Assembly (NCBI GenBank): GCA_963702025.1
Contig: OY969699.1
Span: 389,746-453,745, forward strand
DNA from: an uncultured bacterium
Lineage (GTDB): Bacteria > Babelota > Babeliae > Babelales > Vermiphilaceae
Reading direction: 5' to 3'
DNA length: 64,000 nt
In this document: positions 1 to 64,000 of the stretch, one piece after another
Layout of the letters: each line of letters starts with the position of its first letter
How positions within the stretch are numbered: position 1 is the first letter of the stretch
Notes under the pieces: generated by a model
Databases searched by the model: none
Told to the model about the DNA's origin: nothing
What the model saw: the letters and a program-made list of their open reading frames with translations, nothing else
Translations under genes and position numbers: made by a program

Positions 1-8
1 GGCTAAAG

Positions 9-1193
9 GTGCTCCCGGCAGGAAACTACTTATTTTCGGTGGCCCCAGGGTCTTTTGAGATGCCTGCCGGCGATCGACGCTATGACCATGTTTGTTGGCT
101 CGCTTCACATAATGCTTATGCAGCTGAGCATTATGGCTATATTTATGCCAATCAAACATATACGTTTAGCGAACAACTTGAACATGGCGTTCGTCAATTT
201 GAGCTTGATATTGAAAAAAGATGCTGGGATAAAACGCTTGGGGTACTTGGTTCTTCAGGCTGCACAGTGAGTATGTGTCATGGTAGTTGTGAGGTTAACA
301 AATTTATTCAACCTAAAGTATCCGGCATCCTTGAAAAAACCGGTGATCCGTTGGGTATGAAAACGTCAGCTCTTGTAGTATTTAAAGATTTTTTAAATAA
401 ATACCCGGGTGAAATTATTACCATAACTATTGAAAATCGTGTTACTGAGCCGGGATTATTGGATAAACAATTTGAAGATGCCGGCGTTCAGGATATGGTG
501 CTCAAGCCAACTGATTGGAATCCTATTCAACAAAAAGGTTGGCCAACTTTGGATTGGTTAAGAAAAAACAATAAGCGCTTGATAGTATTTAATGATAAAG
601 AGGCCGCCGGACAAAGATTCAATACAAGCTTGCCATTTGCGGCTACCAAATATACCTATTTTCAATGGGCATGCTTTGCACAAAATCAATGGGCTGGTGC
701 TTCAGCAAAACGCCTCGAAGATGTTGCAATGTTAGAAAGAAAAGCATCCGAGAATCAAGGGCAGATCACTAAGTACCTATTTGAATTGGATTATTTTGCC
801 GATGGTGCCAAAATTATAGGAACGGTGCCAACTGATCTGATTGTTAAAATTGCCGGCGCACTTGGCAAACAAACTCCTTTTAGAGGCGACTACAGAGTTG
901 TTAATAATGCCGAATTGCGCAAATTGTTAGAGATGGTGCTCGCACGAGGATTAAGCACGGGTATTGCAAAGGGCCGTTATCCAAATTTTATAAAAGTTGA
1001 CTATATTGAAGAGGGAAATCCTCTTGCATTAGTAAATGAAATTAATGCAAAAGCAAATGATCCGGCAGTGCGTGAAATTATGTTTAGACCAATATTTTCA
1101 CCCGAGAGAGAACGCGAATACAATGCTGCCATTGCCGGTGGCATGAAGCCAATTGATGCGCTTAAAATGATGCGAGACAAATATAAGGTATAA
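9..1193 (+). CDS. PLC-like phosphodiesterase (PI-PLC X-domain-only, PLCXD-like); the frame is open to the window edge, so the 5' end may be missing
   Basis: 394-aa ORF. The pattern WLASHNAY...QLEHGVRQFELDI...SMCHGSC...YPGEIITITIENRV matches my recollection of X-domain-only PI-PLC-like proteins (plant/animal PLCXD type). Possible starts are GTG at 9 or ATG at 60. Confidence 0.5.
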   Translation: MLPAGNYLFSVAPGSFEMPAGDRRYDHVCWLASHNAYAAEHYGYIYANQTYTFSEQLEHGVRQFELDIEKRCWDKTLGVLGSSGCTVSMCHGSCEVNKFIQPKVSGILEKTGDPLGMKTSALVVFKDFLNKYPGEIITITIENRVTEPGLLDKQFEDAGVQDMVLKPTDWNPIQQKGWPTLDWLRKNNKRLIVFNDKEAAGQRFNTSLPFAATKYTYFQWACFAQNQWAGASAKRLEDVAMLERKASENQGQITKYLFELDYFADGAKIIGTVPTDLIVKIAGALGKQTPFRGDYRVVNNAELRKLLEMVLARGLSTGIAKGRYPNFIKVDYIEEGNPLALVNEINAKANDPAVREIMFRPIFSPEREREYNAAIAGGMKPIDALKMMRDKYKV

Positions 1194-1299
1194 AAAATTA
1201 AGCACAAATTTACCTTATAGATAAAAACATTTATATTGAATACTGTTCCTTACTAATTATTAATTTTTCTTCGCATTACTTTTTACGAGGTTTTTTACA

Positions 1300-2496
1300 A
1301 TGCTCTATAAATTTCGCTATGCCATTTTTGCTGTTTCATGTTTAGTTGTTGGATGGAGTGGCTATAAAGTTTACAATTATTTTTTTGATTACACAGTGCC
1401 CATCATAACGCTTGACGGTATTGAAAATGAGAATTGTTATGCGGGAGAAATTTCATGCAAGGTGGTGAGTAATAAAAAAGGTGATTTATCAGTGTGGCTT
1501 GATGGACAGCCGCTTATCAGTAACTATCGATTAAGCATGCGTGAACATGAACATCCATTTATTATCCCCTCAAAAACAATTAATAACGGTAAGCATACAA
1601 TCAAAATTGAACTTGTGGATGCGTCATTTGCAAAAAATAAAGTTCTTATTGAGCGACCATTTTTAGTTGATAACATTCCCCTGCAAGCAGCATTTGTGCG
1701 TTCAGAGGCAGATTATAAAGTGTTCCAAGGGCGCACGTTACATTTACAAGTTCAAGCGAATAAGGAAGTAAAAGAAGCAAAGGTGCGAGCCTTATCAAAT
1801 GAATTTGATTGTTTTCCTGAATCAAAAAATTCTTCAATTTATGAATGTTTTGTTCCTATATCTTGCGAAGAAGCCCCCAACGAATATTTGCTCAATGTTG
1901 AAATTGTGGATAAAGTTGGCAATGCGCTTAATTTAGAAAGCAAATTTCAAGTAGTTCTCTTTCCCTTTAAAAAGCAAACGTTGCAAGTAAGTGATGAAAA
2001 AATGACAGAAGAAAAAGCACTGGGAGCAGATTCAGCTAAACTTGAAATGGTGATGGAAGAATTATTAAAAAAATCACCGCATGATAAATTATGGCGCGGA
2101 CCATTTTGCACACCAATAGATGTTGCGCGTGTTACCTGTGATTTTGGCACTATCCGCACCACGCAAGAAAAAGGACGATACGCACATAAAGGTTTAGATA
2201 TTGCTAACGCACCACGCTCGGTGGTCTGGGCGCCGCAAGATGGCATAGTAGTACACAAAGAGCGTTACGCATTTTCGGGTAATACGGTGATTATTGATCA
2301 TGGATGGGGAATATTTTCTTTGTTCTTTCATCTTGATAATTTTGCCGATATTAATGTTGGCCAAAAGCTTGCAAAGGGTAATCCGGTGGGCACATTAGGA
2401 AAAACCGGTTATGCAACGGGTTATCATTTACATTGGGAAATGAGAGTGAACAATGTGCAAGTTGATCCGATGCAATGGACCAAGATAAGTTTTTAA
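1300..2496 (+). CDS. M23 family metallopeptidase (LytM/NlpD-like), N-terminal membrane anchor
   Basis: C-terminal HKGLDIA...DGIVV...GNTVIIDHGWGIFSLFFHL...GTLGKTGYATGYHLHWEMRVN is the canonical M23 HxxxD / HxH signature. Confidence 0.85.
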   Translation: MLYKFRYAIFAVSCLVVGWSGYKVYNYFFDYTVPIITLDGIENENCYAGEISCKVVSNKKGDLSVWLDGQPLISNYRLSMREHEHPFIIPSKTINNGKHTIKIELVDASFAKNKVLIERPFLVDNIPLQAAFVRSEADYKVFQGRTLHLQVQANKEVKEAKVRALSNEFDCFPESKNSSIYECFVPISCEEAPNEYLLNVEIVDKVGNALNLESKFQVVLFPFKKQTLQVSDEKMTEEKALGADSAKLEMVMEELLKKSPHDKLWRGPFCTPIDVARVTCDFGTIRTTQEKGRYAHKGLDIANAPRSVVWAPQDGIVVHKERYAFSGNTVIIDHGWGIFSLFFHLDNFADINVGQKLAKGNPVGTLGKTGYATGYHLHWEMRVNNVQVDPMQWTKISF

Positions 2497-2514
2497 AATT
2501 AGGAGAGTAGAAGA

Positions 2515-3048
2515 ATGAATGTAAAAAGTGCATATTGGTGGTTCTTGGCGCAGTCGATGCTGCGGTTGTATCTTTTAGCCTTAGCGCTGATTTTATGCGC
2601 CGGATGTTGCTGGTGGTATTTTGTATATCAACCATTAGCACGCTCGATAGTTTATGGAGAAAGAAACGTTGATCAACTTCTTGCCCAACTAGTTGTTGCC
2701 AAAAATAGCCGTCGTGAATTAGCAACACTTACCAAAAAAATTTCTGAATTAAAAAAAAGCTCCACTTTGCAATGGCAAAAAAAATCGGTTCATGAAATTC
2801 GCCAAGAATCATTAGCATTTCTTGCTGATAGCGCTCTTGAAGTTGGCATGCAGATCCAAGCATGTCGTTTGATGCAAGATCACACAAAAAATAAAATCAC
2901 TTTTACCAGTCAAGGAACTTTTGACCAAATTATTCTTTTTTTTGAAAAAATAAAAAAAGAGTCACAAATCTTTGGCTGCCAAATGATTCAAATAGCGCGC
3001 ACTACGGGCGAGGGAAACATTTTGCACGCCGTTTTTGAAATTGTTTAA
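2515..3048 (+). CDS. hypothetical membrane-anchored protein
   Basis: 177-aa ORF 18 nt after the M23 gene. It has one N-terminal TM helix followed by a coiled-coil-like stretch. No family recognised. Confidence 0.45.
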   Translation: MNVKSAYWWFLAQSMLRLYLLALALILCAGCCWWYFVYQPLARSIVYGERNVDQLLAQLVVAKNSRRELATLTKKISELKKSSTLQWQKKSVHEIRQESLAFLADSALEVGMQIQACRLMQDHTKNKITFTSQGTFDQIILFFEKIKKESQIFGCQMIQIARTTGEGNILHAVFEIV

Positions 3049-3058
3049 AAAATAAAAG

Positions 3059-3118
3059 ACCCTTCAACTGGATAGCTGAAGGGTTAGGGGGGTGAACAAT
3101 ACGAAGAAGTATTGTTCA
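3059..3118. terminator. two adjacent stem-loops between convergent genes (terminator-like)
   Basis: Hairpin 1 is acccttca-N10-tgaagggt (3059-3084). Hairpin 2 is tgaacaatac-gaagaa-gtattgttca (3093-3118). There is no strong T-run. The ggtga...cgaagaa core resembles the dispersed repeat family described in the findings. Confidence 0.35.
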
Positions 3119-3210
3119 TTAGGGACATTGTTAAAATTTTTATTTCATTGAAAAAATTCTTAGTTTGGGATGATCCTAGCAACCGGCACAAAAGTTGTCA
3201 AGAAAAAAAC

Positions 3211-4017
3211 TTATGCCGGTGCTAAGAAATCTTGAGCCGCTTTGCAACCGGATTTTGCCAAGCGGTATGCTTGCTCGTATAACAGTATGCGAAGAATTAC
3301 ATCAGCACAACTTTTTTGCCCGAGTTGAGCAAATGAACTCCAGCATAGTGTATGAAGTGAGTCCATACTGCCATTGATAATTCCTTTGCAAATATCACTT
3401 GAAAGCCATTCATTATTTATCCACGATTTTTGGCAAGATTGAACAGGCGAATTTTTTTGACGCGCAAGAAACTGCGCAGATAAATCCAATGCGGTTTGCA
3501 ATCCAATTGCTTGTGCCATGGCAAATGATATGTTGCATATATAATTATTTTGAGCAATGTAGGAAAGGCCCAAGCATGCTGCTGCAAACGTGCATTGAGC
3601 AGTCTTGCATAGCATAGGATTTTTCAATAACTTAGCAACGGTGCTATTTGCTTCTTCGCCCAAGGCATAACTTGTGCCGGATGCAATAGTTTGGACTAAT
3701 TCCGGATCACAAAAATCGCAACGGCTCAGAAGCAAAAATCCCGTTCCGGTGGTTAAGGCCCACCATGATACTTTGCTTGCAAGAATACTCACAATAACAG
3801 GAATTCCTTTAGTTTTGCAGACATCGGCACATAATTTCCCCGAAGCTTGTATATCTTCAAGTGATATCGTTTTGCCTTCAGTCAATAGTTCAGGAATTGC
3901 GCTTACGGTAAATTGTCCGGTAGCATTTAAGGGATCAATTACGGTTCCGGGTGCCATTGCAGATAGAGGAATGCTAAAAAATATTAGAAAAGTGAGAAAA
4001 AAATGTTTGAAACCCAT
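3211..4017 (-). CDS. hypothetical secreted protein
   Basis: ORF with a GGAGG RBS upstream of the ATG at 4017. Signal peptide MGFKHFFLTFLIFFSIPLSAMAP. No family recognised. Confidence 0.5.
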   Translation of the reverse strand: MGFKHFFLTFLIFFSIPLSAMAPGTVIDPLNATGQFTVSAIPELLTEGKTISLEDIQASGKLCADVCKTKGIPVIVSILASKVSWWALTTGTGFLLLSRCDFCDPELVQTIASGTSYALGEEANSTVAKLLKNPMLCKTAQCTFAAACLGLSYIAQNNYICNISFAMAQAIGLQTALDLSAQFLARQKNSPVQSCQKSWINNEWLSSDICKGIINGSMDSLHTLCWSSFAQLGQKSCADVILRILLYEQAYRLAKSGCKAAQDFLAPA

Positions 4018-4097
4018 AAAAACCTCCACAATTAGTTTTAGGTACTTTTAAGAATACCAGAAATATAATCATTGTCAAAAATTGACAAACAGAATTA

Positions 4098-5066
4098 TTA
4101 AACCAGCTTCCGGCTCAAAAAAAACGCTTTTACCTTCTCATTTTGCGCATAATCAGCAGGAGTTTTTTTATATTTATCTTCTAAAGAGCAGTCTGCCCCT
4201 TGTTCAAGCAAATACTCAATTACCTTAAGGTTTGGAGGCCAATGATACATTTTCTCTTCTTCCATTTTTTCAACTATTATATGCAATGGCGTGAGTCCAT
4301 CTTTATTCTGCGCGTCAACATCCGCACCCGCTTTACACAGTAATCGTATACTATCAAAATAAAAGTATCTGCATGCCTTGTGCAGAGCTGTTTCTTTATG
4401 TATATCGCATGCATTACTATTGGCACCATTTTTTAGGAGCCAAATAATAGCTTTTTTTCTGATCTGTGTGTTTCCTAATGCCATCCAAATGAGTGGTGTT
4501 TCATTATAGAGATTACGTGCCTCTATGTTGGCACCATACTGCTTAAGTATATCAGCAGCTTTTGTATCTCCTTGGAGTAAGCAATGAAAAAGTGCGGTAT
4601 TGTCAAGCATGGCATCGTCAGGATAATTCACATCCGCAATACCTTTTTCAAGCAGTGATTTTATGAGTGCTACTTTAGTTTCCTCTACCATCGCATAAGA
4701 CATGGCTAAATTCAAAAGGACTCTATTATCAATCTTGATAATATCAGACTGAATTTTTGTATAGTGCTTACCTAATTTTATAATCGGATAACTAAGAGAT
4801 AGATTTAGGAGAGCTATCAAAGGCATGGGCGCAATCTCTGAACTGATAACTACGAAATTTGCCAACCCTATTCCGGCACAAAAAAATGTGCCGGCTAAAA
4901 TCATGCCCTCTTTATCATGCTTAAAAAGAAATTTTGCAGCCTGAGCATAATTATAGGCTTCTTGCGCATATTCATGAATCATTTTTTTAGTATTATCAGA
5001 TAAAAAATTCATACCAAAAAAATGTGTTGGCAGTATCAATAATAAAATAAAAATGCTTTTTTTCAT
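4098..5066 (-). CDS. ankyrin-repeat protein with signal peptide/TM region
   Basis: Repeats such as TALHKACRYFYFDSIRLLCKAGADVDAQNKDGLTPLHI and ETPLIWMALGN...LLKNGANSNA. The start ATG overlaps the upstream gene's stop (ATGA). Confidence 0.85.
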   Translation of the reverse strand: MKKSIFILLLILPTHFFGMNFLSDNTKKMIHEYAQEAYNYAQAAKFLFKHDKEGMILAGTFFCAGIGLANFVVISSEIAPMPLIALLNLSLSYPIIKLGKHYTKIQSDIIKIDNRVLLNLAMSYAMVEETKVALIKSLLEKGIADVNYPDDAMLDNTALFHCLLQGDTKAADILKQYGANIEARNLYNETPLIWMALGNTQIRKKAIIWLLKNGANSNACDIHKETALHKACRYFYFDSIRLLCKAGADVDAQNKDGLTPLHIIVEKMEEEKMYHWPPNLKVIEYLLEQGADCSLEDKYKKTPADYAQNEKVKAFFLSRKLV

Positions 5067-5839
5067 GAATCTTTAAATTTTAAGAATTTTTTTGCTTCTT
5101 CTAATGTCTGCGGGCTGGCATAAGCCGGCGGATTCTTTTTGTGAATATCTTTAATTGATAATATAGCCCCCTGCCTGTTAAGCACTTCAATTAAATCAAT
5201 ATTACCTGTTTTAAATGCATAATGTGACGCAGTTTTGAACTCTGCGTTTTGTGCATTTACATTTGCGCCATTATTCAGTAGCCAGTGAATGCCAGTTTTG
5301 ACCTCCTGTGTAGTATGCATTTGAGAGAGTGTGATAAGCGCTGGCTCTTCATCGTTTGACGTTATATTAACTGGCGCATTGTATGCTTTAAGAAGATTTG
5401 CTATTTCAATATTGCCAGTTTTAAGTGCTGCTTTTAAGCATCGGTGACCGTAATCATTATTGAGATTAGTAAATTCATTATTTAATAATTTTTTTAATTC
5501 CCCAATTTGTTGACGAGCGGTACTACCATAGATTTGTAAGTGTAAATCTTTAATATATTGCTGCTTGGCATGAATTCCCATGTCTGCCCAAATATAGGAA
5601 AATAGACTAGAACTAACCAAAAAAAATGAAATTTCTAAGTAAGGTTCGGCAGGATGTACAGAAATGGCCTTAGAAAGAACGGCTAAAAGTATATAAGAGA
5701 AAAAAGTATTGCTGAAAGACTTTTTACAATTAAAGGCAAAGCCGTCTTTTAGATCTCTCCATGTTATTTTTTTAGTATTTTCCATGCTTGCCGATGGCAA
5801 AAAGAAAATTAATGGCAATAGCCAGGTATAATGCTTCAT
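5063..5839 (-). CDS. ankyrin-repeat protein with signal peptide
   Basis: Motifs LKTGNIEIANLLKAYNAPVN, LLNNGANVNAQNAEFKTASHYAFKTGNIDLIEVL. An ATG at 5839 follows an AGGAG RBS; the ORF-track start at 5857 is a TTG. Confidence 0.8.
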   Translation of the reverse strand: MKHYTWLLPLIFFLPSASMENTKKITWRDLKDGFAFNCKKSFSNTFFSYILLAVLSKAISVHPAEPYLEISFFLVSSSLFSYIWADMGIHAKQQYIKDLHLQIYGSTARQQIGELKKLLNNEFTNLNNDYGHRCLKAALKTGNIEIANLLKAYNAPVNITSNDEEPALITLSQMHTTQEVKTGIHWLLNNGANVNAQNAEFKTASHYAFKTGNIDLIEVLNRQGAILSIKDIHKKNPPAYASPQTLEEAKKFLKFKDS

Positions 5840-5853
5840 CAGTTTACTCCTTT

Positions 5854-6567
5854 TCAAACTCCGGCGATGAAATTTTTGATGGAAGGATAGGCACTTGGAT
5901 TTCTTGAAAGCTCAGCCGAGGGCGCAGTTTCAATAATTTTGCCATCTTTCATGAGATAAATGGTACAATCCAAACGTTCTAAAAGAGATGTGTCATGGGT
6001 GGCTACCAAAACAATGTACCCTTCTTTGGCTAGTTCTTGAATAATATTTGCAACGTAGGCAGTGAGCAATGGATCCAATGCGGATGTTGGCTCGTCAAGG
6101 CAAATAACTTTTGGTTTAAGCGCCAGGGTCCGCGCAAGCGCGAGCCGTTGCTTTTGGCCCCCTGATAGATCTGCCGGATAGGCATTTGCTTTATCAGCGA
6201 GCCCATAATGAGCAAGGAGTTGCAGTGCAATTGCTTGAGCCTCTTTTTTTGTTTTGTGGAGTGCCAGCTCGAGTGCTAAGGTAATATTCTCTTCAACGGT
6301 TAAATGATCGAATAAATTAAAGTTTTGAAAAACAAAACCAACCGTGTGTGTTTGATTTACGGTGCTTAATACTAGTGGTTTATTATTTAATTCAAATGAT
6401 CCGGCGTCAACGGTATCAAGGTTATTTAGAATGCGCAATAATGTTGATTTGCCAACTCCTGACGCGCCGAGCAAAACGGCAATTTCTCCCTTTTTTACCT
6501 CAAGAGAGATATCGTTCAAAATAAGTTTTTGGCCAAAACGTTTGGTGACTTGGTTAATTCTTAACAT
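5854..6567 (-). CDS. polar amino-acid ABC transporter ATP-binding protein (GlnQ/HisP-like)
   Basis: Walker A GASGVGKST, ABC signature LSGGQKQR, Walker B ICLDEPTSALD, H-loop ATHD. Confidence 0.9.
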   Translation of the reverse strand: MLRINQVTKRFGQKLILNDISLEVKKGEIAVLLGASGVGKSTLLRILNNLDTVDAGSFELNNKPLVLSTVNQTHTVGFVFQNFNLFDHLTVEENITLALELALHKTKKEAQAIALQLLAHYGLADKANAYPADLSGGQKQRLALARTLALKPKVICLDEPTSALDPLLTAYVANIIQELAKEGYIVLVATHDTSLLERLDCTIYLMKDGKIIETAPSAELSRNPSAYPSIKNFIAGV

Positions 6568-7213
6568 GACGATTCATCCTTTGTTCAAGCCAATTAATGA
6601 AAATTGAGAGTGTAGTGGTTATAACTAAATAAACGAGCGCGACTGCGGCAAACGAGCTGATTGCATCAAAAGTGCGACTTCGAATAAAGTTGCCCTCTTT
6701 GGTCAATTCAACAACACCAATTAACGAGGCCAAACTTGAATCTTTAATAAGGGTAACAAATTCATTGCCCAATGCCGGAATCACTACTCTAAATGCTTGG
6801 GGTAAAATAATAAAACGGGTTATTTGAATTGTAGAAAGTCCTAAAACTTTGCCTGCCTCAATTTGGCCCTTATCTACCGATTTAATGCCGGCTCGAATAA
6901 TCTGGCTCACATATGCTGCGCTGTTGAGACCAATAATGATTATGGCAATCCAAAACGGCGCAAGATTAATGCCCAGTTGCGGAAAGATAAAGGGGGCAAA
7001 TATAATTTGAATGAGCATTGGCGTTCCGCGAACAATAGTAACGTAGAGGGTTATTAACCAACGCAAGATTCTACTTTTACTTGTTTGACCAAGCGCTAAG
7101 AGGGTGCCCAAAAGTATCCCGATGGTGGCCCCAAGGCCGGCGATCTCTAAGGTAACAATTGCGCCGCGAATAAGAAGGGGGATTGAGTCTTTAATAAGTT
7201 GAAAATCTATCAT
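6554..7213 (-). CDS. polar amino-acid ABC transporter permease (HisM/GlnP family)
   Basis: Multi-TM protein with the EAG-loop-like motif IEAGKVLGLS...RFIILPQA. The start is taken at the ATG at 7213 (MIDFQLI...). The longer ORF-track N-terminus looks like read-through of the intergenic region. Confidence 0.85.
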   Translation of the reverse strand: MIDFQLIKDSIPLLIRGAIVTLEIAGLGATIGILLGTLLALGQTSKSRILRWLITLYVTIVRGTPMLIQIIFAPFIFPQLGINLAPFWIAIIIIGLNSAAYVSQIIRAGIKSVDKGQIEAGKVLGLSTIQITRFIILPQAFRVVIPALGNEFVTLIKDSSLASLIGVVELTKEGNFIRSRTFDAISSFAAVALVYLVITTTLSIFINWLEQRMNRHVKN

Positions 7214-7282
7214 TGTTTTCCTGTAAATTATACGATACCTTAATAGCCTAGTTAAATTCTGATTATTTTTAAAGAACTGATT

Positions 7283-7555
7283 ATGGTAATAGTAAAAACC
7301 AAGCCTACATTTAAACAAAGAGTTTTAGATATTGTTGCCCAAATTCCTGAGGGTAAAACAGTAACCTATGCCCAAGTTGCCCAGCTTGCAGGTAGCCCCG
7401 GCGCTTTTCGCGCTGTTGGCACCATCATGAGCAAAAATTATGACCCTGCAATCCCCTGCCATCGAGTGATTCGCTCTGATGGAACTTTGGGCGGCTACAA
7501 TCGGGGAGGCATTGCAAAAAAGCAAGAAATCCTAAACGCAGAAAAGTTAAAGTAA
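7283..7555 (+). CDS. MGMT/Ogt-family DNA-binding domain protein (short, 90 aa, active-site PCHR retained)
   Basis: IPEGKTVTYAQVA...AVGTIMSKN...IPCHRVIRSDGTLGGY is the methylated-DNA-protein-cysteine methyltransferase C-terminal domain signature. Confidence 0.75.
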   Translation: MVIVKTKPTFKQRVLDIVAQIPEGKTVTYAQVAQLAGSPGAFRAVGTIMSKNYDPAIPCHRVIRSDGTLGGYNRGGIAKKQEILNAEKLK

Positions 7556-7696
7556 TCTTCCGATAATTTTTTTCATAAGTGAATAATTGTTCGGAATTTT
7601 TTCTTGAAGCAAAGATGCAATAGCTTCATTATAACTATGGGAAGTAAGATTGCGATCGGTGATTCCATGCAATGCCCTCTTTTTGAATCGAAGCTT
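7547..7696 (-). pseudogene. C-terminal remnant of an HI0074-type HEPN (nucleotidyltransferase substrate-binding) toxin
   Basis: My translation of a second minus-strand frame gives KLRFKKRALHGITDRNLTSHSYNEAIASLLQEKIPNNYSLMKKIIGRLL*. It contains the HEPN Rx4-6H motif (RNLTSH). There is no N-terminal part, and it overlaps the 3' end of the MNT gene. Confidence 0.5.
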
Positions 7697-7952
7697 TCAT
7701 ATCATTGTTTATGCGATGCATGTCGACCACTTCAATTTTGTAGGGAATATTGGTTGCTTGGAATATGCTCATTATTTCATCAATGGCTGTTAAAGCCAGT
7801 GGCATGCCTGCATCGATTGCAATATCAATATCGGACCATTTGCTTGCAGTTCCTCGTGCCCGTGACCCAAAAAGATAAATTTTTACCTGCGGCAATAATG
7901 CATTGATAATATTAATAATTTTGTGTTTTGTTTCATTATCAATAGTATTCAT
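7635..7952 (-). CDS. MNT-type minimal nucleotidyltransferase (HI0073-like, antitoxin of HEPN-MNT modules)
   Basis: The motif LFGSRARGTASKWSDIDIAI (GSx10-12DxD) is typical of the NTP_transf_2 fold. The protein is 105 aa. Confidence 0.8.
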   Translation of the reverse strand: MNTIDNETKHKIINIINALLPQVKIYLFGSRARGTASKWSDIDIAIDAGMPLALTAIDEIMSIFQATNIPYKIEVVDMHRINNDMKASIQKEGIAWNHRSQSYFP

Positions 7953-7962
7953 ATTTTCCTTG

Positions 7963-8727
7963 TTATTCTAACCACTTCTTTTTGAGCATTTCCAATGTGC
8001 CGTCAGCAGCAATTTCATCAAGCGCTTTTTGAATCGGTTCTAGCAGTTCAGGATATTTTTTTGAAATGGCAATCGCGTATTCATCGCTGGTAGTGGGAAT
8101 TTCGGCCAATGAAAATTTTTCTTTACCATAATGATCAATAAATGATTTTATGCTGCTGCGCGCGGCAACAAATGCATCAACACTCTTATTCTCAAGTGCC
8201 ATAAACGCTTCAATAGGTGCGGCATATCGAACAAGTTCCGGCCCTTCAACCTTGGCCATATAATAATCAGCGGTGAAACCTTCATTCACAGCAACTTTTT
8301 TTCCCTTTAGTTGTTCAAGCGTGGTGAGTGGCTTGCTTGCCGGGCTAATAATCAAAAGTGGGTCACCTTGAATGTAGGGCTTAGTGAAATGTATGCGCAA
8401 TGCGCGATCGGGCGTCGGTGTTAAACCGGCGCCAATTACTTGGATTGAGCCGATTTGCAGTGCCGGAATCAACGCATCAAATGCCATGTCGCGCAATTCA
8501 ACTTTTTTGTTAAGACGTTTTGCAACTTCGTTAATAAGATCAATGTCAAAACCCACAACCGCGCCATCTTGTATAAAGCTAAACGGTGCATATTCGCTAT
8601 TTGTTCCAACAACAAGAATGTCATCATGCGCCGACGCATGAGCCGATGGCTCTCGGTGCGCCAAAAACCAAATAGCAAAGATACTGCCTAGCAAAGAGAG
8701 TGCTACGATAGGAACTATTTTATTCAT
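7963..8727 (-). CDS. polar amino-acid ABC transporter substrate-binding protein (SBP family 3)
   Basis: Signal peptide followed by LVVGTNSEYAPFSF...GFDIDL...GLTPTPDR...FTKPY, typical of family 3 binding proteins. Confidence 0.85.
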   Translation of the reverse strand: MNKIVPIVALSLLGSIFAIWFLAHREPSAHASAHDDILVVGTNSEYAPFSFIQDGAVVGFDIDLINEVAKRLNKKVELRDMAFDALIPALQIGSIQVIGAGLTPTPDRALRIHFTKPYIQGDPLLIISPASKPLTTLEQLKGKKVAVNEGFTADYYMAKVEGPELVRYAAPIEAFMALENKSVDAFVAARSSIKSFIDHYGKEKFSLAEIPTTSDEYAIAISKKYPELLEPIQKALDEIAADGTLEMLKKKWLE

Positions 8728-8740
8728 AAATAACCTTTAA

Positions 8741-16983: not shown

Positions 16984-18606
16984 ATGAATATGCGTAAATC
17001 AATGAAGATCTTATCACTAGGTCTTTTACTATCTATCCCTTTTGCAACCCATCCTATGGAATTACCGGACTTGTCTCAGGCAAAAAAACCTGTTGCTTCA
17101 TGGTTTTGGAACAAATGGAATAACGTGCCAACCTGGAAAACAATAAAAGAGACTGTTTCAGCGACAACCAATGCTGTGGTAAATACCCCCCAAGCCATAA
17201 AAACAGTTGCTGCACATACTCCTTCGCTCGGGGACATGGCTCAAGCAACTAAAAGTTATGTTCAAAATTCACCCGTTATTCAAGAGCAGGCTCAAAATGC
17301 TGTTGTTGCACTGAGTAACGCAAGCAAAAATATGCCATCAAACCCTACCCTTAAAAAGGCTGGTGCCGTTGGTGCTTTGGCTGCAACTGGCTATTTAGCG
17401 CATAAAGCGTACCAATGGATTAATGCTGAAAATACTGCATTGCCAAGCTTTCAAATATTTGAAGCAAATGGACGCGTGGAGCGTATAGGCCAAGCTGCTC
17501 AATTGAATGAGCAAGGTATGCCTGTTGAGCAATTGTCATTGCAGCAAGAAAATCAAACTGAGCCGATGATTAAAAAAGACATGGCTTTAGATATGTCTGA
17601 AGCCGAACAAGCAAATTCAAGTGCTCGATCGAATGTGGACCAAAATAGTAATAATAATGACATTCGACAAGAAGAGCCGGCTAAGAAATCTGCTTCAATT
17701 CTTTCTCAATACGTTGACGTAAATGATAATAAAAAGAGACTTTCTTCCGAGGCGAATAAAGACAAAGCATTCTTAGTATCGCAACAAAATAGACAGCTCA
17801 CGGATAGCAAACTCGCTGTAGCGATGCTAAAATATGATGCTGCTCTTAAGGATTTTCAAGCCGGTCAAATCGATATGGATTCTGAGCCGATTGTTGTTGT
17901 GTTGCCAGAAGCGCTGGTGCAACCAAAAACTCAGAAAGTGGCAGTTAAATTAGAACCAGAAACAAAACCCGCTCCTGCAAGGCCAAAGCAAAAACGGGTT
18001 GATGCTGATCAACCAATGCAATATGCATATGCACGCACTGAAGAGTTGCCAATGCAACAATATTTCCCTGTTGAACAATTGATCCTTAATACTTTTGCTC
18101 AATCAAGTGCCGCTCATTCGAATGCGAATAATGATGCAGTTGATGCAAAAATAGCTGAATCATTAGATCGCTTCACTCAAGAAAATAACAATGCACCTCA
18201 AAGAGAGCATAATAAACTCTTAGAAACGGTGTTGCCGGTATCAAGCAATACTCAGTTGAAGCTTGTTGAAGAGCCTGCGGTAGAAAAACCAGTGCATCAA
18301 CTGGATCTTGTTAGAGAAGATGCGACTATAGAAAATACTCCTAAATCCAAAGATAAAACAGCGCAAGAGAAACTATTCGATGAATTATCGGTAGTTGATG
18401 CGGATGGTAATACTGCATTGCATCGAGCTGTAATTGATGGAAATGAACAAAAAGTACGTGAAATACTGAATCCATTTATTAAAAGAATGGATCTTGCCGC
18501 ACGCTTAATTCATGAAATTAAAAATAATGCCGGTCTTAGTGCTGCTGAATTAGCAAATCATATTGATAACTTTAATATTTTGCTTGTAATTATTGGTTAC
18601 CTATAA
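16984..18606 (+). CDS. secreted protein with C-terminal ankyrin repeat(s)
   Basis: GGAGG RBS. Signal peptide ...SIPFATHPMELP. A long low-complexity middle region. C-terminal DADGNTALHRAVIDGNEQKVREIL and NNAGLSAAELA. Confidence 0.6.
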   Translation: MNMRKSMKILSLGLLLSIPFATHPMELPDLSQAKKPVASWFWNKWNNVPTWKTIKETVSATTNAVVNTPQAIKTVAAHTPSLGDMAQATKSYVQNSPVIQEQAQNAVVALSNASKNMPSNPTLKKAGAVGALAATGYLAHKAYQWINAENTALPSFQIFEANGRVERIGQAAQLNEQGMPVEQLSLQQENQTEPMIKKDMALDMSEAEQANSSARSNVDQNSNNNDIRQEEPAKKSASILSQYVDVNDNKKRLSSEANKDKAFLVSQQNRQLTDSKLAVAMLKYDAALKDFQAGQIDMDSEPIVVVLPEALVQPKTQKVAVKLEPETKPAPARPKQKRVDADQPMQYAYARTEELPMQQYFPVEQLILNTFAQSSAAHSNANNDAVDAKIAESLDRFTQENNNAPQREHNKLLETVLPVSSNTQLKLVEEPAVEKPVHQLDLVREDATIENTPKSKDKTAQEKLFDELSVVDADGNTALHRAVIDGNEQKVREILNPFIKRMDLAARLIHEIKNNAGLSAAELANHIDNFNILLVIIGYL

Positions 18607-18663
18607 GTGACACAATGTTGCGCATTAAAAAAATAGATGTGTAGGTGGATATCCTGCACCTCA

Positions 18664-20274
18664 TTAAAATAATTCTTGTATATATTGTTCAATTTGCTGG
18701 GCACTCACCTGAGTGCCCATTGCTCTGTAAAATTCTTCATCATATTCCCGCGTTTGAATAACAATAGGCATGGTTAGTGCATGGCCCATAAGAAGCGCTT
18801 GTTTTTTGCTATCCAGCGATGCCAAAATAGACCGTAAATTCTGCGCGCCATTCACCCCATTGAGTACTGCTTGAATATCTTTTTCATCGTTGAGTTGTGC
18901 CACAATCTTGGTGCCAATCTGAGAAATAATTTCTTGATCTATGCCCGAAGGCCGCTGATCAACCACGAGTAGTGAAACATAATATTTGCGCATTTCGCGG
19001 GCGATGATCCCAAAAATTGTTTGACGCGCCGCTTGCGGATTTAAAAATTTATGCGCTTCTTCAATGGTGATCATCAATTTTTTTGGTTCATCCTCTTTCT
19101 TTTGAGACCCTAAAAATTTTTCTGTTTTGGCAACATATTCATGGTGAATGCGGCGCGTGATAATATTGGCGATGAGCAGATAGCAAAAAGTCTGTGTGTA
19201 ATTGCCAAATTCTACAATCACATTAATGCCACGGTCCAAATATTCCATCATCTGGTCAATTACGTTGCCCGCCTTATAGGCGCCCGATTTTGTAGAAACA
19301 AAAAAAGGCAACCGCTCAATGCGTTTTAATTTGCGATAGAGCGCGGCAATTGATTCCGGATGCCCGCCAAGCTCGGTTGCAAACTCTTTTAAGCTATCGC
19401 CCCGGGATAATAATACCGAGAGCCATTCATGTTTATATTTTGCGGCAATCAAATGGGCCGCTTCAAGTGCGGTAGAATGTAAATTAAGTTCATCTTGCAA
19501 TGAAAGAATATCCTCAACGCTCACCGATTCTAAGGGAATGGTAATTTCAACATCCGGTGTGCCGCCACGGCGGCGCGTTGATGCCGGATCGAGTGAAAAA
19601 ATCACTACTTTATCGCAAAAGAGAGTTTTTAACCCCTTTACAAATGATTGGCCCGCTCCTTCTTTGCGTGCTTGTAGGCCATATTCGCTATGCATATCAA
19701 AAATGAGGTTCACTGCCTTTTCTTGCTTGATGAGCCCGGCAAGCACCAAGCGTGTAATGAATGTTTTACCTGTTCCCGTTTTGCCAAAAATGCCGTTGCT
19801 ACGCTCGGTCAAACGCTCAAGATCAAGGCAGACCGGGGTTGCCATGTCTAAGGGGCAGCCTATGTTAAAATAGCGCTTTTCAGGGTGATCCTCATTGCCA
19901 AATATGAGTGCAACATCCCTGTTATCTACTTCTAAAACGTTTGAAAAATGGGGGGGTATGGTTTTGACCGGCATTGGCCTGCCATCGGCCCCCAGCATAA
20001 GCATGGGCTTGAGGGTTGCGGTAGCATAAATATCTTTTTGCTTTAAGAATGAGAGCAGCAATTGTTCCGATTCATCTGGAGGAAAGAGAAGAATATCTGG
20101 ATGGGAAATTGCCAGGCTTAAATCAGTAATAAGTGAAAAATATTTATGGTTTTTACCTACAATGGAGACAAATTTACCTGTTTTGATCTCTTCGGGGTTG
20201 GCTTGCGCATCTATGCGCATCACCATCCCTTCGGCAAGGGACCCTGAAACAATATGACCTATTTTTTTCTTCAT
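18664..20274 (-). CDS. HerA/DUF87-type P-loop ATPase
   Basis: Walker A GIFGKTGTGKTF, Walker B-like LMITIEEAHKF, overall FtsK/HerA-like layout. The start is taken at MKKKIGHIVSG (ATG at 20274). Confidence 0.7.
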   Translation of the reverse strand: MKKKIGHIVSGSLAEGMVMRIDAQANPEEIKTGKFVSIVGKNHKYFSLITDLSLAISHPDILLFPPDESEQLLLSFLKQKDIYATATLKPMLMLGADGRPMPVKTIPPHFSNVLEVDNRDVALIFGNEDHPEKRYFNIGCPLDMATPVCLDLERLTERSNGIFGKTGTGKTFITRLVLAGLIKQEKAVNLIFDMHSEYGLQARKEGAGQSFVKGLKTLFCDKVVIFSLDPASTRRRGGTPDVEITIPLESVSVEDILSLQDELNLHSTALEAAHLIAAKYKHEWLSVLLSRGDSLKEFATELGGHPESIAALYRKLKRIERLPFFVSTKSGAYKAGNVIDQMMEYLDRGINVIVEFGNYTQTFCYLLIANIITRRIHHEYVAKTEKFLGSQKKEDEPKKLMITIEEAHKFLNPQAARQTIFGIIAREMRKYYVSLLVVDQRPSGIDQEIISQIGTKIVAQLNDEKDIQAVLNGVNGAQNLRSILASLDSKKQALLMGHALTMPIVIQTREYDEEFYRAMGTQVSAQQIEQYIQELF

Positions 20275-20327
20275 GGTTCTTTTGTTAGAATTTTTAAGCT
20301 GTGATAATTGTATCAGCAAAAAGCGTT

Positions 20328-20356
20328 TTGCGCATATCGCTACTTTTTGCTATACT
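20328..20356 (+). promoter_or_regulatory. sigma70-like promoter candidate for secA
   Basis: TTGCGC-N17-TATACT about 90 nt upstream of the secA start. Confidence 0.35.
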
Positions 20357-20444
20357 CGAAATCGTCGATTTGTTCTTATTGGCCTTCACATTCTATATAG
20401 TAATCTTTGATATCATGCCACTAAGATTTTTTTACTAAGGGAAA

Positions 20445-22997
20445 ATGCCGATGATAGCACGTATTTTGGCCATAATTTTGGGGACGAATAATGCACGACA
20501 ATTGCGAAAAATTCAACCTATTGTAGATAAAATTAATGGTTTTGAGCCGGCCATTAGTGCATTAAGTGATGAATCACTTGCTCAAAAAACCGTCGAGTTC
20601 AAAGAACGCTTAGCCAAAGGAGAAACGCTTGATGATATTCTCCCGGAAGCATTTGCGGTGGTGCGAGAAGCATCAAAACGCACCATTGGGCAGCGCCATT
20701 ATGATGTGCAGCTCGTTGGAGGCGTTGTTTTGCATCAAGGAAAAATTTCTGAAATGAAAACCGGAGAAGGTAAAACATTAACTGCTACCCTTCCGCTCTA
20801 TCTCAATGCGCTGGCAGGTAAAGGGGCCACGCTTGTGACAGTGAATGATTATCTGGCTCGGCGTGACTCTGAATGGATGACCCCCATCTACTCTTTTCTT
20901 GGCCTAACGGTCGGTTGTTTGCAAAACACTATGCACGATCATGAGCGCAAAGAACAATATGCCCGTGATGTTCTTTATGCCACGAATAATGAATTAGGAT
21001 TCGATTATTTACGCGATAATATGAAATTCCGCTTGGAAGATTATGTGCAGCGCGAATTATTTTATGCGATCGTTGATGAAGTTGACTCCATTTTGATCGA
21101 CGAAGCACGAACACCGTTGATTATTTCCGGGTCTTCCGGTGAAAGTAGCCAGCTTTATCAAACAGCAGATAAAGTGGTTCGCCGGTTAGTAAAAGGAGAG
21201 GATTACGAGGTTGATGAAAAGCAGCGCAGTGTTCAATTAACCGAATTAGGTAATGATAAAGTAGAAAAAGCGCTGGGCGTTCCCAATCTCTATGCGGTAG
21301 AAAGCTTAAATTTACTTCACCATATTAATCAAGCATTACGCGCGCACTCTTTGTTTAAACGCGACGTTGATTATGTGGTCAAAGATGGGGAAGTGCTGAT
21401 CGTTGATGAATTTACCGGACGTATTTTGCCCGGTCGCCGTTATAGCGATGGTTTGCATCAAGCGCTAGAAGCTAAAGAAGGCGTTGAGATTGAAAAAGAA
21501 ACACAAACATTGGCTGCCATCACCTTACAAAATTATTTTAGACTCTATAAAAAACTGGGTGGCATGACCGGTACAGCAGCAACCGAAGCAGAAGAATTTT
21601 ATCGCACCTATAACCTCGACGTTGTTTCTGTGCCAACTAATAAAAAGATGATCCGTGATGATAAACAGGATCTTATCTTTTTGACTAAAAATGCAAAATA
21701 TAAATCAATTGTTGCCGATGTTAAAGAGCGCCATAAAAAAGGCCAGCCGGTTTTGATTGGTACTATTGCCATCGAAACTTCTGAGCTGATTAGTGACGTG
21801 CTTACTGCCAACGGTGTGCCCCACGATGTGTTAAATGCAAAACATCATCAACGTGAGGCGGAAATTGTGGAATATGCGGGGCAAACAGGCAGAGTAACTA
21901 TCGCAACCAACATGGCTGGACGTGGTACGGACATTAAGTTGAGTCCCGAATCGGTCACCGCGGGCGGGCTATATATTTTAGGCACCGAGCGGCATGAAAG
22001 TAGACGTATTGATAATCAGTTGCGCGGCCGTTCCGGGCGACAAGGTGATCCGGGCGAATCCCGTTTTTATATCTCTTTAGAAGACGATCTAATTCGTATT
22101 TACCAAGGCGAGCAGCTCAAGAAAAATATGGAACGTTTTGGCATGAAAGAAGATGAAATTATTGAATCTTCGATGGTGTCCAAGACTATTGAACGAGTGC
22201 AAGAGCGTGTTGAAAAACAAAATTTTGATATTCGTAAACATCTTCTTGAATATGATGATGTGCTTAATCAGCAGCGTATTGTGGTCTATCGTATTCGCCG
22301 TGATGTGTTGGAAGGAAATGAAAACATCTATGAATTAGTGCGTGATATGGTCCTTAAAACTATTGAAGATACGGTTGCGCGCCATGTTCCTTCACGGGCA
22401 ATTACCGCTGAACAAATACAAGCAATTATTCATGAATTGGCGGCAATAACCAGTATAAAGCCGGCTGAATTTGAGGCTAAAAAATTTAATATAGCCAATC
22501 GAGAAACTTTTGAGCAAGATTTAAGCACCTTTATTCTTGAAAAATATGAGCATTATCGCCAACGCCAAAATAAAGATATTATTCATAATGCGGAAAAATG
22601 GCTTATGCTAGAGACCATTGATCAGGCTTGGAAGCAGCATATGCTTAACCTTGATCACTTAAAAGAAGGTATCAACCTTCGAAGCTACAGCCAAAAAAAT
22701 CCACTCATTGAATATAAGCGCGAGGCTTTTGCAATGTTCCAAGAAGTAATGCAAGATATTCAACGCATGACCGTGCATCATATTTTCCACTTAAATACCG
22801 AACGCTTTGATCAGAATGAACTTGAAAAGAAACGGGAACGTGAGCTTGATCAAATTAATCTTCTTGCGGGTCATGGCAGTGTTGATGAGGCTGAAAAAGC
22901 TCAACCGCAAGCGCGTGCAGAGCATATTGGTCGCAATGATCCGTGTCCGTGTGGTTCAGGTAAAAAATATAAAAAGTGCCACGGCGAAGGCAAATAA
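20445..22997 (+). CDS. secA: preprotein translocase ATPase SecA
   Basis: 850 aa. Contains MKTGEGKTL, DEVDSILIDEARTPLIISG, TNMAGRGTDIKL and the C-terminal zinc motif CPCGSGKKYKKCHG. Confidence 0.97.
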   Translation: MPMIARILAIILGTNNARQLRKIQPIVDKINGFEPAISALSDESLAQKTVEFKERLAKGETLDDILPEAFAVVREASKRTIGQRHYDVQLVGGVVLHQGKISEMKTGEGKTLTATLPLYLNALAGKGATLVTVNDYLARRDSEWMTPIYSFLGLTVGCLQNTMHDHERKEQYARDVLYATNNELGFDYLRDNMKFRLEDYVQRELFYAIVDEVDSILIDEARTPLIISGSSGESSQLYQTADKVVRRLVKGEDYEVDEKQRSVQLTELGNDKVEKALGVPNLYAVESLNLLHHINQALRAHSLFKRDVDYVVKDGEVLIVDEFTGRILPGRRYSDGLHQALEAKEGVEIEKETQTLAAITLQNYFRLYKKLGGMTGTAATEAEEFYRTYNLDVVSVPTNKKMIRDDKQDLIFLTKNAKYKSIVADVKERHKKGQPVLIGTIAIETSELISDVLTANGVPHDVLNAKHHQREAEIVEYAGQTGRVTIATNMAGRGTDIKLSPESVTAGGLYILGTERHESRRIDNQLRGRSGRQGDPGESRFYISLEDDLIRIYQGEQLKKNMERFGMKEDEIIESSMVSKTIERVQERVEKQNFDIRKHLLEYDDVLNQQRIVVYRIRRDVLEGNENIYELVRDMVLKTIEDTVARHVPSRAITAEQIQAIIHELAAITSIKPAEFEAKKFNIANRETFEQDLSTFILEKYEHYRQRQNKDIIHNAEKWLMLETIDQAWKQHMLNLDHLKEGINLRSYSQKNPLIEYKREAFAMFQEVMQDIQRMTVHHIFHLNTERFDQNELEKKRERELDQINLLAGHGSVDEAEKAQPQARAEHIGRNDPCPCGSGKKYKKCHGEGK

Positions 22998-23022
22998 AAA
23001 AAGGCCGGGATTTCTCCCGGCC
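22996..23022 (-). terminator. intrinsic terminator between convergent secA and the coiled-coil gene
   Basis: Stem ggccggga-tttc-tcccggcc, flanked by an A7 run on the plus strand (T7 after the hairpin on the minus strand). The hairpin can also serve secA. Confidence 0.6.
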
Positions 23023-23042
23023 ACAATTATTATGAGCTATTA

Positions 23043-25061
23043 CTATGGTTGGGGTGCTGGAATCCCTACCATTTTACCATAGCTCAATTGAGTTTCTCTG
23101 ATATTTTTTAGAATTGCATTCAATTGTTTTACCAAATTGTCTTTTCTATCAGGTTTGGCGAGATTATCAATGTCTGCTAAGATTGCATCAATCTCTTGTC
23201 CCGCGCGATCAAGACTTCTTTTGCTTTCTGCATTTTTCTTAAGCAACTCTTGTATAGTTTCTTTACACTTTCTAATTTGCTCTTTGCTTTTGTTGAGTTC
23301 TTCTTTTAAAAGATCGAGTTCGTCTTTGCATTTCGTAAGTTCTTCTTTTCTTGTTTGTCCTCGACTTATCATTTGATCAGCGATTTTTGCTTCTTGTTTC
23401 AGTTTATTGTTTTCCTCTTCGAGTTGAACTTGTTGTGCTCGCAGTTTTCGTTCTACTTCTTCGGCCAGCGTAAGCTTTTGACGGAGATCTTGTACTTCGT
23501 TCTTTATTTGTTCATTAACTGCCTGACGTTCTTGTGTTATTCGTTCCTGAGCTCTTTTGCGCTCTTCTAACTCTGTCTGAAGTTTCTCAAGTCTTTCTTC
23601 GGCATCGATATTTACTTCTTTAGAAGCGGTTAGTTGAGCGGTAGCAGTTTGGAGATCTTTATTGAGTTGCTCATTTTTACTCTTGAGCTCCTTATTTTCT
23701 AAAGTATAGAGATCCTCTAATCTCTTGACTTCTTCTTGCGCCTTGTGCATTACATTAATTTCTTTCTTAAGTGCCTTATTTTCATTTTCGAGATGCTCAG
23801 CTTTTTCTTTTTCTTTTACATATCTTTCTTCAACTTTACGTAATGGTTTTTGTTGCTCTTGAGATAGGAGTTTTTTCTTTGCTTCTGCCAATTCTTCAGG
23901 CGTTAATATCTGTTTTGAAACGGCGCCTAGATTTTTGTTGAGTTCTTCAATTTGTTTTCTAAGTGCTTGTTCTTTTTGTTCAGCCTGCGCAAGTTTATCT
24001 TGACAATCCTTTAACGCTTTTGGTGAAACCACAGGAATTGCTTCTTTTTTAATCTTCTCTTTTTCTTGATTTGCTCTTTCCAATGCTTTTTCATATTGCT
24101 TGATTTCATTTTCAGCGCGTTGTTTTTGTTCTCGAGCTTGATCAAGTTGTTGCCGAAGAGCATCGATTTGTTGTTGTCCACCACCGCGTGCTTCTTCTGC
24201 TTGTTTTCTAGCTTGTTCAAGTTGTCTGAGTAATTCTGCGGTAGTTTTTTCAGTCTCGGTAAGTCTTGCCCGTAAGTCTCGACACTCCTTAGCACCTGCG
24301 CCTGCATCTTTTGCTCGTTCTTCAAGAGCTCGCATGCGCACAGCAAGATCCCTTGATTCAGACGCTAATTGCCGATTGAGAATATCTGCCGCTTCACGTT
24401 CCCCTTGTAATTTACGCAGTTGTGCTTCGAGCTTTGACAATTGTTCTAGTGAGGAAATCTGCTGATTTTCTAAAGCTGTAGCAGCTCTATCACGCTCCGA
24501 TTGTAATCTTGATAGTTGTGCATCTTGTTCCTCAATCCTTTTTTGCAATGCTTGAGTGATATCGCGATTTTCGGCCATTCCTTTTTCAATTTCAGCCTTT
24601 AATCGTTGTTGTTCAGCGGCTCTTTTTTGTGTCTCTTCCTTTCGCTGTGCCTCGCGGCGCCGTGCTTCGGTTTCTACTGCTCTTCGTTCTTCTTCGATTC
24701 GTTTTTTTCGCGCCGCCTGTTCTTCTTCTGTTCGTGCTGCGGCCCGTTCTCGTTCGTATCTACGCCTTGGTTCTTGAGGTCCTCTGGCAAGTATATCGGG
24801 CCCTTCCATTGCTATCCATGATGATCGTGCTTTTGCAAGATTTTGGGTCAATTCGTTAACAAGACTATCACGGCCAGCTTGTCGAAATTGTTCGATAATG
24901 TTTTTTGCCGTATCCCATTGGGTGGCATTTAATGCTTGATAAAATTGATCTTTCAATGATTGAACTTCTTCCGGGGTAAGAGGGGCTGGAGGTCTTTGCA
25001 TTGCATACAATGGCCCAGAAGCAAAAATTGTGAGCAATAATACTATTATTTTTTTATTCAC
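23043..25061 (-). CDS. secreted long coiled-coil protein (E/K/Q/R-rich)
   Basis: A GTG at 25061 is preceded by an AGGAG RBS. Signal peptide NKKIIVLLLTIFASGPLYAMQ. About 600 aa of heptad-like charged sequence follow. Confidence 0.6.
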   Translation of the reverse strand: MNKKIIVLLLTIFASGPLYAMQRPPAPLTPEEVQSLKDQFYQALNATQWDTAKNIIEQFRQAGRDSLVNELTQNLAKARSSWIAMEGPDILARGPQEPRRRYERERAAARTEEEQAARKKRIEEERRAVETEARRREAQRKEETQKRAAEQQRLKAEIEKGMAENRDITQALQKRIEEQDAQLSRLQSERDRAATALENQQISSLEQLSKLEAQLRKLQGEREAADILNRQLASESRDLAVRMRALEERAKDAGAGAKECRDLRARLTETEKTTAELLRQLEQARKQAEEARGGGQQQIDALRQQLDQAREQKQRAENEIKQYEKALERANQEKEKIKKEAIPVVSPKALKDCQDKLAQAEQKEQALRKQIEELNKNLGAVSKQILTPEELAEAKKKLLSQEQQKPLRKVEERYVKEKEKAEHLENENKALKKEINVMHKAQEEVKRLEDLYTLENKELKSKNEQLNKDLQTATAQLTASKEVNIDAEERLEKLQTELEERKRAQERITQERQAVNEQIKNEVQDLRQKLTLAEEVERKLRAQQVQLEEENNKLKQEAKIADQMISRGQTRKEELTKCKDELDLLKEELNKSKEQIRKCKETIQELLKKNAESKRSLDRAGQEIDAILADIDNLAKPDRKDNLVKQLNAILKNIRETQLSYGKMVGIPAPQP

Positions 25062-25245
25062 TTTTTCTCCTTTTTTTAGAATAAAAACTAGTATTGTTAC
25101 TAGCAGTTTTTGATTTATAGAGTCAATAGAATCCCTAAAGTGCTTAAATTCCAATTTTACCATATTCAGGAAAGAACTATGGTTACTTTGGTTTCCCATT
25201 ACTTTTGGGTATACTTGAAATTAAAATTTAAACTTAAAGGCCATT

Positions 25246-26505
25246 ATGTTACGTGTTAAAGGTACCAACGATTTTTTAGATCTGAGCTTATACAACTACA
25301 TTCTTACTACTATAAAGAAGCATCTTGCACTTTATGCTTTTAGTGAAATTGAGACCCCGATCCTAGAGCATACCGAACTTTTTAAGCGCACTCTTGGCTT
25401 GCATACAGATGTAGTTAATAAAGAGATGTTCATCATAAAATCGCATGAGCAGCATGAGGAGTCGGAGCAAGATAGTATATGCCTTCGGCCGGAAATTACC
25501 GCTTCCATGGTACGTGCTTTTGTAGATAATGGCATTCAAACAACTCCCTGGAAAGTTTTTACCTATGGCCCCTGTTTTCGGTACGAACGTCCTCAAAAAG
25601 GAAGATTCCGAGAATTCCATCAAGTGAGCATTGAGGTTATAGGTACAGCGGCAGTTGCCCAAGATGTACAATTGATCACCATGCTTGATAGATTGTTCCA
25701 CGAAGCATTGAAGTTTAATAATTACGCCTTACTTATTAACTATTTGGGCTGCCCTGAGGATCGGGTAAACTATCGTGCGATTCTTAAAAAATTTTTAGAT
25801 GATCAACCGAGTATATGCGCCAATTGCATGGAGCGTAAAGAAAAAAACATTATGCGGGTATTTGATTGTAAGGTTGAGCAGTGCCAAAAGATATATCAAA
25901 ATGCGCCCAAAATAACCGATTATTTATGCGCGGCATGCGCCCAAGAATGGCAACAGGTGCAGCATGATCTTGAATTGATGAGCGTTACCTTCAAAGTGCA
26001 GCCAACCTTGGTGCGCGGGCTGGATTATTATAATAAAACGGTTTTTGAATTTGTGAGTGGCTCTTTGGGAGCGCAAAATGCCTTTTGCGGTGGCGGCAGA
26101 TATGAGCAATTGGTAACCCAAATAGGTGGCAAAACGGATGAAAAATCTATTGGCGCAGCCATCGGTTTTGAGCGCCTGCTTATGATGTTGGAGCCGTTTA
26201 AGGACTCAATGCCATTGCCTCAACCGCCCAAATTACATGTGGTTTTACCTCTTGGTCAAGAGCAGCAGATGCTAGCATTGTTACTTGCCGATGAACTTTA
26301 TGCAGTTGGATTGTGCGCTGAAGTATTGCTGGAAGGCGGGTCAATCAAAAGTATGATGAACCGAGCAAATAAACTCGGCGCTGCCTATGCACTACTTCTT
26401 GGTTCTGATGAACAACAAAAAAATCAAGTAACGGTAAAGAATATGATTACTGGAGCGCAAGAAACTATTTCTCAAGCTGATTTGGTTGGGTATTTGCAGA
26501 AATAG
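25246..26505 (+). CDS. hisS: histidine--tRNA ligase
   Basis: Class II aaRS motifs: KGTNDF, LRPEITASMVR, FRYERPQKGRFREFHQ, GGGRYEQL, AIGFERL. Confidence 0.95.
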   Translation: MLRVKGTNDFLDLSLYNYILTTIKKHLALYAFSEIETPILEHTELFKRTLGLHTDVVNKEMFIIKSHEQHEESEQDSICLRPEITASMVRAFVDNGIQTTPWKVFTYGPCFRYERPQKGRFREFHQVSIEVIGTAAVAQDVQLITMLDRLFHEALKFNNYALLINYLGCPEDRVNYRAILKKFLDDQPSICANCMERKEKNIMRVFDCKVEQCQKIYQNAPKITDYLCAACAQEWQQVQHDLELMSVTFKVQPTLVRGLDYYNKTVFEFVSGSLGAQNAFCGGGRYEQLVTQIGGKTDEKSIGAAIGFERLLMMLEPFKDSMPLPQPPKLHVVLPLGQEQQMLALLLADELYAVGLCAEVLLEGGSIKSMMNRANKLGAAYALLLGSDEQQKNQVTVKNMITGAQETISQADLVGYLQK

Positions 26506-26511
26506 TTTTCC

Positions 26512-27186
26512 TTAATCAATAATTTCTTTGCCGGTTTCAGAGTTTTTAAGATGGTAATTTTCTACTTTTCCAGTGAAATCAGGGCGATAGTAAATCATTA
26601 AAGGCTGTTCAAAATAGGCAAGGTTATTACCGGCTCCTGCTATTTTATCATCACCATTTCCCTGTGCTACCCATATAAGATCATTAACCTTACCATTAAA
26701 TCGAGGCCGTTCTCCTGAACCTTTAATCTCGGGGTGTTTTTTAAATAAATTATAGAGTATATCTAATGCTCTTTGGGTACTTTCTGTCCCTAAATCACTA
26801 TAAAAGACAACTCGAGGAAGATGTTTTTCTCGTAAATGTTCGTCAGTATTAACTGCTACCTTAAAAATATGAATTAGTCTTTTTAATTCGGGATCATCTT
26901 TAAAGGCATCAAGGATCAAAACGATCAATCTGCTTAAATCAGTCCCCGCCGCCGGCATGAGATGGATTTTATACCGATTCGTTATGGACTTGAGACCAAT
27001 TTTTTTATCTTCAGCATTCCACGATGATATTTCGCGCAGGGCATTTTGAACGTTATCTTGTAGGTCCAGATACTTTATATTAATACTGCGGGTGGGGCTG
27101 GTTGCAGAAAATACACATAACCCGAAGAATAATATGGCACAGGCAAAGAAAGTTGCGCCCCGTAAGCTCTTCCCAATAGTTGCCAT
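26512..27186 (-). CDS. hypothetical secreted protein
   Basis: 224-aa ORF with signal peptide KSLRGATFFACAILFFGLCVFSA. No family recognised. Its first 112 nt overlap the upstream ORF. Confidence 0.5.
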   Translation of the reverse strand: MATIGKSLRGATFFACAILFFGLCVFSATSPTRSINIKYLDLQDNVQNALREISSWNAEDKKIGLKSITNRYKIHLMPAAGTDLSRLIVLILDAFKDDPELKRLIHIFKVAVNTDEHLREKHLPRVVFYSDLGTESTQRALDILYNLFKKHPEIKGSGERPRFNGKVNDLIWVAQGNGDDKIAGAGNNLAYFEQPLMIYYRPDFTGKVENYHLKNSETGKEIID

Positions 27187-28052
27187 GCGTTGGAACGTTG
27201 TTTCTGGATTGTTTTTGCTGCCTCAAGCGCTTGTATAAAGAACGCTTCAGAGTATACCCAGTTAGATATTCCCTCTTTTATTGCTTTTGCCTGATACTCC
27301 CTTGGAATTAGATTGAATACTCCCGGGAAACGATTGACTAACGCTTGCTCCTCGGGTGTTAATTGTTCAGATATTACTTGGGGTGCTTTTGGGACCGGTA
27401 ATGGCCGCGGTTGTGGTTTAATTTGGGGCGCTCCTGGCTTTGCCTTTGCCGGCTGTTGTTCAAACTGTTTTTCATTTAAGGCTGTATTTACTGCCCACCG
27501 CCAGAGCTGATATGCTTGCTTTTGATCTTGTATCATCGTAGAGCCCCGTGTAGCCAATGGATTTGATTCAAACTCGAAATTCCGCCATTTTATCGATTCA
27601 ACGTTATCTCCACTACGCAAGCCAAGAATATCCCATGCTGTTGAAGAATCGCTAAGGGGATTTAAGATGAAAAATTCATTTGGATTTCTTTTGGAGTACG
27701 CATTCATAAGACTGTTTTGAATATAATTGTAGGCTCCTTTACTTACCTTTGGCCGCCCGCCATTTTTTTGTTGTTCAAGTAACTTTTTCCGTTTATTTTC
27801 AAGTTCATCTTCGATTTCAGTACGGTGTCTGATCATTGATAAATATTTTTCCTCATTAATATAGCCTTTTTTATACTGTTCGATTACATCCTTCATATTT
27901 TCTTTATTGGTAGCAATCATAGATTCAACAGTGCTTATTTGTTGAGCCAGTGATTCTTCTTGTCCCCTTGCTTGCGGGAGTTGTTCCATCCCTTTGCTTA
28001 TGTAGATGATACCCAGAAGGGTAACTAGAGAGATTTTTAATGTATTTTTCAT
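27075..28052 (-). CDS. hypothetical secreted protein with a proline-rich segment
   Basis: ATG at 28052 (MKNTLKISLVTLLGIIYISKGMEQ). Contains a coiled-coil and PGAPQIKPQPRPLPVPKAP. The 3' tail overlaps the next gene in another frame. Confidence 0.5.
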   Translation of the reverse strand: MKNTLKISLVTLLGIIYISKGMEQLPQARGQEESLAQQISTVESMIATNKENMKDVIEQYKKGYINEEKYLSMIRHRTEIEDELENKRKKLLEQQKNGGRPKVSKGAYNYIQNSLMNAYSKRNPNEFFILNPLSDSSTAWDILGLRSGDNVESIKWRNFEFESNPLATRGSTMIQDQKQAYQLWRWAVNTALNEKQFEQQPAKAKPGAPQIKPQPRPLPVPKAPQVISEQLTPEEQALVNRFPGVFNLIPREYQAKAIKEGISNWVYSEAFFIQALEAAKTIQKQRSNAWQLLGRAYGAQLSLPVPYYSSGYVYFLQPAPPAVLI

Positions 28053-28236
28053 AGGATTTTTCCCCAAATTTTTGCCTATTTTTACTAAATATAGTTCTAA
28101 TTGTAATTATAATAATATGGATTACTAAAAATCTATGATTTTAAAGAAATTATTACTTTCGATGAATGACAAGGCTTTTTTTGAGCTGAAATAAGAAAAT
28201 CGGGCCTAGAATAGCCCTTTGATGCCAAAGATGTTT

Positions 28237-28926
28237 TTATAAGCCAAATAGCCGGACCAAGTAATTTCTGAACATATAAAAGAAAATTACCGTAAATAGA
28301 ATGCCATCAAAGCGATCTAAAAAGCCGCCATGGCCGGGTAAAAGTGTTCCTGAATCTTTAATCCCTGCTCTGCGCTTGAGCCAGGATTCAAAAAGATCCC
28401 CGATTAGTGAAAGAATACAAACCATTAATGAAAATAATGCAATAAACCACCGCGGTTTTGATTTGCCCAGTTCCCAAAGTACGAGTACTAATCCGATGCA
28501 AGCAAATATCCAACCACCTACAATCCCTTCCCATGTTTTGCCCGGACTGATTTTTGGAGCAAGTTTGTGAAATCCTATTGTTGTTCCCACAAAATATGAA
28601 CCGGTGTCAAAACTAAATACAATAATAAATAAGATAAAAAGCAGCGGATGATAGAGCGGATTCTGGTTCATGGCGATCAAAAAAGTGAATGGTAGGATCG
28701 GATAAAATGGCATTATCAGCCAGTAAGAAAGCTTTTTGATACTAAAAAAATTTTTCCATTCAAAAATAATGATGAGTAGTAAAATAAAACCGAGCACCAT
28801 GGAAAAATAGATTGGTGGTAGATAGGCAAATAAAGTCCAAAAAAGTATGCCTAAAACAAGGCCGGTTGCTAGCCGTTTTGCAAATTGTGATAGGCCATGC
28901 TTGGTAAAAATAGTTACCATGTGCAA
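28237..28926 (-). CDS. cdsA: phosphatidate cytidylyltransferase
   Basis: Multi-TM protein with the C-terminal signature SWLKRRAGIKDSGTLLPGHGGFLDRFDG. Confidence 0.85.
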   Translation of the reverse strand: MHMVTIFTKHGLSQFAKRLATGLVLGILFWTLFAYLPPIYFSMVLGFILLLIIIFEWKNFFSIKKLSYWLIMPFYPILPFTFLIAMNQNPLYHPLLFILFIIVFSFDTGSYFVGTTIGFHKLAPKISPGKTWEGIVGGWIFACIGLVLVLWELGKSKPRWFIALFSLMVCILSLIGDLFESWLKRRAGIKDSGTLLPGHGGFLDRFDGILFTVIFFYMFRNYLVRLFGL

Positions 28927-29285
28927 TCACCTTCATTAAAAGCATTGGCAATATAGACCAACTCTAACTGCGCACCTTCTCCATGCACCAGCGCCACGTC
29001 AAAACGGTAGGAGCATTCGGCTGTTGTGCGGTGGGCAATATAATGCTTTGCAACGCTTATTATTTTGCGCTGTTTGTTTGGCGTTATCACATCACCCAAA
29101 TCAAAATAATTTTCTTGGCGCATCTTTACTTCTACAAATACCAATAATGAGGGCTTGCTTGCAATAAGATCAATTTCTCCATCTTTTTTGCGGTAATTAC
29201 GCTCGACTATTTTAAATCCATCGGCAATAAGTTTTTGCGCTACCTTATCTTCTGCTTCTTTACCCAGTTGTGAACGAAAATGCAT
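28914..29285 (-). CDS. YraN-family (UPF0102) endonuclease-like protein
   Basis: GKEAEDKVAQKL...GEIDLIA...LVFVEVK... is the typical YraN pattern. The protein is 123 aa. Confidence 0.75.
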   Translation of the reverse strand: MHFRSQLGKEAEDKVAQKLIADGFKIVERNYRKKDGEIDLIASKPSLLVFVEVKMRQENYFDLGDVITPNKQRKIISVAKHYIAHRTTAECSYRFDVALVHGEGAQLELVYIANAFNEGDCTW

Positions 29286-29304
29286 GATCTATCTTTCTAA
29301 ATTC

Positions 29305-30357
29305 TTATGCTCTAGTCCGAGATGGCGTTTCCAACTTTTGCGCTTCTTTTACCTGTTCCTTGATTGTATTATGTCTTTCTTTGTCTTCTACGCTCGGTAC
29401 AGCAAATTTTGCATTGTTTTGCGCAAGAGGAATTTCCTCTATAAATTTATTCGCATCAGCCACAATAGTTCCCGGTTTTGATGGCAGAGCAACAGGCGCT
29501 AATACTTTTTGTTCCAACGAAGCCAGTTGTGTTTTGACAGTTGGCAGATCAGGAACCAATCGCTTGGTGATTGCATGATCGGGAAATTTTTCACCCAAGG
29601 TTAATTGTGCGCGCAATGCTGCTTCAGAATTATTTTGTGCCTGCGCCAAAGAAAAGCTAATTTCAAGAACTTGTGGTTGAGCTGAAGGCAGATCGGGAAG
29701 ATGCTCTTTTGTTATTAAATCAAGCCGTTTTTGAGCAGCTTTAAAGTTGTTGCCTTTGAGGTAAAAATTAAAGATATTAGTGTCGCTTTCTAATAATTTT
29801 TCTCTGCATTGGGTGGCAAGCAGGGTTACCTGATCAACATATTCTGATTTTGGATGGTTAGCATAAAATTGTTGGCAAAGCTTAAGGGTCTCTTCTGTTT
29901 TAGTTTGATCCCTATCAGAAGTCAACGTAAGTTTCCAACCGCATTCAATAGCCTTATAATGGGCATAAGCGCAACGAGTTGCTCCCGGATAGAGCAGGAT
30001 AAACTCATTGTAAGCTTTCTCAGCTTTGGTCCATTCTTGCAATTGATAATAAATATCCGCCATTTCTAAGAGGATATCTTTGACCATCTCAGGATCGGTA
30101 CAATTAAGGCGCATGGCATCCAGATATTTTACTGCAGTTGCCAGATCATTTTGTTTTAATGCTTTTTCTTTGCCTTCTTTGAGTTCAGCAAACGGTTTAT
30201 CTGCCAGAGGATTTTTTCGAGGAGTCCCTTTTTTACCTTTGCTGCTCAAGTCGGGGGCCTGTTTTTGGGGAAACATTGAAGAAGAAAAGGCGCATAGGTC
30301 AGGAGCGCTAGTAATCATGAGGCCTAGAATGACTATAAAAAGATGGGGGCGGATCAT
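29305..30357 (-). CDS. TPR-type outer-membrane assembly factor BamD/YfiO-like protein
   Basis: AEKAYNEFILLYPGATRCAYAHYKAIECGW and further TPR-like helices. The start is taken at MIRPHLFIVILGL (ATG at 30357). Confidence 0.5.
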   Translation of the reverse strand: MIRPHLFIVILGLMITSAPDLCAFSSSMFPQKQAPDLSSKGKKGTPRKNPLADKPFAELKEGKEKALKQNDLATAVKYLDAMRLNCTDPEMVKDILLEMADIYYQLQEWTKAEKAYNEFILLYPGATRCAYAHYKAIECGWKLTLTSDRDQTKTEETLKLCQQFYANHPKSEYVDQVTLLATQCREKLLESDTNIFNFYLKGNNFKAAQKRLDLITKEHLPDLPSAQPQVLEISFSLAQAQNNSEAALRAQLTLGEKFPDHAITKRLVPDLPTVKTQLASLEQKVLAPVALPSKPGTIVADANKFIEEIPLAQNNAKFAVPSVEDKERHNTIKEQVKEAQKLETPSRTRA

Positions 30358-30442
30358 AAAGATTCCTTGGCAAGTTGCGGAGAAAAAACGTAGGATTATA
30401 GTATTACTATACAAGAAAATGAATAAAAATTAAGGGTGCTCG

Positions 30443-32155
30443 ATGATCACGATAAGTGTTGTTGATATTCTTCTTGAAAAAAAGATTATTACCAGTGCTC
30501 AGGCGCTTGAATGTCAGGCGCTGGCAGAACAGACGGGGCAATCGGTAGAACAGTGCCTCATTGAAAAAAAATATGCAACAGATGAGGATCTTGCCAAAGC
30601 GATTGCTACGCGAGCCGGGCTGCCTTACATTGAAAAGATCACCGATGCAATGGCAGATTTGGCAACCCTTGCCAAGGTGCCGCTCAAATTTTTGCGTGAC
30701 AACGTGGTTATCCCCGTTCTGGTGGATAATCGCCTCACCATTCTCACTGCTAAACCGAGCAACTTCCAACCCCTTGATGAGGTTAATATGCTTCTGGGAG
30801 GCAATGCAAGCTATGCAGTGGCCACCGAAAAAGTGATCATTGATGCGATCAACCGTTACTATCCGCTGGAAGGTAGCAAGCAGATGATTGCCGCCTTTGA
30901 AAAGGAGGAAGAGCTGGGGCCCGAAGAGGTTGATTTTGGTGCAATCGAAGAAAAAGATATCATGTCGATGGCTTCAGAGGCGCCCATTATCAAGCTGGTT
31001 AATAATATTTTATTTCAAGCGGCAAAGCGTGGCGCATCTGATATTCACATTGAACCCTTTGAAAAAGAGTTAGAGGTCCGTTATCGTATTGATGGCGTAT
31101 TGTATCCGGTTATGACACCACCCAAGCGAATTCAGGGGGCTCTGGTGTCTCGTATTAAAATTATGGCAAATCTTAATATTGCTGAAAAACGAATTCCGCA
31201 AGATGGCAGAATCGATATTAAGGTAGCCGGTAAAGCAATCGATATTCGTGTCTCGGTGTTGCCGGTGGTTTTTGGCGAACGGATAGTGATGCGCTTGCTT
31301 GATAAGAGTCGCAGCTTTGGCGCACTCAAAGATCTTGGCTTTAGCGAGCGGGATTATAAATTAATGGAACAAGATATTCATAAACCAAACGGTATTATTT
31401 ATATCACCGGTCCAACCGGCTCGGGTAAAACCAGTACATTGTATTGCATCTTGGGTGAATTGAATAAACCGGATGTGAATATTATCACCGTTGAAGATCC
31501 GGTTGAATATCAAATGCCGGGTATTGGTCAAGTTGCGGTGAAAGAGAAAATTGGACTCACCTTCGCTGCGGCGCTTCGCTCTATTTTGCGACAAGATCCG
31601 GATATTATCATGATCGGTGAAACGCGTGACTTTGAGACGGCTCAAATTGCGGTGCAAGCAGCGTTGACGGGTCACTTGGTATTTAGTACGTTGCACACAA
31701 ACAATGCGCCTGCCAGTATCACCCGTTTGCTCGATATGGGCATTGAGCCATTTTTAATTGCGTCATCGGTAATATTGATCATGGCGCAACGATTGGTGCG
31801 CAAATTGTGCCCAAATTGTAAAAAGAAATATATGCCGGCAGAAGATCTTTTAGAAAGCATAGGGCTCACGCAAAAGACGGCTCAAGGAATCACTTTTTAT
31901 CAGGCAGTTGGCTGTGATGAGTGTAATCAAACAGGCTATAAGGGCCGCTTGGCAGTTTTTGAATTGATGAGTATGACGGCCGGGATCGCAAAATTAACTA
32001 TGGAACGCGCTGATACTTCACTCTTGCGTAAGCAAGCAATAGCTGATGGCATGATCTTGCTTATTGATGATGGCATCCGCAAGATTAAAGAAGGATTGAC
32101 CACTATAGAAGAAGTAATTGCGGTGGCAACGATGGAACAAGAAGTGGTGGAATAA
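30443..32155 (+). CDS. type II secretion / type IV pilus assembly ATPase (GspE/PilB family)
   Basis: Walker A GPTGSGKTS, Asp box VEDPVEY, Walker B IMIGETRD, His box LVFSTLHTN, and the tetracysteine motif CPNC...CDEC. Confidence 0.9.
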   Translation: MITISVVDILLEKKIITSAQALECQALAEQTGQSVEQCLIEKKYATDEDLAKAIATRAGLPYIEKITDAMADLATLAKVPLKFLRDNVVIPVLVDNRLTILTAKPSNFQPLDEVNMLLGGNASYAVATEKVIIDAINRYYPLEGSKQMIAAFEKEEELGPEEVDFGAIEEKDIMSMASEAPIIKLVNNILFQAAKRGASDIHIEPFEKELEVRYRIDGVLYPVMTPPKRIQGALVSRIKIMANLNIAEKRIPQDGRIDIKVAGKAIDIRVSVLPVVFGERIVMRLLDKSRSFGALKDLGFSERDYKLMEQDIHKPNGIIYITGPTGSGKTSTLYCILGELNKPDVNIITVEDPVEYQMPGIGQVAVKEKIGLTFAAALRSILRQDPDIIMIGETRDFETAQIAVQAALTGHLVFSTLHTNNAPASITRLLDMGIEPFLIASSVILIMAQRLVRKLCPNCKKKYMPAEDLLESIGLTQKTAQGITFYQAVGCDECNQTGYKGRLAVFELMSMTAGIAKLTMERADTSLLRKQAIADGMILLIDDGIRKIKEGLTTIEEVIAVATMEQEVVE

Positions 32156-32181
32156 GCTTAATTTAAGGTGAACTCGATCTA

Positions 32182-32342
32182 AGAAATTTTACCTATGTCC
32201 GCTCGTGGTGAGTGATTGCGAAGCAATCATATCGAACCATGCGGACAAAACACAATTGATTTTATTACACAAAAGGCCGCATAGATTCGATACGCCTCAT
32301 TTCATTCGGCTACTCACTACGAGCGGCCTGAAGAAATTTACC
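32182..32342. repeat. MITE-like composite: two inverted copies of the dispersed ~45-bp repeat unit, flanked by a short direct repeat
   Basis: The left arm 32198-32246 and right arm 32276-32328 are mutual reverse complements (gtccgctcgtggtgagtg...atcgaaccatgcggac versus ggccgcatagattcgatacg...tactcactacgagcggcc). The flanks are agaaattttacct and agaaatttacct. Confidence 0.6.
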
Positions 32343-32383
32343 TAAACTAAAGCTTTTCTATCAATTCTCAGGTCGAACTCGCA

Positions 32384-32617
32384 TTAGTTTAATTTTTCAG
32401 GAAGACTGCGCGGTTGATTTTTCTTATAAGAAATGGGAAGGCTATGAATCTTGCGCATATGAACTTTTAACTCACCGGCAGTTCTAAATTTCTGCAGACA
32501 TTCTTGGCGTCTTATATTTTTCACCCTGCAGATAACGTCTTCTGCATCATACATGCACCATGAAATTAATGGTAATAAGAATAAATTGATGAAATAAAAA
32601 TGTTGAAAGAATTTCAT
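32384..32617 (-). CDS. small exported protein with one degenerate C2H2-like finger
   Basis: N-terminal hydrophobic segment, then C-x9-C-x12-H-x4-H (CRVKNIRRQECLQKFRTAGELKVHMRKIH). Its ATG overlaps the upstream stop (ATGA). Confidence 0.4.
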   Translation of the reverse strand: MKFFQHFYFINLFLLPLISWCMYDAEDVICRVKNIRRQECLQKFRTAGELKVHMRKIHSLPISYKKNQPRSLPEKLN

Positions 32618-34092
32618 GGCAACTCCTCAAATTGATATTTTTTAATTCTTTCTTGAAGATAATTTTTTATTTTGAGGGTTCCAAGAATTTCTTTTACTCT
32701 GCTCGCTTTGGGTATTTTTTCTTTGCGACCATAATGATGCTCAGCAATTAAGAGCGCAATTAATTGTTGTAAAGTGGTATGTTTGGCAAATCCTTGCCCA
32801 TGCAAGAGCAACTGCCCTCGTGGCAAAAGTAAATAATTATAATCGTTACAAAAAATTAATGGGTTCTTAATCTCATTTTTCTCATTTGCAATGGGCAGCG
32901 TCGCAAATATATTCATGGTTTTAAGATCATAAATTTTTAATATGTCAGGCTGATCACTATCGGTTGCGTTATAAATATACAAATAGTGTGAATTGGGGCA
33001 AAAACATAAATGGGTAGATTCAGTTATTATTTCGGGTGGTATTTCCGTTTTTTCTTCTGTTTCTACATTAAAAATAACGGTTGATGTATTACTGTTGCTT
33101 GCCAAGAATTTACCATCATTGCTCACGCAACTTACCGGTGGCATAGATAATGTTTTAAAGTTGCCTAATTTACTGGTGATATACATTTGTATTGGTGTAA
33201 TGAGATTAAAATAAAGTATATAATTGAATGCGGGACTGATTGCAAAAGGTCTAAGAAAGTTATGTCGCAAATGGGCAGTTTGTTTTTGTCCGGTAGCAGC
33301 ATTAAATATTTCAGCAATTTGCTTTTCAATAATAACAGGAAAAGAATCTTTTCCGACGACAACGCGGTGTCCATTTTTGCTATAGCAGCCATAATAAAAT
33401 CTGTTGTCGGCATACGCTATTAAATCATGGCTATCTAATGTGAATGCGCAGATGCCCGAATTAAGATTAGTTCTAAATTGTGCCCAAACGGTGTTATTAT
33501 TTGGCGCAATGCTGAATATTCGCAATTCTTTGGCATGAGGATATAGTGTTTTAATTTTTTCATTCACGATGGTGCAATCGCTTACCAGTGCATTGGTACG
33601 GGCATCATATATTTTCTGTTCATGATGACATAAAGTTTTATCAGCATTTATGGTCGGTTTCATTAAATATGGTTCATTGTGTTGTTTCTCAATCGGATCA
33701 GGGATCAATAGAAAATTTTCATGAAAATTTTTCATTGGAAAATGTTGATCAGAGGTATAGTTGGGCTGATAAGCGAGGCATAGATTGGCTGAGGATGGTA
33801 AATTTTGGTTGGGTTCTTTTAAGATAACTATTTTTTGCGGTGTTTGATTCTCTAAGATTTGTTCTATTCGATCATGAGCACGTTTGCGTAATTGGTGATG
33901 AATAGTAGAAGCAATATCATGATTTACGATATCAGATTGTAAGAATTTTAATGCCGACTCATAATTTTCTTGCGGATCACATAATTTTGAGACCACATTA
34001 GCAGCAAGCTCGGCGCATGAAGGGATGCGAGAGTTCATTCCATGAATATTTTGGAATATGCATATGGCACTGATAATTATTACTATGGTCAT
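32614..34092 (-). CDS. exported hypothetical protein, possibly beta-propeller (WD40-like) repeats
   Basis: 492 aa with a signal peptide. Strand-like repeats such as SNDGKFLASNSNTSTVIFNVETEE and YSKNGHRVVVGKD. Translationally coupled to both neighbours. Confidence 0.4.
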   Translation of the reverse strand: MTIVIIISAICIFQNIHGMNSRIPSCAELAANVVSKLCDPQENYESALKFLQSDIVNHDIASTIHHQLRKRAHDRIEQILENQTPQKIVILKEPNQNLPSSANLCLAYQPNYTSDQHFPMKNFHENFLLIPDPIEKQHNEPYLMKPTINADKTLCHHEQKIYDARTNALVSDCTIVNEKIKTLYPHAKELRIFSIAPNNNTVWAQFRTNLNSGICAFTLDSHDLIAYADNRFYYGCYSKNGHRVVVGKDSFPVIIEKQIAEIFNAATGQKQTAHLRHNFLRPFAISPAFNYILYFNLITPIQMYITSKLGNFKTLSMPPVSCVSNDGKFLASNSNTSTVIFNVETEEKTEIPPEIITESTHLCFCPNSHYLYIYNATDSDQPDILKIYDLKTMNIFATLPIANEKNEIKNPLIFCNDYNYLLLPRGQLLLHGQGFAKHTTLQQLIALLIAEHHYGRKEKIPKASRVKEILGTLKIKNYLQERIKKYQFEELP

Positions 34093-34592
34093 ATAAGATT
34101 CTTGCTTTCTTTTATTAATTCTTTAAAACAATCATCCATTTGCGCTAAATCCGCATCATTTATTTCTAATGAACTAATATCATCAAAATTGTTGGCTGGC
34201 AATGGAAGGGTTGGCGCGTTATTATTTTGTTCAGGAATAGTGTCATTTTTATGCATGTTATAAAGATGCCGCAATAAACATTTTGCGGTTTTTAAATTGT
34301 TATTAGGGCATCCATAAGAGCATTTATAGAGAAGCGATTTTTTATTTTTTTGGGATTTTTTTTTCTTAATGGGTGAAGATGTTTTTTTAGCATTTTCGTT
34401 ATGGTTTGCTAAATGCTTAATCATTATTTTTTCTGTTTTGAAAAATTTTTCACATTTTAAACATTTAAAATTTGTATTAAATACAGAAAATTTTTTAAGA
34501 CAAACATTTGAGATTTTAGATTCCATTGCATGGCTATATGATGAGAGAGTGAGGCCGATTAAAAGACCACAGAAAATTTCTTTATTATTCAT
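34089..34592 (-). CDS. secreted classical C2H2 zinc-finger protein
   Basis: The start is taken at MNNKEIFCGLLIGLTLSSYSHAME (ATG at 34592). Fingers are FKCLKCEKFFKTEKIMIKHLANH and YKCSYGCPNNNLKTAKCLLRHLYNMH. Confidence 0.65.
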   Translation of the reverse strand: MNNKEIFCGLLIGLTLSSYSHAMESKISNVCLKKFSVFNTNFKCLKCEKFFKTEKIMIKHLANHNENAKKTSSPIKKKKSQKNKKSLLYKCSYGCPNNNLKTAKCLLRHLYNMHKNDTIPEQNNNAPTLPLPANNFDDISSLEINDADLAQMDDCFKELIKESKNLI

Positions 34593-35274
34593 GATTGTTT
34601 CCCTCTGTTTGTCTTGGAGAAAAAGGATTATTTTCAAATGGTTCTCTATTATTTTGACTTTCCCAAGCAGAAATAGTTTGAGCGACTTCATTGTCAGCAA
34701 GATTATGGCTAGAAAGATCCTGTGGTGGGATAAGAGTATTCGAGGTGATAGCGTTATTGCAATTTTGTTCATTGTTTGTTGCTAAAATGGCGGTAGTTTT
34801 TTTTCTTGTTATCTTGCATATATGTTTGTTTAGAAAATGATTATCCAGTCTCAATTTAGACATATATACTTGATTGCATTGCTGACATCGGTGAATTATT
34901 TTAAATTTTGTCATATCTTCTTGTTCTTCGCTGATTCTCCCCAATGAATGATTCTCGGATAAATGGGATTGCAATGATTGAAAGTCTCTAGTCTTAAAAT
35001 TGCAATTGGAAGAAGTGCATTCATATGATCCCAGTACAAATGGCCTATCCTCTTCTTTGTATTCTAGTTCTGCGTTGATCCCATGCTTTTTTAAATGTTT
35101 GTTCAGCAAGGGGATAGAGTTATAAACACAGTTGCATAGTGGGCAAAGAAAATGTTGAGTGAACATTATTTTTTGTTTTTTGTTTGCTGTTTGGTTGTTT
35201 GGCATTTCCATTGAATTGGCAGTAATGGCTATTGCTGCAAGAAAAAATCCAGCTACTATTTTTTTATGGTTCAT
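34585..35274 (-). CDS. secreted classical C2H2 zinc-finger protein (3 fingers)
   Basis: Signal peptide MNHKKIVAGFFLAAIAITANSME. Fingers are FLCPLCNCVYNSIPLLNKHLKKH, YECTSSNCNFKTRDFQSLQSHLSENH and HRCQQCNQVYMSKLRLDNHFLNKH. Confidence 0.7.
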   Translation of the reverse strand: MNHKKIVAGFFLAAIAITANSMEMPNNQTANKKQKIMFTQHFLCPLCNCVYNSIPLLNKHLKKHGINAELEYKEEDRPFVLGSYECTSSNCNFKTRDFQSLQSHLSENHSLGRISEEQEDMTKFKIIHRCQQCNQVYMSKLRLDNHFLNKHICKITRKKTTAILATNNEQNCNNAITSNTLIPPQDLSSHNLADNEVAQTISAWESQNNREPFENNPFSPRQTEGNNHE

Positions 35275-35288
35275 TATCTTTACTCCAT

Positions 35289-36461
35289 TTATGGTAATTT
35301 CTGTATCAATTGGGCATATGTTTTAGCACCACATGCACGTGCTTTATCAATAGCTTCTTGAATCATAGGATCATTTTGAAATTGCTCAAAAGTTGCCAAA
35401 AGCATATCCAATCCAGTCATTTTTGTTTTATTTTGGAGAGTGAATATCCAATTGATATCAGCGCCGGCATTAATTATTCTATTAATAGTCTCAATGCTAC
35501 AATATATTATAAACATGCTGAGAAATGGTTTACAAATTGTTGAATTAAGCGGGAACATGCACTGCACCAGTGCGCTATGATCAAGTAATAACCCTATAAT
35601 AGCATCTATATCCATAGGAGATTTTTCGGGCGAATCTGCGATTTTATTTGTATATGCAATAAACGCCAACGTTGCGGCTTGTTGTGGTTTAAGAGAATGC
35701 TTCAAGAGAAAATTAATCAATTCGTAGTCATCATTTTCTATAACTTTCTCCCACATTATTTCAATACTTATGTTCTTGCCTTGATTTAAATATGATTTTA
35801 TTCTTTTCAGGACATTTATCGAATCGCACACGGGGTATCGTTTGCTGTCTTGGGTAAATATTTCAATTAGGTGATCACACAAAGATTCTTTTTGTCTCTT
35901 GCTCAGAGAGTCATTCTTGAAAATTATAACGTAAATCAATGCTTGAATTGCTCTATCGGATAATCCTGCCGTTTTCTTGGTCAGAAGTTCATCGATTTTC
36001 TCTTTAATTGCATCAAATGTTGTTGACGATTTCAAATGAGACTCTAAAGCGGCTATCAATAGGCTTGAGGATCCCTTTATTTCATCAAATTGTAAGATTG
36101 ATTCAATATTTTTTTGGCAAAATTCCTCAATAAGCTTTTGCACCGTTATTTGTGCATCCGAAGCGAGAGCTGTTTTTTTTCTAATTATATGAAGCAGCTC
36201 AAGTTTAGCAGCAAATGAAAGGTTATGATTATCAGCGATCAGGCAAGCGGCAGGAAGATAGCTACAGTCGTCTAAAGCTTTAATATTCTCTAAAATAGTA
36301 ATTTTATCTGTTTTTTCGAAAAAGGGTGCTATTTGATCTTGCAATTGAGCAATTTGCGCTTCTTTTTGCTCAATTCGCTCTTGTTCTTGTGTTTTCATGC
36401 CGAAAGTATAAGCAGGAATAAGGCATAAAAAAACCATGCTCAAGCGATTAAAAGTATTCAT
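35289..36461 (-). CDS. secreted hypothetical protein with ankyrin-like C-terminal repeats
   Basis: Signal peptide MNTFNRLSMVFLCLIPAYTFGMK. Contains LINFLLKHSLKP, IIGLLLDHSALV and INRIINAGADINW. Confidence 0.45.
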   Translation of the reverse strand: MNTFNRLSMVFLCLIPAYTFGMKTQEQERIEQKEAQIAQLQDQIAPFFEKTDKITILENIKALDDCSYLPAACLIADNHNLSFAAKLELLHIIRKKTALASDAQITVQKLIEEFCQKNIESILQFDEIKGSSSLLIAALESHLKSSTTFDAIKEKIDELLTKKTAGLSDRAIQALIYVIIFKNDSLSKRQKESLCDHLIEIFTQDSKRYPVCDSINVLKRIKSYLNQGKNISIEIMWEKVIENDDYELINFLLKHSLKPQQAATLAFIAYTNKIADSPEKSPMDIDAIIGLLLDHSALVQCMFPLNSTICKPFLSMFIIYCSIETINRIINAGADINWIFTLQNKTKMTGLDMLLATFEQFQNDPMIQEAIDKARACGAKTYAQLIQKLP

Positions 36462-36526
36462 AAAACCTCCATTTCTAGGTATTTAGTAGGATTATCTATT
36501 CTAGAATAACACTCTTTACAATAATG

Positions 36527-43979: not shown

Positions 43980-44972
43980 TTATTGTTCAAGAATTTCTAA
44001 AAGCCTTTTAAAATCGTCAGGAATTTCTTGCGAAAAAGTATACGGTACATTCTGAAAGGTAAATGAGAGGGATGATGCATGCAATGCATGGCGGTCAATG
44101 AGTTTTGACGATGCGCCATACATAAAATCACCAACAAGTGGATGACCGATCGCGCTCAAATGAACACGAATCTGATGGGTGCGTCCGGTTAGAGGATTAA
44201 TTTGCACTAATGCATGATTGTCAAAGTAACGCAGCACGGTGTAATGAGAAAGCGCGTGGCGAGTTGATGGTTGATTGCGCTGGCGATAATGAGTTGTTAA
44301 CGCCTTTTCATCAGGAATATGAGCCATCATTTTTTTTCGATTAACCGGATGACGGCCAATCGAAAAATCGATACTACCGGTAGCTGGCGGATGGCCTTCA
44401 ACTATGGCCAGATAAGTTTTTGCAATAGTGCGCTGTTTGAACATGGCGCCAAAGGTCATGTGAGCAAAATTGGTGCGAGGGATTATTAAAAGCCCCGATG
44501 TTTCTCTATCAAGACGATGCACAATTCCCGGGCGTTCAATACTGCCCACATCAACCAGCTCGTGATGGTTGGTCAAGAGCCAATCAACAACAGTTGGTTC
44601 GGTAGTTATTGTTTCGGTTTGATGAACAAGCAATTTGGCAGGTTTGGCAATAATAAAAAAATGTTCGTGCGCATAGAGTATCTTAATGCCTAAATCAGAG
44701 TTCACTGGGTTAAAAAGAGGCCGACTTGCTTCAAGTGGAAATGAGATGATAATAGTATCAGCTGTTTTTACCTGGGCGCTCGATTTTGCCGGTTGGGCAT
44801 TAATAGTAATAGCTTTTTGTTCCAGCAGGCCTTGAAAAAAACTGCGAGAATATTCAGGGAGCGCCACTGATAAAAATTTATCAATACGCTGACCTGCTTG
44901 CGATTCTTCAACCACCAACGATACTGTTGATGAAACTGGTTTGTTAGTGCTAATCTGAGATCTCATCTCCAT
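43980..44972 (-). CDS. rluD: RluA-family 23S rRNA pseudouridine synthase (RluD-like)
   Basis: S4-like N-terminus (QRIDKFL) and the catalytic motif HRLDRETSGLLII, followed by GRTHQIRVHL. Confidence 0.88.
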   Translation of the reverse strand: MEMRSQISTNKPVSSTVSLVVEESQAGQRIDKFLSVALPEYSRSFFQGLLEQKAITINAQPAKSSAQVKTADTIIISFPLEASRPLFNPVNSDLGIKILYAHEHFFIIAKPAKLLVHQTETITTEPTVVDWLLTNHHELVDVGSIERPGIVHRLDRETSGLLIIPRTNFAHMTFGAMFKQRTIAKTYLAIVEGHPPATGSIDFSIGRHPVNRKKMMAHIPDEKALTTHYRQRNQPSTRHALSHYTVLRYFDNHALVQINPLTGRTHQIRVHLSAIGHPLVGDFMYGASSKLIDRHALHASSLSFTFQNVPYTFSQEIPDDFKRLLEILEQ

Positions 44973-45150
44973 TTGTGCCCCATTAGGATTAAAATAGTAA
45001 AAAACTCCTTATTTTTAAAGATAAGGTATTGATACAGAATGTCAATCAAAAAAACCCTAATAGACAAGCTTTTTTTAATGGTTTAGTATGAGAAAAGCAG
45101 AGAGCAAAGATATGCTCAAAAATTTACTTAAGTAAATCCGTTTGCCTCGA

Positions 45151-45236
45151 TCCTTCGATACGCACCTTCGGTGCTACTCAGGATGTGTAAAAAACCACAC
45201 ATGGTGAGTGCGAGCTAAGCGAGCGTATCGAACCAT
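45151..45236. repeat. dispersed palindromic repeat: inverted pair in the mgtE upstream region
   Basis: Left arm ccttcgatacgcaccttcggtgctactcaggatg at 45151-45183. Right arm catggtgagtgcgagctaagcgagcgtatcgaaccatg at 45199-45236. The small hairpin tgtg-N-caca lies between them. Confidence 0.6.
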
Positions 45237-45268
45237 GACCCGAACGAACGGAAGTAAGGAGAATGTTC

Positions 45269-46627
45269 ATGAATAGTCAACGCTTATTGCATGAAATTCA
45301 GGATCATATGGAGGCGGTTATTACCCAGAATTCAGATTTGGGTAAGGGCCTCTGGGAACAATTTTTGCAGCTACATCCTGCTGATATAGCTGATTTTTTT
45401 TCCGATATTGATCCGGATTATTTCCAGTTGCTTTTCTTGAAACTCCCCAAAAAGCTTCAACTTGAGGTGTTTCAGGAGTTTTCAGATATTATCAAGGTGC
45501 ACAGCCTTGCCTTTATGAATGAGCAGGAACGTGTTGATGCGTTGAACACCCTCCCCATAGACCAATTAACCGATTTATTTGATCTTTTTTCTGACGAAGA
45601 GCTCAAGGTCTATTTAGAACTACTCAATAAAATGGCACGTGAAAAGGTGCTTTCGTTGTTAAAATTTGACCCGGAATCAGCCGGGGGCATCATGGACACG
45701 GAAGTTTTGGTGCTTATCCAGGATTTTACCGTAGAAAAAAGCATCCAAGTATTACAACGATTGCAGCCCAATAGAGAGATTTATCAACAGATTTATATCA
45801 CCGATCGCGATCATCATTTGCTAGGGCATATTCGGCTGGAAGATTTGGTATTGCAAAATCCCCAAGCGCGCATTCAATCCTTTATGCGGACAAATGAATA
45901 TGTGGCGCGCCCGGATGAAGATAGAGAGCCGATTGCAAAAAAAATGGTGCACTATGGCTTGATGACCGTGCCGGTTGTGGATGAAAATAATATATTTTTA
46001 GGAATCATTACCAATGAAACATTGGTTGATGTGTTGGTTGAAGAGGCCTCTGAAGACGTGCAAAAAATGTCTGCTTTGGCGCCAATGAAATATCCTTATT
46101 TTGAGACGTCATTTCTTCGCCTCTTATTTGAACGTGGCTATATTCTTATTGCACTACTCTTGGCCCAATCATTTTCTACCACTATTATGAAATCCTATCA
46201 AACAACATTGGAATATGGGGTTTTGCTTTATTTTACCACTATGTTGATTTCCACCGGCGGCAACACGAGCAGCCAAACATCGGCAATTGTGATTCAAGGG
46301 TTAATTACCGGCGAACTGCATGCCATGAATGTGTTTAAATTTTTGCGGCGCGAACTACTGATGTCGGTAATTTTAGGCCTTATTTTGGGCATCGTTGCTT
46401 TTTTTAGATCATATATTGCTGCTGCATCACTTATTGAAAGTGTTGCCATTAGCGCCTCATTAACAATTATCGTGATAGTTTCCACCATGCTTGGCAGCCT
46501 TATACCTCTCATGTTAAAAAGGCTGGGTATCGATCCGGCATTCTCCGCCGGTCCATTTTTGGCAACTTTAATGGATATTTTAGGAATTCTTATCTTTTGT
46601 TTTGTGGCACGTTGGATCTTGTTTTAA
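45269..46627 (+). CDS. mgtE: magnesium transporter MgtE
   Basis: N-domain, two CBS-like segments (LLGHIRLEDLV, FLGIITNETLVDVL), then 5 TM helices with the GGNTSSQ and PFLATLMDILG motifs. The ATG at 45269 is 8 nt after the AAGGAG RBS. Confidence 0.9.
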   Translation: MNSQRLLHEIQDHMEAVITQNSDLGKGLWEQFLQLHPADIADFFSDIDPDYFQLLFLKLPKKLQLEVFQEFSDIIKVHSLAFMNEQERVDALNTLPIDQLTDLFDLFSDEELKVYLELLNKMAREKVLSLLKFDPESAGGIMDTEVLVLIQDFTVEKSIQVLQRLQPNREIYQQIYITDRDHHLLGHIRLEDLVLQNPQARIQSFMRTNEYVARPDEDREPIAKKMVHYGLMTVPVVDENNIFLGIITNETLVDVLVEEASEDVQKMSALAPMKYPYFETSFLRLLFERGYILIALLLAQSFSTTIMKSYQTTLEYGVLLYFTTMLISTGGNTSSQTSAIVIQGLITGELHAMNVFKFLRRELLMSVILGLILGIVAFFRSYIAAASLIESVAISASLTIIVIVSTMLGSLIPLMLKRLGIDPAFSAGPFLATLMDILGILIFCFVARWILF

Positions 46628-46636
46628 CTAAGTTGA

Positions 46637-47173
46637 CTAAATATTGTTTTCTTCAAAGTTAGAAACATCAAAAAAATACAAATGGTTGGCTTTGCAGATT
46701 TCATCTGAAGGTGGTTCTTGTATTTTTTCTCTTGAATTTTTATTAAAAACGCCAATGAGCTTAATAGATCTATCAAGGAATTTTGCATGTTTTTTAGTAC
46801 GTTGAATAACCAGATATTCGCTCATGGTATAATATCCGGTTTCTCTCTTATCTTTATCGAGAATAGGATTTACCCAGTGGCCTCCTGCTTCGTGCATATT
46901 CGTTAATTGCCCGGCGCCGATGCTTAATTCTGAGAATCCTGCTTTTAACTCCGCTTTTATTTGAGCAACACAGGTAGGCTTAGTTTCTTTCATAAACTCT
47001 TCGCTGGACATACTTTGCATTGGCAATATGTGGAGTGCTGCAAAGAGTAGTGCCGTTGCAGTAATTATTTTTATTCTACTTCGCAAGAAAACCTTGGATG
47101 GTTTTTTGCTTCGAAGAATTGCAGCACGATACAACGACTCAAAAGCCGTTGCGCGCTTCATTTGTCTGTTCAT
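46637..47173 (-). CDS. hypothetical exported protein
   Basis: 178-aa ORF with a basic N-terminus and hydrophobic segment ITATALLFAALHILPMQSM. No family recognised. Confidence 0.45.
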   Translation of the reverse strand: MNRQMKRATAFESLYRAAILRSKKPSKVFLRSRIKIITATALLFAALHILPMQSMSSEEFMKETKPTCVAQIKAELKAGFSELSIGAGQLTNMHEAGGHWVNPILDKDKRETGYYTMSEYLVIQRTKKHAKFLDRSIKLIGVFNKNSREKIQEPPSDEICKANHLYFFDVSNFEENNI

Positions 47174-47419
47174 AAAGGTTTCTTGGCCTCGCGAACTTTC
47201 TGTGGTTTTTTCTTAGTTAACAGATCTTTTTTCTCAAGTTGCGCCTCAAATTGCTCTACCGTTTGCACATTACTTTTGAAATCTTTGGGTAAAGATCCCA
47301 AATTTCAGCTCCATAATCTGCAGCTTTCAAATGAAATTCTTTTAAAAAAGGCGCTGCGTCCGCCGAAGCTGATAAGCGAAGGCCGGATAGCCAAATTTTT
47401 TAAAAGAATTTAAAAAATT

Positions 47420-47494
47420 TGGCGTCCCCACAGGGAATCGAACCCGGATTTCCGCCGTGAAAGGGCGATGTCCTAACCGTTAGACGATGGGGAC
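47420..47494 (-). tRNA. tRNA-Glu (anticodon UUC), CCA encoded
   Basis: The reverse complement is GTCCCCATCGTCTAACGGTTAGGACATCGCCCTTTCACGGCGGAAATCCGGGTTCGATTCCCTGTGGGGACGCCA. It folds as a cloverleaf with anticodon loop CTTTCAC. There is one C-U mismatch in the T stem. Confidence 0.85.
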
Positions 47495-47546
47495 GTGTAA
47501 TTTGAAAGAGAAATTTCTAAGTATCAAACCATCCTTTAAAGGACTG

Positions 47547-47620
47547 GCTCTACTTCGCTGCTGACGCAGCTACGAAGAGCGGTCCGCGCCAGGCCCTTCG
47601 ACTTCACTTCGCTCAGGATA
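47547..47620. repeat. structured repeat-related sequence filling the tRNA-Lys/tRNA-Glu spacer
   Basis: An imperfect long hairpin gctctacttcgctgc-tgac-gcagctacgaagagc, then cccttcgacttcacttcgctcaggat. The latter is a short inverted member of the family (ctgag...tcgaaggg core). Confidence 0.45.
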
Positions 47621-47677
47621 AACTCCGCTCTTACAAACGTGTTTATACTTCGGAGCCTAACCTGCGTAGGCGAAGAC

Positions 47678-47753
47678 TGGTGAGCCGCGTTGGAATCGAA
47701 CCAACGACCCACAGCTTAAAAGGCTGTTGCTCTACCGACTGAGCTAGCGGCTC
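47678..47753 (-). tRNA. tRNA-Lys (anticodon UUU), CCA encoded
   Basis: The reverse complement is GAGCCGCTAGCTCAGTCGGTAGAGCAACAGCCTTTTAAGCTGTGGGTCGTTGGTTCGATTCCAACGCGGCTCACCA. It forms a perfect cloverleaf with anticodon loop CTTTTAA. Confidence 0.92.
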
Positions 47754-47915
47754 AAACACACCAATTCAAACAAAAATTGAAAAGACATTAATAAATAGTA
47801 GAGATTGAGGGTATTTTTGTCAAGCAAAAGCAAATTGTAACGAAAAAGAATTATTATCTAGAGCTTTTTTCTTATCTTTCTGATTATATCCGATCTTTCA
47901 TCTATTGCACGGAAT

Positions 47916-48036
47916 CCGTTCATGGTGACCCTTCATTACGCACCTAAAGCTTCGAGTAATTAAGCCTGCAGGGATTAAATTACCCTTCGATAAGCCGCTG
48001 TGTGAGCGGCACTCAGGGCGAGCGGGCGAAGGGTAA
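47916..48036. repeat. dispersed palindromic repeat: partial unit plus an inverted unit nested in a long hairpin
   Basis: ccgttcatggtga at 47916-47928. ttacccttcgataagccgctgtgtgagcggcactcagggcgagcgggcgaagggtaa at 47980-48036, followed by T8. Confidence 0.55.
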
Positions 48037-48256
48037 CTTTTTTTTGCTTTGAAGAATAAAATCTTTTCTTTTTGAATAATAAAAGATGGCTCTTGATCGA
48101 TGCTCCATGCCTGTAGAATTGCATATTTGAATTAAATATAAATGTAATAATCCGTGCGTTTGACAAGGGAATATTTTAATATAATCTTAAAGTTAAGCTT
48201 TCTTTTAAATTAAGTTCTAAAATAAATGTTTTTATAGCTATTTTAAGGTATCACAC

Positions 48257-49420
48257 ATGAAAAAACTTTTATTAATACTCGTTAGTTCTGCTTCAGCATT
48301 AAACATGAATGCTGAGCCAATATCAGAATTTGTTACATGGGCCAAAGATCCTTTCACCAACATTATGGTTAATGAAGGCGTGAGCGCTTTAGGCAAAGAT
48401 GCAAAGGCTTTGGCTGCCGCATCATGGAAACTTGCACAAGATGGCTACAAAATGTTGCCCAGTAAAGAAGTCCTCTTGAAATCAGTAAAAGATGGTGGAA
48501 ACAAATCTTATGCTGCGGCCAGAAGTTTTATTACCAGTAACCCGAGGGCTACAATTTTTACTGCAGTAGGCGCCGCATTCGCTGCTCCGCTTATAGCCGG
48601 TTTGATCGCATCTTTTTATGATGAAAAAAAACGCACTGCGGAAGAAAACGAATTGAGATCCTTGCAGGTTATTATCTATGGTATCAAAGATTATTTGAAT
48701 AAATTTCCCGATGAAAGCACTAATCCATTAGATCCTGAAATTACACGCTTTAATAATGAAATCATGTTACGTGCATTTTATGACACCTTAAAATATGCAA
48801 GTGAAGAATTAAATAACTGTTCACAATGCTTTGTAAATTTAAATCTTAAAAGTCAAATTGATAATGTAATAAAAATTATCAATAATGATATGACCGTAAT
48901 AGGATTGGAAAACAAAGAGTTTGAAAAGGCTTTTATTGATTTAAAAGCGGCCATGAAAGTTCTTAATGATTGGGTATCCACCTCATCGCGTGGTTATGTT
49001 AGCTGGTTCTCTTCTTTTATAAAGCATGTTAACAACGTTGAGCATTATTTAAATGCCCTTCGTTCACCGGTTCAAGGTGAGAAGGTTCCATCAGTTGAGT
49101 CCATTCAAGAAGACGTTCGCAAAAGAGAAGCTTATGAGACTCTCGACTGGATTAATAGAGTTCAGTTTGTGTCTATTCATCCAGAGCTGATTGAGGCATT
49201 TAATCACTTAAAGCAAATAGTATGCGAAGACATTACAAACGTAACGGTCAATAATGCGGAATTAAAAAGATTGCTATACGGTTTAGAGCAAAGCGCATTC
49301 ACGCGTTTACAAAAAATTGATAAATCAATTGCGGTCTCTGTTGCTTTTGGAGCTATTCCAACAATAAGCTTTCCGCTTATTGCGTTTGCAAAGATTGTAG
49401 AAGGATTCGATCATCAATAG
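48257..49420 (+). CDS. hypothetical exported/membrane protein
   Basis: 387-aa ORF with signal peptide MKKLLLILVSSASALNMN, an internal TM (IFTAVGAAFAAPLIAGLIASF) and a C-terminal hydrophobic segment. No family recognised. Confidence 0.5.
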   Translation: MKKLLLILVSSASALNMNAEPISEFVTWAKDPFTNIMVNEGVSALGKDAKALAAASWKLAQDGYKMLPSKEVLLKSVKDGGNKSYAAARSFITSNPRATIFTAVGAAFAAPLIAGLIASFYDEKKRTAEENELRSLQVIIYGIKDYLNKFPDESTNPLDPEITRFNNEIMLRAFYDTLKYASEELNNCSQCFVNLNLKSQIDNVIKIINNDMTVIGLENKEFEKAFIDLKAAMKVLNDWVSTSSRGYVSWFSSFIKHVNNVEHYLNALRSPVQGEKVPSVESIQEDVRKREAYETLDWINRVQFVSIHPELIEAFNHLKQIVCEDITNVTVNNAELKRLLYGLEQSAFTRLQKIDKSIAVSVAFGAIPTISFPLIAFAKIVEGFDHQ

Positions 49421-49478
49421 TCGGCTCACACAAGGTTAAAAAATGTTGTTTATTATTAATCATTCATGGAGGATTCCT

Positions 49479-49859
49479 ATGAATACTTTCAAATCTATGT
49501 TATCAGTAGCAGTGTTATTGTCAGGTATGTCAGCAGCTGCTTTTCCAGGTCAAGCATTCATTCAAGCTATTAGAGCAAGAATACCATCTATGCCATCTAT
49601 GCCTTCCAAAAAAGATGCTTCTGAATTTTTAGCACTTGCTAGTGCTACAGCTGGAAATACGTTGAACAATGCATATCAATGTGCTCAACCGTATTTGACC
49701 AAGAAAACTGCTGCTATTTCAGCAGGCGTTATAGCTACTACCGCTGCCACCGCGGTTGCCTACAAAAAAGGTTACTTTGGTAAAGCAGCTAACGTTGTTG
49801 CAAATGCTGCAAAAGCTGCAAAAAATGCAGCAGCTGCAAAATTTGCGAGCAAAAAGTAA
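49479..49859 (+). CDS. small exported protein with conserved AYKKGYFGKAAN C-terminal module (paralogue 1)
   Basis: GGAGG RBS before the ATG at 49479. Signal peptide, Ala-rich TM segment, basic tail. Confidence 0.5.
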   Translation: MNTFKSMLSVAVLLSGMSAAAFPGQAFIQAIRARIPSMPSMPSKKDASEFLALASATAGNTLNNAYQCAQPYLTKKTAAISAGVIATTAATAVAYKKGYFGKAANVVANAAKAAKNAAAAKFASKK

Positions 49860-49882
49860 TCAGATTTCTCTCTGATCTTTGA

Positions 49883-49903
49883 GGGGGTGTGCAACACGCC
49901 CCC
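49883..49903 (+). terminator. stem-loop terminator candidate after 49479-49859
   Basis: gggggtgtg-caa-cacgccccc, a 9-bp stem with one G-U pair, followed by gcttaattct (weak T tract). Confidence 0.45.
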
Positions 49904-49940
49904 GCTTAATTCTAATCCGTCTTTATATATGGAAAATTAC

Positions 49941-50318
49941 ATGAAATTAAAAAAAATTATTTTATCAGCAGCATCTGTAGCATTATTGCAATCGATGTCT
50001 GTTGTGGCTGGAATACCAACTAAAGATTTCAACTTCTTAGAAGATTCGGCTCATTTAGAAAAATGTTTAGAGTTTGCACCGCAGGCGTTTTTTGATGTCC
50101 AGAAAAGTATTACGAGCACTATGAAAAATTTTGCGACCAATACTCTTACTAAACGTAATGTTATTGGTGCAGCAGTAGTTGCAACCGTTGTAGGTTCCGC
50201 TGTTGTTGCCTATAAAAAAGGTTACTTTGGTAAAGCAGCTAACTTTGTTGTAAATACCGCAAAATTAGCAAAAAAAGCATTAACCGGCCCAATAGTTGAT
50301 CCAAATTCAGGTAAGTAA
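49941..50318 (+). CDS. small exported protein with conserved AYKKGYFGKAAN C-terminal module (paralogue 2)
   Basis: MKLKKIILSAASVALLQSMSVVAG signal peptide. Same C-terminal module as paralogue 1. The start is uncertain (49929 or 49941). Confidence 0.45.
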   Translation: MKLKKIILSAASVALLQSMSVVAGIPTKDFNFLEDSAHLEKCLEFAPQAFFDVQKSITSTMKNFATNTLTKRNVIGAAVVATVVGSAVVAYKKGYFGKAANFVVNTAKLAKKALTGPIVDPNSGK

Positions 50319-50343
50319 TCGGTTTTCTCTGTAATCTTTAAAA

Positions 50344-50368
50344 GGGTGCTTTATCGCACCCTTTTTTT
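50344..50368 (+). terminator. intrinsic terminator after 49941-50318
   Basis: gggtgc-tttatc-gcaccc followed by T7. Confidence 0.7.
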
Positions 50369-50485
50369 GTGCCAAATTTTTTATCAAACCCTGCATGAGT
50401 TTCTTTTCAAAAATTAAGCGAGAGCTATACTGGTGTCTTGAATTCATCATACTTTCTCATCATTTAACGCAAGAAAGAATCTACC

Positions 50486-51502
50486 ATGAAACAAATGCAT
50501 CGCCTTATCATAACAACAGCTCTATTCTTTTGTTCACTTGCACATGCTTTACAGGAAAGCACGTATCACTATAAAGAAGAACTGGAAAATTTTAAAAAGT
50601 CACCGCAGTATGAGCTTATTTTTAATGAAGATACTCATCCGATAGTAAGGGGTCTCAATCGTGATATTGAAAATTATAAAGAATTGACAAATTGGCAACG
50701 AATTACGCGATTTGGATTGTTAACATTTGCGGTAGTTGTTACTGCTGATGCCATGCCAAAACTCTATGCATGCATTGATGGCGTGTGTAATAAAAGTAGA
50801 ATTGCAATGCCTACCGTCTTTGTAACGGTAGACAAAGGATTTTTTAATGCGGCGGCAATAAAATTATTAAAAAGCACCGGAGCCATTGTAATTGGCCAAA
50901 AGATGATATACAAGACAAATGATCGTCAATTAGAGGCGATTATAGCCCATGAGATAGGCCACATTAAACATGATCACATAAATAAAACACTTGAGTTGCT
51001 TTTGCCAACTGCCGTTATTATTCAAGCGTTAAAATATTGCATTCTCAATAGATTTAGGGTGTTTCCAGAAAGTAATAAATTGTTCTATTGGGCAGTCGAT
51101 ATTTCTCTAACATGGCGTTTAGCAGCCATCATAACCAACCTGATGCTTAATAAGAAATTTGAAAAAGAAGCCGATGAATTTGCCTATGGAGATATGGGCA
51201 AAGGGGAGGGACTCATTGAGTTTTTTGATCTGTTGCAAGAAAAAGAATTGCAGACAGATGCAGATTTTATTGCCACGTATGTCAAATTGCAAGAGAATGA
51301 ATCAGAGATTGAGCCGGCAGATTATGCCGGTTTGAAGTTTAGTTTTTATGTAGCAAGGGGCATCCGTTATTTGGAAAACGCGTATAGATGGTTTTATTAT
51401 AATACTCGGTATGGGGCGCATCCCAGCCCGCAAGCGCGTAGTGCAACGATTCAAAAATATCTTGAAGAACAAGTTGCGGATGAAGAAATTGATACTGAGT
51501 AA
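50486..51502 (+). CDS. M48-family zinc metallopeptidase (HtpX/Ste24-like)
   Basis: HEIGHIKHDH (HExxH) with a downstream E (EKEADEF). Signal/TM segments present. Confidence 0.7.
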   Translation: MKQMHRLIITTALFFCSLAHALQESTYHYKEELENFKKSPQYELIFNEDTHPIVRGLNRDIENYKELTNWQRITRFGLLTFAVVVTADAMPKLYACIDGVCNKSRIAMPTVFVTVDKGFFNAAAIKLLKSTGAIVIGQKMIYKTNDRQLEAIIAHEIGHIKHDHINKTLELLLPTAVIIQALKYCILNRFRVFPESNKLFYWAVDISLTWRLAAIITNLMLNKKFEKEADEFAYGDMGKGEGLIEFFDLLQEKELQTDADFIATYVKLQENESEIEPADYAGLKFSFYVARGIRYLENAYRWFYYNTRYGAHPSPQARSATIQKYLEEQVADEEIDTE

Positions 51503-51613
51503 TAAATAGGGCTAAAGATAAGATGCCTTTTAATTAGAAAGCTTTGTTGAATTTTACATACATCCATGTAAAATATACATAAATATATAAATTTTCATTG
51601 CTCAGGAAAATAT

Positions 51614-51805
51614 ATGAAAAGAAGAGATTTGGAGCGTGCGCTTACCAAGTTAGGTTGGTATCTAAAGAGAAATGGTGCAAAGCATGATTTGTGGACTAAT
51701 GGCCAAGAAGAAGAGACAATACCGCGGCACAATGAGATTAATGAGTTGCTTGCAAAAAAGATTTTAAGGACAGCTCAAAAAGCTTCAAAAAGGGAAATAA
51801 AATGA
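51614..51805 (+). CDS. hicA: type II toxin HicA (mRNA interferase)
   Basis: MKRRDLERALTKLGWYLKRNGAKHDLWTNG...IPRHNEINELLAKKILRTA is the typical HicA/YcfA pattern. The protein is 63 aa. Confidence 0.85.
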   Translation: MKRRDLERALTKLGWYLKRNGAKHDLWTNGQEEETIPRHNEINELLAKKILRTAQKASKREIK

Positions 51806-52215
51806 AAATTGTCGGAAAAGTTTGGAAAAGCGAAGATAGAAAATTTTGGCTTGCGGAGATCCCAGCTTTAGATCTTATGACGCAAGCAAAAAGCAAAAAA
51901 GCAATACCTGAAATGATTAAAGATGCGGTAGAACTATTGATGGATGATTCTTCTTTTTCTGTAAAAGTAACAGCGTTTGATGATTTTGTCTTTCTTGATG
52001 CAAATGATACAAAAAAATTAATTGCATTAATTCTTAAAAGACAAAGGCAGAAAAATCATTTGAATTTAGAAGAAGTTGCGACACATTTAAGAGCGCGATC
52101 AATCAATGAATATGCACAATATGAACAGGGTCGACATTTGCCCAGTTTTGATAAGTTTGAACAATTATTAAAGGCAATAGATCCGAATCTAAGTTTGTTT
52201 ATGTCATTGAAGTAG
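51802..52215 (+). CDS. hicB: type II antitoxin HicB with C-terminal XRE-type HTH
   Basis: ATGA overlap with hicA. N-terminal HicB fold pattern (KFWLAEIPALDLMTQAKSKKAIPEMIKDAVELL) plus HTH LNLEEVATHLRARSINEYAQYEQGRHLPS. Confidence 0.8.
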   Translation: MKIVGKVWKSEDRKFWLAEIPALDLMTQAKSKKAIPEMIKDAVELLMDDSSFSVKVTAFDDFVFLDANDTKKLIALILKRQRQKNHLNLEEVATHLRARSINEYAQYEQGRHLPSFDKFEQLLKAIDPNLSLFMSLK

Positions 52216-52232
52216 GTTTTAAAGGTGAGTTT

Positions 52233-52772
52233 ATGTATATCAATAAAATTGGTATTAAATCTTTGTTTAGGTGGTTTTCAAAAAAAAATATTAAAATAGA
52301 ACAAAACAATCGAGATGGATCAGCAAATGCAACTCAATCAGGTTTTGCCAATAAACAAACGGTTACTGTTGTAAAGAGTAGTAGTCAAAAACAAAGGGAT
52401 GATAATGAAAAGGCTCTTGAAAAATTTAGAGCTTTCAAAAAAATATTAAATGTATGGTTTCAAGAGAGAAAAAGTGAAAAGAAATATGCCGAATCAGTCT
52501 CAAAAGTATTTGATGCTTTGGATGATTTAATATTTGCTTTGAATTTTTTAGAAGAAAGCCATAAAGTTGCTGAATGGTTGCCTACTTTGAAAGAATTGCA
52601 TTCTATTTTAAAGCCGGAGTCTAAATTTTTTTCTGTAGGAAATAGGATGAGCGAGTTCTTTTCTCAACTCGATACAGAGTGGTATGATCGCAATAATTCG
52701 GAATTTGAGATTTTAGAGAATTTAGAAAAAGCTCTTGTTGAACTCTGTAAAGAAGGCCGCAAAAAAGATTAA
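52233..52772 (+). CDS. hypothetical protein
   Basis: 179-aa ORF 17 nt after hicB. No signal peptide or recognisable family. Confidence 0.4.
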   Translation: MYINKIGIKSLFRWFSKKNIKIEQNNRDGSANATQSGFANKQTVTVVKSSSQKQRDDNEKALEKFRAFKKILNVWFQERKSEKKYAESVSKVFDALDDLIFALNFLEESHKVAEWLPTLKELHSILKPESKFFSVGNRMSEFFSQLDTEWYDRNNSEFEILENLEKALVELCKEGRKKD

Positions 52773-52794
52773 AATTTTGAAAGATCGATGTTCT

Positions 52795-53010
52795 TTAATA
52801 GTAACTCATAATTAAAAATCCATTTGTCCAAAAGCCAAAGCCATGGACGTTGAGGATATCCGGCGATCCTGCACCTTTGTTGATAAAGCCTAATTTTTCA
52901 TATAATTGGAATGCTTTTTTATTGCATTGCAAAGGTTGCGCGGTGCATTGTTCCTTTCCCCGTTCGTGCTGATTTATGCAAGCCTTAAGATTTAATATCT
53001 GGTGACTCAA
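52795..53010 (-). pseudogene. C-terminal fragment of a GNAT acetyltransferase
   Basis: ...CNKKAFQLYEKLGFINKG... is the GNAT motif-B/C-terminal pattern. Only ~70 codons remain. The ORF starts at a TTG immediately after an in-frame TAG, and the acetyl-CoA-binding motif A is absent. Confidence 0.4.
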
Positions 53011-53180
53011 CTACAAAAATTGTAACATCTTTTTTTCTTGTTTATTCTACTTTCGCAAGAAAACTCCAGGGTTTTTTGGCTTCGAAGAATTTCGCATAAT
53101 GCAGCGGCTTTTAAATTTTTAAGCCATTGCATTGCTGCTTCATTTTTGTATCTTATTTAAAAAAGTCTCAAAGGAAAGTT

Positions 53181-54029
53181 ATGCGAAATACCATTTTTTT
53201 ACTGCTATTAATTGCCTGCACAAGTAAACCGATAACCAAAGATGCTTTATTGCCCGTTATCAAACAGCCGCATCCCTTTTCCTATGATCTGGGTGTTAGC
53301 CTAATTCCGGCTAAGAAAGCAGATGCGCCGGTAATGATCTGTTGCCATGGTTATGGCTATAATAATCGTGTGGCGGCAGACGTTGGCACCGTTCCGGCAG
53401 TGTGTGAGCATCTGATCGGCTTTAATTTCCCTGATTATGGCTGCACCAAACGGCCCGGCTTTGATATTAAAAAAAGCACGTTCGGCACCATTGATGAAAT
53501 TGTGCCGTTATTATATCTGATTAAACAATGCGTAGTTGATGCGAACCTTGATGCCATTAATCTCTATGGATTCTCCGCGGGTGGTGGCGCGATTATCAAT
53601 GCATTGGTTGTTTTAAAAAGCTCGAACTATGATGAGCAGCTTAAAAAAGTTGGCATTATTCCTGAACACAAAATAAAGATGCTCGATGCGATGCAAAAAG
53701 GGCTGATTATTCTGGATTGTCCTCTCAAATCAATGGATGAAATTTTTGCCATGCGTCAGACACCGGAGCTTGAATTTTTATCGGAGCGGTATGCAAAAAA
53801 TAATATGCGGCCCATCGATGCAATTAGCCGCCTCAAAGGCTTACGGCTCACCATTCTTTTGCATTTTCAAAACCCGGATGAAATGATCGGCAACCGTGAT
53901 GATGCCCTTTATGCCGAGCGGTTAAAATCTGCCAATGGTGGCAGTACCCAGGTGGTAATTGCCAACGAAGGCGGACATAACACGCATCATGCCTCATTGT
54001 GGAATGCGTATAAAAATATAAAAAAGTAA
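53181..54029 (+). CDS. alpha/beta-hydrolase lipoprotein
   Basis: ATG at 53181 with an AAGGAAAG RBS. Lipobox LLLIAC. Nucleophile elbow GFSAGG, and a C-terminal GGHN..H. Confidence 0.6.
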   Translation: MRNTIFLLLLIACTSKPITKDALLPVIKQPHPFSYDLGVSLIPAKKADAPVMICCHGYGYNNRVAADVGTVPAVCEHLIGFNFPDYGCTKRPGFDIKKSTFGTIDEIVPLLYLIKQCVVDANLDAINLYGFSAGGGAIINALVVLKSSNYDEQLKKVGIIPEHKIKMLDAMQKGLIILDCPLKSMDEIFAMRQTPELEFLSERYAKNNMRPIDAISRLKGLRLTILLHFQNPDEMIGNRDDALYAERLKSANGGSTQVVIANEGGHNTHHASLWNAYKNIKK

Positions 54030-54034
54030 TGGAT

Positions 54035-54077
54035 CCGTTCATGGTGAGTGATTTCGAAGAAATCGTATCGAACCATG
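54035..54077. repeat. dispersed palindromic repeat, single complete unit between convergent genes
   Basis: ccgttcatggtgagtgatttcgaagaaatcgtatcgaaccatg. Outer stem catggt/accatg and inner hairpin gatttc-gaa-gaaatc. Confidence 0.65.
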
Positions 54078-54081
54078 CTCC

Positions 54082-54435
54082 TTATTCTTTTACCTTAACT
54101 GCTGGTTCAGCGTTGGCGTTCGGTTTAACTATACAGCGGCCAACATTATCAAGATCCCATTGCTTGCAGTAGCAAAAATTGCCATGTTTATCATCGTTTA
54201 CATAAACGGGACTATCATCCGCTTCTTTGTCTCGTGGGCCACATTTATGGGAACACCAGCATTTGCAGTTATTTTTCATATCTTGGCAGGTCTGTTTGGT
54301 CGGGCAAATAACACTATTTGCATCTTTATATGGCGCATAATGGCTGCGCAATAAAGAACTAGCAATTCTATAGACTGCAAAAAGTGCTGAGCCGGCAAGC
54401 AAAACAGCAATAATTATTTGTCTTCTTAATATCAT
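54082..54435 (-). CDS. membrane-anchored cysteine-rich hypothetical protein
   Basis: 117 aa with an N-terminal TM helix, then 12 Cys (CPTKQTCQDMKNNCKCWCSHKC...FCYC...C). Confidence 0.45.
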   Translation of the reverse strand: MILRRQIIIAVLLAGSALFAVYRIASSLLRSHYAPYKDANSVICPTKQTCQDMKNNCKCWCSHKCGPRDKEADDSPVYVNDDKHGNFCYCKQWDLDNVGRCIVKPNANAEPAVKVKE

Positions 54436-54609
54436 AAAAATCTCCCTAATAAATATATTCTAATATTAATTTATAAATATGCTGGTTCAATAATCAAGTA
54501 TTTGTTGTATTACGAGAGAAAAAAAGCTATTAACGCCGTAACTTGAACTTTATTATCGCGATTGGTTAGTATCAGCATAATAATTACTTAAAAACGCAAG
54601 GGGTTTTCC

Positions 54610-54804
54610 ATGACAATACCAATAAAAAGAGAAGATAAGTTTCATATAGGTGAAATTTGCCCGGTATCGGGCGTATACCGTATAAAAGGCTGCGAATGCA
54701 AAACTGAGGAACAACGTGAAATTCCGCTTGCTAAAGGGCACCGATTTCCTCCATGCCGCAGTTGCACAAAACCAATAGTATGGGAATTTGTACGCCACGC
54801 ATAA
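54610..54804 (+). CDS. small hypothetical protein with CxxxxxC...CxxC (zinc-ribbon-like)
   Basis: 64-aa ORF containing CPVSGVY...CEC...PPCRSC. No family recognised. Confidence 0.35.
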   Translation: MTIPIKREDKFHIGEICPVSGVYRIKGCECKTEEQREIPLAKGHRFPPCRSCTKPIVWEFVRHA

Positions 54805-54818
54805 AAAAAGGAGTTTCT

Positions 54819-54971
54819 ATGCCGTATAAAGTTGGTAAAAAGACCAAAACAAAAGGTTGGCCCATTTTAGAACATAAAAATGGCAAATGGATTGTTATTG
54901 CGCACTCAAAGAAAAGAGAATTGGCCCAGGCAAGTATTCGGGCCCGCTATATGGGTGAGCATAAAAAATAA
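54819..54971 (+). CDS. small basic hypothetical protein (50 aa)
   Basis: AAGGAG RBS 7 nt before the ATG at 54819. Sequence MPYKVGKKTKTKGWPILEHKNGKWIVIAHSKKRELAQASIRARYMGEHKK. Confidence 0.4.
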   Translation: MPYKVGKKTKTKGWPILEHKNGKWIVIAHSKKRELAQASIRARYMGEHKK

Positions 54972-55068
54972 GCGATCGAATTTTGCTTTTTAAGTATTTT
55001 TTTTCTTTGGTATTGTTATACTACCTAGCGATTAAAAAGTGAAAATTGTTTAGTAAATAAGGAAGAAA

Positions 55069-55512
55069 ATGAATAAAATAATCATTTCTAGTTCATTAGT
55101 GTTTGGTCTTTTGATCGCACAACCTTTAACCGCCCAAGGCAAAAGATGCCAAGAGCGGCCAAGCCACGAAAAATCTTCAACGGCAATGCATTATGTGGCA
55201 CATTTAATCACTGAAGGATTAGTATATATCCCTATTGCGGCTGCCTTTTATGCGGGCCTTGCCGGCGGCTTTCTCTCGGTTGCCGTGGATCCATCCCCAG
55301 CGGCCGCAGGAATTGGTGGGCTAGCGGTCGCCAGTGGTTTAGTGGCCGGTGGTTATATTTATTACAAAGTGCCGGAGTGGACCGATGCCTATATTTTAGA
55401 ATATGATACACCGCGCACCACCGGGCAAAATCTTATCTCACTCATCAGCAGGCTCCTTTTGCACTGGCCGGCTGGTACCGTTGTTGGGGAATTTCTTGCA
55501 CATGTTGATTAA
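55069..55512 (+). CDS. hypothetical membrane protein (Gly/Ala-rich TM segments)
   Basis: 147-aa ORF with a signal peptide and 2-3 TM helices. Confidence 0.45.
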   Translation: MNKIIISSSLVFGLLIAQPLTAQGKRCQERPSHEKSSTAMHYVAHLITEGLVYIPIAAAFYAGLAGGFLSVAVDPSPAAAGIGGLAVASGLVAGGYIYYKVPEWTDAYILEYDTPRTTGQNLISLISRLLLHWPAGTVVGEFLAHVD

Positions 55513-55535
55513 CTTATAAATAATAGAAAGACGCC

Positions 55536-56009
55536 ATGCGTAAAATATTTATTTTCTTACTGCTGCTTATAAGCAATAATATATTGCATTCAATGAAGCT
55601 CTCTGATATTCACAAAAAGAATTGTATAGGGCAAATTCCGTTACACGGAACTGCTTTGTGCGTTCCGTGGGTGGTTTCAGATCTTAAGACTTTTGACGAA
55701 AAAAGAGCGATTTTTGCCGCAACGTTCATTCACTGGGGCAGTAGTGTTTATGCGGCTGATGATCAGGGCAGAACGCCTTTTTTTTATGCTGAGCTTAATA
55801 AATCAGTTTTGCCAACCGTTTATAAAGTGATGCTGGCGGGTAAAATAAAAGAAGATATGGAAAATAGTTTGCCTAAACCGGATCGTAATGGTGCATATAA
55901 TTTGTTTGAAGTGCTTGCTGCTGCCAAAACAAGAGACCCTAGAGAATTTATTGAATGGCAAAAAGCTTTAGAGATTATTAATGAGCATCGATTAAAGGAT
56001 AATAAATGA
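55536..56009 (+). CDS. exported protein with degenerate ankyrin-like repeats
   Basis: Signal peptide ...NNILHSMK. Contains GQIPLHGTAL and DDQGRTPFFYAELN. Confidence 0.45.
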   Translation: MRKIFIFLLLLISNNILHSMKLSDIHKKNCIGQIPLHGTALCVPWVVSDLKTFDEKRAIFAATFIHWGSSVYAADDQGRTPFFYAELNKSVLPTVYKVMLAGKIKEDMENSLPKPDRNGAYNLFEVLAAAKTRDPREFIEWQKALEIINEHRLKDNK

Positions 56010-56148
56010 CCCTGCCGGTGAAAGCACTGTTACTAACTTGATGCAATAGCACCAGAATTGGAACTTCTGAAGGGCAAACCTAAATCATTACTTTAGGATA
56101 GAAAATATTTGCCTGCTACTGAGCAAAATCTTTTTTACAAAGATATTA

Positions 56149-57291
56149 CTATTCATCTAAATACTTTTTACCCTTTAATTTTTCCGGAAGCAAAGATTCT
56201 TGAGTATATTTCTCATATCCCTTACCATACCCAAGCTCCTTCATGAGCGTGGTTGGTGCGTTTCTTATGGTTAGAGGAATTGGTAAATTGCCATATTGTT
56301 TTACATCGTCAACTGCTTCAAAATAGGCATAATATGATGCCTTACTTTTGGGCGCCTGCGCCAAATAACAGACTCCATGAGCAAGATTGATGGCGCATTC
56401 GGGGTAACCAATAATTTCTACCGCTCTAAATACCGCATTGGCGATGCTGAGTGCTTGTGGATCTTTAAGGCCAATATCTTCAGAAGCAAAAATTACCATT
56501 CGGCGCGCAATAAATTTGGGATCCTCGCCAGCTTCCACCATGCGTGCCAAATAATAGAGTGCCGCGTCGGGTTGTGAGGCCCGCATTGATTTGATAAATG
56601 CTGAAATAGTATTATAGTGCTCCTCTGCCTTTTTATCGTAGCGTAAGTGGGTATTTTGCAGGGCATTTTGTAAATTTTCTACCGTGATTGTATGATAGAG
56701 TTTTTTGGTGGTTTCCAAGAGTGAGAGTGCCTGGCGCGCATCGCCATTTGCCATTCTAATCAGCCACTCTTTTGAAGATGAGTCAACCGCAAGTTGAGTG
56801 CGATCAATAATAAGGCCCATTTCTTCTTCATTCAATTCTTTGAGCGTAAATATTCGGCACCGCGAAAGAAGTGGGGAAATAACCTCAAAGCTCGGATTTT
56901 CTGTGGTGGCGCCAATCAAAATTAAAACTCCCGATTCTACGTAGGGAAGCAAAAAATCCTGTTGTGCTTTGGTAAAACGATGAATTTCATCAAGAAATAG
57001 CACTGTTGGTTTTGCACTGATGCTTAGATTTTGGGTATTGGGGATAATTTTTCTAATATCATCCTTGCTGGCACTTACTGCCGAAAGTTCGTGATAATCA
57101 GCATCGATGGCATGAACATAAATTCTTGCCAGTGTGGTTTTGCCAACGCCCGGCGGTCCCCAGAGAATAAAGCTAAACAGGTGTTTTTTCTCAAGTGCAA
57201 TACGTAATGGCTTTCCCGGGCCTACCAAATGAATTTGGCCAACAAATTCATCAATGGTTTTTGGTCTGAGTTCTGAGGCGAGTGGTTGCAT
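56149..57291 (-). CDS. rarA: replication-associated recombination protein A (RarA/MgsA AAA+ ATPase)
   Basis: [12 protein letters not shown], Walker [10 protein letters not shown], Walker [10 protein letters not shown], and the C-terminal MgsA domain ([23 protein letters not shown]). The ATG at 57291 follows a GGAGG RBS. Confidence 0.9.
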
Positions 57292-57365
57292 AGAAGTGCC
57301 CTCCAAGATAGTAGTTTATATGTTTAGTATATCATAAAAACGTTATTTATGAGGGCTTTTTTAAC

Positions 57366-58634
57366 TTATACCAACAAAAAATAAATAAGCAGTAAATTTA
57401 CTATTACGATTGTACCACCGGTCAGATAAGCAGTTACTTTAAGCACCAATGAATTGGCAAATCTCCCCATAATTCTCCTATCGCTCGTGAATTGAATGAG
57501 GGGGAACACGGCAAAAGGAAGCTGCAGGCTCAGCACGATCTGGCTCATAATCATCATGGTAGCCAGGCAACATTCACCAAAATAAACTATTCCCAGCAAT
57601 GCAGGAATAACGGTGATGCAGCGGCCGATTAGCCGGCGAGCCCAGGCAGGTAAGGAAATGGTGGTAAATCCCTCCAAAATAATCTGACCGGCAAGAGTGC
57701 CGGTGAGGGTTGAATTTTGCCCGGAAATTAAGAGGGCAAGGGCAAAAACAAAGCTGGCAACATGAGTACTTAAAAGAGGAGTTAATAAATAATAGGCATC
57801 TTGAATTTCAGAGACATTATGCAAACCTCGCTCAAAAAACACCGCAGCGGCAACAACTAAAATTGCCGCATTCACAAAAAAGGCAAAGGTGAGTGAAACG
57901 CATGAATCAAGGCCGGAAAAAAAGATTGTTTCTTTTTTTATCGTATCCGGTGCATCAGGATTTTTTTTAAGAAGCGCCGAATGCAGATACAGATTATGGG
58001 GCATCACGGTGGCTCCTAAAATCCCAATAGCAAGAAAGAGCATGTCTGGATTTATAATAATTTGGGCGGATGGAATTAATCCCTTGAGCAACGAGCTCCA
58101 AGATGGGTTTGAAATAGAAGTAATAATACCAAAACAGACGATAATTGCGCCGATTAATATGGCAACCAAAATTTCAACCGCTTTGATATGATTATTGGCA
58201 AAAAGCAAGAGGAGCAGCACATCGGCGACCGTAATGCAAACTCCCCATGTCAAGGGAATGCCAAACAAAAGGTAGAGCCCGATCGCTGAACCAATCACTT
58301 CAGCCAGGTCGGTTGCAATTACCGCAAGTTCGGCTAAAATCCATAATCCAAGGGCAACTTTTGGATGATAATGATCGCGGCAAAATCGGGCAAGATCTTT
58401 GCCGGTTACAATACCCAGTTTTAATGCGCAAAATTGAAGCAGCATTGCCATAAAATTTGAGATCAGGATCACGCTTAATAAGGTGTACCCATAGCGAGCG
58501 CCACCAGCAAGATCGGTTGCCCAGTTACCCGGATCCATATAGCCAACGGCAATAAGATAACCGGGACCAGTAGCGGCCAAGAATCGTTTAAAAAAAGGTT
58601 TTAGATGAAAAAAAAAGGGGATAATCATAAGCAA
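57366..58634 (-). CDS. mntH: NRAMP-family divalent metal (Mn2+/Fe2+) transporter MntH
   Basis: GPGYLIAVGYMDPGNWATDL and ATVMPHNLYLHS are the NRAMP signatures. About 11 TM helices. Confidence 0.9.
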   Translation of the reverse strand: MLMIIPFFFHLKPFFKRFLAATGPGYLIAVGYMDPGNWATDLAGGARYGYTLLSVILISNFMAMLLQFCALKLGIVTGKDLARFCRDHYHPKVALGLWILAELAVIATDLAEVIGSAIGLYLLFGIPLTWGVCITVADVLLLLLFANNHIKAVEILVAILIGAIIVCFGIITSISNPSWSSLLKGLIPSAQIIINPDMLFLAIGILGATVMPHNLYLHSALLKKNPDAPDTIKKETIFFSGLDSCVSLTFAFFVNAAILVVAAAVFFERGLHNVSEIQDAYYLLTPLLSTHVASFVFALALLISGQNSTLTGTLAGQIILEGFTTISLPAWARRLIGRCITVIPALLGIVYFGECCLATMMIMSQIVLSLQLPFAVFPLIQFTSDRRIMGRFANSLVLKVTAYLTGGTIVIVNLLLIYFLLV

Positions 58635-58697
58635 AGTATAGCCCTTTTAAGGCATTAACTCTATTCTGAACATTGAAAAAAAAGTAAAGGGAATCTT

Positions 58698-59450
58698 ATG
58701 GAAAATAATTTTTTATTTTTAAGAAATTCGTTTTTATATGCGATTAATGCTTTTCTTTCGCATCCCGGTTTTTTTATTGTGGTGATGCTTGCTTTTGTTG
58801 GTACTATTCTGGCTGCTGCAATAGGTTTTTTTGCGGTCGCCCTTATTCCGGTTTGGCTACTCCAATCAACGTTTTTATCCGCTTTAATAGCAATTTTTTA
58901 TGGCCTTTTTTTAATAGTGTTTATTGCAAAATTATATTTTGGCCTTTGGAAGCTCTTTCTTTCTTTTTATGACAATGGCAGTAAACCAGTTCCTCTTTCA
59001 ACCATTTTTAGTGTAAACAATAAAAGGCAGCTTGGGCGTCTTTTTGGATTTTTAGTTCTTTCTTCTTTGTTTTTTGCCATGATGGATATTTTGTTCTCGA
59101 GCCTTTTTACCGGAAAAGATTTATCATTATTAGTTTTGATTATTGGTATTCCATGCACATATTACGCGGTTCGATTTATCTTTGGTATACTTTCTATTCT
59201 TGATAAGAATATATCGGTTATTAAAGGATTTAAACGAAGTTGCGCGCTCACCAAAGATAACTTTTTCGCGGTATTTTTGATTGTTGTTGCCTCATGGTTT
59301 ATGCATCGGCTTGCTTCGCTGTTAAGTAAAAGTTTTGCCGGAACTAATAATCTGGTAATTGGTATAGTTTTTACGCTCATCGCGCTTATGATTATACCGA
59401 TTACTCATCTGATGTTTGTATATGCTTATCGTGTGCTGGGGGAAAAATAA
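58698..59450 (+). CDS. hypothetical multi-pass membrane protein
   Basis: 250-aa ORF with ~6 TM helices. No confident family. Confidence 0.45.
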   Translation: MENNFLFLRNSFLYAINAFLSHPGFFIVVMLAFVGTILAAAIGFFAVALIPVWLLQSTFLSALIAIFYGLFLIVFIAKLYFGLWKLFLSFYDNGSKPVPLSTIFSVNNKRQLGRLFGFLVLSSLFFAMMDILFSSLFTGKDLSLLVLIIGIPCTYYAVRFIFGILSILDKNISVIKGFKRSCALTKDNFFAVFLIVVASWFMHRLASLLSKSFAGTNNLVIGIVFTLIALMIIPITHLMFVYAYRVLGEK

Positions 59451-59990
59451 TTATTCCTTTATATTTTTTGCAAGCAGCGAAAGCATCACCAAAGACCAGC
59501 CGCTGAAAACAAGGTCAATCCCCACAAAAAGTCCGATAATATACAAGCTTGAATAGGGCCATTGATACAAAATAAGAATACCCAGTGCAAGGGTAACGAT
59601 ACCGCTGGTTAATACCCAAATCCAGTGCGTAAATTTTTTGGTTAAAGACATAACAATACGCACAATGCCTTGAACTATAAACAAGAATGATAAAAATAGT
59701 GTTAGTGATGCAGCGCCAATGAGTGGGTTATACAAAATGAGACCACCGGCAACAAATGAAAATAATCCTGTAAGTAATTGGAGTAAAAATCCACTCCAGT
59801 TGCGAGCCCAAAAAGCATAGCCGACTTGTATAAATCCGGCGAGTATCAAAAGCCAACCCACCAGGAATACGGAAATAAAGGTTGTAGTAACCACTGAGTA
59901 GATTGCAAATATTCCTAGCGCAATAAGCCCAATGCCGAGCCCAAAAGAAAGACCGGCCGATTCTTTAATAGTACGAACTTCTGAATTCAT
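59451..59990 (-). CDS. HdeD/DUF308-family membrane protein
   Basis: Six TM helices with repeated G-x-x-x-I/L-x-x-G patterns (LILAGFIQVGYAF, FIVQGIVRIVMSL) typical of DUF308. Confidence 0.55.
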   Translation of the reverse strand: MNSEVRTIKESAGLSFGLGIGLIALGIFAIYSVVTTTFISVFLVGWLLILAGFIQVGYAFWARNWSGFLLQLLTGLFSFVAGGLILYNPLIGAASLTLFLSFLFIVQGIVRIVMSLTKKFTHWIWVLTSGIVTLALGILILYQWPYSSLYIIGLFVGIDLVFSGWSLVMLSLLAKNIKE

Positions 59991-60108
59991 GGTTTCTCCT
60001 TTTTATGAATATCCAGTACAAAATTCTAAAAAATTATAAAAGCCATTGTAAAGAATTTTGATTCCTGAGTATAACCTTTGTGATGATAGTTATAAAAGAG
60101 GGATGTTT

Positions 60109-60768
60109 ATGAAAAAATTAGTAACGATTTTGTTCTTACTAGCCAACATTGCACCAGGAATGGAAAAACCGCTTGAGACGAGCAGTAAGAAAAATTCTCC
60201 TCGTAAAGAGAGTTCACCAGTTAACAATAGCCCATCAAATTCGCGTATTGGCAGAGAAAAAGGAGGAACGTTCAAACGCAAATCATTGGATATAAGCCAT
60301 CTTAAAGAAGAACTTAATAAAATTGGTGGTCCGAGTTTAGAAGATAAACTTAAAAATGCACAGCAATTAACACCACGCAGCAAAGAAAAAATATTTCAAG
60401 AAATTTTCTCTTTGCCAGACCACCCTGAATTTATACCTTATAAAGCCCGTGTTTGTGAGTTAAAATATAATGAAATGTTAGAGTTGGCAAAAGGCACATT
60501 AAGAAATATTAGTACATACCTTTCTATGAAGAATCTGAATTTTCAGCAAGAGGCACGTGCGAGCATTTCAGTTTTTCCGAAGTATTATTATAATGCCAGA
60601 CAAAACTTGATTAAGAAAATATCATACCAAAATTCCACCCTGACTGAATATGAAGGCGAGCTGGAAGCAGATAAGGATCTACTACCATTATTGTTCGAAT
60701 ATTTTACAAAATTTCATTGTCTTTTGGCGCCGATAAATAAGCAACCACCTTCGGGAAAAAGTACCTGA
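60109..60768 (+). CDS. hypothetical secreted protein
   Basis: ATG at 60109 after a GAGGGA RBS. Signal peptide MKKLVTILFLLANIAPGME. A Ser/Pro/Lys-rich N-terminal region. Confidence 0.5.
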   Translation: MKKLVTILFLLANIAPGMEKPLETSSKKNSPRKESSPVNNSPSNSRIGREKGGTFKRKSLDISHLKEELNKIGGPSLEDKLKNAQQLTPRSKEKIFQEIFSLPDHPEFIPYKARVCELKYNEMLELAKGTLRNISTYLSMKNLNFQQEARASISVFPKYYYNARQNLIKKISYQNSTLTEYEGELEADKDLLPLLFEYFTKFHCLLAPINKQPPSGKST

Positions 60769-60856
60769 ACTAAAAATGCATTTTCCTTATTGACGCATAT
60801 CATATGCCTGTGTTTAAATAGGATGATTTTCAGTATCAAATTATTAAAGAGAAAAT

Positions 60857-61513
60857 ATGAAAATAAAATTAGTACTGCTTCTCGTTTTATTGAGTGTTCT
60901 TAATTTACCAGCTATGGAAAAGAGTTCTGTGTCTAGAGTCCTTGATCCGGAAGGGTTCTATTTTGATGGTCTTGTAAATGGTCTGTCCGATCATCATAGA
61001 ATAAGTAGGTTAACGCTTGCCCGCGAAGCACATTTAGAATTTCAAAAGAATTTTCCTTACTGTAAATGGGTATACGATTCATACGCCAAAGATGATGACT
61101 TCTCGGTAGTCGCAATAGCTAACCCAAAAAGTGAGGATAAGAACAGAGTATGGTTGCAAATGTTGCCTGTCACCGATGAGGGACAATGGCCTAAAATAAA
61201 AGTTGCTTGCCTTCGCTTAGATAATCTCTTTAAAGCGCAACCTGAAGCATATATAATGCTTGCCTATACAATTGAAGAGAATGGTAAAAAATTATTTCAA
61301 TCAAGAATTGCACCCGCACGAGATTCATATTTTGCCAATTCATCCGTTGTTTCTAGCCATGAATCGAATGAGCACAAGGATAAAAAAATAATGGCATTGT
61401 TAAAATTTTTTTTAGAAGAAAAAGAGCCTACAGTGGGACAGATTAAACTGGATACCCAAATATTGCCCGTTATTCAAAATGAATTAGGTCCAAAAGTTAC
61501 GTTAGATATGTGA
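60857..61513 (+). CDS. hypothetical secreted protein
   Basis: Signal peptide MKIKLVLLLVLLSVLNLPAME. No family recognised. Confidence 0.5.
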   Translation: MKIKLVLLLVLLSVLNLPAMEKSSVSRVLDPEGFYFDGLVNGLSDHHRISRLTLAREAHLEFQKNFPYCKWVYDSYAKDDDFSVVAIANPKSEDKNRVWLQMLPVTDEGQWPKIKVACLRLDNLFKAQPEAYIMLAYTIEENGKKLFQSRIAPARDSYFANSSVVSSHESNEHKDKKIMALLKFFLEEKEPTVGQIKLDTQILPVIQNELGPKVTLDM

Positions 61514-61572
61514 GGTGCAGGAAAATATCTTCCAGAACTTGATTTTAGAAGAATGTAACTTTTGATTAGGAC

Positions 61573-64000: not shown

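Follow-up and report, generated by a model that had tools for sequence, protein, structure and literature searches.

The window, by which we mean the whole 64,000-nucleotide stretch analysed here, comes from the genome of a parasitic bacterium of the Babeliales (Dependentiae/TM6). It contains about 64 genes, around 40 of which encode proteins with signal peptides, and in 27–28 of these proteins a Met directly follows the Sec-type signal peptide in the form [A/G/S]/M-[E, less often N, Q, D or K] (28 junctions, 27 of them clear; Table 1, in which the slash marks the predicted cleavage site). The window's secA is 83–86% identical to its counterparts in Babeliales MAGs and 61–73% identical to those in around 70 other Dependentiae genomes.

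Table 1. Predicted signal peptides with a junction Met, and secA, in the window
Feature	Coordinates	Strand	Remarks
MGFKHFFLTFLIFFSIPLSA/MA, signal peptide + junction	3952..4017	-	orphan, gene 3211-4017; L081 ortholog junction identical
...PTHFFG/MN, signal peptide + junction	5007..5066	-	ankyrin protein, gene 4098-5066
...FLPSAS/ME, signal peptide + junction	5780..5839	-	ankyrin protein, gene 5063-5839
...GFNIIG/ME, signal peptide + junction	10518..10586	-	POZ/Skp1-like + LRR protein, gene 9600-10586
...GLNIIS/ME, signal peptide + junction	11538..11606	-	gene 10620-11606, recent paralog of 9600-10586
...ACNLSC/ME(MP), signal peptide + junction	11875..11940	+	480-aa orphan, gene 11875-13317
...FATTLA/ME, signal peptide (GTG start) + junction	14063..14125	-	ORF reads on into LRR segments in another frame, 13338-13793
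...PFATHP/ME(LP), signal peptide	16984..17061	+	540-aa protein, gene 16984-18606; Pro at -1, cleavage may be PFA/THP
secA	20445..22997	+	phylogenetic anchor; Sec-route component presumably used by the junction signal peptides
...SGPLYA/MQ, signal peptide (GTG start after AAGGAG) + junction	24996..25061	-	672 aa, gene 23043-25061, adjoins secA
...IYISKG/ME, signal peptide + junction	27984..28052	-	orphan, gene 27075-28052
...FQNIHG/MN, signal peptide + junction	34033..34092	-	weak beta-propeller/WD40-like Pfam matches, gene 32614-34092
...SSYSHA/ME, signal peptide + junction	34521..34592	-	167-aa protein, gene 34089-34592
...AITANS/ME(MP), signal peptide + junction	35206..35274	-	weak C2H2 zinc-finger Pfam matches below gathering score, gene 34585-35274
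...PAYTFG/MK, signal peptide + junction	36393..36461	-	390-aa protein, gene 35289-36461
...PSFLVS/MD, signal peptide + junction	37062..37121	-	77-aa ORF; second ORF overlaps in other frame
...IFQAIS/MD, signal peptide + junction	38751..38828	-	ankyrin protein, gene 38193-38828
...TTCMQA/ME(IP), signal peptide + junction	39518..39580	+	paralog family member, gene 39518-40366
...AMASCA/ME, signal peptide + junction	40394..40459	+	paralog of 39518, 49% identical
...SSASYA/MN, signal peptide + junction	41254..41316	+	third paralog, gene 41254-42087; L082 ortholog ASYS/MNADREE
...LWQVAA/ME(LP), signal peptide + junction	42100..42168	+	ankyrin protein, gene 42100-42948
...APCSNA/ME, signal peptide + junction	42945..43007	+	36-aa ORF, probably a remnant
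...ALHILP/MQ, ambiguous	47015..47086	-	start TTG 47086 or ATG 47173; Pro at -1
...SASALN/MN, signal peptide	48257..48310	+	387-aa orphan, gene 48257-49420; Asn at -1, alternative site SASA/LNMN
...AVLLSG/MS, signal peptide + junction	49479..49532	+	small orphan, gene 49479-49859
...VALLQS/MS, signal peptide + junction	49941..50000	+	small orphan, gene 49941-50318
...NNILHS/MK, signal peptide + junction	55536..55598	+	157-aa orphan, gene 55536-56009
...ANIAPG/ME(KP), signal peptide + junction	60109..60165	+	219-aa orphan, gene 60109-60768
...VLNLPA/ME, signal peptide + junction	60857..60919	+	218-aa orphan, gene 60857-61513

Composition of the junction

All 25 motifs quoted in a preliminary description of this DNA were present in the six-frame translation; the positions quoted with them are gene starts, and the Met lies 16–24 codons downstream. 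Five of these cases disagreed with the mechanical list of open reading frames and were settled by reading the DNA (starts ATG 34592, ATG 42945, ATG 37121 rather than 37145, and GTG 25061), with 47020 still ambiguous. Three junctions are additional: LSA/MAPG at 3957, LSG/MSAA at 49527 and LQS/MSVV at 49995.

The hydrophobic N-termini that had been read as export signals are real Sec-type signal peptides, with Shine–Dalgarno (SD)-like GGAG, GGGAG or AGGTG 6–12 nt upstream of the first start codon and a basic n-region followed by an h-region; the -1 residue is small, and that at -3 small or aliphatic. In length, h-region hydrophobicity and n-region charge they do not differ from those lacking the Met. 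Adjacency of the Met to the predicted cleavage site is also supported: a site directly before it satisfies the (-3,-1) rule in 25/28 window cases. The -1 residue is A/G/S/C in 25 of the 28 (A 10, G 7, S 7, C 1; otherwise P 2, N 1), and -3 is mostly L (8), S (6), I (4), A (4) or T (3). Going by this rule, signal peptidase I would cut after the small residue, leaving Met first in the exported protein. Where -1 is P or N (3–4 window cases), a site 3–5 residues upstream is the better candidate, and Met would then not come first.

Position +2 is E in 15 junctions, N in 4, Q, K, D and S in 2 each and A in 1; it is thus E/D/N/Q/K/R/H in 25/28 and hydrophobic in none, and +4 is P in 7 of 28. The proposed predominance of the NatB class at +2 was borne out, and it is coupled to the Met: E/Q/D/N make up 64% after Met versus 34% when +1 is another residue (p = 3e-6), and E/D/N/Q/K/R/H make up 78% versus 47% (chi-square p = 7e-6), compared with a 56% share at +3.

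Enrichment, conservation and distribution

To count Met at +1, we used a cleavage-site scorer that is blind to the +1 residue. Met occupied this position in 13/31 window proteins (42%, P ~1e-14; background Met 1.5%), in 10/32 (31%) from four close relatives (L001–L004) and in 50/380 (13%) from around 70 other Dependentiae genomes, where it was the commonest residue (P ~2e-27). The same scorer found it in 0/20 cases from outgroup loci, and only 1/44 signal-peptide ankyrin proteins from a general database had it. The chance of at least 28 junction Mets among 41 at p = 0.02 is about 4e-38, and a regular expression for the motif matched 16/37 proteins at the junction versus 1/37 when shifted 30 residues inward in the same proteins. 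The pattern is real and far above chance. It appears to be phylum-wide in Dependentiae and undescribed; our literature search found no published description.

The junction is also conserved where its surroundings are not. In the POZ+LRR family, sampled as cluster representatives at most 50% identical, [A/S/G/T]/M is kept in 43/49 signal-peptide members, with unrelated signal peptides, hypervariable sequence past +2 and a Met-to-domain distance of 0 to 38 residues (outliers 83 and 504). A-M-E alone is common to the entire N-termini of the paralogs 39518 and 40394, whose signal peptides are unrelated, and orthologs around 83% identical agree fully in codons -4 to +5 but differ in the h-region. 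The secA neighbours in L002 and L003 have the junctions ING/MQP and LFA/MQP, to be compared with ...SGPLYA/MQ in the window. These comparisons show that selection maintains the Met at the predicted junction together with a large non-hydrophobic residue behind it (usually E, D, Q or N, more rarely K or R). Because the Met is kept while signal peptide and linker length diverge, and synonymous codons are spread, selection acts on the protein rather than the DNA. We rejected a DNA-level motif (the -1 residues draw on the various synonymous codons, and the GAA:GAG ratio at +2 tracks genome usage) and a shared 5' cassette, none being common to unrelated genes.

Carriers of the junction Met are ankyrin, LRR, POZ and orphan proteins, along with some that have weak zinc-finger and WD40-like matches; they are lineage-specific, eukaryote-like, presumably host-directed proteins and orphans. 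Among signal-peptide proteins confined to one genome, 21% have Met at +1, versus 4% of those in at least five genomes (p = 3e-5). Conserved envelope proteins lack it, and a conserved 42-member outer-membrane-like family has it in one member only. Some signal-peptide ankyrin and LRR proteins also lack it, and about one-third of lineage-specific signal-peptide proteins begin with A, S, T or G. Nor is the junction Met a general export tag, because likely secreted PLD-like and PI-PLC-X proteins have none and the +1 residue of a RING-finger protein is A or S.

Start codons, gene history and peptidase specificity

The preliminary description had offered an internal alternative start as one explanation, in which initiation at the junction ATG would add a non-exported isoform with the sequence of the mature protein. 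Such an isoform would be economical, and in a number of public assemblies gene finders picked the junction ATG (P0124, P0135, P0146 and P0150). However, only 6% of junction Mets and 4% of control Mets have an SD core upstream, against 46% of true starts; the codon after the junction Met is mostly GAA rather than the AAA or AAT of true starts in the window; the strong preference for a small -1 residue plays no part in initiation; and host-directed repeat proteins would be of no obvious use in the parasite cytoplasm. An internal start at the junction Met is not supported, and we regard it as very improbable.

It is similarly unlikely, if slightly less so, that the Met is a relic of signal peptides prepended to host-derived or cytosolic genes whose old initiator survived. 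Whole signal peptides have been gained by prepending in Enterobacterales (PMC5952966), the folded domain begins a few residues after the Met in several proteins, and genuine Skp1-like relatives that lack a signal peptide (P0186 and P0178) start 2–10 residues before the same domain. Against this stand the retention of Met among diverged POZ+LRR representatives, the variable distance to the domain, the lack of any remnant of an old ribosome-binding site and a +2 bias to E/D/Q/N that differs from second residues at window true starts. Moreover, 3/3 supposedly signal-peptide-less homologs that we checked were gene-calling errors with the upstream signal peptide intact. We therefore disfavour history as the reason for maintenance of the Met.

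Another candidate is a requirement or preference of the signal peptidase itself, through either a dedicated second type I enzyme for effectors, much as SipW serves TasA in Bacillus, or an influence of Met-Glu at P1'-P2' on cleavage kinetics. The Met follows the cleavage junction and not a domain boundary, no part of the N-terminus is better conserved than the junction codons, and the prevalence of Leu at -3 recalls the lineage-variable signal peptidase motifs, such as LxA and LFA in low-alanine genomes (PMC3509430). Yet processing presumably goes ahead with no +1 Met in many Dependentiae signal peptides, those of all conserved envelope proteins included, and the -3 and -1 residues are alike in the Met and non-Met classes. 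The window holds no signal peptidase gene, and we consider this explanation improbable.

Proposed escape from host N-degrons and possible sorting of effectors

The pattern is best explained as a cleavage site, that of ordinary Sec signal peptides which form a class specific to this lineage. Domain content and the cited papers suggest that the carriers reach the host cytosol. Our preferred explanation, to which we give a probability of roughly 0.4, is that the junction yields Met with a large non-hydrophobic residue behind it, the sole unmodified N-terminus outside the eukaryotic N-degron pathways checked. Signal peptidase I cleavage would expose Met as the first residue of the exported effector. 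Because effectors would enter the cytosol after translation, and Nt-acetylases are ribosome-associated (PMC11441550), they would arrive uncapped, and almost any other free N-terminal residue would then be a degradation signal. According to the rules in the same review, D, E, N and Q would feed Arg/N-degrons, P the Pro pathway, and G, A, S, T and C the GASTC pathway, described in mammals; methionine aminopeptidase would clip Met that stands before a small residue. A Met with E, D, Q, N, K or R behind it would survive all of these routes and, as the usual unprocessed eukaryotic (NatB-class) terminus, would give each effector a stable, host-like start. Thus, once cleaved, the exported proteins would begin like normal stable eukaryotic proteins. 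This broader argument replaces the idea of mere resemblance to NatB substrates; the initial interpretation is partly supported. Should the protist hosts of Dependentiae lack GASTC recognins, Ala would be as good as Met.

The main rival, which we consider possible but doubtful, is a bacterial sorting or host-targeting tag, an option already raised in the preliminary description, in which free Met-[E/D/Q/N] would be read by a T2SS-like system of the parasite, or another translocon, for passage from periplasm to host. Recognition elements typically show such near-invariance at a single residue. In function the tag would resemble the Plasmodium PEXEL element, processing of which also leaves E/Q/D at position 2 of the N-terminus. 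The division into effector-like proteins with Met and envelope housekeeping proteins without it fits a tag, as do longer conservation in some families (MEKDEP.FP and MD.G.LYRQ) and the frequent Pro at +3 or +4. T2SS/T4P ATPase and pseudopilin genes lie among the effector genes, and T2SS and type IV pilus components are core genes of the phylum in genome surveys (PMC4776705). A tag is harder to reconcile with the hypervariability of the POZ+LRR family past +2 and with the Met-less PLD-like and PI-PLC-X enzymes and presumed host-acting RING-finger protein; we identified no candidate receptor. T2SS substrates elsewhere are not known to carry a linear signal.

If N-degron escape were the sole pressure, Val at +1 would also be favoured; our survey of predicted sites found no such preference, which counts against escape acting alone. 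Arg/N-degron-type residues are marginally depleted at +1 of non-Met accessory proteins (odds ratio 1.7, p = 0.049, from noisy predicted sites). For the N-degron reading, the +2 residues match the set expected of a retained Met that is not Met-hydrophobic.

A methionine at the junction of signal peptide and mature protein

The preliminary description had reported a Met, mostly followed by Glu, at the end of the signal peptide in more than 20 exported proteins. Every heptapeptide it quoted is present in the window, and we find 28 such junctions (27 clear) among about 40 signal-peptide-like N-termini, three of them additional to its list; its positions hold as gene starts, whereas the motif Met itself lies 16–24 codons downstream. 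Five cases absent from our mechanical ORF list were settled from the DNA, one of them remaining ambiguous even there (Table). The 28 genes share one layout: an n-region, an h-region, a –1 residue (A10 G7 S7 C1 P2 N1), Met at +1 and then E15 N4 Q2 K2 D2 S2 A1 at +2, often with Pro at +4 (M-E-x-P). Roughly 70% of the window's signal peptides thus have Met at +1, where it is coupled with E/D/Q/N at the next position. Against a background of 1.5–2% Met, 28 of 41 corresponds to P ~4e-38. A cleavage-site scorer that considers –1, –3 and flanking hydrophobicity but ignores which residue stands at +1 (hereafter, the blind scorer) still assigns Met to +1 in 13 of the 31 window proteins (P ~1e-14), and the pattern occurs 16 times at the junction and once 30 residues deeper in the same proteins. 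The enrichment is therefore confirmed to be far beyond chance; of the interpretation originally attached to it, only a part is supported.

In their n- and h-regions, these N-termini have the features of Sec signal peptides. The window's motif genes have a Shine–Dalgarno (SD)-like motif before the first start codon, Lys or Arg in the n-region and a best 8-residue Kyte–Doolittle window of 2.2–3.9; the signal peptides span 16–24 residues, with a basic n-region, an h-region of about 10–15 residues and a helix breaker at –4 to –6. The (–3,–1) rule is obeyed at –1 in 25 of 28 (A10 G7 S7 C1), with L8 S6 I4 A4 T3 at –3; three cases depart from it (P, P and N at –1), and three or four combine a poor –1 residue with a better predicted site upstream. 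Leu, common at –3, agrees with the LxA/LxS motifs associated with low-alanine proteomes (PMC3509430). Cleavage sites throughout are predictions of a home-made (–3,–1)/hydrophobicity scorer, from which we infer that signal peptidase I would cut at the Met and that the exported proteins would begin with it. A lipoprotein signal peptide was rejected because +1 is Met and the junction has no L-[AS]-[GA]-C, and a type IV prepilin leader because Glu stands at +2 and the cut comes after the hydrophobic segment. A separate targeting route for the Met class is also out, because signal peptides with and without Met are equal in length, h-region hydrophobicity and n-region charge.

We also considered whether the Met serves translation. 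The idea that it is an internal alternative start, raised in the preliminary description, fails on the counts of SD cores (GGAG, GAGG or AGGA within –20 to –4), which stand before 46% of true starts but before only 6% of junction Mets and 4% of downstream control Mets. Second codons differ too, with mostly GAA behind the junction Met and mostly AAA or AAT behind the window's true starts; a dual start, in which translation would also begin at the junction, is very improbable. Nor is the Met the true start of an ORF extended by mistake, because it lies 16–24 codons inside ORFs that have an SD before their first start codon. A DNA-level or Kozak-like motif was rejected as well: its –3 purine reduces to the Ala, Gly or Ser codon and its +4 G to the Glu or Asp codon, and synonymous codons vary freely (GCA, GCT, GCC, GCG, GGC, GGT, AGC, TCA and others at –1; GAA:GAG of 30:5 at +2 and 75:25 genome-wide). 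A mobile 5′ cassette can be discarded, because, one recent duplicate pair aside, the 28 genes have no more than chance-level matches of 13–14 nt in common in their 5′ regions.

Gene finders are misled by this Met. Four public database entries (P0124, P0135, P0146 and P0150) are called from the junction Met and have lost their signal peptide, among them P0124 from the window's own genome, called at 260 instead of 280 amino acids. Four candidates for homologs that lack a signal peptide begin exactly at the motif Met, a possibility rejected by the contigs: the three that we checked (P0135, P0146 and P0150) all have an intact, typical signal peptide upstream, with an in-frame ATG and an SD-like motif, as does the contig of P0124; P0125 is cut by the contig end. 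In practice, gene finders thus often delete these signal peptides (three of three calls checked, plus P0124), and because they start at the junction Met, published secretome sizes of Dependentiae are probably underestimates.

Table. Positions of genes and junctions discussed in the text (window coordinates unless a locus is named; ↓, cleavage site)
Feature	Position	Strand	Remark
PI-PLC-X-domain protein	9-1193	+	IIMQA↓GPK, N-terminus read in the L081 ortholog; no Met
Additional Met junctions	3957, 49527, 49995		beyond the preliminary list
RING-finger protein	8741-9505	-	SYA↓AAK; A or S at +1, no Met
Tandem pair of exported paralogs	9600-11606	-	
Split LRR gene	13338-14125	-	ORF 13775-14125 with signal peptide-ME, followed by LRR ORFs
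Tandem pair of exported paralogs	14528-16813	+	14528 and 15692; ...YSG↓AVLW and ...HPG↓AILW, no Met
Gene start, settled from DNA	25061		GTG, AAGGAG immediately upstream
T2SS/T4P ATPase	30443-32155	+	T2SSE and MshEN domains; amid effector-like genes
Gene start, settled from DNA	34592		ATG
Short ORF	36888-37121	-	77 aa
Gene start, settled from DNA	37121		ATG
Pseudopilin	37717-38220	+	classical prepilin leader NNG↓FSLIE; amid effector-like genes
Tandem array	39518-42948	+	three related exported-protein genes, then an ankyrin gene
Gene called as P0124	40394-41236		L083 6001-6783
Gene start, settled from DNA	42945		ATG
Short ORF	42945-43055	+	36 aa
PLD-like protein	43201-43926	+	signal peptide SASA↓QNQ, no Met
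Motif case	47020		ambiguous even from DNA
Signal peptide upstream of P0146	L084 1444-1500		
Signal peptide upstream of P0150	L085 1441-1500		
Signal peptide upstream of P0135	L087 1447-1500		

Conservation and spread of the junction

To follow the Met through divergent relatives, we searched 1.84 billion cluster representatives exhaustively with the mature POZ-like domain of gene 9600-10586 and recovered 61 relatives, themselves representatives of clusters built at 50% identity. Among the 49 that carry a signal peptide, 43 place Met directly after the predicted site (–1, A25 S7 G5 T2; –3, L18 A7 I6 S5; +2, E13 D12 Q6 K3), and their signal peptides are unrelated to one another. The distance from Met to domain varies from 0 to 38 residues, with outliers of 83 and 504, and the Met therefore tracks the cleavage junction rather than the edge of the domain. 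This speaks against an ancestral start codon that has survived: such a relic is improbable and is disfavoured as the reason for which the Met is maintained. In one subfamily (P0128, P0139, P0145, P0157, P0158, P0171, P0172, P0177, P0184 and P0185), the mature N-terminus directly after the cleavage site reads M-D-[FIVW]-G-x-L-[YLF]-[RD]-x, which indicates that in some lineages the first 8–10 mature residues are constrained, beyond Met and +2. The family (9600-10586, 10620-11606 and P0127–P0186) is large and diverse; its members join a signal peptide to a Skp1/POZ-like domain, a conserved 'SIQDYLDY' segment and, at the C terminus, LRRs, an architecture suggestive of mimicry of SCF/BTB ubiquitin-ligase adaptors. 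The POZ modules are duplicated in P0127, P0128 and P0139, and P0161 and P0163 have an extra metalloprotease-like HExxH region.

Smaller families behave similarly. The window paralogs 39518 and 40394 (49% identical) have only A-M-E in common across their N-terminal 30 residues, and Met is kept at 30–55% identity in families from Dependentiae loci L001, L004, L009, L010, L035/36/41 and L064; exceptions are Met to Ala in L070, to Val in L030/31 and to Gly or Phe in L002. In three orthologs from the syntenic relative L081 (about 83% identical), the h-regions differ by 9 synonymous and 12 mostly conservative changes and codons –4 to +5 are identical. A pairwise statistic over the small families gives conservation of Met in 43% of pairs versus 26% for other Mets; as false motif calls and poorly aligned pairs weaken it, we base the argument on the POZ+LRR family. 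Met-[E/D/Q/N], placed after a site that obeys the signal peptidase I rule, is conserved and under selection on lineage-specific, eukaryote-like proteins.

The junction extends well beyond the window. Run on the 10-kb secA flanks of about 73 Dependentiae genomes (about 1.4 Mb in all), the blind scorer placed Met at +1 in 10 of 32 proteins of the four closest genomes and in 50 of 380 (13%) of those of other Dependentiae, where it is the commonest +1 residue (background 1.8%, P ~2e-27). It was found in none of 20 outgroup proteins (seven loci). A homolog search with an ankyrin protein returned generic ankyrins and served only as a control set: among signal-peptide ankyrin proteins of other genomes in the general protein database, Met is at +1 in 1 of 44, and the commonest residue is Ala. 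A homolog search with a 540-aa orphan returned near-identical copies only. The Met junction is thus a phylum-wide property of Dependentiae. Genome papers on the phylum report that most Babela ankyrin proteins carry signal sequences (PMC4378268, PMC4776705, PMC6561590) and that 44% of all proteins do so in the cultured member Chromulinavorax (PMC6561590); in neither these papers nor a proteome-based survey of such motifs (PMC3509430) did we find a cleavage-site Met mentioned.

Carriers, known sorting signals and possible roles

Window proteins that carry the Met include all four ankyrin proteins, the three LRR proteins, one protein each with weak zinc-finger and weak beta-propeller hits, and many orphans; those without it include a solute-binding protein, a PEBP, an M48 peptidase, BamD and a lipoprotein. 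Over all loci, Met is at +1 in 21% of signal-peptide proteins found in a single genome, 10% of those in 2–4 genomes and 4% of those in at least five (Fisher p = 3e-5). The separation is not absolute, as the Met is missing from some ankyrin and LRR proteins. A conserved outer-membrane-like family has the Met junction in only 1 of its 42 members. Its proteins (about 500–550 aa) have a signal peptide, a Cys-rich stretch and the motif 'SHTFFSVRPxFQSAxPE', received no Pfam assignment in our scans and are encoded about 5–8 kb upstream of secA in most genomes, often in 2–3 copies (loci L001–L080); the family is probably a major outer-membrane protein.

In their basic n-region, h-region, small –1 and small or aliphatic –3 residue, as in their location next to secA, the junction genes resemble ordinary substrates of Sec and signal peptidase I. 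In those, +1 is normally unconstrained, whereas the Dependentiae junction fixes Met and couples it to E/D/Q/N at +2; a requirement specific to the signal peptidase could explain a fixed residue at this place, but is an improbable cause. The Met junction is a new form of Sec signal-peptide junction, phylum-wide and under selection, with a testable link to host protein stability or to effector sorting.

The NatB substrate class consists of Met followed by E, D, N or Q. The preliminary description had likened the junction to it, and the +2 residues do fit: if cleavage occurs at the Met, 23 of the 28 window junctions would have a NatB-type N-terminus (E15 N4 Q2 D2), with K in two more. We recast this likeness as an N-degron argument, for which acetylation is not needed. 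Across all Dependentiae, E/Q/D/N stand at +2 in 64% of the Met class versus 34% of the non-Met class, and E/D/N/Q/K/R/H in 78% versus 47% (p = 7e-6; 56% at +3), and hydrophobic residues at +2 are depleted (12% versus 29%, p = 0.003); in the window, the polar and charged set accounts for 25 of 28 and hydrophobic residues for none. A precedent for a secreted bacterial protein degraded via its N-terminal residue is listeriolysin O.

In eukaryotes, N-terminal N, Q, D and E become Arg/N-degrons via deamidation and arginylation, the GASTC pathway (described for mammals) targets G, A, S, T and C, and the Pro pathway targets P; Met is clipped in front of residues up to the size of Val, slowly in front of N or Q, and Nt-acetylases work on the ribosome (PMC11441550). 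Met-[E,D,Q,N,(K,R)] corresponds to the set that keeps its Met and forms no Met-hydrophobic degron. These rules apply to proteins from host ribosomes, whereas Dependentiae effectors are presumed to be delivered after translation, a route to the host cytosol that we infer from the eukaryote-like domains and from published views (PMC4378268, PMC6561590). A bacterial protein arriving in this way would escape cotranslational capping, and the free N-terminus lying outside the degron pathways would be Met plus a large non-hydrophobic residue, or else Val; the former is what signal peptidase I would expose on these exported proteins. That the Met junction is a stable N-terminus evading host N-degron pathways is possible, with somewhat less than an even chance. 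Against this speak the lack of enrichment of Val at +1 and the third of accessory proteins that start with small residues, and further weak points are the three or four window cases with a poor –1 residue and the fact that GASTC recognins are described in mammals, whereas Dependentiae live in protists.

Alternatively, the parasite's own machinery might read the Met as a sorting or host-targeting tag, a reading that we rate as rather unlikely. One near-invariant residue and the extended motifs of some families would suit such a tag, but the RING protein and the PLD-like and PI-PLC-X enzymes, likely secreted, lack the Met; these exceptions are useful for telling an export tag from an N-terminus suited to the host cytosol. 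A fixed +1 residue that defines a sorting class has a precedent in the lipobox L-[AS]-[GA]↓C of signal peptidase II. There the residue is a Cys that becomes lipid-modified, whereas Met offers no comparable chemistry and the junction no L-x-x-C box; the true lipoproteins of the window (53178 and BamD, 29305) keep their Cys. In type IV prepilins (G↓F/M-T-L-I-E), a small residue also precedes the cut and Met sometimes follows, with Glu nearby, but the hydrophobic segment lies after the cut and Glu at +5, in contrast to a segment before it and Glu at +2 here; the window's true prepilin differs from the junction genes accordingly.

Two further signals invite comparison. The Plasmodium PEXEL (RxL↓xE/Q/D) follows the signal sequence, is cleaved by plasmepsin V in the ER and needs R and L upstream. 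Like it, the Met junction is a short element past a signal sequence that would give a presumed host-destined class a new N-terminus with E/Q/D at position 2; unlike it, the cut is that of an ordinary signal peptide, no R-x-L precedes the junction and the first residue is fixed, whereas in the PEXEL of a eukaryotic parasite it is free. The likeness, by analogy, would thus lie in position and in E/Q/D at position 2. The phytoplasma SVM signal sequence, which is homologous and conserved, likewise marks Sec-dependent effectors of a host-dependent bacterium with a recognizable signal-peptide signature, but the Dependentiae signal peptides are unrelated in sequence and only junction residues are shared.

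The boldest reading, with a probability of roughly 0.45, is a phylum-wide N-terminal code of effectors, in which Met-Glu/Asp/Gln/Asn would act as a host passport, through N-degron evasion (possibly with NatB) or as a PEXEL-like licence for a putative translocon. If true, it would be the first linear, sequence-readable mark of host-delivered proteins in a bacterium from which genome surveys list no more than T2SS and type IV pilus components (PMC4776705), and effector repertoires could be read directly from MAGs. Dependentiae are widespread, mostly uncultured parasites of protists, so a mark that separates host-directed from envelope proteins would allow effector prediction from bins and offer a handle on delivery. 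Were N-degron evasion the cause, selection would act on a single residue exposed by cleavage, a general constraint on Sec-dependent effectors in the eukaryotic cytosol.

Genomic setting of the window

The window (64 kb, G+C 34–41%) is densely coding on both strands. Its housekeeping genes are secA, an amino-acid ABC transporter, a BamD-like lipoprotein, a T2SS/T4P ATPase, a pseudopilin and a CDP-diglyceride synthase-type gene; between them lie many small ankyrin, LRR, POZ/Skp1-like and RING genes, weak C2H2 zinc-finger and WD40-like matches, and orphans. The ATPase and pseudopilin agree with the report that, of secretion genes, only T2SS and type IV pilus components belong to the core of the phylum (PMC4776705). 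SecA is 83–86% identical to that of four MAGs, 61–73% to that of about 70 further Dependentiae/TM6 genomes and about 50% to that of other phyla. Many MAGs with a SecA 65–86% identical to the window's (L001, L002, L003 and many other loci) carry the name 'uncultured Pseudomonadota bacterium', almost certainly a taxonomic mislabel.

Exported paralogs occur in a tandem array and in two further tandem pairs, one of them without Met (Table). One LRR gene is spread over two frames, with tblastn matches in frames –1 and –3, and is a frameshifted pseudogene or a sequencing error. A zinc-finger gene at 36527-37121 was considered as a frameshifted paralog of 34585 and rejected, because the two have no similarity; the ORF 36527-36934 overlaps the 77-aa ORF in a different frame. 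That ORF and the 36-aa ORF encode barely more than a signal peptide and Met-Glu or Met-Asp, and are probably remnants of decayed effector genes.

What the first reader, a model, noticed from the sequence alone, without database searches (positions are those of the whole stretch)
32182..54077. Dispersed ~45-bp structured repeat family with conserved flanks and compensatory changes in an internal hairpin
The unit consensus is CCGTTCATGGTGAGTGA-[hairpin]-CGTATCGAACCATG. Copies lie at 32198-32246, 32276-32328 (inverted), 43097-43140 (inverted), 45151-45183 (inverted) and 45199-45236. Further copies lie at 47594-47620 (short, inverted), 47983-48027 (inverted) and 54035-54077. Partial copies lie at 43168-43178 and 47916-47928. 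The flanks (C)TGAGTG and TATCGAA(C/G)(C/G) are conserved. The internal stem differs between copies but stays paired: gattGc/gCaatc, gattTc/gAaatc, gcacc/ggtgc, ccgct/agcgg and tgcg/cgca. That pattern argues for selection on the structure rather than the sequence. All copies are intergenic, often between convergent genes or in 5' leaders. In the reverse orientation the unit contains GGTTCGATAC and ends CTCACCA. This recalls a tRNA T-loop and acceptor-CCA end (compare the adjacent tRNA-Lys GGTTCGATTCC...GGCTCACCA), so the element could be tRNA-derived or a tRNA-like minihelix (speculative). It also resembles the widespread intergenic repeats that give spurious PFDKLR/HHER-type ORFs in many annotated genomes (recollection, not checked).
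Basis: partly seen in the sequence, partly recalled or inferred. Interest (0 to 1): 0.65.

Follow-up and report, generated by a model that had tools for sequence, protein, structure and literature searches.

The report
Hairpin DNA repeats of GIY-YIG nucleases
The flagged repeats are real copies of a hairpin-forming DNA repeat found in many bacterial phyla; elsewhere, inverted copies of this family bracket a tiny GIY-YIG nuclease gene, so it looks like a new variety of the recently described Ssn nuclease/hairpin-repeat systems, not a tRNA-like RNA.

Summary
The window holds seven significant copies and three fragments of an oriented unit: 5' tag CCGYTC (or NCACAC), a 4-bp outer stem, TGAG, a variable inner hairpin, (Y)GTA-TCGAA, and the outer stem again. 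Both stems covary strongly.

The tRNA-like reading is not supported, because its 'GG' and 'CCA' lie in a stem that swaps ATGG/CCAT for ATCC/GGAT and GCCC/GGGT. Rfam and ARAGORN find nothing at the copies.

The units show no orientation bias towards flanking genes. They form head-to-head heterodimers and differ in presence between syntenic genomes. Their inner loops are mostly C(GNA)G triloops, which I recall as typical of stable DNA minihairpins. Exact-flank copies occur in Dependentiae, Myxococcota, Bacteroidales, Cloacimonadota and other MAGs, next to a 21-nt short form (CCGTTC-N4-TGAGCTTGTCGAA-N4').

The decisive result concerns single-domain GIY-YIG nuclease genes of about 95-100 aa. Three of three in the genome loci, and 36 of 71 assessable metagenome loci under a strict test, are bracketed by inverted units with tags outward. 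Unit density is 21 times higher beside the gene. This is the NTS-ssnA-NTS layout of the Ssn ssDNA nucleases (Chenal 2025). However, the motif fails their SRM consensus, and the nuclease scores closer to UPF0213 structures. No nuclease gene lies in this window. Binding and cleavage are inferred, not shown.

The parts
32197..32246 (+). Full long-form unit: GT-CCGCTC tag, outer stem GTGG/CCAT, TGAGTG, inner hairpin ATTGC-GAA-GCAAT, CATA-TCGAA, closing GCGGAC. Left member of a tail-to-tail pair.
   Evidence: CM 53.9 bits, E = 4e-15
32273..32328 (-). Degenerate long-form unit (GGCCGCTC-GTAG-TGAGTAG...GTATCGAA-TCTA-TGCGGC); outer stem decayed. Right member of the tail-to-tail pair.
   Evidence: CM 19.9 bits, E = 4e-4, not used to build the model
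43099..43141 (-). Full long-form unit, ATGG/CCAT type; the CCGTTC tag reads GAACGG on the + strand at 43136-43141.
   Evidence: CM 45.1 bits
43167..43179 (+). Fragment (TCATCGAACCATG): the 3' end of a decayed partner unit facing the previous one head-to-head.
   Evidence: read directly; inverted match to 43097-43109
45150..45184 (-). Full long-form unit, ATCC/GGAT type (TGAGTAG-CACC-GAA-GGTG-CGTATCGAA). Left member of a head-to-head heterodimer.
   Evidence: CM 44.5 bits
45185..45200 (.). Spacer of the heterodimer holding both tags (GTGTAAAAAACCACAC), with complementary ends GTGT/ACAC.
   Evidence: the same layout recurs in many loci
45201..45236 (+). Full long-form unit, ATGG/CCAT type; its inner hairpin carries a second tandem-GA motif (CGAGC-TAA-GCGAG). 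Right member of the heterodimer.
   Evidence: CM 50.8 bits
47593..47619 (-). Short-form-like unit without a tag (ATCC-TGAGCGAAGTGAAGTCGAA-GGGC), lying between tRNA-Glu and tRNA-Lys.
   Evidence: read directly; below the CM threshold
47916..47928 (+). Truncated 5' end of a unit (CCGTTCATGGTGA).
   Evidence: CM 7.1 bits, not significant
47982..48025 (-). Full long-form unit, GCCC/GGGT type (CCGCTC-GCCC-TGAGTG-CCGCT-CACAC-AGCGG-CTTATCGAA-GGGT), upstream of tRNA-Lys.
   Evidence: CM 43.2 bits
54035..54077 (+). Full long-form unit, ATGG/CCAT type with CCGTTC tag, wedged between two convergent stop codons (54029 and 54082).
   Evidence: CM 59.7 bits

Best explanation
The repeats are non-autonomous copies (solo units and dimers) of a hairpin element family. 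In its complete form, two inverted units with tags outward bracket a single-domain GIY-YIG nuclease gene of about 95-100 aa.

By analogy with the Ssn/NTS system, the proposed mechanism is this. When the DNA is single-stranded, the strand reading CCGYTC-N4-TGAG...TCGAA-N4' folds into an irregular hairpin. The hairpin has an outer stem, a U/T-A pair, tandem G.A/A.G mismatches, a G-C pair, bulged 3'-strand bases and a variable inner stem-loop. The nuclease binds this fold on that strand only and nicks in or near the conserved 5' tag.

The gene-plus-repeats module behaves like a minimal insertion-sequence-like unit. How solo units and head-to-head heterodimers are copied around the genome is not yet known.

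Shown here: the structure and its covariation, the strand asymmetry, the dimer organisation, presence/absence differences between syntenic genomes, spread across phyla, and the tight, oriented association with the nuclease gene.

Inferred: binding, ssDNA specificity, the cleavage position, and the nuclease's role in spreading the units. No nuclease gene lies in this 64-kb window, so the link to this genome rests on the family.
For: Nuclease association:
- All three GIY-YIG genes in the 107 genome loci are bracketed by inverted units with tags outward. These are L062 6468-6505(+) / gene 6534-6833 / 6833-6870(-), plus L066 and L059 (Pfam PF01541, E = 2.7e-16).
- In 80 metagenome loci encoding relatives at 51-66% identity, unit density is 5.4 per kb within 200 bp of the gene and 0.25 per kb further out.
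- The nearest upstream unit is '+' in 47 loci and '-' in 16. The nearest downstream unit is '-' in 48 and '+' in 5.
- The strict canonical layout holds in 36 of 71 loci.
- All six strict-scan failures that I examined carry variant inverted units with CCGYTC outward.
- L426, on a 1.52-Mb contig, has long-form GCCC units 10-13 nt from the start and stop codons.
- The Dependentiae MAG that holds L062 also has dispersed ATGG long-form copies like the window's.

Nuclease properties:
- The GIY and YIG tyrosines, R29 and E66 are 93-100% conserved across 81 sequences.
- The protein is 32% identical to an NTS-flanked SsnA-type gene product with the same layout, L240.
- Protein sequence and flank type co-vary: 50 of 59 nearest neighbours share the flank type, against about 34 expected.

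DNA-level signatures:
- There is no gene-orientation bias, 34 against 29.
- 71 of 117 inner loops are triloops, 40 of them GNA, and 100 of 117 are closed by C-G.
- The tag is on the 5' side only: C at -1 in 125 of 130 copies, with no 3' conservation.

Gain and loss:
- Filled and empty sites differ between L056 and the window, and between L005 and L045.

Precedent:
- SsnA binds NTS only as ssDNA, on one strand only, and cleaves upstream of it. Its activity depends on the nucleotides 5' of the palindrome (PMC11893778).
Against: - No GIY-YIG homologue lies in the window (tblastn E > 6), and I could not inspect the rest of its genome.
- The motif does not match the published SRM consensus or NTS: 0 hits in the window, and the units fail the pattern.
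- The nuclease scores closer to UPF0213 structures 1zg2 and 1ywl (about 60-68 bits) than to the NTS-flanked homologue (about 51 bits). Transfer of SsnA biochemistry is therefore across subfamilies.
- About 20% of assessable loci lack a strict unit on one side or both.
- No mechanism for copying solo units is known, and no general target-site duplication was found.
- The association could instead mean that the gene homes into existing repeat dimers.
Confidence: 0.68

Rival explanations
1. The repeats pre-exist and spread by some other route. The small GIY-YIG gene is a homing cassette that inserts into the spacer of tail-to-tail repeat dimers, so the repeats are its target and not its product or substrate family.
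For: The layout unit(+)-gene-unit(-) is formally a tail-to-tail dimer with a gene in the spacer. Gene-free tail-to-tail dimers exist, for example window 32197-32328, and there are 12 in the loci. Free-standing GIY-YIG homing endonucleases are an established class (my own knowledge).
Against: The units sit at short, stereotyped distances from the gene (median 41 and 16 nt). The two flanking units of one gene are usually near-identical to each other. Protein and flank type co-vary. The studied relative SsnA binds its flanking repeat directly (PMC11893778).
Confidence: 0.12
2. It is a REP/REPIN-type family mobilised by an HUH tyrosine transposase (RAYT or an IS200/IS605 relative) encoded elsewhere in the genome.
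For: The family shares many traits with REPs. It has a tagged palindrome, head-to-head heterodimers with structured spacers, clusters, an intergenic location and no target-site duplication (compare PMC3733652).
Against: There is no GTAG tag. No transposase family is enriched among 801 ORFs next to the units. None of ten ORFs bracketed by units is a Y1 transposase, and one is the GIY-YIG gene. The GIY-YIG association is strong and oriented. REP sequences mobilised by RAYTs are lineage-specific, whereas these unpaired motifs are the same across phyla.
Confidence: 0.08
3. It is a structured RNA element (UTR stabiliser, terminator, protein-binding hairpin such as a kink-turn, or a tRNA-like minihelix) that is selected at the transcript level.
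For: In the window, 7 of 8 copies are sense to the nearest gene or the tRNA operon. Tandem G.A pairs next to bulged bases resemble RNA motifs. Covariation is strong.
Against: Across the loci, orientation relative to co-directional genes is 34 against 29. Rfam gives no hit even at E <= 10. No T-run follows the hairpin. The short form has too few bases between its GA pairs for a kink-turn. The tRNA-like bases covary away. Triloops closed by C-G dominate, which I recall as a DNA-hairpin feature.
Confidence: 0.07

Closest known systems
NTS/dRS3 repeats with SsnA, and the 'Ssn-related motifs' (SRM) of the Ssn family of site-specific ssDNA nucleases (Chenal et al. 2025, PMC11893778)
   Same: Both have a single-domain GIY-YIG protein of about 95-100 aa. 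In both, the gene is bracketed by inverted hairpin repeats with the conserved 5' tag outward; L240 shows this for NTS and L062 and L426 show it here. In both, many further copies are dispersed in intergenic DNA, the palindrome is made directional by an unpaired upstream motif, and the family occurs in many phyla.
   Different: The motif differs: CCGYTC + N4 + TGAG...TCGAA + N4' with tandem G.A and bulges, against CGTC + ATTCCCGC...GCGGGAAT + CYRG. The published SRM pattern does not match it. The protein is only 32% identical to an NTS-flanked homologue and scores higher against UPF0213 structures. No biochemistry exists for this clade.
CGTC-tagged REPs (Di Nocera et al. 2013, PMC3733652)
   Same: Both are tagged palindromes of 20-50 nt with stems of about 8 'pairs' and loops of 4-5 nt (our short form). 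Many stems begin with AT. Head-to-head heterodimers predominate. Both are found across phyla and have no associated transposase (against 41, 47).
   Different: The tag is CCGYTC or NCACAC, not CGTC. The stem carries obligatory G.A mismatches. A long form has an inserted hairpin. None of the paper's text or held supplements contains the TGAG/TCGAA motif.
REP/REPIN-RAYT systems and IS200/IS605 ends
   Same: Both involve hairpins recognised on one strand of ssDNA, with an unpaired 5' guide or tag, inverted dimers, no target duplication, and a single small nuclease gene flanked by the repeats ('REPtron' layout).
   Different: The enzyme superfamily is GIY-YIG, not HUH/Y1. There is no GTAG tag. The unpaired motifs are conserved across phyla instead of being lineage-specific.
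UPF0213 small GIY-YIG proteins (PDB 1zg2 BH0048, 1ywl EF2693)
   Same: These are the best sequence matches among solved structures (E = 5e-15 and 2e-12; 40-43% identity) and are of the same size.
   Different: They have no described function or repeat association. I did not test whether those genes are flanked by repeats.

Membership tests
Ssn nuclease / Ssn-related-motif (SRM) system | Single-domain GIY-YIG protein of roughly 90-100 aa | tested here: met
   The L062 protein is 99 aa and matches PF01541 only. Among 81 relatives the median called length is 107 aa, with the catalytic Tyr, Tyr, Arg and Glu conserved. The gene is not in the window itself.
Ssn nuclease / Ssn-related-motif (SRM) system | Nuclease gene flanked on both sides by inverted hairpin repeats (repeat-gene-repeat) | tested here: met
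   3 of 3 genome loci. 36 of 71 metagenome loci meet the strict canonical layout, with 21-fold local enrichment. All six examined failures carry variant units. L426 is canonical.
Ssn nuclease / Ssn-related-motif (SRM) system | The same repeat dispersed in many intergenic copies, made directional by a conserved unpaired upstream motif | tested here: met
   Seven significant copies and three fragments lie in 22 kb of the window. There are 186 CM hits in 0.79 Mb of the window plus 99 loci. C is at -1 in 125 of 130 copies, and the 3' side is not conserved.
Ssn nuclease / Ssn-related-motif (SRM) system | Repeat fits the published SRM consensus HGTCWYN(0-2)YYVSBRHN(0-5)WNVSBRGN(0-2)RNCYNB or NTS | tested here: not met
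   0 matches in the window, and the units fail the pattern on both strands.
Ssn nuclease / Ssn-related-motif (SRM) system | Protein belongs to the CDD cd10448 clade | not testable with these tools
   No CDD library is available. Indirectly, the protein is 32% identical (51 bits) to an NTS-flanked homologue and 40-43% identical (60-68 bits) to UPF0213 structures. NCBIfam gives no family.
Ssn nuclease / Ssn-related-motif (SRM) system | Binds and cleaves only ssDNA, on one strand, upstream of the hairpin | not testable with these tools
   This needs biochemistry. Indirect support: the strand asymmetry of the model score, the G.A mismatches, and the C(GNA)G triloops.
REP/REPIN-RAYT | GTAG tag 5' of the palindrome, and a RAYT (Y1/HUH) gene flanked by the repeats | tested here: not met
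   The tag is CCGYTC or NCACAC. No transposase was found among neighbouring ORFs. Whole genomes could not be searched.
CGTC-tagged REP superfamily | Terminal CGTC (or TGTC/CCTC) tag, an 8-9 bp perfect stem starting with AT, a 4-5 nt loop and a CCA-like tail | tested here: inconclusive
   Size, the AT-first stems (ATGG, ATCC, ATAC) and the head-to-head heterodimers agree. The tag has an extra base, the stem has fixed G.A mismatches, and there is no conserved tail.
tRNA-like / tRNA-derived element | Conserved T-loop closing pair and acceptor-CCA, and detection by tRNA models | tested here: not met
   ARAGORN and Rfam find the tRNA model only at 47420-47494 and 47678-47753. The 'GG' and 'CCA' covary to CC/GGAT and CC/GGGC.
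Classical MITE (TIR transposon derivative) | Terminal inverted repeats plus a fixed-length target-site duplication | tested here: not met
   Only 3 of 148 clusters have a flanking direct repeat of at least 11 bp, against 8 of 1480 controls. Only L056 has a long one.

The most novel reading that the evidence does not exclude
This is a second nuclease/hairpin partnership, distinct from the Ssn/NTS system. A UPF0213-like clade of minimal GIY-YIG nucleases would recognise its own ssDNA fold, with tandem G.A pairs, bulged bases and a CCGYTC tag. Together with two such hairpins it would form a self-propagating module of about 400-480 bp that has seeded REP-like repeats in at least six bacterial phyla. 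The same family would account for the spurious 'PFDKLR / SLSNHER / HHER' ORFs that I recall from many annotated genomes.
Probability: 0.5. Interest if true: 0.7.

Novelty: new variant of a known kind. Interest (0 to 1): 0.55.

Why it matters
If the inference holds, three things follow.

First, a very widespread class of puzzling intergenic repeats gets a molecular partner. So do the junk ORFs that these repeats seem to create in annotations.

Second, the 2025 Ssn discovery would extend beyond its defining motif and probably beyond its defining protein clade. That would suggest small GIY-YIG proteins with flanking hairpins are a general, modular type of genetic element, comparable to REP-RAYT.

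Third, it would offer new site- and structure-specific ssDNA nucleases with a different recognition code, which Chenal et al. argue are useful tools.

For annotation of this window, the copies should be marked as repeat elements, not as RNA genes or ORFs.

Tried and rejected
- **tRNA-like origin.** Rejected; see the membership test.
- **Known RNA families.** Rfam at gathering thresholds finds only the two tRNAs. At E <= 10 on 45100-45260 it gives only noise: Hairpin ribozyme 13.8 bits, Acido-Lenti-1, RsmY.
- **Kink-turn and hammerhead readings, by inspection.** The long form can be drawn as C-stem, AUC bulge and tandem GA. But the short form has only 7 nt between its GA pairs, and the TGAGGAG/GTCTCGAA variant does not fit. 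The hammerhead core order is not met.
- **Target-site duplications.** No general signal.
- **Enriched neighbouring genes or transposases.** All-against-all clustering of 801 ORFs from the loci and the window showed only housekeeping and ankyrin families.
- **Literature search by sequence strings.** Peptides (FDKLRAN, SLSKHE and others) and DNA (TGAGCTTGTCGAA and others) returned nothing relevant.
- **Di Nocera 2013.** Neither the text nor the held supplements contain the motif.
- **Transcription data.** The window's DNA is found only in soil, peat and permafrost metagenome DNA runs, so transcription could not be tested.
- **Published SRM/NTS patterns.** No match.
- **NCBIfam naming of the nuclease.** Nothing above cut-off.
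- **Supplements of the Ssn paper.** Not held, so N. meningitidis SsnA itself could not be compared. An NTS-flanked homologue from IMG/VR (L240) was used instead.

Full report
**1. Is it there?**

Yes. TGAGTG-N(8-30)-TATCGAA occurs five times in the window against 0.01 expected. A more general definition is a 4-nt outer stem, TGAG, 3-50 nt, TCGAA, and the complementary 4 nt. It occurs six times against 0.5 expected.

A covariance model built from 123 copies finds seven significant hits in the window. One of them, the decayed copy at 32273-32328, was not used to build the model (E = 4e-4). At every site the opposite strand scores about 10 bits against 45-60, so the unit has a direction.

All copies lie between ORFs of at least 90 aa. 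No copy lies in 1-32000 or beyond 54100.

**2. Anatomy**

The unit reads, 5' to 3':
- a tag, CCGYTC or NCACAC. C is at -1 in 125 of 130 distinct copies, T or A at -2, G or A at -4 and C at -5. The 3' side shows no conservation;
- a 4-bp outer stem, which can be ATGG/CCAT, ATCC/GGAT, GCCC/GGGT, GTGG/CCAT, GTGC/GCAT or ATAC/GTAT;
- T-A, tandem G.A and A.G, then G-C. These come from TGAG opposite CGAA, with the T of TCGAA unpaired;
- a pair that covaries T-A to G-C (TGAG-T...A-TCGAA against TGAG-G...C-TCGAA), with one or two unpaired bases on the 3' strand;
- a variable inner hairpin.

The inner hairpins fold at -6.1 kcal/mol on average, against -1.9 for shuffles. Their loops are 3 nt in 71 of 117 cases, and 40 of those are GNA. 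They are closed by C-G in 100 of 117 cases. From my own knowledge, C(GNA)G is the very stable DNA minihairpin type, d(GCGAAGC).

On 141 distinct copies, 95.3% of cells pair against 70.5% in shuffles (0 of 500 shuffles reach this). The covariation score is 0.616 against 0.175. Slid controls reach at most 58% paired. Every inner-helix pair has 47-67 double-sided changes. One caveat applies: that alignment was fitted to the model, and my scans required the outer stem.

An unbiased check supports the outer stem. Among TGAG...TCGAA occurrences that were not selected for, 17-25% have 4 of 4 outer pairs against 2% expected.

A 21-nt short form, CCGYTC-N4-TGAGCTTGTCGAA-N4', shares the tag, the stem and the G.A core. 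It co-occurs with the long form in the same genomes. Some long forms contain a short unit as their inner hairpin.

**3. What it is not**

ARAGORN and Rfam see only tRNA-Glu and tRNA-Lys. An E <= 10 Rfam search of the 45.1-kb dimer gives only noise. The 'T-loop GG' and 'acceptor CCA' are the two strands of the outer stem, and they change to CC/GGAT and CC/GGGC in other copies. The tRNA resemblance is therefore coincidental.

Across 108 sequences with crude ORF calls, units between co-directional genes are sense in 34 cases and antisense in 29. That argues against a sense-RNA function. No T-run follows the hairpins.

**4. How it behaves**

The records were labelled Dependentiae/TM6/Babeliales, Myxococcota (including a 5.98-Mb chromosome), Bacteroidales, Lentimicrobiaceae, Cloacimonadota, Pseudomonadota, Peribacteria and others.

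The window itself is most like soil MAGs labelled only 'uncultured bacterium'. It is 72-80% identical to L056 and 80% to L068, and about 66% identical to TM6 and Babeliales loci. It encodes ankyrin-repeat paralogues. Its DNA occurs only in soil, peat and permafrost metagenomes.

Adjacent units pair as follows: 21 head-to-head, 12 tail-to-tail and 6 head-to-tail. Most head-to-head gaps are 13-22 nt, which includes both tags. Nearly all head-to-head dimers combine two different stem types, usually ATCC with ATGG. The window's 45150-45236 dimer is one of these.

Syntenic genomes differ in occupancy:
- L056 has a head-to-head doublet where the window is empty (about 30405-30430). It lacks the window's 32197-32328 pair.
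- L005 and L045 each carry an insertion that the other lacks.

No general target-site duplication exists. No gene family is enriched among all neighbours.

**5. The partner**

Ten ORFs bracketed by two units were scanned. One, L062 6534-6833, is a 99-aa GIY-YIG protein (PF01541, E = 2.7e-16). It sits between two near-identical inverted long-form units with their tags outward. The only two other homologues in the loci, in L066 and L059, are bracketed in the same way.

A metagenome scan with the three proteins returned 80 loci encoding relatives at 51-66% identity. In these loci:
- Unit density within 200 bp of the gene is 5.4 per kb, against 0.25 per kb further away.
- The nearest upstream unit is '+' in 47 loci and '-' in 16. 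The nearest downstream unit is '-' in 48 and '+' in 5.
- The strict layout holds in 36 of 71 assessable loci.
- Median gaps are 41 and 16 nt.
- Both short forms (77) and long forms (39) serve as flanks.

All six loci that failed the strict test and were examined carry variant inverted units with CCGYTC outward. On a 1.52-Mb contig, long-form GCCC units lie 10-13 nt from the start and stop codons.

The protein clade is large: 2428 clusters at E <= 1e-10, named only 'GIY-YIG nuclease family protein', and mostly on very short contigs. It keeps the GIY and YIG tyrosines, the Arg and the Glu. Protein relatedness tracks flank type, with 50 of 59 nearest neighbours agreeing against about 34 expected. 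That result is also expected from common descent alone.

**6. Comparison with what is known**

Di Nocera et al. 2013 (PMC3733652) sorted REPs into GTAG-tagged and CGTC-tagged superfamilies. The GTAG group goes with RAYT transposases. The CGTC group occurs across phyla, forms mostly head-to-head heterodimers, and has no transposase.

Chenal et al. 2025 (PMC11893778) then studied the CGTC-type Neisseria repeat, called NTS or dRS3. They showed the following:
- SsnA, a 94-aa single-domain GIY-YIG protein, binds it.
- SsnA acts only on ssDNA and only on one strand.
- It cuts upstream of the hairpin, and cleavage depends on the bases 5' of the palindrome.
- ssnA homologues are typically arranged NTS-ssnA-NTS.

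I recovered such a locus, L240: CGTC-NTS(+), gene, NTS(-)-GACG. The layout is identical to ours.

Ours differs in three respects:
- The published SRM pattern and NTS do not match the units.
- The protein is 32% identical to the L240 protein.
- The protein is 40-43% identical to the UPF0213 structures 1zg2 and 1ywl.

I could not assign CDD clades. I found no paper in the held library that describes this motif or links UPF0213-like proteins to repeats.

**7. Verdict**

The finding is a real, structured, oriented and gained-and-lost DNA repeat. The best explanation is a new motif variant, and probably a new nuclease subclade, of the Ssn-type 'small GIY-YIG nuclease plus hairpin repeats' kind (confidence about 0.68).

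Recognition as an ssDNA hairpin and cleavage near the tag are inferred from the relative, not shown here. The link to this particular genome rests on family membership, because the nuclease gene is not in the window.

The rivals cannot be excluded without biochemistry or expression data. They are homing of the gene into pre-existing dimers, a RAYT-type mobiliser, and an RNA function.

Noticed in passing
L056 3449-3583 (orthologous empty site at about 30405-30430 in the window): A head-to-head doublet (GCCC-type unit plus ATGG unit) is flanked by a perfect 19-bp direct repeat, ATACTAGAAATATGATAAA. The syntenic window has this sequence only once. It is the only long flanking duplication among 148 unit clusters, so it is either a rare insertion footprint or an unrelated local duplication.
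   Followed up: partly
L178 1219-1263 and 1542-1586; L164, L168; L120 564-607; L135, L174: Units are nested in units. The inner hairpin of some long forms is itself a complete short unit (for example CTGC-TGAGCTTGTCGAA-GCGG). In others, an inverted short unit sits in the loop of another. This suggests either insertion into existing hairpins or growth of long forms by nesting.
   Followed up: no
window 45150-45236 and many loci (for example L046, L068, L081, L089): Head-to-head dimers almost always join two different stem types (ATCC with ATGG). They use NCACAC tags whose spacer ends pair (GTGT...ACAC). Homodimers were not seen.
   Followed up: partly
window 47070-47120 and 53041-53091: A second, unrelated 51-nt repeat (73% identical): TTTATTCTACTTCGCAAGAAAAC...GGTTTTTTGCTTCGAAGAATT, with an internal dyad. 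One copy lies inside or at the start of ORF 46637-47173(-). The other lies upstream of ORF 53127-54029(+).
   Followed up: no
window 39518-42948; 8.7-11.6 kb; 14.5-16.8 kb; 49443-50318: There are tandem arrays of paralogous genes, about 75-80% identical at the DNA level. They include four ankyrin-repeat genes of about 280 aa in a row. This fits an intracellular, Dependentiae-like lifestyle.
   Followed up: no
window 47420-48030: The tRNA-Glu/tRNA-Lys pair is embedded in unit debris: a tagless short unit and a degenerate CCGCTC hairpin between the two tRNAs, then a truncated unit and a full unit upstream of tRNA-Lys.
   Followed up: partly
L265, L278, L263, L188 (IMG/VR loci with NTS-type repeats): Stop-to-stop reading frames running into SsnA-type genes read through CGTC-type repeats. 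They give the peptides 'IPAFAGMT', 'SFPRRRESS' and 'PRLRGDD'. I recall these, too, as common spurious ORF strings.
   Followed up: no
P0001-P0120: Most contigs carrying this GIY-YIG clade are only 0.5-3 kb long. That is what assembly breaks at flanking multi-copy repeats would produce.
   Followed up: no
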